A stretch of 44,187 nucleotides of DNA, taken from positions 1 through 44,187 of the forward strand of contig JAQXNS010000135.1 in the NCBI GenBank assembly GCA_029098125.1. The letters run 5' to 3'. The notes under the pieces are model-generated. The model did not search any database. It saw only the letters and a list, made by a program, of their open reading frames with translations, and was not told the DNA's origin. Positions 1-44,187 of this stretch are shown here, piece after piece (within the stretch, counting starts at the first letter, position 1; every line of letters starts with the position of its first letter). The translations under genes were made by a program, and so were the position numbers. This DNA comes from a bacterium. GTDB lineage: Bacteria; Bacillota_I; Bacilli_A; RFN20; CAG-826.

Positions 1-254
1 GAAGATAAATATGATGATGTTTTAGAAGTGAATTCATTTAATACTTTTTCATTACTTGATCCATAAATTTTAACTTCAACCATCATTAATGGATCGCTGC
101 TGCCTCTAAAGTACATATTTTTATTGTCTTCAATATCAACCATTAACCATGTTTCACTTTTTCCTGGAAGTATTGATATTAATTTTCCTAATTCTTCTTT
201 TATTACATCTTTATTTTCGATATTAATATTTGTTTTTACATTAATAAATGGCAT
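1..254 (-). CDS. MIF/phenylpyruvate tautomerase superfamily protein (partial, runs off the left edge)
   Basis: Not in the ORF track. ATG at 254 with GGAGG RBS. Manual translation MPFINVKTNINIENKDVIKEELGKLISILPGKSETWLMVDIEDNKNMYFRGSSDPLMMVEVKIYGSSNEKVLNEFTSKTSSYLS; Pro after Met and a PGKSE.W.MV pattern typical of MIF-like proteins. Confidence 0.8.
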   Translation of the reverse strand, partial: MPFINVKTNINIENKDVIKEELGKLISILPGKSETWLMVDIEDNKNMYFRGSSDPLMMVEVKIYGSSNEKVLNEFTSKTSSYLS

Positions 255-257
255 AAA

Positions 258-950
258 TTACCTCCTACTCTTATAAATTCTTACGTTATTATTCTTATGA
301 ATTCTTATAGAATTAACAGTAATTACTGAAATTAAAACAATAAATATTATTGATAAGATTATAATTCCATAACTTAAAAATACTTCCATTGGTAATGCAT
401 TTATAATTGGATCTGTTTTTGGATCAAAAACCCAATTGGTTTTTCCTGGAAATAAAATACTATGGAAAAATTTAAAAGCACTATCAACATCAATTAAAGC
501 AAAAATAGCAAATGCTCCAAGAAGAATTATCGGAACAAAACTTGCTAAAAATAATGGTGAAGCAGAAAATGGGTGATAAATTTTTATTTTTCCTTTTCCC
601 ATTAATAATAGATATATAAAAAATAAAGGAAGCGAAATAGCAAACACCACTAAATCTAAAGTAAATAATATTCTACAATCTAAAAAATGATTCATTCCTG
701 ATTCACTAAAAGCAAAAACACCTTCACTAAATGGTTCTTTATAAAATACTAAACAGCTCATCAGTTCATTAAACGAAAAGATCAAATCAGATTTACTCAC
801 GCCAGTTAAATTAGTGATATTAAATAAATCAATCATCAAATAATAAAGTGGCCAACATAAAAGGACAAAACCAATCGAAAAAGATACTAAAAGTAAAATA
901 AATAATAAAGAATAAATGATTGTATTTGTTGTTTTAAGTACTTTTTTCAT
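258..950 (-). CDS. DUF1461/TIGR01906 membrane protein, lipoprotein intramolecular transacylase (Lit)-like
   Basis: Four hydrophobic segments; HFLDC and FHSILF...NWVFDP..DPIINALP motifs. Start moved to ATG 950 (GAGG RBS, just after the trxB stop). Confidence 0.75.
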   Translation of the reverse strand: MKKVLKTTNTIIYSLLFILLLVSFSIGFVLLCWPLYYLMIDLFNITNLTGVSKSDLIFSFNELMSCLVFYKEPFSEGVFAFSESGMNHFLDCRILFTLDLVVFAISLPLFFIYLLLMGKGKIKIYHPFSASPLFLASFVPIILLGAFAIFALIDVDSAFKFFHSILFPGKTNWVFDPKTDPIINALPMEVFLSYGIIILSIIFIVLISVITVNSIRIHKNNNVRIYKSRR

Positions 951-951
951 C

Positions 952-1854
952 TTAATCCTCGATAAAATGTAAAGCTGTTGCAGCATCTCCAACGGCACTT
1001 GCAATTTGTCTACATTCTTTATCAATGCAATCACCAATTGCAAATAAGCCTTTAACTGAAGTTTCAAATCTCTTATCAACTTCAATAAATCCTCTTGAAT
1101 TCAAAACGTTTAATTCTTTAACAAATGATGTAGGAGGAACTTGTCCAACATAAACAAAAATTCCATCAACTTTTAAAGTGCTAATTTCTTCGCTATTTGT
1201 GTCTTTTAAGATTACTTCTTGGATCGATTTATCTCCAATTAATTCTTTAATTTGTTTAAATTCAATAATTTCGACATTATTAAATTTCTTAATTTTGTCT
1301 ATTTCTTTTTTATCGCCTTTTAATTCATGGCGTGTAATTAAATATACTTTATTAACAATATTTGCTAGATACATAGCTTCTGTTAAAGCGCTATTTCCAC
1401 CACCAACAACAAGGACATCTTTATTTTTATAAAAAGCGCCATCACAAGTTGCACAAAAAGAAACGCCATGACCATAGAACTTTTCTTCGTTAGCAACATT
1501 TAAATTTCTAGCCTTTGTTCCAACAGCAATAAGGACTTTTTTAGCAAAATATGAAGAATATTCGCCTTTTACTTCAAAAATATCACCATTTTTGGACACA
1601 TTAGTGATTTCTTCATATTCTACTTCGATATCAAAATCCATTAATTCATTCATGAAATTCATTGCTAGGTCACTACCAACAATTTTTCCAACGCCTGGAT
1701 AATTTTCAATCTCAAAAGCATTAACAACGTTTCCGCCAACGCAGCTTTTTTCAAAAATTTTAAAATTTAAACCTGCTCTTTTTGCATAAATTGCAGCCGT
1801 AACTCCACCAGGTCCAGCGCCAATAATTGCTAAATCTAAAACATTATCCATCAT
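952..1854 (-). CDS. trxB: Thioredoxin-disulfide reductase
   Basis: GAGPGG FAD motif, CATCD redox motif, GGGNSA, GLFAIGD; AGGAG RBS before ATG 1854/1851. Confidence 0.92.
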   Translation of the reverse strand: MMDNVLDLAIIGAGPGGVTAAIYAKRAGLNFKIFEKSCVGGNVVNAFEIENYPGVGKIVGSDLAMNFMNELMDFDIEVEYEEITNVSKNGDIFEVKGEYSSYFAKKVLIAVGTKARNLNVANEEKFYGHGVSFCATCDGAFYKNKDVLVVGGGNSALTEAMYLANIVNKVYLITRHELKGDKKEIDKIKKFNNVEIIEFKQIKELIGDKSIQEVILKDTNSEEISTLKVDGIFVYVGQVPPTSFVKELNVLNSRGFIEVDKRFETSVKGLFAIGDCIDKECRQIASAVGDAATALHFIED

Positions 1855-1883
1855 CGTTCTCCTATAAAAAAACACCTAATTAA

Positions 1884-2381
1884 TTAGATGTTTAAATTTT
1901 CTGCTAGTATTGTTTCTACATCATTATATGGGAGATTAAGTCCTAAAGAAAACTCTATAAATAAATTTCTTTTAATTTCTTTTAAAAAGTTTTCATCAGT
2001 AAATGATAAAGACTTCTTATCATTTAAAAATTCTTTTCTTTTTACTTCAAAAGATTTAATCAAAATAAGAATATTAATAGGATCTCCACTATCATATAAT
2101 TCTTTAAATTGCACTCTTCTTAACTTTGGATTTTGAAACCAAATTGGTTTTATTTCAGAAAGTCTAGAAATAATATCTTCAATTTCTTCTCTACAAAGAG
2201 CTTTTCTTAAATAATTACTATTTTCAATCGGTATATAAAACTTGAGTGAATTATTTTTATCATAGCAAGGTTCTAATACAAAATAGTCTTTAACGCCAAC
2301 ACCAACATCCATTTTTGTTATGTCAGTAATCTTGCATACTTGACCTTTTTTATTTACAACAATATCATTTAAATTAAACAT
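1884..2381 (-). CDS. CarD/TRCF-RID family transcriptional regulator-like protein
   Basis: MFNLNDIVV..GQVCKI..I, YFVLEP, IP..N..LR pattern; GAGGT RBS before ATG 2381. Confidence 0.7.
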   Translation of the reverse strand: MFNLNDIVVNKKGQVCKITDITKMDVGVGVKDYFVLEPCYDKNNSLKFYIPIENSNYLRKALCREEIEDIISRLSEIKPIWFQNPKLRRVQFKELYDSGDPINILILIKSFEVKRKEFLNDKKSLSFTDENFLKEIKRNLFIEFSLGLNLPYNDVETILAENLNI

Positions 2382-2411
2382 TTTATACCTCAAGTTTTTC
2401 AACTGATGTTT

Positions 2412-2420
2412 ATTATATCA
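2412..2420 (-). promoter_or_regulatory. Extended -10 promoter (TGaTATAAT) for the carD-like/trxB/lit-like/MIF gene run
   Basis: TGATATAAT on the minus strand about 30 nt upstream of the start codon. Confidence 0.6.
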
Positions 2421-2644
2421 TGATTTGAGATTTATTGTAAGTTTTAAACCTTGGCAAATAAATTATTAATGTTAAATTCACTAACCTATTTTTTAAATTA
2501 TTTAGCTATTATCTTATAAATAATATAAAAATTTCAAAAAAATAGTTGCGCGAAGTAAGTTTTCTATGTTAATATTATTGAGCGCTCGAAAGAAGCGTTA
2601 GTGATATTGTATCCTTAAGCATAAGCTTAAGAGTTACTCGAGGT

Positions 2645-2720
2645 GGACCAGTGGTGTAGCGGTTAACATGCCACTCTGTCACAGTGGAGATTGCGAGTTC
2701 GATTCTCGTCTGGTCCGCCA
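2645..2720 (+). tRNA. tRNA-Asp(GTC)
   Basis: Acceptor stem GGACCAG/CTGGTCC, anticodon arm CCACT-CTGTCAC-AGTGG, GTTCGA T-loop, encoded CCA. Confidence 0.96.
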
Positions 2721-2734
2721 TTTTTTTATATAAT

Positions 2735-2810
2735 GGCCCGATAGCTCAACAGGTAGAGCAAAGGACTGAAAATCCTTGTGTTCCCAGTTCGACCCTGGGT
2801 TGGGCCACCA
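2735..2810 (+). tRNA. tRNA-Phe(GAA)
   Basis: Acceptor stem GGCCCGA/TTGGGCC, anticodon arm AAGGA-CTGAAAA-TCCTT, GTTCGA T-loop, encoded CCA. Confidence 0.96.
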
Positions 2811-2822
2811 TTTCTGAAGATA

Positions 2823-2848
2823 GACGCAATAATTAATTGCGTTTTTTT
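2823..2848 (+). terminator. Intrinsic terminator after the tRNA pair
   Basis: GACGCAAT-aatta-ATTGCGTT hairpin followed by a T run. Confidence 0.8.
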
Positions 2849-3279
2849 CTTGGTTTTTAACTTCTTCCGTTGCAAAGTAAGCGTAAAAAATTTTCAGAAT
2901 CGACAAAAAAGTTCGAACTTGTTTTGACGCATACGTCGCAAAACATACCTCAAAAATTAAAACTAGCTCAAAAATAAATGAAAATACACATAAATCTTAT
3001 TCATTTTTTATATCTATTCGCCAAATAACGTCAGGTGAGGATTGAACTCGCATTATATTTTCTTTTATTTTATTCGAACAAAATGCGAAAAAAGAAGAGA
3101 CAAAAGCATCTCTTCCTTATTCATAAACATCTAATAAAAATAATTTCAAATACGAATGAAAAGCAACGATTTTTATTTGTTAATTTTTATGTGCTAATCC
3201 TCTATTTGATACCAGGCGACACTTAATTGTAACCAGGTTTTTAAGTGTAATTTTTGAACCAAAATCTTCAAAATATCTC

Positions 3280-3294
3280 AAAAACCCTGCAGAA
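3280..3294 (+). repeat. Dispersed 15-bp motif AAAAACCCTGCAGAA, copy 1 (intergenic)
   Basis: Exact match; 3276-3309 is identical over 34 bp to the reverse complement of 23138-23171. Confidence 0.95.
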
Positions 3295-3326
3295 CTCAAC
3301 TATTTTTGTAAAAATTGAATTTTTTC

Positions 3327-4280
3327 TTAGAATTCAAAATCTTTGTTGTGGAACTTTTCTTTTTCAAGATCCATGTCATCAGCAAGAGTTAAAGGAAGCT
3401 TTAATTCTGATGCATATTTGTTGATTTGTTCTTGATCAAGTTTCTTAAATAAACTAATTTTTGTCTTAGAAGTAAAATTGTTCATGAAAAGAAACAACTT
3501 ATTCTCTTTTAAAATGACAATTAATCTTGAAGAAATATCATCATCAAATTTCATCAAATTTAATTGAACTTGAGGTGTTATAACAAAGAACGCGAAAGCA
3601 GGATCATCACAAAAAACACTAAACCTTTTATTAAAATCCATAGATTCAAATTCAATAGCAGATTTCTTATTAGGTAATCTAAATGCTTCACCACCATTAT
3701 TTTTTTCCATAATTAATAAATAATGGTTAAACTTTCTTGGATATGTGAAAACATAAAATTTTCCTGGATTATGGTTTTCTGTACGATGTCTATTACCATC
3801 TTTGTCAGTATAATAATGATAAAAAATCAAATCATAATCTGCACCAACAAAAGTTAATCCTTCATTACTTGAACAAAAATAATTACTTGTTTTATATTCA
3901 TCTGGTCTATTCAAAATCTCAGATTGATTTAAAACTTCAAAAGAAAGACCTTTTGAGTAATCATAGCTATACCCTTCTTTGAAAAACATATTTAAAAAAT
4001 AATCTTTAAATTTTTCATTAATTTTTCGTTTAAATCTTGAATTAAAAAATGATTTAAAGACAAAAATAAACGTTATTCCAAGAATTATAAAGGCAAAACT
4101 TAATGCAAAGATTGTTTTGTAATCTTCAAAATCTTCGCTATACCATCCAAAAAAAGGCGTAGCAAATAAGAATAATCCAACAAATGCCACAGCAGAAGAA
4201 ATGCCCATTGCAATTAGGGCATTTTTTCTTATCTTTAATCTGTAAGCTTCTAAATTTTCAATTTCTTTTTCGTTATTCAT
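3327..4280 (-). CDS. DUF3137-like membrane protein (LemA-associated)
   Basis: Two N-terminal TM segments; ESMDFNKRFSVFCDD..AF..ITP motif; directly downstream of lemA. Confidence 0.7.
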   Translation of the reverse strand: MNNEKEIENLEAYRLKIRKNALIAMGISSAVAFVGLFLFATPFFGWYSEDFEDYKTIFALSFAFIILGITFIFVFKSFFNSRFKRKINEKFKDYFLNMFFKEGYSYDYSKGLSFEVLNQSEILNRPDEYKTSNYFCSSNEGLTFVGADYDLIFYHYYTDKDGNRHRTENHNPGKFYVFTYPRKFNHYLLIMEKNNGGEAFRLPNKKSAIEFESMDFNKRFSVFCDDPAFAFFVITPQVQLNLMKFDDDISSRLIVILKENKLFLFMNNFTSKTKISLFKKLDQEQINKYASELKLPLTLADDMDLEKEKFHNKDFEF

Positions 4281-4285
4281 TTAAA

Positions 4286-4870
4286 TTAGAATTCGAACTT
4301 AACGTCTTCACGTTTTTCTTCATCTGCTCTGAAGAAATCTTTATTTTCTGAGAAACCGATACGATTTGCAACAAATGAAGATGGGAAAGTAACTCTTCTT
4401 TGATTAAATGTTGAAACGTTTTGGTTGTAAACTCTACGTGCAGCTTGAAGTTGTTCTTCACAATCAGAAGTTCTTGCTTGAAGTGTTGAGAATTGAGAAT
4501 CAGCTTTTAATTGAGGATATTGTTCTAAAACAACATTAATTCCCCTTTGAACTTGATTGAGACTTGTGTTAAGTTGACTCTTTTCTTCGAGCGATAAATT
4601 GCTAATTCCTTGATTTGGATTTCTCATAGCAATTACTTTTTCTAATGTTTCAGATTCATGTTTTGCATAACCTTTAACAGTAGCGAGTAATTTTGTTAAT
4701 AAATCAAATCTTTTTGTTAATGCGACATCAATTCCGCTGTTTGCTTCATCAATTTTAACAGCTGCTCTTCTAAACCAGTTAGATGTTGAAATCCACCAAG
4801 CAACAATTGAAATAATAATGATTACAACAATTGCAATAATAACTAATGCAATAATTAATCCATCAGACAT
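4286..4870 (-). CDS. lemA: LemA family protein
   Basis: N-terminal TM segment; IDVALTKRFDL, VKGYAKHE, EQYPQLKA, AARRVYN, FPS motifs. Confidence 0.92.
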   Translation of the reverse strand: MSDGLIIALVIIAIVVIIIISIVAWWISTSNWFRRAAVKIDEANSGIDVALTKRFDLLTKLLATVKGYAKHESETLEKVIAMRNPNQGISNLSLEEKSQLNTSLNQVQRGINVVLEQYPQLKADSQFSTLQARTSDCEEQLQAARRVYNQNVSTFNQRRVTFPSSFVANRIGFSENKDFFRADEEKREDVKFEF

Positions 4871-5214
4871 ATTTTTTCCTCCATAACGTTAAATATTTTA
4901 ATATATTCAACAAAAGTTAAAAAGAAAATATTTAATAAACGAGCGAAAAAACACTACATTTTCATCATCAATTAAAATAAAAATGCAAGAATAAATTAAA
5001 AACTTCAAAAAATTCGAATTAATTCGTTATTTTTTAACAATTGGATTGAATAATGTGTCCAGAATTTGAGCAATATTAAAAGTGATTTAAATGAAGTAGT
5101 AGTTAAATAGTAGATTTCTAGTGGAAGATGTCGTGAACCCCAAATGTTGGACACGTTTGAAGCTTTATATATGCATCCATAAAGCTATACATGTTATAAA
5201 CAGGAGGGATTTCG

Positions 5215-5730
5215 ATGGCGAGTTACACACAAGATCAGAAAAGAGAAATTATTAAATGGAGAATTGAAAAAGGACTATCAACTATTAAACTTTCAAAAAA
5301 ATTTGGAATGAATGTTGAATCAGTTAGACAATTAATTCACAGGTATGAATTGCATGGTGAAAAAGCAATTACTCAAACATACATGGATTATAAGGTAGAA
5401 GATATTATCAAAATAATTTCAGAAGTTTACGAAGGCTCATCAAAAGTGGCAGTTGCAATTAAATATAATACTGTACCTGGTAGAATCAATAAACGGATTA
5501 AAATGTATGGTAAAAATGTTTATAATTGTCCTAAAGAAAGAAATAAAGAAAGGACAAAATCCGCCATGAGTAATCCCAAAAAAGTACTGCTAACTGATTC
5601 TGATAAAGACCTTGAAATTAAAAAATTAAAGGAAGAAAAATTAGAATTAGAAGCTGAGGTAGAAGCCTTAAAAAAATTGAGAGCCTTGGTTCTACAAAGA
5701 AATGCGCGACAACTAAAGAAAAAACAATAG
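5215..5730 (+). CDS. IS3-family transposase OrfA (HTH plus leucine zipper)
   Basis: GGAGG RBS; two HTH-like repeats; C-terminal coiled coil ending LEAEVEALKKL. Confidence 0.88.
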   Translation: MASYTQDQKREIIKWRIEKGLSTIKLSKKFGMNVESVRQLIHRYELHGEKAITQTYMDYKVEDIIKIISEVYEGSSKVAVAIKYNTVPGRINKRIKMYGKNVYNCPKERNKERTKSAMSNPKKVLLTDSDKDLEIKKLKEEKLELEAEVEALKKLRALVLQRNARQLKKKQ

Positions 5731-6611
5731 TTGTAAAAGAGCTAAGGTCAAAATATGGATTGCGCATCATGTTGAAGGTGTTGGATCTCAAAAAGTCAAC
5801 TTATTACTATACCCTTAAAACATTAGAATTTGATAAAAATAGTGAACTTATGCAGCTTATTTTGGAAATTTTTACAGAAAATAAGGCTAGATATGGTTAT
5901 AGAAGAATTACTCTTGAACTTAAAAATAGGGATAAGCTTGTTAACCATAAAAAAGTAAAACGTTTAATGAAAAAAATGGGTTTATACGGAATTACACCAA
6001 AAGTAAAATATAAATCTTATAAAGGTGACATGAACGGTACTACTAAAAATCTTCTTCTTGATAAAGTTGTTGATGAAACAAATCATACCACCAAATTTGT
6101 CCAAAATTTCTCTACAACATCTTGTAATCAAAAATGGACAACAGATGTTTCTGAGTTTAAAATCAGTTCTGGAAAGCTTTATCTTTCACCGATTCTAGAT
6201 ATGCATAACGATGAAATTGTTTCATATGACATTTCAATAACACCAGATTTTAATCAAATAAAAAGAATGTTAGCTGGTGCTTTTGAAAAGTATGATTCGT
6301 TAAGTGGATTGATATTCCATAGTGATCAAGGTTGGCAATATCAAATGAGAGATTATAAAATTGCGCTTCAAGGTAAAGGGGTTATTCAATCAATGAGTAG
6401 AAAAGGAAATTGTTGTGATAATGGCATTATGGAACAATTTTTTGGAAAAATGAAAAATGAAATGTTCTATGGCCATGAAAAAGAATTTACTTCCCTAAAA
6501 CAATTGTCTGAAACAATGAAAGAATATATAAAATATTACAACGAAAAAAGAATAACAATAAAACTAAAAGGACTTACACCTTGTGAAGCGAGGGCGCGTG
6601 CGTTATTATGA
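5670..6611 (+). CDS. IS3-family transposase OrfB (DDE), reached by -1 frameshift
   Basis: A7 slippery run at 5670-5676; the -1 frame is open from there into the track ORF 5760-6611; YGYRRI, WTTDVSE, FHSDQGWQY, SRKGNC.DN..E motifs. Confidence 0.88.
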   Translation, partial: KKIESLGSTKKCATTKEKTIVVKELRSKYGLRIMLKVLDLKKSTYYYTLKTLEFDKNSELMQLILEIFTENKARYGYRRITLELKNRDKLVNHKKVKRLMKKMGLYGITPKVKYKSYKGDMNGTTKNLLLDKVVDETNHTTKFVQNFSTTSCNQKWTTDVSEFKISSGKLYLSPILDMHNDEIVSYDISITPDFNQIKRMLAGAFEKYDSLSGLIFHSDQGWQYQMRDYKIALQGKGVIQSMSRKGNCCDNGIMEQFFGKMKNEMFYGHEKEFTSLKQLSETMKEYIKYYNEKRITIKLKGLTPCEARARALL

Positions 6612-6788
6612 GGGTGATAATTTATTTGTCCAAGAAAATGGGTTCACCACAAGACTAGTAGGTTTCTAGTACATTTCAAGTAGGTTTTTTACCAAAGAAT
6701 ACAAAAAATTGGACACTTTATGCAAAAAGCATCAATCATTTTTGTAAAAAATTGAATTTTAAGTTCAATAAATGCCACTAAATACTAA

Positions 6789-6814
6789 GAAAAAGGAGGC
6801 ACCACACCTCCTTT
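6789..6814 (-). terminator. Intrinsic terminator after glgP
   Basis: AAAGGAGG-caccaca-CCTCCTTT hairpin with an A run on the left (U tail on the minus strand). Confidence 0.75.
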
Positions 6815-6833
6815 AAATTAGTTAGTTGAATAA

Positions 6834-9248
6834 TTATTTTTTAAATTCGATTTTGTTTAAATGCCAAATGTCTTTATTGTATTGCTCAATTGTTCTATCG
6901 CTTGAGAAATATCCACTCTTTGCGATATTGACTAAGCAACTCTTTGTCCAAGCATCTCTGTTTTTATAATGTTCTTCAATCTTTTTGGATTCTTTAACAT
7001 AAGCATCAAAATCAAGTAAGATGTAGTATTCATCATTGTGATTCATGATTTCATCAAAGATTGCTCTAAATCTATCGTTGATTCCTTCGCACCATGGACC
7101 ATTGAATAATGAATCTAAAATTCTTCTAATTCTTGGGTTTTGGTTGTATAAATCCCAAGGATTGTAGACACCAGTATTTTTAATTGATTCAATATCTTTG
7201 ACTTTTAATCCAAATATGAAGCTATGATCATCTCCAACTCTTTCATGAATTTCAACGTTTGCACCATCTAATGTTCCAAGAGTTAAAGCACCATTCATCA
7301 TAAATTTCATATTTGATGTACCGCTTGCTTCTTTTCCAGCTGTAGAAATTTGTTCACTAATATCTGATGCAGGAATGATCAATTCAGCTAATGAAACACC
7401 ATAGTTTTCCATAAATACAATTTTCATATATTTATTTACTTCTGGATCGTTGTTAACAACATTTGCAACTGCATTGATTAAATTAATAATTTCTTTTGCA
7501 AAATAATAACTTGGTGCTGCTTTTGCTCCAAAAATAAATGTATGTGGAACCATTGTGAAATCTGGATTGTTTTTGATCTCAAAATAGTAATGAATGATTC
7601 TAAATACATTCAATAATTGACGTTTATAAGCGTGTAACCTCTTGATTTGTGTATCAATAATTGAGTGTGTATCAATTTCAATTCCGTAATTCTTTGCAAT
7701 GAAATCATGTAATCTAATTTTATTATTATGTTTAACTTTTCTTAATGCATTAAGTGTTTTATCATCGTCAACATAAGCTAATAATTTTTCTAAATCATCA
7801 GGGTTTCTAATCCAAGAATCACCGATTTTTGAAGTAATTAAATCTGATAATTCAGTATTTGAGTACATGAGCCATCTTCTATGAGTGACACCATTTGTTT
7901 TATTGTTAAATTTGTTAGGGAAATATTTATAGAAGTCTTTGAAAGTTTCTCTTTTTAAGATGTCTGTATGTAAAGCAGCGACGCCATTTACGCTAAAACA
8001 TGTGAAAATAGCTAAATTTGTCATTCTAATCATGCCATCTTTGATGATTTGCATATTATACATTTCACTTTCAGAGACATTATTTTGGTGCATCCAAATC
8101 AAACTTCTTCTGTTAATTTCTTCAATAATCATGAAACATCTAGGAATTAAATTTTGGATATATTGAATTGGCCATTTTTCTAATGCTTCAGGCATAATTG
8201 TGTGGTTTGTATATGCAATACATTTTGTTGCTTGTTCCCAAGCTTCATCCCAGCCAAATCCATGTTCATCCATTAAAATTCTCATTAATTCAGGAATTGC
8301 AAGAATTGGATGTGTATCGTTTAATTGGAAAACATAATGTTCATGGAATTTGTGTAAATCTCCACCAGTTCTTAAATATCCTCTAATAGCGCTTTGTAAA
8401 CCAGCACTAACGAAGAAATATTGTTGTCTTAAACGTAAGATTTTACCATGTTCAGTTGTATCATCTGGGTATAAACCATGGCAAAGTTCGTTAATTTGGT
8501 CTAAATAATCATTAAATGAGATGTTTGTTGGTAAATTTTCTTGGCTTGGTTGAGCTTTCCAAAGTCTTAAATTATTTGCAACGCCATTTTTATATCCAAC
8601 AATTGGGACATCGTATGGGCAAGCAGTAATTTTTGTTGCATTAACAGTTCTAATTGCGTATTCACCATTTGGTTTTAAGAAAGTTTCAGCATTTCCATAA
8701 AAACTAACTTCGACTGAATGTTTTGGTTTTCTAACTTCCCAAACATAACCGTTTTGTAACCATTGATCTGGAAGTTCGATTTGTTTTTCATTAACAATTT
8801 TTTGTTTGAAAAATCCATATTCATATCTGATACAGTTTCCATGACCTGGATATCCAAGTGAGGCAATAGAATCTAAAAAGCATGCAGCAAGACGTCCAAG
8901 ACCACCATTACCAAGTCCAGCGTCGGCTTCCATATCTTCTAATTCTCCAATATCGATGCCAAGTTCACTTAAACCATTTTTGCATAAATCATAAATTCCT
9001 AAATTCATCATATTATTTGTTAATAAACGACCAATTAAGAATTCCATTGAAAAGTAAATTAATTGTTTTTCATTATTTTCTAGAACGTATTCTCTTGATT
9101 GACGCCAATTATAATTAGCGTAATCTCTGACAAGTTCGCCTAAAATATCATATTTTTCATAAATATGAGCATCTTTTGGATCACGTCCATATTTTTCAAC
9201 CATACGTTCTGTATATTGTTGAACAAATTCTTTCTTATTCTTAAACAT
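6834..9248 (-). CDS. glgP: Glycogen/maltodextrin phosphorylase
   Basis: GLGNGGLGRLAACF, QLNDTHP, KRLHAYKRQ, EASGTSNMK (PLP lysine). Confidence 0.95.
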   Translation of the reverse strand: MFKNKKEFVQQYTERMVEKYGRDPKDAHIYEKYDILGELVRDYANYNWRQSREYVLENNEKQLIYFSMEFLIGRLLTNNMMNLGIYDLCKNGLSELGIDIGELEDMEADAGLGNGGLGRLAACFLDSIASLGYPGHGNCIRYEYGFFKQKIVNEKQIELPDQWLQNGYVWEVRKPKHSVEVSFYGNAETFLKPNGEYAIRTVNATKITACPYDVPIVGYKNGVANNLRLWKAQPSQENLPTNISFNDYLDQINELCHGLYPDDTTEHGKILRLRQQYFFVSAGLQSAIRGYLRTGGDLHKFHEHYVFQLNDTHPILAIPELMRILMDEHGFGWDEAWEQATKCIAYTNHTIMPEALEKWPIQYIQNLIPRCFMIIEEINRRSLIWMHQNNVSESEMYNMQIIKDGMIRMTNLAIFTCFSVNGVAALHTDILKRETFKDFYKYFPNKFNNKTNGVTHRRWLMYSNTELSDLITSKIGDSWIRNPDDLEKLLAYVDDDKTLNALRKVKHNNKIRLHDFIAKNYGIEIDTHSIIDTQIKRLHAYKRQLLNVFRIIHYYFEIKNNPDFTMVPHTFIFGAKAAPSYYFAKEIINLINAVANVVNNDPEVNKYMKIVFMENYGVSLAELIIPASDISEQISTAGKEASGTSNMKFMMNGALTLGTLDGANVEIHERVGDDHSFIFGLKVKDIESIKNTGVYNPWDLYNQNPRIRRILDSLFNGPWCEGINDRFRAIFDEIMNHNDEYYILLDFDAYVKESKKIEEHYKNRDAWTKSCLVNIAKSGYFSSDRTIEQYNKDIWHLNKIEFKK

Positions 9249-9268
9249 TTTAACGAGTTCCTTTCTAA

Positions 9269-11176
9269 TTATTTATTTGGATGTGAATATTTAAATATGC
9301 AAGCTGCAAATGGAGCAAGTTTAATAGTGATTTTATGTGGCTTATTTTCTGGTCCATAGTAATATGACATTACTTCTACACCATTATATGCATTTGATCC
9401 GCCATAAACATCTTTGTCACTATTAAAAATTTCTTTATAAGTGCCTTCTCTTGTTACACCAATATCATAATTTTCATAATAATTTGGTGTCATGTTATAA
9501 ACAAATACTAAATGAGAATCTCCAACTCTTCTTTCAAAAGCAAAAACTGAATCATTTTTGTTATCAACCATTAACCAATTGAAGTGGGCTGGATTGTGTT
9601 CTTCAAAATGCATTGCAGCTTCTGCTTTATAAATTAAATTTAAATCTCTAATCATTCTTGAGACAGAATCATGTTTTGGATAACGTTTTAATTCCCATGG
9701 AAGTGATTTTGTTTCATTCCATTCATCCCAACTTGCAAGTTCGTTACCCATAAAGTTAAGTTTTTTACCTGGGTGACCATATTGATATGCATATAAATTT
9801 CTAACTAAAGCAAATTTATTGCCATAATCACCCCACATTTTATTAATAATTGTGCCTTTCCCATGAACAACTTCATCATGTGATAATGGGAGCATAAAAT
9901 TTTCACTAAAGAAATATGCCATTGAGAATGTAAGCTTATTGTGATCATATTTCTTATAAATTGGATCAAGACCATAATATTTTAATGTATCATTCATCCA
10001 ACCTAAGTCCCATTTATAGTCAAATCCTAATCCACCATACTCTAATGGACGAGTTACACCAGTAAAATCAGTTGAATCTTCAGCAATCATCATTAAAGAA
10101 TCATGTGCATAATGTAGTTTTCCATTTAAACGACGAATGAATTCTGTTGCGCCATAATTTTCGCCATTATTTTTATTTCCATCCCAGAAAACAATATTAC
10201 TAACAGCATCGACTCTAATTCCATCAACATGGAAATATGTTGCAAAAAAGTTCATTGCACTCATTAAAAAGCTTCTAACTGGATCTTTTCCAAGATCAAA
10301 TTGATAGCTTCCCCAAGGTGAGAATTTATGTGAATCGCCATATTCATACATTGGTGAACCATCAAAATCACCAAGAGCCCATGGATCTGTTGCAAAATGA
10401 ACAGGAGCAAAATCTAAAATTACACCAATTCCAGCTTGATGTAATCTATCAATTAATGACATCAATTGCATTGGATTTCCATAACGTGAATCAACTGAGA
10501 AAAATCCAGTTGCTTGATAGCCCCAACTTCCATCAAATGGATATTGACAAAGTGGCATAAACTCAACATGAGTATAGCCAAGTTCTTTAACATAAGGAAT
10601 TAAATAATCAGCAATTTCTTCATAAGATAAATTACGATTATCAACTTTTCCTTTCCAACTACCAAGATGCATTTCATAAATGCTCATTGGTTGGTCAAAA
10701 TTTCTTGTTCTTGTCTTTAAAAATGGTGCATCATGCCATTGAAAACCTTCATAATTAAATAATCTTGAACATGTTCCAGGTCTATATTCACTTAAAAATG
10801 CAAATGGATCAGCTTTATCAACATATTCACCACGAGCATTTCTAAAATGAAACTTATAAACTGAATAATTGTGTAAATTAGGAATAAAAGTTTCAAAAAC
10901 CCCAGCATCATCGATTTTTTCCATCTTATTTGCTGTTGGATTCCGATTATTAAAATCTCCAATTACACTTACATCGCTTGCTAAAGGTGCATAAAGTCTA
11001 AAAATAACACCTTCTATTGTTTTATGTGAAGCAACTTCTTTAAATCTAGTTGGATCTTTTTTTAAAGGAACCTTAACATATTCTTTTCTTTGAATTTTTG
11101 TAAAGTGTGCACCAAAATATCTAAAACCATCAATGCATTGACCATTCAAATATTCATTAAGCAAACCAAAAGCCAT
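9269..11176 (-). CDS. glgB: 1,4-alpha-glucan branching enzyme (GH13)
   Basis: IYEMHLGSW, SWGYQ.TG, DGIRVDAV, IAEDST, LSHDEVVHGK. Confidence 0.94.
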   Translation of the reverse strand: MAFGLLNEYLNGQCIDGFRYFGAHFTKIQRKEYVKVPLKKDPTRFKEVASHKTIEGVIFRLYAPLASDVSVIGDFNNRNPTANKMEKIDDAGVFETFIPNLHNYSVYKFHFRNARGEYVDKADPFAFLSEYRPGTCSRLFNYEGFQWHDAPFLKTRTRNFDQPMSIYEMHLGSWKGKVDNRNLSYEEIADYLIPYVKELGYTHVEFMPLCQYPFDGSWGYQATGFFSVDSRYGNPMQLMSLIDRLHQAGIGVILDFAPVHFATDPWALGDFDGSPMYEYGDSHKFSPWGSYQFDLGKDPVRSFLMSAMNFFATYFHVDGIRVDAVSNIVFWDGNKNNGENYGATEFIRRLNGKLHYAHDSLMMIAEDSTDFTGVTRPLEYGGLGFDYKWDLGWMNDTLKYYGLDPIYKKYDHNKLTFSMAYFFSENFMLPLSHDEVVHGKGTIINKMWGDYGNKFALVRNLYAYQYGHPGKKLNFMGNELASWDEWNETKSLPWELKRYPKHDSVSRMIRDLNLIYKAEAAMHFEEHNPAHFNWLMVDNKNDSVFAFERRVGDSHLVFVYNMTPNYYENYDIGVTREGTYKEIFNSDKDVYGGSNAYNGVEVMSYYYGPENKPHKITIKLAPFAACIFKYSHPNK

Positions 11177-11552
11177 ATGTAACCTCCGAATATATTAAAT
11201 ATATTATAAGAAAATTTTTGCAATATTAAAAATGAATTTTAAAAATCGAATTAAAAATATTTCATTTTCTGAAAATTTTACATTTTTATTTTCATAAAGT
11301 ATATTTTTTATGGAAATTAATGTATTAAAAGTCACGAATTAAATCGAAAAATTTCAATTTTAAATTGCTAATGAAAAAATGAAAAAATATTATGAAAAAG
11401 TTTTTTAAATAATATAAATTTTTACAGTGTCAAAATATATTTTTCATTGTTTTACGCCCTAAGCATAAATTTTTTGCATTAAGCAATATATTACTTATAT
11501 TTTACAAATATAAAGTTTATAATATTAAGGCTTTAGACAAAGGAGAAGATGA

Positions 11553-12749
11553 ATGAAAAAAGTTATGGCTGTTAACTGTGGTTCAAGCAGTGTTAAATTT
11601 AAATTATATGAAATGCCTGAAGAAACAGTTATTTGTTCAGGAATTGTTGAACGTATCGGACACGACGATGCTATTTTTACTATCAAATACGAAGACAAAA
11701 AAGATACTGTAATTATCCCAGTAAAAGATCATGCTGTTGCAGTTGAAAATGTTTTAAATGCTTTAATCGAAAAATCAATCATTAAATCATTAGATGATAT
11801 CAAGGCTGTTGGACATAGAGTTGTCCAAGGTGGTGCTTATTTTGATAAAAGTGAACCATGGAATGATGATACTTACTCAAAAGTAGAAAGTTTGATTCCA
11901 CTCGCTCCACTTCACAATAAGGCTCACTTAGTTGGATATAATGCATTCAAAAAAGTATTGCCTAACGTACCACAAATTGCTGTTTTTGATACAGCTTTCC
12001 ATCAATCAATGGATGCAGAAGATTATACATTCCCAATTCCATATGAATATACAGAAAAATATCAAATTAGAAGATATGGCGCACACGGAACAAGTCACAA
12101 ATATTTAAGTCAAGAAGGTAGAAAATACTTAGAAAATCCAGAAAATGACAGAATGATTATTTGCCATTTAGGTAGCGGCGCATCAATTACTGCAACTAGA
12201 CATGGAAAATGTGTTGCAACTTCAATGGGTTTAACACCACTTGGTGGAATTATGATGAATACAAGAACTGGAGATATGGATCCAAGCGTTTTCTATCAAA
12301 TTCAAGCAATGACTGGAAAAGGTTATGAAGAAATTTTCCAAGAAATGAATAAAAAAAGTGGTTTACTTGGCGTCAGCGGTATCTCAAATGATTCACGTGA
12401 TGTTGAAAATGCTGCAAAAAATGGTGATCCACGTGCAATTCTTGCTATAAAACTTTGGGCAAGAAGAATCGCTGATTACATTGGACAATATTATGTTCGT
12501 TTAGGCGGCTGTGATCTTATTATCTTCTCAGCAGGTATTGGAGAAAATTCAAGTGAATTTAGAGAAGCTGCAATTAAAAATATCGAAGAAGCTCTTAACG
12601 TCAGACTTGATGAAGAAGCTAACAAAAATACAAACAGAGGCAAAGAAGGAATTATTTCTTTACCATCATCAAAAATTAAAATCGTTGTCATTCCAACAGA
12701 TGAGGAAGTTATGATTGCTCGTGACGCCTATGATATTTGCTTAAAATAG
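11553..12749 (+). CDS. ackA: Acetate kinase
   Basis: NCGSSSVK, GHRVVQGG, APLHN, FDTAFHQ, CHLGSGAS, PTDEE. Confidence 0.96.
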   Translation: MKKVMAVNCGSSSVKFKLYEMPEETVICSGIVERIGHDDAIFTIKYEDKKDTVIIPVKDHAVAVENVLNALIEKSIIKSLDDIKAVGHRVVQGGAYFDKSEPWNDDTYSKVESLIPLAPLHNKAHLVGYNAFKKVLPNVPQIAVFDTAFHQSMDAEDYTFPIPYEYTEKYQIRRYGAHGTSHKYLSQEGRKYLENPENDRMIICHLGSGASITATRHGKCVATSMGLTPLGGIMMNTRTGDMDPSVFYQIQAMTGKGYEEIFQEMNKKSGLLGVSGISNDSRDVENAAKNGDPRAILAIKLWARRIADYIGQYYVRLGGCDLIIFSAGIGENSSEFREAAIKNIEEALNVRLDEEANKNTNRGKEGIISLPSSKIKIVVIPTDEEVMIARDAYDICLK

Positions 12750-12758
12750 GTTTTCAAA

Positions 12759-13769
12759 ATGTTTAATAAAGATAACGAAGTTAAAAAAATAGGTAAAAAT
12801 TTTAAAAAAGAATACGCTTTAGTCTTAAAAAAGATTAAAGAATATGATGAAATTGCAATTTTTAGACATATTCGCCCAGATTTTGATGCTTTAGGTACAC
12901 AATTTGGTTTAGCAACATGGATTAAAGACAATTTCCCAAACAAAACTGTTAAAGTTTTTGGAGATAATCACGTCACTTTTACTCCAAATGGACTTTTTAA
13001 AGAAACAGATAAAGAAAATGATGATTGGTTTTCAAGTCATAAATTTTTAGCAATCATTGTTGATGTTGGTGATCAAAAAAGAATCGCTGATCCACGTTTT
13101 TTGAAAGCAGATTATAAAATTAAAATCGATCATCACCCAGTTACAGATAAAATTTTTGATGTTGATATCACAAACACAAAAATGGCAGCTGCAAGTGAAC
13201 TTGTGTTAAATATGCTTTTAAATTTTAAAGGCAATTATATTTTGTCAAAAGAAGCTGCAAAGAATTTTTATATCGCACTTGTTGGAGATAGTGGCAGATT
13301 TATGTATAATTCCACCACTGCTCACACTTTTGAGGTTAGTAAAATCTTATTAAATTCAGGAATTAACATTGTCAATATTTATAATTTAATGTATCAAAAA
13401 GATGTTGATGATTTAGAAGTTACTAAATTTATTTTAAATTCATATAAAGTTTCTCCACATGGCGTTGCTTATTATGTTTTAAATGCCGAAGATTTAGTTA
13501 GATTAAAAATCACAACTGAAAGAGGCAAAGAAAACGTTAATTTGTTCTCAAATATTAAAGGAATTAATGTTTGGTGTTCAATAACAGAAGATACAACCGA
13601 GCCATGTTATAGAATTTCAATTCGTTCAAGATACTACACAATCAACGGTGTTGCTCAAGAATTTAAAGGTGGAGGCCATGCTCAAGCAGCAGGTGCTCAA
13701 ATAAAAGACTTAACTGAACTTGATTCTTTTATTTCACGTCTTGATGAACTTGTCGTAACAGGTAAATAA
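12759..13769 (+). CDS. nrnA: DHH/DHHA1 phosphoesterase (NrnA-like nanoRNase/pAp phosphatase)
   Basis: H.RPDFDA, IDHH, GDSGRF, SIRS, GGGHAQAAG. Confidence 0.85.
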   Translation: MFNKDNEVKKIGKNFKKEYALVLKKIKEYDEIAIFRHIRPDFDALGTQFGLATWIKDNFPNKTVKVFGDNHVTFTPNGLFKETDKENDDWFSSHKFLAIIVDVGDQKRIADPRFLKADYKIKIDHHPVTDKIFDVDITNTKMAAASELVLNMLLNFKGNYILSKEAAKNFYIALVGDSGRFMYNSTTAHTFEVSKILLNSGINIVNIYNLMYQKDVDDLEVTKFILNSYKVSPHGVAYYVLNAEDLVRLKITTERGKENVNLFSNIKGINVWCSITEDTTEPCYRISIRSRYYTINGVAQEFKGGGHAQAAGAQIKDLTELDSFISRLDELVVTGK

Positions 13770-13770
13770 G

Positions 13771-16700
13771 ATGAATTTTGTCCCGCTTCATATCCGAACT
13801 GGATATAGCTTTTTAAAAAGCTCGATTAGAATAGAAAAATTATTCGAAAAAGCCAAAAATTTAGGATATGAAGCGCTTGGACTTTGCGATTTAAGTAATT
13901 TTTACGCTTTACCAAAATTTGATAAATGCGCAAAAAGTTATAAATTTGGTTCGATTTATGGAACAGAAATAAAAATTGAATCAAATATTCTTTCTTTTTA
14001 TGCTCTAAATGAAGAAGGATATCGAAACATCAATAAAATTATTTCTTTATCATCTAAAAAATCTTTAGATTATAAAGAAATAACTTTTGAAGATATCAAA
14101 GAATATAACTCTGGAATTGCTTTAGTTATCTCAACTGATAATGAAATTTTTAATGCAGTTAATGAAAAATTAAAAGAATACATAAAAAATCTTAAAAATC
14201 TCTATCCTATTATATATATAGGAATAGAAATTTATGATTTTAAAGATAAAGCACACATTGATTTAATTAGAGATTTTGCTTTAAGCAACAACATCAACAC
14301 TTTTGCTTTTCCAAAAATTTATTATCTAAATAAAGAAGAAGCAATTTCTCTCGATATTTTAAAAGCAATTGAAGAAAATACCCAACTTTTTGATAATTTA
14401 AAACCAACTTTTACTGAATATTATTTAAAAAGTGAAGAAGAATATAGTACTTATTACACAAAAGAAGAGCTTTCGAATACGAAAAAATTCTTACTTTCAT
14501 CAGACTTTGTTTTTAATAAGCCTCGTGGTGAATTAATTCATTATTTAAGTGGTAATGAAAAAGAAACAAGTGATTATTTTATTAAATTAATTAACGAAGG
14601 CGCAAAAAAGAGAAATATCGACGTAACAAATCCAATTTATAAGAATAGATTAAATAAAGAATACGTCACAATTAAAAAATTAGGTTATATAAATTATTTT
14701 TTAGTCGTTCAAGATTATGTAAATTTTGCTAAATCCAACTCAATTCCAGTTGGTCCTGGCAGAGGTTCCGCTGCTGGAAGTTTAATTTCTTATTGTCTTG
14801 GAATTACAGATGTTAATCCAATAAAATATAATCTTTTATTTGAAAGATTTTTGAATATCAAAAGAAATTCAATGCCTGATATTGATATTGATATATCAGA
14901 TGTTCGTAGAGATGAAGTTATTGCATATCTAGCAAATAAATATGGGTCAACTCGAGTAGCTCGAGTTGCAGCATTTCAAACAATTGCTGCAAAACAAGCT
15001 TTAAGAGACACAGCAAGAGTTTTAAACACTCCTTCAACTATTATTAACGATTTAAGCAAAGCTATTCCTAATAATTTTAAAGATGAAAGTTCTAAAAATT
15101 TCTCTTTAGATTACGCTTATCAAAATATTCCGGCTTTTAAAGGTTTAGTAGATAGCGATGAACAATATAAAAATATTTTTAAGATAGCGCATTATATTGA
15201 AGGTTTACCTCGTCAAAGAGGACTTCACGCTGCAGGCATTGTTTTAAACGAAGAGAATTTACTTGGCTCTATACCTTGTGATTACATAACAGAAAATGAA
15301 CTTGTCACACAATTTGAGAAGGATTATTTAGAATCTCAAGGCTTTTTAAAGATGGATATTTTAGGTCTTTCAAACTTAACAATTATTGATAGATGTTTGA
15401 AAAATATTGAAAAAACCCTGCAGAAGTCCATTAAAATGGAAGAAATCCCATTTGAAGACCCTGATATTTTTAAGCTAATTAACAACTTTACAACCATGGG
15501 AATTTTCCAATTAGATACTAGCGCTTCATTAAATGCACTTTTAAATATTCGACCAAAAAATTTCTTAGAAGTCGTTGCAACTATCTCTTTAGATCGTCCT
15601 GGTCCAATGCAATTTATTCCAACTTATTCAAGACGTAAAGAAGGTAAAGAAAGAATTTCATATCTATCACCAGTTCTAAAACCAATCCTTGAAGAAACAT
15701 ATGGAATCATTGTTTACCAAGAACAAATCATGCAAATCGCTCAAATCTATAGTGGCTTCACTTTTGCTGATGCTGATATTTTTAGAAAGGCAATTTCAAA
15801 AAAAGATAGAAATGAAATTTTAAAAATGAAAGCTAGTTTCATAAATGGCGCCATTAAAAAAGGACATAAAGAGCAAGAAGCAGATATTCTTTTTGAACAA
15901 ATTTTAAAATTTGCTAATTATGGTTTTAATAAATCCCATGCAGTTAGCTATGCAATGATTGCTTGCAAAGAAGCATATTTAAAATGTAAATATCCACTTC
16001 AATTTTATTCTTCGATTTTAGATCAACAATATGGTTCAAATGATGTTAAATTCTCAAAATATCTAGCTGAGATTAAAAAAATGGGAATAAAAGTTCATTT
16101 GCCTGATATAAATCACTCAACTTTAAGATTTATTTCATATGATAATGGATTATTGATGCCACTTCTTGGTATATCAAACATGCAAACAAAAACCATCTAT
16201 AACATCATTGAGGATAGAGAAAATCATGGAGAATATACTTCTTTTGTTGATTTTGTTGTAAGAATGCTCAGAACTAAAGACAAAATTAGTGAATCTCAAT
16301 TATCTAAACTTATTGATGCAGGTGCTTTTGATAGTTTATATCCAAATAGAAAATCACTCAAAATGTCAATTCCAAACGCTATTCAATATGCGCAAAACAC
16401 ATTATTTGAAGAAGGCAAATTATTAAATGATTTTGGAATCAAATTTGAAATGTTTGAAGCATACGATGATCCAATTGATCGAATTAATAACGAAGTTGAA
16501 GCACTTGGTGTAATGATTAGTGATTCGCCATTAAATCACATCGATAAAAATATCTTAAATGCTCATAAAATCACACAAATTGACAATCTAAAAATGAACA
16601 TAGAAAGCGAAATTATAGCAATTGTTCGTTCAATTAAATCAATAGTTGTTAAAAATGGCAAAGATAAAGGTAAACCAATGGCATTTTTAACAGTATTTGA

Positions 16701-16860
16701 TGAAAGTGATGAACTTGATGTTACTATTTTTAGTAGTTTATGGGCAGATTATGTAACCGAAATCAAAGAAAATTCAATCTTATTAATTAAAGGCAAGGCT
16801 GAAATTAGAAATTCAAAACCAAGTATGATTGCACGTGAAATTAAAGTTATTGAGGGCTAA
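13771..16860 (+). CDS. dnaE: DNA polymerase III alpha subunit (DnaE)
   Basis: PHP N-terminus, GPGRGSAAGS, MPDIDID, KMDILGL, YGFNKSHA, C-terminal OB fold. Confidence 0.96.
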   Translation: MNFVPLHIRTGYSFLKSSIRIEKLFEKAKNLGYEALGLCDLSNFYALPKFDKCAKSYKFGSIYGTEIKIESNILSFYALNEEGYRNINKIISLSSKKSLDYKEITFEDIKEYNSGIALVISTDNEIFNAVNEKLKEYIKNLKNLYPIIYIGIEIYDFKDKAHIDLIRDFALSNNINTFAFPKIYYLNKEEAISLDILKAIEENTQLFDNLKPTFTEYYLKSEEEYSTYYTKEELSNTKKFLLSSDFVFNKPRGELIHYLSGNEKETSDYFIKLINEGAKKRNIDVTNPIYKNRLNKEYVTIKKLGYINYFLVVQDYVNFAKSNSIPVGPGRGSAAGSLISYCLGITDVNPIKYNLLFERFLNIKRNSMPDIDIDISDVRRDEVIAYLANKYGSTRVARVAAFQTIAAKQALRDTARVLNTPSTIINDLSKAIPNNFKDESSKNFSLDYAYQNIPAFKGLVDSDEQYKNIFKIAHYIEGLPRQRGLHAAGIVLNEENLLGSIPCDYITENELVTQFEKDYLESQGFLKMDILGLSNLTIIDRCLKNIEKTLQKSIKMEEIPFEDPDIFKLINNFTTMGIFQLDTSASLNALLNIRPKNFLEVVATISLDRPGPMQFIPTYSRRKEGKERISYLSPVLKPILEETYGIIVYQEQIMQIAQIYSGFTFADADIFRKAISKKDRNEILKMKASFINGAIKKGHKEQEADILFEQILKFANYGFNKSHAVSYAMIACKEAYLKCKYPLQFYSSILDQQYGSNDVKFSKYLAEIKKMGIKVHLPDINHSTLRFISYDNGLLMPLLGISNMQTKTIYNIIEDRENHGEYTSFVDFVVRMLRTKDKISESQLSKLIDAGAFDSLYPNRKSLKMSIPNAIQYAQNTLFEEGKLLNDFGIKFEMFEAYDDPIDRINNEVEALGVMISDSPLNHIDKNILNAHKITQIDNLKMNIESEIIAIVRSIKSIVVKNGKDKGKPMAFLTVFDESDELDVTIFSSLWADYVTEIKENSILLIKGKAEIRNSKPSMIAREIKVIEG
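15411..15425 (+). repeat. Dispersed 15-bp motif, copy 2 (inside dnaE)
   Basis: Exact AAAAACCCTGCAGAA, read as K-T-L-Q-K with ACC CTG CAG codons. Confidence 0.93.
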
Positions 16861-16863
16861 AAA

Positions 16864-19461
16864 ATGAGTAAAATTATAATCATCGACGGAAATAGTTTAT
16901 TATTTAGAGCATTTTATGCAACTTATCTTGATAAAGATAAAATCATGAGAACAAAAACTGGACAAGCAACTAATGCAATTTTTGCTTTTTCAAATATGTT
17001 AGCTCCAATTTTAACTTCATTAAAAAAGGATGATGGAATTTTTGTTGCATTTGATAAAGGTAAACACACTTTTAGACACAAAGAGTATGCTGAATACAAG
17101 GCAAATAGACCACCATGTCCAGAAGATTTATTGACACAAATGCCAATTGCAAGAGAACTTTTAGACAAGCTTGGAATCAAACATTATGAAGATGACAATC
17201 TCGAAGCTGATGATATTTGCGGAATTCTAGCAAAAAAAGCTGAAAAATTAGGCTATGAGGTCTTAATTTATACAAGCGATAAAGATTATTTGCAACTAAT
17301 TGACGACCATATCACAATCGAATTAATCAAAAAAGGTTTAAAAGATATAAAAGAAATGACTCCAACTTCATTTAAAGAAGAATGGGGTTTTGATCCAATT
17401 CAAATTACCGATTATAAAGGATTAAGAGGCGATGACAGCGATAATTTAAAAGGAATTCCTGGAGTTGGTGATAAAACCGCAAAAGATTTAATCACTCGTT
17501 TTCATAATTTAGAAAATATTATCGCTAATGCTGACACAAAAACAAAAGTTGGAAGAAATATCATTGAATTCCAAGATAACGGTAGACTATGTAAACGTCT
17601 TAGTGAGATTGCAGTTAATGAAGAAATTCCTGTTTCAATTGAAGAAGTATTATATAAAGGATATGACTTTAATGAGATTAGCGAATTTTCAACTCACTAT
17701 GAATTTAAGTATCTTCTTCCAAAATTACCAAAGAATTTTAGAAAGGAAAATACAAAACAAAAAGTCATAACTTTTGAAGAAATAGAGAACGCAGATGAGA
17801 TAGAAATTAAGGACGAAATTGCTCTTTTTGTTGACATCGAAAATGTCAATTATCATGAGGCAGAAATGAATGGTTTAGGCTTCGTTGCAAATGATAAAAA
17901 CTACTACATTTCTTTAAAAAACCTTGCAAAAAGCCAACATTTTTTGCAAATTCTAAAAAATCCAGCCATCAAAAAATATACTTTTGATTACAAAAAAGTA
18001 AGCGTTGTTTTAAAAAATAATAACATCGAAATTGATGGTTTATACTTTGATTTGTTGCTTGCAACTTACCTCATTGATTCATCACTTTCTAACGATATCG
18101 AAAGCGTTTTAGCTTACTATAAAGTTGATATTTCTTACGCATATAAAAACCAAGATTTGCTCTTTAACAACTCGTCAAAATTAGTCAGCGTCATCACTGC
18201 ATATTACTCAAAAGAACTATATCAAGAAGTAAAAGAAAAATTAGTTTCGCTCAACCAATATGAACTTTTAACAAATATTGAACAACCACTTACGATAGTT
18301 TTAAGCAGTATGGAAAGTGAAGGTTTTCCACTAAGTAAAGAAAAATTATTAGAATTTAAAACTGGCTACCAAGAAAAAGTCGATACATTGCAAAAAGAAA
18401 TTTATAGTTTGGCTAACGAAGAATTTAATATTAATTCTCCTAAGCAAGTTGGTGTAATTCTTTATGAAAAACTTGGCTTAACAAGCAACAAAAAAGGCTC
18501 AACAAGTGTTGAATATCTTTCTCAAATTAAATATGAACATCCAATTGTTTCAAAAATTCTTGAATATAGAAAATATCAAAAATTAATTTCAACATACATT
18601 GATGGTTTTATTCCATTTATTCAAAAAGATGGAAAAGTTCATCCAACTTTCAATCAAGCCTTAACTTCAACTGGAAGATTAAGTTGCAGCGAACCAAATT
18701 TACAAAACATCACAACAAGAGATGAAGAAAGCAAAAAAATAAGAGAAGCTTTTTTCTATGAAGATCCAAATTTAAATATTCTTTCTTTAGATTATTCTCA
18801 AATCGAATTAAGAATTCTTGCTTCTTTATCAAATTCAAAATCCTTAATCGACGCATTTAATAATAATTTAGATATTCACGCAGAAACTGCAAAAAAAGTA
18901 TTTAAATTAGATAGAGAACCAACAAGCAATGAAAGAAGACAAGCAAAAGCAGTAAATTTTGGCATTGTTTATGGAATTAGTGATTGGGGTTTAAGTGAGC
19001 AACTTGATATTAGCGTTGCTGAAAGCAAAAAAATCATTACAAATTTTTATGAAGCATATCCTGAAATTAGAGATTATTTAAATGGTCTTGTTGATTTTGC
19101 AAAGGATAATGGATACGCAAAAACTATGTTTGAAAGAAGAAGATATCTTCCTGAAATTAATAGTTCGCAATACCAATTAAGAGAATTTGCAAAACGCGCT
19201 GCAATGAACGCTCCTATCCAAGGTTCCGCTGCTGATTTAATAAAAATTGCAATGATTAATGTCTACAAAGCATTAAAAGAAAACAATTATGATGCAAAAA
19301 TTGTTTCTCAAATTCACGACGAATTAATCATTAAAGTAAATGATGATGAAAAAGATAAAGTCAAAGCTCTTGTTCAATATATCATGGAACATTCAGTTAA
19401 TCTAAATGTTTCATTAAAAGTAGATGGAGGTTATGCAAAGAATTGGTTCCTTGCTAAATAA
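16864..19461 (+). CDS. polA: DNA polymerase I
   Basis: IDGNSL.FRAF 5'-3' exonuclease, EADD, TGRLS, DYSQIELR, KAVNFGIVYG, QIHDE. Confidence 0.96.
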   Translation: MSKIIIIDGNSLLFRAFYATYLDKDKIMRTKTGQATNAIFAFSNMLAPILTSLKKDDGIFVAFDKGKHTFRHKEYAEYKANRPPCPEDLLTQMPIARELLDKLGIKHYEDDNLEADDICGILAKKAEKLGYEVLIYTSDKDYLQLIDDHITIELIKKGLKDIKEMTPTSFKEEWGFDPIQITDYKGLRGDDSDNLKGIPGVGDKTAKDLITRFHNLENIIANADTKTKVGRNIIEFQDNGRLCKRLSEIAVNEEIPVSIEEVLYKGYDFNEISEFSTHYEFKYLLPKLPKNFRKENTKQKVITFEEIENADEIEIKDEIALFVDIENVNYHEAEMNGLGFVANDKNYYISLKNLAKSQHFLQILKNPAIKKYTFDYKKVSVVLKNNNIEIDGLYFDLLLATYLIDSSLSNDIESVLAYYKVDISYAYKNQDLLFNNSSKLVSVITAYYSKELYQEVKEKLVSLNQYELLTNIEQPLTIVLSSMESEGFPLSKEKLLEFKTGYQEKVDTLQKEIYSLANEEFNINSPKQVGVILYEKLGLTSNKKGSTSVEYLSQIKYEHPIVSKILEYRKYQKLISTYIDGFIPFIQKDGKVHPTFNQALTSTGRLSCSEPNLQNITTRDEESKKIREAFFYEDPNLNILSLDYSQIELRILASLSNSKSLIDAFNNNLDIHAETAKKVFKLDREPTSNERRQAKAVNFGIVYGISDWGLSEQLDISVAESKKIITNFYEAYPEIRDYLNGLVDFAKDNGYAKTMFERRRYLPEINSSQYQLREFAKRAAMNAPIQGSAADLIKIAMINVYKALKENNYDAKIVSQIHDELIIKVNDDEKDKVKALVQYIMEHSVNLNVSLKVDGGYAKNWFLAK

Positions 19462-19463
19462 TT

Positions 19464-20852
19464 ATGCCTGAATTGCCAGAAGTTGAAACTGTAATTAATA
19501 CGATACGACCACATATCATAAATAAAGAAATCGAAAAAATTGAAGTATATTACGATAGACTAATCCAATCAAATTTGGATGAATTCAAGACCAAATTAAT
19601 CAATCAAAAATTCATCAATGTAACTCGTTATGGAAAGTTTATTTTTCTTCATTTAACAAATGATTTTGTAATCATTACGCACCTTAGAATGGAAGGGAAA
19701 TTTCGTTTTGAAAATTCTCATAATTTAAGAAAAAAGCACACTTCTGCAGGGTTTTTCTTTAAAGATGGCACTTCTTTAGCCTTTGATGACACTAGAAAAT
19801 TTGGATTAATGTATCTTAGCGATGAAGCAAATTTTAAAGAAACAAAGATGATTAAAAAGTTAGGAATTGAAGCTAATAAAATTAGTGAAAATGACTATGA
19901 ATTTTTGATCAAAAAATTCAAAAAAAATAAATGCATAAAAGAATTATTATTAGATCAATCTATCCTTGCTGGAATTGGAAATATTTACGCTGATGAAATT
20001 TTATTTTCAACAAAAATTAATCCTTTTAGAAAAGGAAATGATATTAGCGATGAAAAATATCATGAAATTTTTCAAGCATCAAACCAAATACTTAATAAAG
20101 CAATTACATTAGGTGGATCAACAATCCACTCCTTCCATCCAAGCGAAGGGGTTGATGGAAAATTCCAAGAAACTTTACTTTGTTATGGAAAAAGTGGAAC
20201 ACCATGTCCAAATTGTAATACAACTTTACACAAAGATTTTATTGGAGGACGAGGCACAACTTTTTGTCCAAATTGTCAAATTGATAAATCTTTAGAAAAA
20301 GGAATTGCAATAACTGGTCCTATAGGAAGTGGAAAATCAACAATCTTAAATTATTTTAAAGAAAAAGGGTTTATCACATATAGTTGCGATGAGATGGTTC
20401 ATAAATTATATGAAAAACCAGAAATTTCAAGAAAAATCTCACAAATTTTAAACGCACCTTTTGATATAAACAATAAAAAAACTACAAGACTTGCAAGAAA
20501 AATTATGATTGATAATCCTGAAATCAAAAAGAAAATCGAATCATATATTTATCCAATTCTTGAAAAAGAAATGGTATTAATTATTAAAAACAACGAAAAG
20601 CCAGTTTTTGAAGTCCCAACTTTATTTAAAGCACATCTAGAATATTTATTTAAAACTATTATCGTTATTGAGATTTCAAAAGAACAACAAATTAAAAATT
20701 TAGAAAATAGAAACGATGACATCAACTCATCGATTAATCTAAATAAAGATTACGAAATCAAAAAATACCAAGATAAAATAAAAATTGTTAAAGCTGATGG
20801 TAACTTTAACAATTTATATGCTCAAATTGATGAAATTATTAAATCAATATAG
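19464..20852 (+). CDS. mutM-coaE: Fused formamidopyrimidine-DNA glycosylase (MutM/Fpg) and dephospho-CoA kinase (CoaE)
   Basis: MPELPEVET, HLRMEG, GIGNIYADE, CPNC..CPNC zinc finger, then in-frame ITGPIGSGKST CoaE-type P-loop and EVPTLF. Confidence 0.88.
   Translation: MPELPEVETVINTIRPHIINKEIEKIEVYYDRLIQSNLDEFKTKLINQKFINVTRYGKFIFLHLTNDFVIITHLRMEGKFRFENSHNLRKKHTSAGFFFKDGTSLAFDDTRKFGLMYLSDEANFKETKMIKKLGIEANKISENDYEFLIKKFKKNKCIKELLLDQSILAGIGNIYADEILFSTKINPFRKGNDISDEKYHEIFQASNQILNKAITLGGSTIHSFHPSEGVDGKFQETLLCYGKSGTPCPNCNTTLHKDFIGGRGTTFCPNCQIDKSLEKGIAITGPIGSGKSTILNYFKEKGFITYSCDEMVHKLYEKPEISRKISQILNAPFDINNKKTTRLARKIMIDNPEIKKKIESYIYPILEKEMVLIIKNNEKPVFEVPTLFKAHLEYLFKTIIVIEISKEQQIKNLENRNDDINSSINLNKDYEIKKYQDKIKIVKADGNFNNLYAQIDEIIKSI
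19742..19756 (-). repeat. Dispersed 15-bp motif, copy 3 (inside mutM)
   Basis: TTCTGCAGGGTTTTT on the + strand, read as T-S-A-G-F-F. Confidence 0.93.
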
Positions 20853-21722
20853 GCTAACTTTATTGATTGGAATAGTTTTTTCGATTTTTGAATCTAAAAT
20901 AGCACGTAATTGATTTGCCATAATGTCATTTCCACTACGTGAAAAACTATATAATTGTTGAATTTCTTTTAATGAAAAGTCGCTTGTAAAAATAGTGATT
21001 TTATTTTGTTTTGCTCTATTTTTTAAGATTGGAATTATGATATTATCACGAATTAATTCGTTTTTATATTCACTTCCAAAATCATCAAAAACTACTACTG
21101 ACATATTTGAATACGCTTCAAGAGTTTCACTAAATTCACTTTTGTTCTTAAAATATAAATCGTTTAACTCTTTAATTCTTACAGGAGTATTTAAAAAAGC
21201 AATTGGTGCATATTTCTCATTTGCAAAACTATGATTTACAATCGCAATTGCAGCATAAGTTCTTCCACTTCTTAAAGGTCCGTTAATAAAAACCCATTTT
21301 CCTTCTTTGATATAAGTGTAAATTACCTTCAAAGCAGTTTGATTAATTTCTTTTATTGAGACTTTTGATAATTCTTCATCAAAATCTCTTTCTAAAAACG
21401 AAGATAAATATTCACAATGTTTTAAATATGGTTCAAGTGGGACATAGTCTCTTTCAATAATTTTTCCGTTCCTAACTAAAATTAATCTTTGAGTCATATT
21501 TGCTTTTAAGCAATCTTCGTAAGTACGAATTTTTCTAGCTTTTTTAATATCGCTCAAATATTCAGAAAATTTCATGACATTATCAAAAATTTCCTGATTT
21601 GTATATCCTTCTTCAACTAAAATATGAAAATCATCATCATTTAATATCTTTGCATATAATTCCTTTTGATATTCTTTTAAAGAATCGTTAGAAATATGTA
21701 AATTAGCATTAAGTTTTTCCAT
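20844..21722 (-). CDS. dnaI: Primosomal helicase loader DnaI-like ATPase
   Basis: Degenerate Walker A GPLRSGRT, VVFDDFGSE, RD.I..PIL..R, TIFTS; downstream of a dnaB-like gene. Confidence 0.75.
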   Translation of the reverse strand: MEKLNANLHISNDSLKEYQKELYAKILNDDDFHILVEEGYTNQEIFDNVMKFSEYLSDIKKARKIRTYEDCLKANMTQRLILVRNGKIIERDYVPLEPYLKHCEYLSSFLERDFDEELSKVSIKEINQTALKVIYTYIKEGKWVFINGPLRSGRTYAAIAIVNHSFANEKYAPIAFLNTPVRIKELNDLYFKNKSEFSETLEAYSNMSVVVFDDFGSEYKNELIRDNIIIPILKNRAKQNKITIFTSDFSLKEIQQLYSFSRSGNDIMANQLRAILDSKIEKTIPINKVSLY

Positions 21723-21726
21723 AATC

Positions 21727-22959
21727 CTAATCTCCTAAATCAAAATCAACTTCACTATTTTCAAATTTTGAAAAATCTACTTCTTCTTCATCAAAAGAAT
21801 CATCATTTTTAATTTGATCTTCTTCATTTTTTGCTTTAATTGTTGCCTTGGATTCATCATAAAGCACATTTATAACGTCAAGAGTTGATTTGCATTTTTT
21901 TCTAATTAATGTTGATGCAAGCTTTAAAATATAGTTTTTAGATAGCTCACCATCTTTTTTAGTTAAAACAAAATCAATTAAAGCATTGATCATTCCACTT
22001 GAAAAATTAAATTCAAAAGCAAGTCTTTCAAGCAAATTCTTATCAGCATCAACTACATCAATTCCATTTTGTTTTTCTTTTAAAAATAGTCTTGGCGCTG
22101 TTTCTTCATATTTACGAATTTTTGTTGCCCATTCGCTATTTCCATTAACATTTGATTTCTTTAAAACTTTAATTTCATTAGGTGTAAAGCTTTTAACCAC
22201 TGCTTTTGCCTTTCTTTTTACTTCATTTTCATCAAATTTTCTGCCTTTTGGACCAAATGGGTTGTAACATTCACTTAAAATCGATCCAATTACTTCTTCG
22301 CTTAATCCATAAAGGGTTCCAACTTTATGAGCAAATTCTATATATTTTTCATCGAATTCTTTGACATTAATTTGTGTGTTTTTCTTTAAATAGTTAAGCA
22401 ATTTGATATCAGAAAAATTGTCTTTGATATTATTTTTGCTTCTTCCAAGAAGTTTATCACCACTATTCATATCTAAAGCTTTGACATCAAAAATAACTTG
22501 GAAACTGTCTTGAATTTTTGCAGATTGATTGACATAATCTTCTTCATTAACTTTAGTTTCGTATTTACTGATAATCTCAAAAAATCTTTCTTCACCAACC
22601 GTCTCAATAAATAGTCCTTTTAAAACAAGGTTATTAAAGAAGTTTTTAGGTGTTTCTACATCGTTTAATATATATAAATAGGAAGAAGAATCATTTTTTT
22701 CATAAAAAGAAAGAAGTCCGATTGATTCAAGTGTCTTTTTAGCAAATAAAAAGTCCTGAAGTGACATTTCACATTTATTGATTAATTCATTAGTTGTTGA
22801 AAAAATGCGATTTGTTTTAATTGAATTCATTAAAAACATATACAAAAAAGCACTGTCTTTACCAATGAGTGGCAAATATAGATCAAATAAATAATTTAAT
22901 GAGCCCTCTTCTAAAAGGCCTCTTTTTGTTATTTCAATTTTCAAATCAACATTAATCAT
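21727..22959 (-). CDS. dnaB: Firmicutes replication initiation/membrane attachment protein DnaB (DnaB/DnaD family)
   Basis: LYLPLIG...LY, LESIGLL, P..FF...L, IN.LI.FVL....L..NYI..LA patterns; paired with dnaI. Confidence 0.8.
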   Translation of the reverse strand: MINVDLKIEITKRGLLEEGSLNYLFDLYLPLIGKDSAFLYMFLMNSIKTNRIFSTTNELINKCEMSLQDFLFAKKTLESIGLLSFYEKNDSSSYLYILNDVETPKNFFNNLVLKGLFIETVGEERFFEIISKYETKVNEEDYVNQSAKIQDSFQVIFDVKALDMNSGDKLLGRSKNNIKDNFSDIKLLNYLKKNTQINVKEFDEKYIEFAHKVGTLYGLSEEVIGSILSECYNPFGPKGRKFDENEVKRKAKAVVKSFTPNEIKVLKKSNVNGNSEWATKIRKYEETAPRLFLKEKQNGIDVVDADKNLLERLAFEFNFSSGMINALIDFVLTKKDGELSKNYILKLASTLIRKKCKSTLDVINVLYDESKATIKAKNEEDQIKNDDSFDEEEVDFSKFENSEVDFDLGD

Positions 22960-23152
22960 CTTAATGATTATAAACTACTTAAAATTAATTTTTAAGTTTA
23001 ACTTTAATTTCAACAACAATTAATTCGTCGACTTTTGTGTTCTAGTACCAAATATAGAAAGCAAAAATTTTGAATTTTTTAATCATATAAAATATCAAAT
23101 AATCAATATTAAATATGTATCAATCTTTTCAATTTAAACAAAAATAGTTGAG

Positions 23153-23167
23153 TTCTGCAGGGTTTTT
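23153..23167 (-). repeat. Dispersed 15-bp motif, copy 4 (dnaB/pfkA intergenic)
   Basis: Exact match; 34-bp identity with copy 1 and 27-bp identity (23152-23178) with copy 5. Confidence 0.95.
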
Positions 23168-23300
23168 GAGAAATTTTTTGAATTTTTGTACCTTTCACCG
23201 CCCCATTTTTTAAACAATTTTTTATGTAAATTAATCAAAAAATATAGCAACTGTTAATATTATAATTTATAATATTAAGCGTTTAGGAGGCAATTTTGCT

Positions 23301-24260
23301 ATGGTTAAAAAAATTGGTATTCTCACAAGCGGCGGAGACTCACAAGGAATGAACGCAACTTTATTAGGTGCTATTAGAACAGGATGCCGTTTAGGAAAAG
23401 AAATGTATGTTGTCTATGATGGCTATAAAGGATTAATCGACAATAACTTTGTAAAAGTTGGTCCTGATTTTATGGATCAAACTTACAATAAAGGTGGAAC
23501 AGTTATCAAAACTAAACGTCTTCCAGAATTTAAAGAAGAAAGAGTTAGAAAAATCGCAGTTGAAAATTTAAAGAAAGAAGGAATCGAAGCTTTAATTGTT
23601 ATTGGCGGCGATGGCTCTTACATGGGTGCTAAAAAATTAACTGAAATGGGCATCAACTGTGTTGGTTTACCAGGAACTATTGATAACGATATTTCAAGTA
23701 GCGATTTTACAATCGGTTTTGACACTGCTTTAAATAATGTTGTCACTGCAATTGATCAAATCAAAGAAACAATGAGTTCTCATAATAGATGTTGCTTAAT
23801 TGAAGTTATGGGAAACAAATGTCCAGATTTAACACTTTTTGCTGGCATCGCATGTAAAGCTGATTATATCGTTACTGCAGATAGACCACTTGAAGAAAAA
23901 GAACTTATTGAAAGTTTGAAAAAAGATAAAGAAGAAGGTAAAGATTGTGAAATCGTTTTAATTTCAGAAAAATTATACGATTTAAATGAATTAACAAAGC
24001 ATATTAAAGAACAAACTGGTTGGGATACAAGAAACGATGTTTTAGGTTACATCCAAAGAGGTGGCGCTCCAACTGCTATGGAAAGATTCAACTCAATTAG
24101 AATGGGTAGCTATGCAGTCGAACTACTTGATCAAGGTATCGGTGGCGTTTGCGTTGGACTTGTTAACAACGAATTAAAATATTTTGATATTCTAGAAGCA
24201 CTAGATTTCCCAAGAAATAAACACTTAGATTTATACAAAACTTACGATTTAATCAAGTAA
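23301..24260 (+). CDS. pfkA: ATP-dependent 6-phosphofructokinase
   Basis: TSGGD, IGGDGSY, PGTIDND, EVMG, LGYIQRGG. Confidence 0.95.
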   Translation: MVKKIGILTSGGDSQGMNATLLGAIRTGCRLGKEMYVVYDGYKGLIDNNFVKVGPDFMDQTYNKGGTVIKTKRLPEFKEERVRKIAVENLKKEGIEALIVIGGDGSYMGAKKLTEMGINCVGLPGTIDNDISSSDFTIGFDTALNNVVTAIDQIKETMSSHNRCCLIEVMGNKCPDLTLFAGIACKADYIVTADRPLEEKELIESLKKDKEEGKDCEIVLISEKLYDLNELTKHIKEQTGWDTRNDVLGYIQRGGAPTAMERFNSIRMGSYAVELLDQGIGGVCVGLVNNELKYFDILEALDFPRNKHLDLYKTYDLIK

Positions 24261-24270
24261 GAGGTTTAAT

Positions 24271-25734
24271 ATGGAACACGTCAATATGTTTAAAAACACA
24301 AAAATTGTTTGCACTATCGGCCCTGCTAGTGAGGACATGAAAACTCTTAAAAAACTCATCGAAAATGGTATGAATGTTTTAAGAATGAACTTCTCTCATG
24401 GCGATTATGATGAACAATTAAAAAAGTTAGAAAGATGTAGATTGCTTGAAGAAGAGGGTATTTACATTCCTGCAATGCTAGATACAAAAGGTCCTGAAAT
24501 TCGTACAAATGACATGGAAAATGGCAAAATTTCCATTAAAAAAGGTCAAATTACTAGAATTTCGATGAAAAAGGTCCTTGGAACACCTGAAAAAATCAGT
24601 GTAACTTTCGACAAACTTTTTGATGATGTTTCAATAGGAAACCATATCAAAATCGATGATGGAAAATTAAATTATCTCGTTATTGGCAAAGATGAAGCTA
24701 AAAGAGAAATTATCTGTGAAGCACAAAATGATCATGATATTTCTTCAAAAAAAGGTGTCAATTGCTCCGGAGCAAAATTAAATTCATTAGATTTTATTAG
24801 TGAAAAAGATTTAAGTGACTTAATTTGGGGTTGCGAAAACGGTGTTGATTTTATCAGTGCTTCTTTTGTTAGATGTGCTCGTGATGTTCAAGATATTAGA
24901 AATGTTTTAATCACACACGGACATCCAGAAATTAAAATCATCGCTAAAATTGAAAACTATGAAGCAATCGGAAGATTAGAAGAAATCGTTGATGCAAGCG
25001 ATGCCATTATGGTTGCTCGTGGCGATCTTGGACTTGAAATTCCTGAAGAAGAAGTTCCAATCATTCAAAAGAAACTTATTGATATGTGTAGAGCAAAAGG
25101 AAAACCAGTAATCACCGCTACTCAAATGCTTGATTCAATGGTTTATTCTCCAATTCCAACTAGAGCTGAAGTTAGTGACGTTGCAACTGCTATTACTGAA
25201 TCAACTGATTGCGTCATGTTAAGTGGGGAAAGCGCTAGCGGTAAATATCCAGTCGAAGCAGTCCAAATGCAAGCAAAAATTGCTCACACTATGGAAAAAA
25301 CACTTGATTATGAAACTCTTGCTAAAGAAGCATATGATACTTCAAATAAAGATAACAACGATGCTTTAGCAAACGCAATTGCAAATACAGCAAAGTTAAT
25401 TGGCGCAAAATTAATTGTTTCATTCACATCTAGCGGAAGATCTTCAAGAAGAATTTCAAAAGCCAGACCATGTTGTCCAATTCTTTCAATTTCAAATGAA
25501 TTAACAACTGTTAGACAAAACGCAATTTATTGGGGTGTTTACAGTGTATTATTAAAATCTAAGAAAATGCCTCAATTCATTGAAGACATGGAAGTTGTTG
25601 CAATAGCTCATGCAAAACGCTTTGGACTTCAAGCTGGGGACACTATTATTATTAGTGGCGGTACTCCAACAGGAAGTGGAAGAACTAATTTCATGAGAAT
25701 TGTTACAATTCCAAAAGATAGAGATTTATTATAG
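24271..25734 (+). CDS. pyk: Pyruvate kinase
   Basis: TKIVCTIGPAS, RMNFSHG, DTKGPEIR, MVARGDLG, TATQMLDSM. Confidence 0.96.
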   Translation: MEHVNMFKNTKIVCTIGPASEDMKTLKKLIENGMNVLRMNFSHGDYDEQLKKLERCRLLEEEGIYIPAMLDTKGPEIRTNDMENGKISIKKGQITRISMKKVLGTPEKISVTFDKLFDDVSIGNHIKIDDGKLNYLVIGKDEAKREIICEAQNDHDISSKKGVNCSGAKLNSLDFISEKDLSDLIWGCENGVDFISASFVRCARDVQDIRNVLITHGHPEIKIIAKIENYEAIGRLEEIVDASDAIMVARGDLGLEIPEEEVPIIQKKLIDMCRAKGKPVITATQMLDSMVYSPIPTRAEVSDVATAITESTDCVMLSGESASGKYPVEAVQMQAKIAHTMEKTLDYETLAKEAYDTSNKDNNDALANAIANTAKLIGAKLIVSFTSSGRSSRRISKARPCCPILSISNELTTVRQNAIYWGVYSVLLKSKKMPQFIEDMEVVAIAHAKRFGLQAGDTIIISGGTPTGSGRTNFMRIVTIPKDRDLL

Positions 25735-25996
25735 TTTACAAATTTTAAAAATAGGACTAAACTAATCTTGCAACGACGAAGACATGTTGCTTTAACCTTT
25801 ATATTATTAGAGAAAGAAACATTTGGTGAAAGTTTCTAATATAAAATCTAGCAAAACTACTTCCGAGCATTTAAGGAAACTTAACGATTAAGCTATCGAC
25901 AAAGTTAGAATGAAGTGATTAAGATTTTTTTCTTAATAACTAAGGTGGTACCACGTAAATAATGCGTCCTTAGAGTTTATCTCTAAGGACTTTTTT
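25735..25996 (+). promoter_or_regulatory. Promoter and T-box riboswitch leader of thrS
   Basis: TTTACA-N17-TAAACT promoter; AGAGA and GGTGA stem I motifs; probable Thr specifier ACT at 25856-25858; T-box AAGGTGGTACCACG at 25942-25955; terminator GTCCTTAGAG-tttat-CTCTAAGGAC-T6. Confidence 0.9.
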
Positions 25997-26012
25997 ATAG
26001 GAGGAATTAACG

Positions 26013-27941
26013 ATGGAATTAAAATTACTCGATGGAAAAATTTTAAATTTAGAAGAAGGTAAAAATGGTCATGATGCAGCACTATTAATCAGCGAAGGTC
26101 TTGCTAGAAATTCACTTGCTTACAAACTTAATGGTGAACTTTTTGATCTATACACACCAATTAAAGAAAGTGGCGAGTTTGTCATTATAACTTCAAAAAG
26201 TGAAGAAGCTAAAGATATTTTAAATCACTCCGCTGCTCATTTAATGGCAGAGGCTATATCCTTATTATATAAAGGTGTGAAATTTGGTGTCGGCCCTGCA
26301 ATCGAAGAAGGTTTTTATTATGACGTTGATTTTAACGGTTATGTCTTAAAAGAAGAAGATTTAGCAAAAATCGAAGCAAAAATGAAGGAACTTTCAAAGA
26401 AAAACGAATATATCGTTAGAAAAAACGTCTCAAAAGAAGAAGCTTTAGAAATTTTTAAAAATGATGAATACAAAAAAGAATTAATTAATGAATTAGAAGG
26501 AAATATTTCTATTTACAAACAAGGTGAATATATAGATTTATGTCGTGGACCTCATGTTCCATCAACTGGTTTTATAAAATATTTCCATCTTGATAATATT
26601 GCTGGTGCATATTGGAGAGGCGATTCTAAAAATAAACAACTAACAAGAATTTATGGTGTTGCTTCATTTTCAAAAGAAGAACTTGAACATATTTTATTCA
26701 TTAGAGAAGAAGCAAAGAAAAGAGATCATAGAAAAATTGGTAAAGAACTTGGCTTATTTACAATTTCAGAGTATGGTCCAGGTTTCCCATTCTATTTACC
26801 AAATGGTTTAATGCTTAGAAGACAAATTGAAAACTGGTGGTATGATATTCATGATGAATACGGATACAAATTAATCAAGACTCCAATTATGTTATCAAAA
26901 GAGCTTTGGTTAACAAGCGGTCACTGGGACCACTACAAAGAAAATATGTACACAACAAAGATTGATGATAGAGACTTTGCAATCAAACCAATGAACTGCC
27001 CTGGATCAATTCTTGTTTACAACAATGAACTTCATTCATACAAAGATCTTCCATTAAGACTTGGTGAATTAGGTCTTGTTCATAGACACGAAGCAAGTGG
27101 AGCTTTAAATGGTTTATTCAGAGTTAGATGTTTCACTCAAGATGATGCTCATATTTTCTGTACACGTGATCAATTAAAATCTGAAATCGAAACATTATTA
27201 AAACTTTACGACAAAATTTACAGTGTTTTTGGCTTAAAATATTCTATCGTCTTATCAACAAAACCAGAATCAGACTATATTGGAGATGATGCAATCTGGG
27301 AACAAAGCGAAAAAATCTTAGCTGATGCATGTAGAGCAACAGGAAAAGATTTTAAAATTAATCCTGGTGATGGCGCTTTCTATGGTCCAAAACTTGATTT
27401 TAAACTCAAAGATTGTATGGGTAGAATTTGGCAATGTGGAACAATTCAACTCGATATGAATCTTCCAGAAAGATTTGATTGCACATATATCAACTCAAAA
27501 GGTGAAAAAGAAAGACCAATCATGCTTCATAGAGCAATTCTTGGTTCATTTGAAAGATTTATTGGTATCATCACAGAGAATTTTGCTGGTGCTTTCCCAA
27601 CATGGTGTGCTCCACTTCAAGTCAAAGTTCTTCCTGTAAACGACGAAGTTCATAGCGAATATGCAAATCAAGTCGTTAACACTTTAAGAAAACACAAAAT
27701 TAGAGTTGAACTTGATCCAGCAAGTGAAAAATTAGGGTACAGAATGAGAAATGCTCAAATCAAGAAAATCCCTTACACACTTGTTATTGGTGACAAAGAA
27801 AAAGAAAATAATGCTGTAACATATAGAAAATATGGATCAAAAGATCAAATCACAGTTTCTCTTGATGAATTCATTAAGTTAATTGAAAACGAAATTGAAA
27901 CTAAAGCATTATTAATCGATCCAGAAAAGATGGCTTTATAA
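26013..27941 (+). CDS. thrS: Threonine--tRNA ligase
   Basis: HSAAH and DLCRGPH editing motifs, RDHRKIG, KPMNCPG, FYGPKLD, HRAILGSFER. Confidence 0.97.
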   Translation: MELKLLDGKILNLEEGKNGHDAALLISEGLARNSLAYKLNGELFDLYTPIKESGEFVIITSKSEEAKDILNHSAAHLMAEAISLLYKGVKFGVGPAIEEGFYYDVDFNGYVLKEEDLAKIEAKMKELSKKNEYIVRKNVSKEEALEIFKNDEYKKELINELEGNISIYKQGEYIDLCRGPHVPSTGFIKYFHLDNIAGAYWRGDSKNKQLTRIYGVASFSKEELEHILFIREEAKKRDHRKIGKELGLFTISEYGPGFPFYLPNGLMLRRQIENWWYDIHDEYGYKLIKTPIMLSKELWLTSGHWDHYKENMYTTKIDDRDFAIKPMNCPGSILVYNNELHSYKDLPLRLGELGLVHRHEASGALNGLFRVRCFTQDDAHIFCTRDQLKSEIETLLKLYDKIYSVFGLKYSIVLSTKPESDYIGDDAIWEQSEKILADACRATGKDFKINPGDGAFYGPKLDFKLKDCMGRIWQCGTIQLDMNLPERFDCTYINSKGEKERPIMLHRAILGSFERFIGIITENFAGAFPTWCAPLQVKVLPVNDEVHSEYANQVVNTLRKHKIRVELDPASEKLGYRMRNAQIKKIPYTLVIGDKEKENNAVTYRKYGSKDQITVSLDEFIKLIENEIETKALLIDPEKMAL

Positions 27942-27944
27942 AAA

Positions 27945-28409
27945 GTGAAAACTAACGTAATGAGAATACTTGATTCAAATAATATCAAGTATTCTCAATA
28001 TGAATATGAAGCAAATCAATCATTAACTGGTGAAGAAATCGCTTCAATTTTACATGAAGATGTTAAATCAGTATTTAAAACTTTAATAACAAAAGGAAAA
28101 AGTAATGACTATTATGCCTTCATGATTCCAGTAAATAAAGAATTAGATTTAAAAAAGGCAGCAAAGACAGTTTGTGAAAAAAGTGTTGAAATGATTCCTT
28201 TTAAAGATCTATTAAAAATTACTGGTTATGTTCATGGAGGATGTTCACCACTTGGATTAAAAAAAGACTACCAAGTTTCAATTGACGAATCTGTTTTAGC
28301 TTTAGAAGAATTATATTTTTCTGGAGGTAAAGTTGGTGTTCAAGTCAAAGTTAAAGTTGATGATTTTTTAAATCTAGCACATCCAAAAATAGCAGACCTT
28401 GTAAAGTAA
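27945..28409 (+). CDS. ybaK: YbaK/EbsC family aminoacyl-tRNA deacylase
   Basis: KTNVMRILD, VFKTL, LDLKKAA, TGYVHGGCSP.G, SGGK.G. Confidence 0.9.
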   Translation: MKTNVMRILDSNNIKYSQYEYEANQSLTGEEIASILHEDVKSVFKTLITKGKSNDYYAFMIPVNKELDLKKAAKTVCEKSVEMIPFKDLLKITGYVHGGCSPLGLKKDYQVSIDESVLALEELYFSGGKVGVQVKVKVDDFLNLAHPKIADLVK

Positions 28410-28425
28410 TTTACAAGGTTTTTTT
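28396..28425 (+). terminator. Intrinsic terminator after thrS-ybaK
   Basis: ACCTTGTAAA-gtaa-TTTACAAGGT followed by a T run. Confidence 0.85.
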
Positions 28426-28439
28426 CAAAAATAATGGGG

Positions 28440-28454
28440 TTCTGCAGGGTTTTT
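28440..28454 (-). repeat. Dispersed 15-bp motif, copy 5 (convergent intergenic region)
   Basis: Exact TTCTGCAGGGTTTTT followed by GAGAAATTTTT, as in copy 4. Confidence 0.95.
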
Positions 28455-28561
28455 GAGAAATTTTTACAAAATCAAATTAAATGAATGTTATAGCGAGAAA
28501 TAAGCCCTTAAATATTTTTATTAATTAGATCAAATTTAATGCCATTGCTATTAAAAATATC

Positions 28562-28609
28562 AAAAATAAAAAATAGGGTTTATTATATCTTTATAAAAAT
28601 AAACCCTAT
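28562..28609 (-). terminator. Probable terminator of the maltodextrin ABC operon
   Basis: ATAGGGTTTATT...AATAAACCCTAT inverted repeat with an A run on the left. Confidence 0.7.
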
Positions 28610-28668
28610 ATAATCTTTAAAAAATCTCAATAGAACTCGATATATAAAATATGTAAAAAGATTCTATA

Positions 28669-29313
28669 TTATTTTTCTTCTTTATCCTTTTCATCTTCAT
28701 CAGCATCGTCTTTAAATTTTGCTTTAATTAAAGCTGAAGCATGTTTAATTCCAAACACAACACTTATGAATGATAGAACAAGATAAACAATACTTGATAA
28801 AGTTATAAATGATTGAATTGAACTATTAGCATTAAATACTTCAAAAAATTGTTCTTTTTCAATAGAACCAGTCGATGATACATACTCGCCAATTAAAGTG
28901 GTTGCATCGCTAAGTTTTAGACTTGCAGCAATTGCAACAAAACTAACAATAATTAAGCAAACAAACATAGTGAAAAATACCACTAATTTATAATATTTGT
29001 TAATTAAAACAGATAATTGGCATTCTTTATCAACTTTTTTATAAAACAGATCAGCTGTAACAATTAATGAAATGCTACCAGCTATTACAAAAATTGCTCC
29101 TATATAATAAAGGATTTGTGGCATAGCACGATCAGATAAATATTGATTAAATTGTGCCATAAATGCATCACCATCAATTGATCCAATTGAAGTAGCTGTT
29201 TCAACTAAAGTTGAACCAGAAGATAATAATAATGAAGCTGAAATTAATAATAATATAAATCCAAGCAAATAAATAGCAGCAAAAACTGAACTTGCAATAA
29301 TTTTCTTTTTCAT
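28669..29313 (-). CDS. Uncharacterised four-TM membrane protein
   Basis: Start moved to ATG 29313 (MKKKIIAS, AAGGA RBS, just after the malG-like stop); four hydrophobic segments. Confidence 0.7.
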   Translation of the reverse strand: MKKKIIASSVFAAIYLLGFILLLISASLLLSSGSTLVETATSIGSIDGDAFMAQFNQYLSDRAMPQILYYIGAIFVIAGSISLIVTADLFYKKVDKECQLSVLINKYYKLVVFFTMFVCLIIVSFVAIAASLKLSDATTLIGEYVSSTGSIEKEQFFEVFNANSSIQSFITLSSIVYLVLSFISVVFGIKHASALIKAKFKDDADEDEKDKEEK

Positions 29314-29317
29314 ACTA

Positions 29318-30253
29318 TTATCCTTTAACTGCTCCGGCAGTAACACCTTCAACATAATATTTTTGTAAGAACATAAACAATGTAACAATTGGAATTCCTA
29401 CAACGACACAGCCTGCAGCAAATTTAGTAAATAAGTTAATATCTGCGAATGTACCAAATAGCATATCATAAAGGCCAACAGAAACTGTCCAATATTCAAC
29501 ATTAGTTGGACCAATAATAACTCTAGCAAAGATGAAATCCATCCAAGGACCCGTAAAACTCATCAAAGCTGTATAAATAATAATTGGTTTTGATAAAGGT
29601 AAAATGATTGATTTAAAAATCTTAAAGTTTGAGCATCCATCTAATTTAGCACTTTCAACAAGTGAGTTAGGTATAACATCAAAGAAACCTTTTGCAACTT
29701 GGAATCCTAATCCACTACCAGCACTATATGCAATAATAATACCAAGAATTGCTAAACTAGGTTGGTCTTGGTTTGCGACTAATCCGATTGATTTAAGCAA
29801 AAAGTAAATAGCAATCATTGACATGAAACCTGGAAATAATCCAAGAATCATTGCTAGATTCATAAATGGCTTTCTCATTTTGAATTTCAATTTTGACATA
29901 CAGTATGCAACACTCAAAATTAAGAAAGTTGAAATAAGACAACAACAAACAGCTACAAGAAGTGTATTTCCCATCCATCTTAAAAATGCATGTTCAATGC
30001 CGTTATAAGTCATATTAAATAAATCAGCAAAATTTTTAAAGCCAACAGTTGAAGGAATAAAACCGCTAGTAACAGCACCAATAAATGTTCCGTCTTTATA
30101 TTCAGTTCTAAATGCACTACATGCGACCCAGAAAATTGGAATAATCCAGATAATCGAAAGAATCAATAATATGACATATGTAGCGCTTAAAGAAGCTATT
30201 TTACTTCTTTTTTGACTTTTATATTTTTGTCTTTTGTAAGGATCATTTATCAT
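29318..30253 (-). CDS. Sugar ABC permease, MalG-like
   Basis: KGFFDVIP.SL.ESAKLDG EAA motif, LQKYYVEGVTAGAVKG C-terminus. Confidence 0.9.
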   Translation of the reverse strand: MINDPYKRQKYKSQKRSKIASLSATYVILLILSIIWIIPIFWVACSAFRTEYKDGTFIGAVTSGFIPSTVGFKNFADLFNMTYNGIEHAFLRWMGNTLLVAVCCCLISTFLILSVAYCMSKLKFKMRKPFMNLAMILGLFPGFMSMIAIYFLLKSIGLVANQDQPSLAILGIIIAYSAGSGLGFQVAKGFFDVIPNSLVESAKLDGCSNFKIFKSIILPLSKPIIIYTALMSFTGPWMDFIFARVIIGPTNVEYWTVSVGLYDMLFGTFADINLFTKFAAGCVVVGIPIVTLFMFLQKYYVEGVTAGAVKG

Positions 30254-31716
30254 TGGAATGTGTCCTCCTCATTATAAGCTTTACTTCTTCGATATGTAAT
30301 CAAAGTAATTGTTGAAGTAATCATAAAGGTGATAATACCAATAACAGCGCCTGTATTATATTCCCCATTATCAATAGTTAATTTATATAACCATGTAACA
30401 AGTAAGTCAGTACCGCCAGCTTGATATCCAACATATGTTGGTCCACCACCTGTTAAAAGGAATATTGTATTAAATGAGTTAATATTACCAACAAATGATG
30501 AAATTAAATATGGGGTTGTAATAAAGACAACATAAGGTAAAGTTATTTTGAAAAACATTTTGGTTTTACTAGCACCATCAACTGTAGCAGCTTCATACAA
30601 ATCTGCAGGAATATTCATCAAAATACCGCTAGTCATTAACATTGTATAAGGAATACCAAGCCACATATTAACAATAATGACTACAACCTTTGCTACATAT
30701 TCATTATCTGATGCACTTAATCCTAAGAAACCAATTGGTTGATCAATCCATCCCAAAGATTGAAGTAATGAATTAACAGGACCATATTCACCTAAAAGAT
30801 TTCTCATAGATAATAAAGAAATAAATTGAGGAATTGCTATAGTTAAAATAAAGATTGTTCTAAAGACTTTTTTGCCCATTAAACCTTTTTTATTAATGAG
30901 AATAGCTAATAAAATTCCACCAAAATAACATGTTAATGTTGCTAGAATTGCCCATATAAATGTCCATCCAAGAACAGGTAAGAATCTAGCTTTAATTTCA
31001 GAACCTAATTGGCTCTCGCCAGTGAACATATAAACAAAATTACTAAAACCATTCCAATGGAACAAAACCGTTCCTTCAGCATTCATATCAAATTGATTAT
31101 ATGTAGTAAATGCCATACAAATCATAAAGATTGTAGGCAAAAGTGTGAACACTAAAGCAGCCAAACATGTTGGAGTAAGCATCAAAACATGGAATTTTGA
31201 ATCTAATAATGCTTTTAAATCATCTTTAAAAGTAGTAGGTTTTTTGCCTTTTTTTGCTTCTAAATCAGCTTTATATGATGATCCAATGTTACTAATCCAA
31301 ACAAGCAAATATAATATTATGATTGCGATAGTAACAAGACCAAACAACAACATTAATTGGTCATTGCTAGGTTGGGTCATCTCACCTGTCATTGGATCAA
31401 AGTCACCACCTTCACTGCCTCCTAATCTTAAATTTATTAAGGCTTTAAATCCGTAAGGGGTTCCATTAATTTCTGGACATAAAACCATAAAAAGAATAAA
31501 GAGCACTTGAAGGAAAAGATACATTGCACCTTTGACATATTGCCCATGATAGAAGGAACCACTTCCCATAATGAAATGGGATAGTTTGGTTCCTATACTG
31601 CCATCAACAAATCGTTTATGAAAATTGACAAAGAAGCTTTTGAATGAAGAAAAGAATGTAACAAAAGGATTTGGCTTTTTAACTTTTTCTTCTTTTCTCG
31701 TCATTTCGCTTTTCAT
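30250..31716 (-). CDS. Sugar ABC permease, MalF-like
   Basis: IPADLYEAATVDGAS, TDLLVTWLYKLT; ATGA overlap with the next gene. Confidence 0.9.
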   Translation of the reverse strand: MKSEMTRKEEKVKKPNPFVTFFSSFKSFFVNFHKRFVDGSIGTKLSHFIMGSGSFYHGQYVKGAMYLFLQVLFILFMVLCPEINGTPYGFKALINLRLGGSEGGDFDPMTGEMTQPSNDQLMLLFGLVTIAIIILYLLVWISNIGSSYKADLEAKKGKKPTTFKDDLKALLDSKFHVLMLTPTCLAALVFTLLPTIFMICMAFTTYNQFDMNAEGTVLFHWNGFSNFVYMFTGESQLGSEIKARFLPVLGWTFIWAILATLTCYFGGILLAILINKKGLMGKKVFRTIFILTIAIPQFISLLSMRNLLGEYGPVNSLLQSLGWIDQPIGFLGLSASDNEYVAKVVVIIVNMWLGIPYTMLMTSGILMNIPADLYEAATVDGASKTKMFFKITLPYVVFITTPYLISSFVGNINSFNTIFLLTGGGPTYVGYQAGGTDLLVTWLYKLTIDNGEYNTGAVIGIITFMITSTITLITYRRSKAYNEEDTFQ

Positions 31717-31770
31717 TGTAATTTCCCTCCTTTCATTGATTAATTATTTATGTAAAAGTAAATTAATTTA

Positions 31771-33219
31771 TTATTCGATTGCTGCAGGTAATGAAGTTGG
31801 AATTGATGCTGGGTTTTTACCTTTTAACCAAATATAGTTCATCATGTATAAACCTTGTCTAATACCAGAAACTTCAGCTGTATTTGTTACAAGAGCAGTA
31901 CCTGTTGTTGGATAATTACTCTTAACAGCCATAGCAGCATAAATAGCTGGTGCAGATTTTGAATAATAGTAAGTATTTAATGTACCTGTAATGAAAGGTT
32001 GTGGTATACCCCAAGCACCCATTTCAACTTGAACTTTAGCAATATCATATTGACTTTGTGTTACTTTACCATCATTAAATAATTGATCAATTTGTGCACT
32101 TGCAGCTGTTGCTGAAGGAACAATTGTTTGTTTTTCAAATGCACTAGTTTGCATTTCAACTGATGAAAGATATTTAACTAAAGCTTGTTGTGCTAAGTAT
32201 TTGCTTGAATCTGTATTTGCATTAAGCATGAAAACTTTACAATCAGCAAATGATCCACCACGATAAACATCGCCGGCTTTAACTACATTATTATCTAATC
32301 CAGAAACGTTATTTTCAGTTAATGTGAATGTAGGAATTAATGCAACACCTAAATTTGCTTCACCAATAGCACTTGCAACTGCATTTTTAGCCCAAGAACC
32401 ATTGATAAGACCTAAACATGCACCATTTTGTAAATCTTTTTCCCAACCATCGCTAGAAGCAAATTTGAATCCATTTGGATTTTCTAAAGCATCTTGTACC
32501 CATCTTAAAGTAGCGATTCTATCATCACCTTGGCAATATGCTTCACCTTTTGTTCCGCCAGCTTCAGCACTAGCACCTTCATATAATTTTAAAGATGTGT
32601 AATGATCGCTAACTCTTGTTGAAAGTATTGACCATGAGAAATTGTATCCATCAGCACCATCACTTGAAGGAACAGTCCAGCCTTTACAATTATTTCTTTT
32701 TGCAGCTGCCATAATACCTTCAAATGATTTTACTTCTTCATCAGAAATTTTTGTTTTATCGTAATATAAGAAACATGCTTGTGAAATATATGGAGCAGCA
32801 TAAAGTGCTTGTTTTCCATTAACAATTGATTTGCAAACATCAACGAAAGTTGTTGGGTTATCAGTTTCAATTTGAGTTACAAGTGAAGTTTCACTGATTG
32901 GTTTTGCACATTTTGCAGCAGCAAGTTTACCAACATTATCGTGAGCAACAGTATAAATGTCGCCAGCTGCTTTTGGGTCTTGTGTAATAGTTCCAGCAAT
33001 ACTACCAACATCTGTACCTTTAACTATGATTTGGTAGTCAGCATAAGGATTGCCTTCTTGAGCAAGCCAAGCATCACATGCAGCTTGATAAAATTCAGCA
33101 GTACCTTCTTCGTTACCAACCCAAACTGTTAATTTTTTATCAGCGCCACCACAGCTTGTTGTTCCGCTGACCAATAAGATTGATAATGCACTAAGCATAA
33201 ATAATTTGTTTAATTTCAT
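31771..33219 (-). CDS. Maltodextrin-binding lipoprotein (MalE-like solute-binding protein)
   Basis: Lipobox TTSC, KLTVWV, DIYTVAHD, LYYDK, INGSW, GVALIP; directly upstream of two permeases. Confidence 0.8.
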   Translation of the reverse strand: MKLNKLFMLSALSILLVSGTTSCGGADKKLTVWVGNEEGTAEFYQAACDAWLAQEGNPYADYQIIVKGTDVGSIAGTITQDPKAAGDIYTVAHDNVGKLAAAKCAKPISETSLVTQIETDNPTTFVDVCKSIVNGKQALYAAPYISQACFLYYDKTKISDEEVKSFEGIMAAAKRNNCKGWTVPSSDGADGYNFSWSILSTRVSDHYTSLKLYEGASAEAGGTKGEAYCQGDDRIATLRWVQDALENPNGFKFASSDGWEKDLQNGACLGLINGSWAKNAVASAIGEANLGVALIPTFTLTENNVSGLDNNVVKAGDVYRGGSFADCKVFMLNANTDSSKYLAQQALVKYLSSVEMQTSAFEKQTIVPSATAASAQIDQLFNDGKVTQSQYDIAKVQVEMGAWGIPQPFITGTLNTYYYSKSAPAIYAAMAVKSNYPTTGTALVTNTAEVSGIRQGLYMMNYIWLKGKNPASIPTSLPAAIE

Positions 33220-33233
33220 TTTTTTCTCCTTTT

Positions 33234-34016
33234 TTATTCTTTTACAATCGGACTATAAGATTTTGACTCAATTAACATAGTTCCACTTATAAAGTCTCTA
33301 ATTGTTCTATATTTTTTATTCAAAATTGTTATGATGAAAGAAATAACCATATAACATAAAATTCCAATCATTCCAGATGCTAAGTAAGGCAATAAAGTTT
33401 CTACAATGAGAATATACATAAATCTAAATAATACATGATACCACCTAGCACAAGACATTCTCTTAATTGCAAATAATTCGACTCCGCACAACATTTGTCC
33501 TATTGTTGACCTTTTTTTATTAATTAAAGGAACAACTAGAAATAGTAAAGTTTCAGTAATTAAGAATGATAATGCAACTAGAGTGAAACTATGCAAATCA
33601 TAACTAAATTTTAAATCCCTGAATTTTTGTTCGCTCATTTTATTTGTATAAGCTTCAATAATTTCAGGTGTTAATTGATTTTTATCAATATTTTGTACTA
33701 TATAGTTTTTATCCGCATCATCTTTATACACATAGTAATTTTGATCTTGGTATGATTTAACTTCGTTTTCCTCGATATATTTAATATCTCCATAACCAGT
33801 TTCTAATTTTGCTTTATCGCTATAAAGAATCATTTCTTCTTTATATTTATTTAAGTTATTAGCAATAGGTGTATTGATTGCTAATAAATTTAAACAAAAG
33901 AATAAAACAAATGTGATTGATACGTCAGCTAGATAGGATAAAATCCTTTTAATTAACATGGGTTTCGAATTTGGTTCAATGTCAATTGGAATATTCTGCT
34001 TGATTTTTTCTTCCAT
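33234..34016 (-). CDS. RDD family membrane protein
   Basis: KRILSYLAD, TIGQML.G, RTIRDFISGT motifs; start taken at ATG 34016. Confidence 0.75.
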   Translation of the reverse strand: MEEKIKQNIPIDIEPNSKPMLIKRILSYLADVSITFVLFFCLNLLAINTPIANNLNKYKEEMILYSDKAKLETGYGDIKYIEENEVKSYQDQNYYVYKDDADKNYIVQNIDKNQLTPEIIEAYTNKMSEQKFRDLKFSYDLHSFTLVALSFLITETLLFLVVPLINKKRSTIGQMLCGVELFAIKRMSCARWYHVLFRFMYILIVETLLPYLASGMIGILCYMVISFIITILNKKYRTIRDFISGTMLIESKSYSPIVKE

Positions 34017-34018
34017 AA

Positions 34019-35929
34019 TTAGCAAATCTTCATGTCAATATTTGTTGAATAAATGCTAATCTTATCTCCTGGAATGTTAATAAATAATACATCACCAACA
34101 TTATAATTCTTATTTTTAATTAAGAATTTTTGTTCATTTGCTTGAACTAATGCATATTTATTAACTCCATAGTCAAGAATGTCAACTACTGAAACTCTTA
34201 AGCCATCACTTTCAGAGTCAGTAACTTCAACATCATTCATATTTGCGACATATTTATATGTACGTTTGTAGCAATTATTTCCCTCAATTGCGTTCATCTT
34301 GTAACCACTTTCTGTTAAAAGAGAGAACTTTTTATTTTCAATAACTGCATGGAAATAATATTTTCTAATTGTTTTATTGTATGTTGGACTTGATTCGTCG
34401 GTATCAACTTCTCTTAATTCTTCTTTATCAAATGTTCCTAACAATGAAATTTGATCATTGATTTCTTCTAAGCAAATCTCATTATCAGAAGTGACTTTAA
34501 CCTTATCAAATAAAATATCGAATGAATAAGAGTCATTAACTTTAACTTCATCGTCAACAAGTGCAAAAAGATAACGATTTCCAAATTGAAGATAAGCTAA
34601 ATTTTTATCATTAATTTTTTCGATCTTATCAACTTTTAAAGAATAAGTAGAGCCTCTTACGATAGCATAAGGAGGTACCTCAATATCAAGATTTTTATTA
34701 TCACAAACTCTTGTAAGTTGAGCTGGAGCATCGATTTCGACATCTAAGAAAGTAAGTTTTCCTTCAGAAATTTTTGCGCTGAATTTTGAATAACTTGGTA
34801 TCTTGCTTAATAAAGTAACCTCTGTTTCTGCATCAAAGAAATGAACTTTATCAATAATTGGTGAAATTCTAACTTTATCGCCAACGTTAATATTAGTGCC
34901 CTCAATTACCTTGACAATAATTTTGTTGCCTTCATCTTTTAATGAGAAATCTTGTTCTACTCCGCCAAGTTCACCATAAGCTATACATTCATTACCTAAA
35001 TGTTCGACGTTTGTAATCACGCATTCTAGACCATCTTCACTCAAAACTAGATGTTCTGGTCTTATGCCAAATATGACTTTTTTACTTCCATGTAAATAAT
35101 CATCATGTATCTTTGATAATTTTTCATAAGGTAAAACAATTTTTGAATCATTTTCAAATATTACTTCAACAATATCATTAATTCTATTTAATGTGACATT
35201 AAAGAAGTTCATTTGTGGAGTGCCAATAAATCCTGCAACAAACTTATTATAAGGTTCATTATAAAGATTCATAGGTGTGTCAATTTGTTGTACATACCCT
35301 TTTTTCATAACAACAATTCTAGTTCCCATTGTCATAGCTTCGACTTGGTCGTGGGTAACATAAATAAATGTTGTCTGTAGTTTTTTGTGTAATTTAGTGA
35401 TTTCTGTTCTCATTTGGGCTCTTAATTTAGCGTCCAAATTTGAAAGAGGTTCATCAAGTAAAAATACTTTAGGATCACGAACAAGAGCACGACCAAGTGC
35501 AACTCTTTGTCTTTGACCTCCACTCATTGCTTTAGGTTTACGATCCAAATATTCCTCGATATCCAACATTTTAGCAGCTTCTAAAACTTTTTCTTTAATT
35601 TCCGCTTCTGGCAAATGCCTATTGCGTAAACCAAAGGCCATATTTTCATAAACTGTCATGTGTGGATAAAGAGCATAACTTTGGAAAACCATAGCAATGT
35701 CACGATCTTTTGGTTCCATATCATTAACCAAAGTGTCCCCAATAAATAAATCGCCAGCTGTGATTGTTTCAAGTCCAGCAATCATTCTTAAGGTAGTTGA
35801 TTTGCCACATCCACTAGGTCCGACGAAAACAATGAACTCTTTATCAGCAATATCGATACTAAAATCGTTAACTGCTTTGTGTCCATTATCATATACCTTG
35901 TAGATATGACTTAATTTAAGATTAGCCAT
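34019..35929 (-). CDS. Sugar ABC ATPase (MalK/MsmX family) with a long C-terminal extension
   Basis: [43 protein letters not shown]; 636 aa. Confidence 0.92.
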
Positions 35930-35993
35930 ACGTTCCTCCTATATGCTTAAAATACGAAAATAAAATATAATAAAACTCTAAAAAAGAGTTTAA

Positions 35994-36398
35994 TTACCTA
36001 ACTACGATTCCTTTCTTTTCAAATCTGAACAAAAATTCACCGATGAGGGGGTCAAAACTTGGCAAACTACCAAACTTTTTACCATCTTTATCATAAATAA
36101 TATAAAAATCATCTATTAAAACCACATCTTTAATATTTGAAATTTTGATCTTCTTTTTAATAAATAGAATATGATTAATTAAATATTCGCCATCAATTTC
36201 TAGGTAATGAAATAATTGATCAGCGATTATTGGTATTGCACAAATAATAAATATTGAACAAAATACGTAAACTACTAAACCTATCGAACTGTAAGATTCA
36301 AAAATTGCACATAAAACAATAGTTATTATGCAGATGCTCATAACAATAGAACTAAAAATTACAGGTCTTTTTTGAATTGTAGTACGTACTTTATTCAT
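35994..36398 (-). CDS. Small two-TM protein, possibly with a bacterial PH-like domain
   Basis: Two TM segments followed by a beta-rich tail (KKIKISNIKDV); 4 nt after the pullulanase stop. Confidence 0.6.
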   Translation of the reverse strand: MNKVRTTIQKRPVIFSSIVMSICIITIVLCAIFESYSSIGLVVYVFCSIFIICAIPIIADQLFHYLEIDGEYLINHILFIKKKIKISNIKDVVLIDDFYIIYDKDGKKFGSLPSFDPLIGEFLFRFEKKGIVVR

Positions 36399-36402
36399 AT
36401 TT

Positions 36403-39198
36403 TTAAATCTTTTGAAGAATTATTGATTCATTTAAATCAAGTTTAAAGTTGCCACTAACAACGCTACCTTTTTCGTGTTTTGAATTATTTGATAACAATA
36501 TTTTATATTCACCATCAAGAGAAATAGAATTTTCACTTCCAGCGTGGAAAACGAAAATATTTTCTTTTCCTTCGCTACTCATATCAACATTAAAACTGAT
36601 AACATTATTCGCAACGCTAACATTCTTTAAATATTTGTTTATATCTTCACGATTTGGCAAAGATAAACCATCTAATTGTTTTCTTAAAGCAATTAAATCT
36701 TTGAAATATTTATAAGTATCTTCATTTTTAATTTTTAAAGAATAATCCATGTTATTAATGTTATCGCCAACATTATATGAATTTCCCTCATATTTTATAT
36801 TTCCATTTTCGTCTTCATACTCTTTTGTTCGTTTAAACTCTTCACCTTCTTGAAGGAATGGAACTCCTTGAGATGTAAAAACAATAGATTCAGCTTGTGT
36901 ATATTGCATATCTAAGTTTGAATTGTATTTTTGTTGAATCAATTGATCATATAATGTGTAATTGTCATGGCAAGAAGCATAATTAATAACTTGTTGTGGT
37001 TCGATGTTTTTAGATTTCTCATCTTTTGTTGAAAAAGCACCAGTAATACCCATTAGTATTGAGTTTGCTAAATAATTAGCTCCGCTTACCCAGCCTAAAC
37101 CAGGAGCATTGTCACCTCTAATTGCATTTCTAATTACATCGTTAAATGCACCAACATAAACTCCATCACCTGCGAAATATGATTGAGAAAGTGAAGATTG
37201 AACAGTTTTTTGACTTGTTAATTTCTTTGGATCAGTTCCATCAACTAACTTTGAAGTTCCACCAGTCCAAGGTTCACCATAAACCATAATATCCTTATTT
37301 ATAGCAGATAAATCTTTATAAACATCAATCATAGTTTGATTATCAAGTAAACCCATTAAATCAAATCTAAAACCACTAATTCCATATTCTTCAACCCAGA
37401 ATTTGCATGATTCTCTAATGAATTTATTAACCATGAATCTTTCACTTGCGACTTCGTTTCCACATCCTGAACCGTTAGAATATTCGCCGCTTCTGCTTGT
37501 TCTATAATAATAATAAGGAACGAGCGTTGTAAAACTGCTTCCTTCTGTTGAACCTGTATGATTATAAACAACATCCATGTTGACGTTAATTCCATTATTA
37601 TGTAATGCTGTCATCATTTGTTTAAATTCTTTTACTCTTGAGTATCCATCAGCAGGATTTAAAGAATAGCTTCCTTCTAAACAATTATAATTTTGTGGAT
37701 CATATCCCCAGTTATAATTTGTGTCCTTCATTGAAGTAGAAACATTACTCTCATCAACAGAATTGTAATCATATGATGGCATAATTTGAACATGGCTTAT
37801 TCCTAAATCTTTTAAATGATCTAAGCCTGTTGAAACTGTTTTACCACCTTCTGTATATGTTGTTCCAGATTCAGTTAAACCTAAGAATTTACCTCTGTAT
37901 TCTTCTTTAACACCACTATTTTCATTGATGGTCATATCTCTAATATGCATTTCATAAATTGATGCATCAGTTCCGTTTTCGCCAAAATTGACTGGAGTTT
38001 TATCATAGAACATTTCAGCATTAATCTTATTAAAGTTAATTACCATGCCTCTTTTGCCGTTTAACCCAGCTGATTTAGCGTATGGATCGATTATTTCGTT
38101 AACACCTTTTGAATTAGTAACTGTGTATGTATAATAAACGCCATCTAAATTTCTTGAAACTGTTGTTTCAAAAATACCTTTTTCTTTTCTTGTCATATCA
38201 ACAACTTCAATTGGCGTTTTGTCATTTATATAATCACCTGTTTTATATAAATTTAATTTCATTGAACTGCTTGTTGGAGCCCAAACTTTGAATGTAGTTG
38301 CTTTTGGATTAGAATCATTATCAAAAGATGCACCCAAATCGTCAGATGAATAATTATACTTCTCCCCAAATTCTTCAGTATCAAAATATGAAGTGACCAT
38401 GACCGTTTTCTTATCAGTCCAATCATTATCAAATTTATATGTAACTTCAATTGTAGAGGATAAATCAATTTCATTATTTAACTCAATAGTTAATTTTTTG
38501 GATTTTTCATTATATTCACCAAGTGAGTACTCTGTAATTGGATTACCATCAACAAAAACATTTAGTCTCTTACTATAAGGCTTAAATGTTGTTGAGTAAG
38601 GAGCAAAATAAACGCTAAATATTTTAGATGATTCTAAAACACATGTATTCATTTTTGCTTTTAACGCATCGTCCTTGTTAGTGTAAATATCCATTGCTCC
38701 ACTCTTTGAGTAGATATCCATAAATCCACCAAGAGAAGTTTTGCTAACTTCAATTGAACGATCATTATCAGGGTCTTTTTTCCAATCTTCAGTAGTGACT
38801 AAAAAACCAATAACTTTGGCTTCTTTTTCCCCAGTAACTTTATCTAAAGGAACATCAACAAAAACACCAAAGTCATCATAATATTCAAATGGGTAAAAAG
38901 CTCCATTGCCTCCATTTGTAATATCCCAAGCCCAAATTCCATAACCTTGATATGGGCTTCTATTATTTGCTAAATCATCTTTTCTGCGGTAATGAAATCT
39001 AATTTTTGTTGTTGTTTCTTCAACTAATTTTGAATAATCAGTTGTATCTTTTTTGTATGTTGAAACTACATCACTATCATTTGGTGATATTAATTGTTCA
39101 TATGGTTCATCAGGTCCCATTCCAGAATCAGCACATCCAGAAATTAGGCCAACAGGTAACAATAAACTTAACAATAAAACATTTAATCTTTTTTTCAT
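36403..39198 (-). CDS. pulA: Type I pullulanase lipoprotein (CBM41-like, CBM48, GH13)
   Basis: Lipobox ISGC; FHYRR..WAW..DDFG N-domain; FKVWAP; YNWGYDP; DVVYNH; GFRFDLMG; YGEPW; CHDN. Confidence 0.92.
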   Translation of the reverse strand: MKKRLNVLLLSLLLPVGLISGCADSGMGPDEPYEQLISPNDSDVVSTYKKDTTDYSKLVEETTTKIRFHYRRKDDLANNRSPYQGYGIWAWDITNGGNGAFYPFEYYDDFGVFVDVPLDKVTGEKEAKVIGFLVTTEDWKKDPDNDRSIEVSKTSLGGFMDIYSKSGAMDIYTNKDDALKAKMNTCVLESSKIFSVYFAPYSTTFKPYSKRLNVFVDGNPITEYSLGEYNEKSKKLTIELNNEIDLSSTIEVTYKFDNDWTDKKTVMVTSYFDTEEFGEKYNYSSDDLGASFDNDSNPKATTFKVWAPTSSSMKLNLYKTGDYINDKTPIEVVDMTRKEKGIFETTVSRNLDGVYYTYTVTNSKGVNEIIDPYAKSAGLNGKRGMVINFNKINAEMFYDKTPVNFGENGTDASIYEMHIRDMTINENSGVKEEYRGKFLGLTESGTTYTEGGKTVSTGLDHLKDLGISHVQIMPSYDYNSVDESNVSTSMKDTNYNWGYDPQNYNCLEGSYSLNPADGYSRVKEFKQMMTALHNNGINVNMDVVYNHTGSTEGSSFTTLVPYYYYRTSRSGEYSNGSGCGNEVASERFMVNKFIRESCKFWVEEYGISGFRFDLMGLLDNQTMIDVYKDLSAINKDIMVYGEPWTGGTSKLVDGTDPKKLTSQKTVQSSLSQSYFAGDGVYVGAFNDVIRNAIRGDNAPGLGWVSGANYLANSILMGITGAFSTKDEKSKNIEPQQVINYASCHDNYTLYDQLIQQKYNSNLDMQYTQAESIVFTSQGVPFLQEGEEFKRTKEYEDENGNIKYEGNSYNVGDNINNMDYSLKIKNEDTYKYFKDLIALRKQLDGLSLPNREDINKYLKNVSVANNVISFNVDMSSEGKENIFVFHAGSENSISLDGEYKILLSNNSKHEKGSVVSGNFKLDLNESIILQKI

Positions 39199-39206
39199 AT
39201 TTTCTC

Positions 39207-41195
39207 CTAAAAGCCACTAGCATCAAAAAAGCCTTTTTTTAGAGCTTCACCCTTGATATCAACGGATTGTTTGATAATATTTTCATCCCATTTTTGTGTG
39301 TTTTCAATTACATAATCTTTATTAAACAATCCTAATAAGAATCCAGTATATCCACTGACATCTATTAATAAAATATTATTTTCATATGTGTAATCTTTAT
39401 GCCATTTACTTGGCTCCCAACTCCAAATATATAGCTCGTTTTGCTCGAAATATATAGGATTTAGATTTATTACGTTAAAATATCCATCAATTAAAGTAAT
39501 TTTGTTAAAGACAAATCTTCTAGTTTTTGAATTATTACCATTTTTAACAACAATATTTAAAACCTCTTCATTATTTATAACATGATCTCCAATAGTAATA
39601 TTCACTTTTTCATTGAAACTCACTTTTGATGATTCATCATCGTTAAAATAATAGAAACTCTCGCTAGCATTTGAGGTTTTTAATTCTACATTTAATTTAT
39701 CAGCAAAGCTCTCACCTCTGCTAGAAATTGTAAAACTTGGTCGTGGTAAAACATGGCTTCTAACCAAATAGCAAATTCCTGATTGATCAAAATTGATAGT
39801 TGCAGTTTTGGACGAAACAACAACTTTTGAACCAGTAACTAAATCATAATAATTTCCATCACTTAAATGATTAAATTTTACAGTTTTTGTATAATTTTTC
39901 TTCTCAGCGTCAATATTTAATACATACGCGCCATCATCTTCCTCGCTATATCTTTCATTTACAAAAACTAAATCATCACTTTCAGAATGTAAATCTTCTT
40001 CAGCTCCTATAAAACGATTATGGAATCTATTTGCAGAAGCAACCAATTCACTTTCGAATCCATAAGAACCTATTTGTCCAACATCAATATTTGCATTTGG
40101 TCTTGCTAAAAATAAAGCATTGATTCCTTTTCTAGAAGCAATAACACCCCATTCTTTTGCAACACGAGTTTCATTAATATGAGTTGAGGATTCAACATAA
40201 GTATCGTGACTTTCAACCCAAGTAATAACCTTGCTTACATCAACATTTTTGCCATATTGTGCATTACAAATAGCGTCTGCGCTTTTTGAAGAAACAACGC
40301 CTTTATGAACACCTTGAATATAACCATCACATGTTACATCCATCATGTTAGCATATAAATTAATATCTCTTTCTAAAGGATTGTTTAGAACTTCTCCATA
40401 AGCGTACAATTCTTTATTTTCTTTTTCTTTATAATAATCTTTTGCTGCTAATAAAGTGTTTTCCCAAAAATTACTAGGATAATCCTTGTCTTGACTCGTC
40501 TCAATATGTTTTGCAGCATCAAACCTAAATCCATCGATTCCAGCATCTATGCATTCTTTTAAATAAGATAAACATCTTTCTTGAACGTATGGATTTCCAG
40601 TATTTAAATCTGGTAGCTTTCCATATGGGTAATATTGTGTTTCTGCCCCGCTTCCTGTGGCATTCTTATTATGATGGAAAGTAGATGTATCCCCTTTATC
40701 ATTACGATGTTCATAAATATAAGGTTCATATTCACCTACTTTTGGAGAAACTTTTGGTGTTCCGTCGTCTTCCAAATCATCATCGCTGATATTTGCCATA
40801 TGATTAAAAACTACATCGCAATATATTGAAATACCATATTTATCGGCTTCAAGACATAATTCTTTCAACTCTTCTTTGGTGCCTAAACTACTTGAGGAAG
40901 CAATAGAAAAACTTAAAGGTTGATAAAAACTCCACCACGTAGATCCACCATTTTTTGGAGTTTGCAATGGCATAGTTAAAATAGATTTAAAACCAGACTC
41001 ATATATTCCAGGTAAATTATCTTTAATTTGTTTAAACGTCCAACAAAAAGCATGTAAAGTCAAACCATCATCATTGTTTTGAGGTAATTTTTCAACATAA
41101 TTATCTTCAAAATCTTCATATGATTTTGAACAAGATACAGAAATTATTGGCAAAGTTAATGCCAACCCTAGAAAAATATAATGTTTTAGTTTCAT
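39207..41195 (-). CDS. Alpha-amylase lipoprotein (GH13, B. subtilis AmyE-like) with probable C-terminal starch-binding module
   Basis: Lipobox SVSC; LHAFCW, DVVFNH, GFRFDAAKH, YGEVL, WVESHD; C-terminal LYIWSW. Start taken at ATG 41195 (GGAG RBS). Confidence 0.88.
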   Translation of the reverse strand: MKLKHYIFLGLALTLPIISVSCSKSYEDFEDNYVEKLPQNNDDGLTLHAFCWTFKQIKDNLPGIYESGFKSILTMPLQTPKNGGSTWWSFYQPLSFSIASSSSLGTKEELKELCLEADKYGISIYCDVVFNHMANISDDDLEDDGTPKVSPKVGEYEPYIYEHRNDKGDTSTFHHNKNATGSGAETQYYPYGKLPDLNTGNPYVQERCLSYLKECIDAGIDGFRFDAAKHIETSQDKDYPSNFWENTLLAAKDYYKEKENKELYAYGEVLNNPLERDINLYANMMDVTCDGYIQGVHKGVVSSKSADAICNAQYGKNVDVSKVITWVESHDTYVESSTHINETRVAKEWGVIASRKGINALFLARPNANIDVGQIGSYGFESELVASANRFHNRFIGAEEDLHSESDDLVFVNERYSEEDDGAYVLNIDAEKKNYTKTVKFNHLSDGNYYDLVTGSKVVVSSKTATINFDQSGICYLVRSHVLPRPSFTISSRGESFADKLNVELKTSNASESFYYFNDDESSKVSFNEKVNITIGDHVINNEEVLNIVVKNGNNSKTRRFVFNKITLIDGYFNVINLNPIYFEQNELYIWSWEPSKWHKDYTYENNILLIDVSGYTGFLLGLFNKDYVIENTQKWDENIIKQSVDIKGEALKKGFFDASGF

Positions 41196-41245
41196 AAACA
41201 ACTCCAAAAGTTATCAATTTTATAGTTAATAAAAATTTATTATTT

Positions 41246-41376
41246 TTTAAAAACTCATAAACTTAATATCTAATTTATGAGTAGCAGATAAGAGTTCTAA
41301 ACTATTGGTTTAGCATTTACAAAATTATGTTAAGCCAATAATATAAAACTCTTGCCTTATCATTTAAAAACTCATA
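41246..41376 (-). other. Structured intergenic element with terminator-like hairpin and 14-bp direct repeats
   Basis: TTTAAAAACTCATA at 41246-41259 and 41363-41376; hairpin 41253-41282; nested inverted repeats 41290-41353. Confidence 0.55.
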
Positions 41377-41430
41377 TCGAATTTACTATATATAATTTAT
41401 TTAATAATAAATTTTTAAAATTTATAACCT

Positions 41431-41459
41431 AAAAATGAGGTGCTATAAAGCACCCCATT
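41431..41459 (-). terminator. Intrinsic terminator after the starch-binding lipoprotein gene
   Basis: Minus strand AATGGGGTGCT-ttat-AGCACCTCATT-TTT. Confidence 0.8.
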
Positions 41460-41468
41460 AAAGATTAA

Positions 41469-42485
41469 TTAAGCAGCTTTAGTAACTGTGATTTTAGCGC
41501 TAGCATCAGCAGCAAATTCACCAATTGTAATTGTATATGAACCAGCTTCTGTTATCTTGATATTTGCATCATTTGCAGCATCAGATGCAACGCCAAGTAA
41601 TGTTTTACTAGCGTCATCTAATCTTCCTGCGCCCCAGTTAACAGTCCAATCAGCATCAGCTCTAATTTTCCATTCATCGTTAGCAGCAAATTCAACTGTA
41701 GCACTAAATGCTGTATTATCTGCATTTGCAGTTAATGAAACATCAGTATTCCAACCAGATGCAGCAAAACTACCAATGACACCATATGTATGTTCAGCAG
41801 CTTTCCATTCTTTAACTTCTTCATATCCGTCAACTTCGCTAGTAATTTCGCTATCTTTAATTAAGCCAACACCATATCCTGGTTTTCCTTCACCACCAGC
41901 AAATTTAACACCATAAACTGTATATGATCCAGAACCGCCAATGCAAACTGGATTGCTTGCCCATGAGAAACCGTTCTCATCTGCAGCTTCTTGGAATGCA
42001 GGCATAAATAATGTGTCTGGTGTTAAGCTAATTGCATAAGCTGTATGTGGATCTGGTATCCATTGTGTAACTGACCAAACTTCATCAACTTCATCATATG
42101 AAGCTTCACCAACTTTAATAGCAAATGAACCATTACAATTAACTTTTTTATCTTCTTTCATAGCTTGTGCTGTCCAACCAGCGTCTTTTGCACCAAGTCT
42201 AACATCAGATAATTTTACTCCGTATTGAATTTCATTATCTCCAGCTGCTGTTTTAATAGCTTCTGGTAATTCGCTTGCTTTAACAGCTGTCATTAAGTTT
42301 ATTACATTACCATTATCGTCTAATGCAGCGTCCCAAGCTGAGTCATGTTCGCCAACTTGGAATTGTCCTAATGCTAACCATTTTGCATCAAGTGGTTGCT
42401 CTGATGGTTGTTTGTTACATCCTGTAATACCAAGAATTGCAGCTGCGCCTAAAACAGCAATTTTTACTAATTTAACTTTTTTCAT
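41469..42485 (-). CDS. Putative non-catalytic starch-binding lipoprotein (SusE/SusF-like beta-sandwich C-domain)
   Basis: Lipobox ITGC; C-terminal VIGSF..GW..D..L...EWKIR...W..NWG...NI....GSYTITI pattern; no GH13 motifs; first gene of the starch locus. Confidence 0.65.
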   Translation of the reverse strand: MKKVKLVKIAVLGAAAILGITGCNKQPSEQPLDAKWLALGQFQVGEHDSAWDAALDDNGNVINLMTAVKASELPEAIKTAAGDNEIQYGVKLSDVRLGAKDAGWTAQAMKEDKKVNCNGSFAIKVGEASYDEVDEVWSVTQWIPDPHTAYAISLTPDTLFMPAFQEAADENGFSWASNPVCIGGSGSYTVYGVKFAGGEGKPGYGVGLIKDSEITSEVDGYEEVKEWKAAEHTYGVIGSFAASGWNTDVSLTANADNTAFSATVEFAANDEWKIRADADWTVNWGAGRLDDASKTLLGVASDAANDANIKITEAGSYTITIGEFAADASAKITVTKAA

Positions 42486-42562
42486 TTAAATATATCCTCC
42501 TAAGTTAAAAATAGCACATTAAAATTTTACGTTTTAAGTAAAAACTACTTTAAAAAAATATT

Positions 42563-42607
42563 TAATGTAAGTGCTTACATTATATTCATCCTTAAAAAAG
42601 AAAACAA
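42563..42607 (-). promoter_or_regulatory. Promoter of the starch locus with overlapping LacI-family/cre-like operator
   Basis: TTGTTT(42607-42602)-N17-TATAAT(42584-42579); near-perfect palindrome TAATGTAAG-TG-CTTACATTA at 42563-42582. Confidence 0.75.
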
Positions 42608-42754
42608 GATAAAAACATAATTTTACTTAACTAAAAACATAGATTTGATGTTTTTTATCTTTTTACTGGTAATACTTTCTAATGTATCGTTTCAATATAT
42701 ATACATTATAAAAATTTATACATAAAAATTTATAATCATATTATAATTTAAAGC

Positions 42755-44187
42755 GTGATTGAAATTAAAAATCTAACAAAAATCTATAAAAATAAGAATA
42801 AAACAAACACAAAGGCTTTAAATGATGTTTCGTTTTCCTTGCCTGATAGTGGTTTTGTTTTCATTTTAGGAAAAAGTGGATCTGGAAAGTCAACTTTAAT
42901 TAATTTATTAGGAGACCTTGATTCCAAAACATGCGGAGATATATTAGTTGATGGAGAATCGCTTTACACACTTAATAATGAAAAAAGAAGAGAATATAAA
43001 GCGTCATATTGCGGATTTATTTTTCAAGACTATCGTTTAATTAATGAATTAACAGTTAAAGAAAACATCCTTATTTCTCTTGAAATTATTAACGATATAT
43101 ATAATAAGGATAATAGGCTAAAAGAAGTTCTTAGCAAAGTAGATCTTGATGGATATGAAGATAAAATGGTTAATGAACTTAGTGGAGGAGAAAAGCAAAG
43201 GGTTGCAATTGCAAGAGCTCTAATTAAAAATCCAAAAATAATTCTTTGTGATGAACCAACTGGAAATCTTGATAAAAACACTTCTACTAAGATATTAGAC
43301 ATATTAAAAGAAATTTCTAAATCTTGCTTAATCTTTATGGTCAGCCATGATGAAAGCGCAAGTTTAAAATATGCTTCACGTAGAATAATTCTAGAAGAAG
43401 GAAAAATAATAAAAGATGAGATAAGAAATGCTGATTATAAAAATGAATGTTTAGTTGAAAACGGCACACTCTTTTTGCCATTTGAAAAGAATTTAAGCGA
43501 TGAAGAAAAAGAAAAAATCAAACAAGATTTAAAGAATAACAACATAAAAAGAATTGAACAATTAGATAATGGTTTTAAAGAGAATCACACCACTTACAAA
43601 TCTCAAAATATTCAAAAAACACTGCAGAACTCCACTAAAATTGAAAAAAACTTAAAAAATAGACTTCTTGGAAGATACTTTAAAAAAGGGATTTTTTCAT
43701 CAATTTTAAATTCAATTTTGTTTTCTCTCTTGACGATTTTATTGATTCTAGTCCAGACTTTTATAAACTTTGATTCTTCAAAAATTGTTTTAGATAACAT
43801 CGATTTAAACAATCAAAAAAATATAGTAATTACAAAAACAAAAATGCTCGAAGAAGTAAACAAAAAAACAATAATTAGTTTTAGCAATGAGGAAAAAGAA
43901 GAATTATTTGGAAAAGATATAAAATATTATCCTTATATAAATTACTCCTCATCACTAAAAAAAGAATTTTATGGATCAATAACAATCGATGGAGTTTTAC
44001 CAGGTTCAAAAGAATATTTATACGAAAGTTCCTTGTATGTAGTTAAAGTAATTGGCACTGCTATTGTTGATAAAGAATATTTAAGCAATACTTTTAACGA
44101 TGGAAAAGAGATTGAAGTATTAGCTGGTGATATTAATGATACCTTACACCCATATGGCGTCATCCTCACTGATTATCTTGCTGATTC
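42755..44187 (+). CDS. ABC ATP-binding domain fused to a probable permease (MacB/FtsX-like), partial
   Basis: Not in the ORF track (no stop in the window). GTG start; GKSGSGKST, GFIFQ, LSGGEKQRVAIARAL, CDEPTGNLD, VSHD; TM segment near 43690-43760. Confidence 0.88.
   Translation, partial: MIEIKNLTKIYKNKNKTNTKALNDVSFSLPDSGFVFILGKSGSGKSTLINLLGDLDSKTCGDILVDGESLYTLNNEKRREYKASYCGFIFQDYRLINELTVKENILISLEIINDIYNKDNRLKEVLSKVDLDGYEDKMVNELSGGEKQRVAIARALIKNPKIILCDEPTGNLDKNTSTKILDILKEISKSCLIFMVSHDESASLKYASRRIILEEGKIIKDEIRNADYKNECLVENGTLFLPFEKNLSDEEKEKIKQDLKNNNIKRIEQLDNGFKENHTTYKSQNIQKTLQNSTKIEKNLKNRLLGRYFKKGIFSSILNSILFSLLTILLILVQTFINFDSSKIVLDNIDLNNQKNIVITKTKMLEEVNKKTIISFSNEEKEELFGKDIKYYPYINYSSSLKKEFYGSITIDGVLPGSKEYLYESSLYVVKVIGTAIVDKEYLSNTFNDGKEIEVLAGDINDTLHPYGVILTDYLAD
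43615..43629 (+). repeat. Dispersed 15-bp motif, copy 6 (one mismatch, inside the ABC gene)
   Basis: AAAAACACTGCAGAA followed by CTCCACTA; read as K-T-L-Q-N, the same frame as in dnaE. Confidence 0.8.

Follow-up and report, generated by a model that had tools for sequence, protein, structure and literature searches.

The window analysed here is a stretch of DNA of 44,187 nt belonging to G000, a 1.43 Mb metagenome bin made up of 140 contigs, and it contains seven matches to a 15-base sequence at two or fewer mismatches. The first is a full-length intergenic copy on the forward strand (3270..3315, core 3280-3294), which lies between the tRNA-Phe gene (2735-2810) and the 3' end of a DUF3137 gene on the reverse strand (3327-4280). 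The second is located within dnaE (13771-16860) and is also in the forward orientation (15401..15446, core 15411-15425). Its exact core is translated as E-K-T-L-Q-K where the dnaE genes of the closest relatives read GAA AAA ACC CGC AAA ACT, 17 of its 30 flank positions match, and nhmmer recovers it at 15397-15451 with an E-value of 2.5e-7. The polA gene carries a forward-strand core with two mismatches, AAAAACCTTGCAAAA (17917..17931), and both of these mismatches fall on the two most commonly variant positions of the family. A further coding copy resides in the fpg part of an fpg-coaE ORF (19464-20852) on the reverse strand and antisense to the gene (19721..19766, core 19742-19756; nhmmer E-value 1.1e-5); the gene product reads T-S-A-G-F-F at the motif, compared to T-S-[LM]-I-F-Y in relatives.

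Two more full-length intergenic copies are found on the reverse strand. One (23132..23177, core 23153-23167) is flanked by a DnaB_2-like gene on the reverse strand (21727-22959) and by pfkA on the forward strand (23301-24260). The other (28419..28464, core 28440-28454) starts 10 nt past the stop codon of a forward-strand ORF (27945-28409), which places its core 31 nt past the stop, and its right half is the CCCCAT variant. The last copy, on the forward strand, carries a single mismatch, C7>A (43605..43650, core 43615-43629), and lies in an ABC-transporter-like ORF (42755-44185), where it is translated as Q-K-T-L-Q-N-S-T-K and is matched by nhmmer with an E-value of 2.1e-5. A paralogue of this ORF on contig C126 has an exact copy at the corresponding residue. 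The 46-bp extents given here correspond to columns 6-51 of the information profile of the motif model. The first-pass annotation of this DNA had listed five exact copies (3280+, 15411+, 19742-, 23153- and 28440-) and one single-mismatch copy (43615+), all of which were re-found; the polA copy at 17917+ is additional to that list. The 34 bases said to be common to the copies at 3280+ and 23153- are borne out by the listing, as is the placement of three copies within ORFs, namely dnaE, the fpg-coaE fusion and the ABC-transporter-like ORF. Seven matches at up to two mismatches compare to an expectation of 0.28, and none of 100 dinucleotide shuffles of the window attained this number.

The enrichment extends well beyond the window. 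G000 contains 68 exact 15-mers (33 on the forward and 35 on the reverse strand) spread over 45 of the 140 contigs, and the number of copies with zero, one, two and three mismatches is 68, 74, 55 and 92, compared to 0, 0, 5.5 and 71.7 in six order-3 Markov simulations. The excess over simulation is thus graded and shrinks as mismatches rise. All 25 top-ranked over-represented 12-mers of the genome belong to the motif, the best of them with 101 copies against 0.5 expected. The number of sites per genome is roughly 150-210. A spacing of one copy per 7 kb had been estimated from the window alone, and the density found is about one per 7-10 kb; counted as 13-mers with at most one mismatch there are 147 copies in the 1.43 Mb of G000 (about one per 10 kb) and 85 in 394 kb of G074 (about one per 5 kb). 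The occurrence on both strands that had been noted in the window holds throughout the genome and is free of polarity, since in addition to the even strand counts the orientation relative to GC skew is 55 to 75 among 130 copies. The mean co-orientation of copies with local genes is 0.46, and in a further genome, G018, 13 copies are forward and 14 reverse.

The earlier view of a 15-bp unit does not stand, as these bases form the core of a longer, non-palindromic motif, which spans about 46 bp and holds about 52 bits. This motif runs from an A/T tract through TCTC, AAAAACCCTGCAGAAC, YCMAY and TATTTTTG to an A tract. Its information profile is bell-shaped without sharp ends, and the consensus is asymmetric with the 6-base CTGCAG as its sole palindromic part. 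Intergenic copies are nearly identical across about 40 bp and match at 24.7 of 30 flank positions, compared to 19.0 in coding copies. Six folds, comprising three intergenic copies on both strands, gave z-scores from -1.72 to +1.68; the motif is therefore without a hairpin, as the first-pass annotation had stated. A search for terminal inverted repeats matched only 4 of 14 positions, and the best candidate for a target-site duplication was a 4-mer within the A tracts (32, compared to 22.6 in permutations). Mutual information is confined to neighbouring columns, and there are therefore no subfamilies descending from master copies. Among one-mismatch copies the changes at the successive positions T-G-C-A number 2, 2, 0 and 0 in G000 and 3, 1, 0 and 0 in G074, whereas the G following TGCA is changed 34 times in G000, not at all in G074 and in 10 of 10 copies in G055. 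A near-invariant TGCA combined with freedom at other G/C positions is the signature of sequence recognition plus drive or selection. When the phasing is read from the consensus, the A/T tracts appear to be spaced about one helical turn apart.

About one third of the G000 copies with at most one mismatch (47/142) are located within ORFs. The genes that carry them include those for ArgS, DnaE, Fpg, AsnA, AtpG and an AddA-like helicase as well as a TilS-like PP-loop protein, TrkH, a LacZ-like GH2 protein, a GH65 protein, an FGGY kinase and ABC ATPases. Coding copies use four of the six reading frames, the two frames in which the consensus contains stop codons being nearly empty. Fully intergenic copies account for 76 of 155 in a genome that is 89% coding, and many of them are positioned directly past stop codons. 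A motif-length insertion was sought in six housekeeping genes by comparison with relatives and was found in none of the six. DnaE and ArgS are each gapless over the motif in 28 of 29 relatives and AsnA in three of three, while Fpg lacks an indel at the motif in four of four. AtpG differs in length by two residues (+2 aa) at the motif, and AddA is gapless in one of two alignments with a net length change of zero in the other. Three sites compared between G074 and G055 likewise point to substitution and not insertion, and at one orthologous coding site each of these two species has the motif in its own dialect. As protein length at the motif is kept among relatives, the motif was evidently written over existing codons and not inserted.

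The distribution of the motif across the genus was followed in the genomes of 60 species, with at least 13 exact 14-mers as the threshold for a high count. Only four of the 60 are high-count genomes, and close relatives of G000 hold between 0 and 3 exact 14-mers. A comparable over-represented k-mer was sought in 347 kb of G019 and was not found. A quick DnaE tree covering 32 of the 60 genomes places the motif in seven of the eight members of one clade, with G000 on its own in another. The outer flanks vary between species around a near-invariant TGCA centre, and dialect forms include endings in GAAC and GATCTC in G074 and AAACC[C/T]TGCAAA in G055. In the species pair G013 and G048, which are 92-96% identical, orthologous copies differ through point changes, one site having five changes in 15 nt beside 60 identical bases. 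A 46-bp indel was sought base by base at four aligned orthologous sites of this pair and none was seen; two further copies are common to aligned blocks, and one copy is of uncertain orthology. The cores in this pair are conserved no better than their flanks, and the force that maintains the motif is therefore not acting everywhere.

The system that the motif resembles most closely is that of the DNA uptake sequences (DUS/USS). In uptake sequences the excess is graded with mismatch load (Bakkali 2007) and 765-1892 copies are described in genomes of about 2 Mb (Findlay and Redfield). They are further described as favouring poorly conserved residues, with 34.5-65% of copies in ORFs, and as having a critical core of three to four bases in a wider motif with T-rich tracts and dialects. 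The motif shares with them its over-representation on both strands in genic and intergenic DNA, the graded mismatch excess, the dialects, the placement of coding copies at poorly conserved residues in favoured frames and a centre of three to four bases amid A/T-rich tracts. It differs from them in being about 46 bp long with a 15-base core where DUS/USS have 9-12 bases, in a density about ten times lower than their near one per kilobase, in a host that belongs to the class Bacilli and not to a Gram-negative family, and in being restricted to some species of its genus. By analogy with DUS/USS the motif may be a self-DNA tag that is spread by sequence-biased transfer or recombination drive, and we put this forward tentatively as the best reading. 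Several observations count against it: a content of about 52 bits makes the motif far longer and richer than DUS/USS, the near-identity of intergenic copies over about 40 bp also fits copying, only four of 60 genomes have high counts, and the cores of G013 and G048 drift like their flanks.

Neisseria uptake has a dedicated receptor, ComP, and genes for DNA import are also present here. The competence gene comEA was found in five of five genomes, and comEC of G000, which was overlooked by the Pfam search, is intact by tblastn (694 aa aligned at 41% identity). A pilus ATPase locus scores above the Pfam cut-off in 46 of the 60 genomes, and its gene content is alike in the motif-rich G000, G074 and G058, in G013 and G055 with low counts or dialects, and in the motif-poor G019, G047 and G053, the sole difference among these eight being a duplicated small pilin in G000. 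The first-pass annotation had proposed to look for a co-occurrence of the motif with competence genes; genomes that have the motif and genomes that lack it both carry competence and pilus genes, and these genes therefore do not explain its patchy distribution.

A second explanation, which we regard as possible but somewhat unlikely, is that of a REP-like or miniature mobile repeat, in which a selfish element spreads between genes by copy-and-paste and occasionally overwrites near-matches by short-patch gene conversion; this element would measure about 46 bp, or be longer with the motif as its conserved middle. The motif resembles REP/BIME elements and MITEs as a short dispersed repeat that is mostly intergenic and often directly past stop codons, and the patchy occurrence among species and the near-identity of intergenic copies would fit. 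The information content points in the same direction, as marking 150 sites requires only about 14 bits (log2 of 2.85 million positions over about 155 sites). Four diverged copies on contig C9 lie within a longer repeat of 250-400 bp, so that some copies have spread by duplication. At two loci of G013 an rve_2 (IS3-like) transposase element adjoins the motif at the identical base, and some IS likewise land at REP. Break-points of internal duplications coincide with motif edges in 12 of 417 cases compared to 2.3 expected, an excess that is in part trivial, since alignments are lengthened by the motif itself. However, REP/BIME elements or MITEs are characterised by an imperfect palindrome or terminal inverted repeats, by target-site duplication and by a cognate transposase such as RAYT, whereas the motif lacks a hairpin, inverted repeats and any duplication beyond its own A tracts, and nothing was found that makes it the end of an IS or MITE. 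The absence of sharp ends and of long-range linkage between variant positions also speaks against a mobile unit, as do the third of copies that are genic and the six coding copies without a motif-length insertion. The G013 and G048 orthologues differ by point changes and not by gain or loss of a whole 46-bp block. Changes are spread very unevenly over the G/C positions, which does not resemble neutral decay, and new sites lack the homology that gene conversion requires. Viral contigs yielded only 11 single matches.

Two further families of repeats bear on the coding copies. Rickettsia palindromic elements also occur in frame within housekeeping genes, but they are insertions that add tens of residues, while protein length is unchanged by the motif. 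HIP1 of cyanobacteria, for which we know of no agreed function, is similarly a lineage-restricted oligomer iterated by substitution in coding and non-coding DNA; it is a short palindrome of much higher density, whereas the motif is long and asymmetric.

Binding of a nucleoid protein or chromosome organiser of the Noc, SlmA, MatP or ParB-like type to an array of sites kept by host selection is an unlikely alternative in spite of the 150-210 sites per genome on both strands in genic and intergenic DNA, the position-specific constraint around TGCA and the apparent helical phasing of the A/T tracts in the consensus. The sites of Noc, SlmA, MatP and parS are palindromic, whereas the motif is asymmetric outside CTGCAG, and its information content is far above what selection needs for about 150 sites. 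The lack of the motif in close relatives and the neutral-like drift between G013 and G048 would also be odd for a housekeeping organiser.

The motif could also be a signal for recombination or repair, either a hotspot where exchange starts or stops or the site of a site-specific recombinase, but this seems improbable. An argS pseudo-fragment (C137:664-1071), which is frameshifted and 95% identical to the gene, starts precisely where a motif copy has its left edge, and the 5' piece of trkH and a piece of a third gene likewise end at motif edges. All 13 differences of the argS fragment beyond residue 100 are synonymous, so it derives from a diverged functional allele. These three are the only clean cases, and the argS junction may have arisen when two strains were assembled into a chimera at a repeat. 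Chi and KOPS are also chromosome-wide words that include coding DNA, but they are short and co-oriented with replication, in contrast to the even distribution of the motif by strand and by GC skew; nor does the consensus read as two arms and a spacer.

An artefact, whether from an adaptor, from chimeric assembly or from chance at high A+T content, is wholly improbable despite the fragmented bin, in which some contigs pair up at 95-97% identity over hundreds of bases. Exact copies are absent from the simulations, conserved genes contain the motif in frame, it recurs in four runs from four studies and in other species, and 13 of 155 copies are close to contig ends compared to 9.1 expected. In these public runs contigs stack on an intergenic copy at a depth of 99-554, compared to about 7-40 elsewhere, and their loose ends (23140/23141 and 23173-23187; 28421 and 28460) bound the shared blocks 23141-23177 and 28421-28460.

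The motif matches none of the known classes tested by their defining features, in agreement with the first-pass annotation. Its proposal of a protein-recognised genome-wide signal gains from the substitutional origin of coding copies and the constraint on TGCA, but no reader protein was found. If the motif is a self-DNA tag, a putative DNA-binding component would read the small invariant TGCA centre among phased A/T tracts. Such a component could be part of the machinery for DNA import or act in another route of gene transfer or recombination. Better-matching DNA would be transferred or recombined more often, and near-matches throughout the genome would in consequence be pushed towards the motif by ordinary substitutions. 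Copies would settle where they cost least, directly past stop codons, in poorly conserved protein stretches and in frames that avoid stops. Three elements of this model are inferred: recognition of the motif by a protein, biased transfer as the driving force and a role for the import machinery.

Literature abstracts describe sequence tags favouring DNA exchange with kin only in Pasteurellaceae and Neisseriaceae, both Gram-negative, and to that extent the earlier statement that no such system is known in this lineage stands. It is conceivable, if doubtful, that the motif represents a third, independent family of sequences for DNA uptake or biased transfer, and the first such family from Bacillota. 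It would be a long TGCA-centred tag with species dialects, read by a receptor and driven into genes that are essential to these uncultured gut Bacilli. Whichever reading holds, the motif breaks short-read assemblies and is usable as a lineage marker, and even as a selfish repeat it would be unusual in that it replaces codons while leaving protein length unaltered. If the tag reading is true, the defined 46 bases could serve as bait in a hunt for the reader protein, and the occurrence of a tag in gut Bacilli with small genomes would mean that tags of this kind arise repeatedly in evolution. The tag would then mark which gut species exchange DNA and, since shared dialects predict the partners of exchange, would offer a way to follow gene flow in gut bacteria that are uncultured.

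The 15-base word that the first-pass annotation singled out is present in the window in the five exact copies and the one single-mismatch copy claimed for it, all of them where they had been placed, and a scan of the window adds a two-mismatch copy at 17917 in polA. With up to two mismatches allowed the window thus holds seven copies against 0.28 expected, a number reached by no shuffle. The window is contig C135 of a source genome (G000) of 1,426,882 bases on 140 contigs with 28.9% G+C, and the public runs that contain it are mostly labelled as pig gut metagenomes. The proposal that the signal is genome-wide is borne out by comparison with six order-3 Markov genomes, as 68, 74, 55 and 92 copies with zero to three mismatches are found where the simulations gave 0, 0, 5.5 and 71.7. 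The 68 exact copies lie on 45 contigs, sub-words of the motif take all 25 places in the ranking of over-represented 12-mers (the top one having 101 copies against 0.5 expected), and 68 of the 78 occurrences of the octamer CCCTGCAG fall within the whole 15-mer. The copies were also described as occurring on both strands, and their orientation is independent of replication, with 33 and 35 exact copies on the two strands and 55 versus 75 of 130 copies when oriented by local GC skew; a polar word is rejected on these grounds. Mean co-orientation with local genes is 0.46.

Alignment of the flanks of the exact copies yields the consensus aaaAtTTCTC-AAAAACCCTGCAGAA-CTCAACTATTTTTGtAAAAA, of which the 15-mer is just the core. 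The information content amounts to about 52 bits over about 46 columns and rises and falls smoothly, without sharp ends, and a profile search of the source genome recovers 155 copies at E≤1e-3, falling to 133 at E≤1e-5. Mutual information is restricted to neighbouring columns, which means that the copies form no master-copy subfamilies. One-mismatch copies vary very unevenly within the core: the T, G, C and A of the centre change 2, 2, 0 and 0 times, the G that follows TGCA 30-34 times and two of the C's 14 and 17 times. Since neutral decay in an A+T-rich genome would affect all G/C positions equally, this unevenness points to recognition of the sequence.

As first reported, the motif occurs in both intergenic and coding DNA. 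By a crude ORF-scoring script (89% coding), which missed or mis-started some genes so that the counts are approximate, 76 of the 155 copies are fully intergenic, 37 lie across a gene end and 42 are fully within ORFs; among copies with at most one mismatch, 47 of 142 are in ORFs. The motif-bearing ORFs include those for ArgS, DnaE, Fpg, AsnA, AtpG, an AddA-like helicase, a PP-loop (TilS-like) protein, TrkH, a GH2 beta-galactosidase, a GH65 protein, an FGGY kinase and ABC ATPases. Six of these genes (DnaE, ArgS, AsnA, Fpg, AtpG and AddA) were compared with relatives, which are distant (DnaE is 45-63% identical), and two further loci stayed unaligned. The 15-16 extra codons expected from an inserted 46-mer are absent in all six. 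DnaE is gapless over a 62-residue stretch in 28 of 29 relatives, the site reading GAA AAA ACC CTG CAG AAG in the source genome and GAA AAA ACC CGC AAA ACT in the closest relatives. The ArgS copy, which matches the consensus at 24 of 30 flank positions, likewise lies at a site that is gapless in 28 of 29 relatives, as does that of AsnA in three of three. Fpg has no indel at the motif in four of four relatives, and its conserved strand HTS[LM]IFYFKDG has become HTSAGFFFKDG. AtpG carries two extra residues in the source genome, and for AddA one alignment is gapless and the other has two offsetting 4-residue gaps. Going by these alignments the coding copies are substitutions and not insertions, which is the key result of the analysis. 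Coding copies use four of the six frames (KNPAE and KTLQN in the sense direction, FCRVF and SAGFF in the antisense direction), and the two frames with stops in the consensus are nearly unused.

The collection represents the genus with 60 species genomes. Counts of the 14-mer AAACCCTGCAGAAC are 60 in the source genome, 48 in G074, 27 in G018 and 13 in G058; 11 of the remaining genomes have 1-5 copies and 45 have none, and a search of 16 genomes from other genera in the same order did not find it. In a quick DnaE tree of 32 genomes the motif is carried by seven of the eight members of one clade, and the source genome forms a long branch by itself within a different clade, the other nine members of which have 0-3 copies. 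De novo word counts were made on partial genomes. For G074 (394 kb) the list is headed by AAACCCTGCAGA, which has 57 copies and comes in two forms, ...GAAC and ...GATCTC; for G055 (400 kb, 26% G+C) it is headed by AAACCTTGCAAA with 13 copies and AAACCCTGCAAA with 11; and the 347 kb of G019, which is closely related to the source genome, contain no comparable over-represented word. These words show that the species differ in motif dialects. The TGCA centre is invariant across the three genomes compared (G000, G074 and G055), bar a few changes at T and G in one-mismatch copies, the G after it never varies in G074 and has given way to another base in G055, and the outer flanks show species-specific differences. 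Of the 57 copies in G074, 27 are in long ORFs, one of which resembles by eye the C-terminal part of AlaS. The second G074 form, AAACCCTGCAGATCTC (loci L193-L212), is as common as ...GAAC (34 and 28 copies in 394 kb) and joins CTGCAG to an overlapping AGATCT palindrome. Upstream of the G074 copies there is an extra A5-N5-8-T5 module, which is absent in the source genome.

Orthologous sites in pairs of genomes give a view of turnover. G013 and G048 (92-96% identity) have two unaltered copies in common, plus one of uncertain orthology; at three other sites they are separated by a single point change, by a few of them or by the deletion of 1 base. At one site five of the 15 core bases differ and the next 60 bases are identical, and no 46-base block difference was seen among the sites compared, the partner region being unrecovered for two sites. 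Three coding sites can be aligned between G074 and G055: at one, both species have the motif, each in its own dialect, at another there is half a motif and at the third there is none. At about position 2003 of locus L298 in G013 and in its G048 partner, a terminator-like hairpin (...TCCATTT...AAATGGA, then a T run) has the motif core in its loop, an arrangement conserved in both genomes. In a look for candidates of horizontal transfer, a tblastn search of source-genome ORFs against partial G074, G018, G055 and G019 (about 25-40% fetched) gave top-identity matches that were all of the highly conserved housekeeping type, and a metagenome scan with PfkA returned nothing above 76% identity.

Spread of the motif by a REP-like copying process is possible, if rather doubtful. 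The extreme length of the motif and the near-identity of its intergenic copies are in its favour, as are the patchiness among species, the longer repeat that the surroundings of four copies have in common and an IS3-like element found twice at the same motif base in G013. The four copies are diverged ones on contig C9 of the source genome (about 2079, 5178, 9995 and 41554), placed centrally in this repeat, which spans about 250-400 bp and is 78-88% identical; three of them are among ORFs that resemble AAA-ATPase defence-island genes by eye. In G013, loci L296:3319-3469 and L301:2001-2152 have an identical end of 138-140 bases directly after the motif, past ...GAACCCC and ...AAATCCCC, and in translation this tail gives the C-terminal end of an rve_2 integrase-core transposase (E 5.8e-11). 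The element thus appears to have inserted twice at the same point of the motif.

A binding-site array, in which the recognised copies would serve as binding sites, is unlikely, and a recombination signal is more improbable still. Break-points of internal duplications are enriched at motif edges, an enrichment that is real and partly trivial. On contig C137 of the source genome the left edge of a motif copy coincides exactly with the start of a frameshifted argS pseudo-fragment of 408 bases (664-1071). The fragment shares 95% identity with the resident argS (3645-5297, minus strand), which has its own copy at the matching place, and all 13 differences past residue 100 are synonymous. The synonymous-only differences and the start at the motif edge suggest a fragment of a diverged functional allele joined at the motif, and the junction could be either imported DNA joined by homology-facilitated illegitimate recombination or a two-strain assembly chimera. 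The contig pairs C99/C15, C51/C130 and C19/C73 contain stretches of 400-660 bases that are 96-97% identical, which suggests either that these were recently duplicated or that the bin includes a second strain. The candidate processes are not mutually exclusive, and repeat families of Neisseria also embed uptake sequences.

Roles in gene expression were considered and rejected. The direction of the motif has no fixed relation to neighbouring genes (107 copies divide by class into 27, 16, 22 and 24, with 18 at contig ends), many copies lie no more than about 20 bases from a stop codon, whichever way they point, and distances to gene starts are mostly 40-200 bases, a placement that speaks against promoter, operator and RNA-signal roles. 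By eye there is also no properly spaced pair of sigma-70-like hexamers. An RNA element is further opposed by unremarkable folds and by Rfam, which at gathering thresholds reports only a T-box and two tRNAs in the window. The T-box leader (25764-25974, plus strand; 95.3 bits, gathering score 93) precedes thrS (26013-27941), and the tandem tRNA-Asp (GTC) and tRNA-Phe (GAA) genes (2645-2810, plus strand) are followed about 470 bases downstream by the first motif copy. Other genes of the window include a DnaB_2-like gene and, in a row, dnaE, polA and an fpg-coaE fusion (19464-20852, plus strand) whose 462-aa product combines formamidopyrimidine-DNA glycosylase with dephospho-CoA kinase; the fusion has full-length matches in G047, G043 and G019, and in G002 the parts are on separate contigs. 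Taken with the T-box leader before thrS, these genes give the window the look of Bacillota. The first-pass view that the motif is not a hairpin is upheld, there being no significant fold on either strand, and with neither a terminal inverted repeat nor a target duplication found in the copies a hairpin repeat or classic MITE is rejected. A phage-borne repeat is dismissed by the mere 11 single matches in viral contigs, and an adaptor or assembly artefact by the Markov excess, the public-run contigs (which are short and break at the repeat), the other genomes and the contig-end counts.

The best reading, if a tentative one, is a molecular drive like that of DNA uptake sequences, the best-known example of a force that shapes sequence in this way. 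Parts for DNA import are present in the source genome, namely comEA, an intact comEC and small pilins in a pilus ATPase locus, and genomes lacking the motif have the same parts. On contig C3 (70370-72909, minus strand) comEA and comEC are followed by an ORF whose position is presumably that of holA in Bacillus. A genome search with Pfam PF03772 reported no ComEC in G000 or G018; tblastn with the G019 protein finds 694 residues at 41% identity in G000, so that for this genome the Pfam result is a false negative. The Tad/Com-like pilus locus (contig C70:271-4128, locus L323) has genes for a T2SSE-type ATPase, for two membrane proteins and for a 114-aa protein, together with a tandem pair of small pilin-like ORFs (63 and 57 aa); in each of the seven relatives used for comparison the two pilins fall on one and the same region. 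When this locus was considered as the source of a receptor, no gene-content difference was seen to track the motif. A literature search on DNA uptake sequences, Firmicutes and over-representation, which covered main articles, found nothing, and the motif string returned papers that are unrelated by title (human, virus and E. coli topics).

According to four papers on uptake sequences, biased uptake and recombination accumulate a preferred motif, mostly at poorly conserved residues, and the motifs have a critical core of 3-4 bases, T-rich flanks and species dialects (Findlay and Redfield 2009; Bakkali 2007; Mell et al. 2012; Frye et al. 2013). The present motif is like them in its 4-base centre, its length-neutral change and its dialects. 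The pattern points to a force on the sequence itself, which pushes near-matches to one long motif, with length unchanged and at a cost to the protein; it respects the 4-base centre, and the form that it prefers shifts between species.
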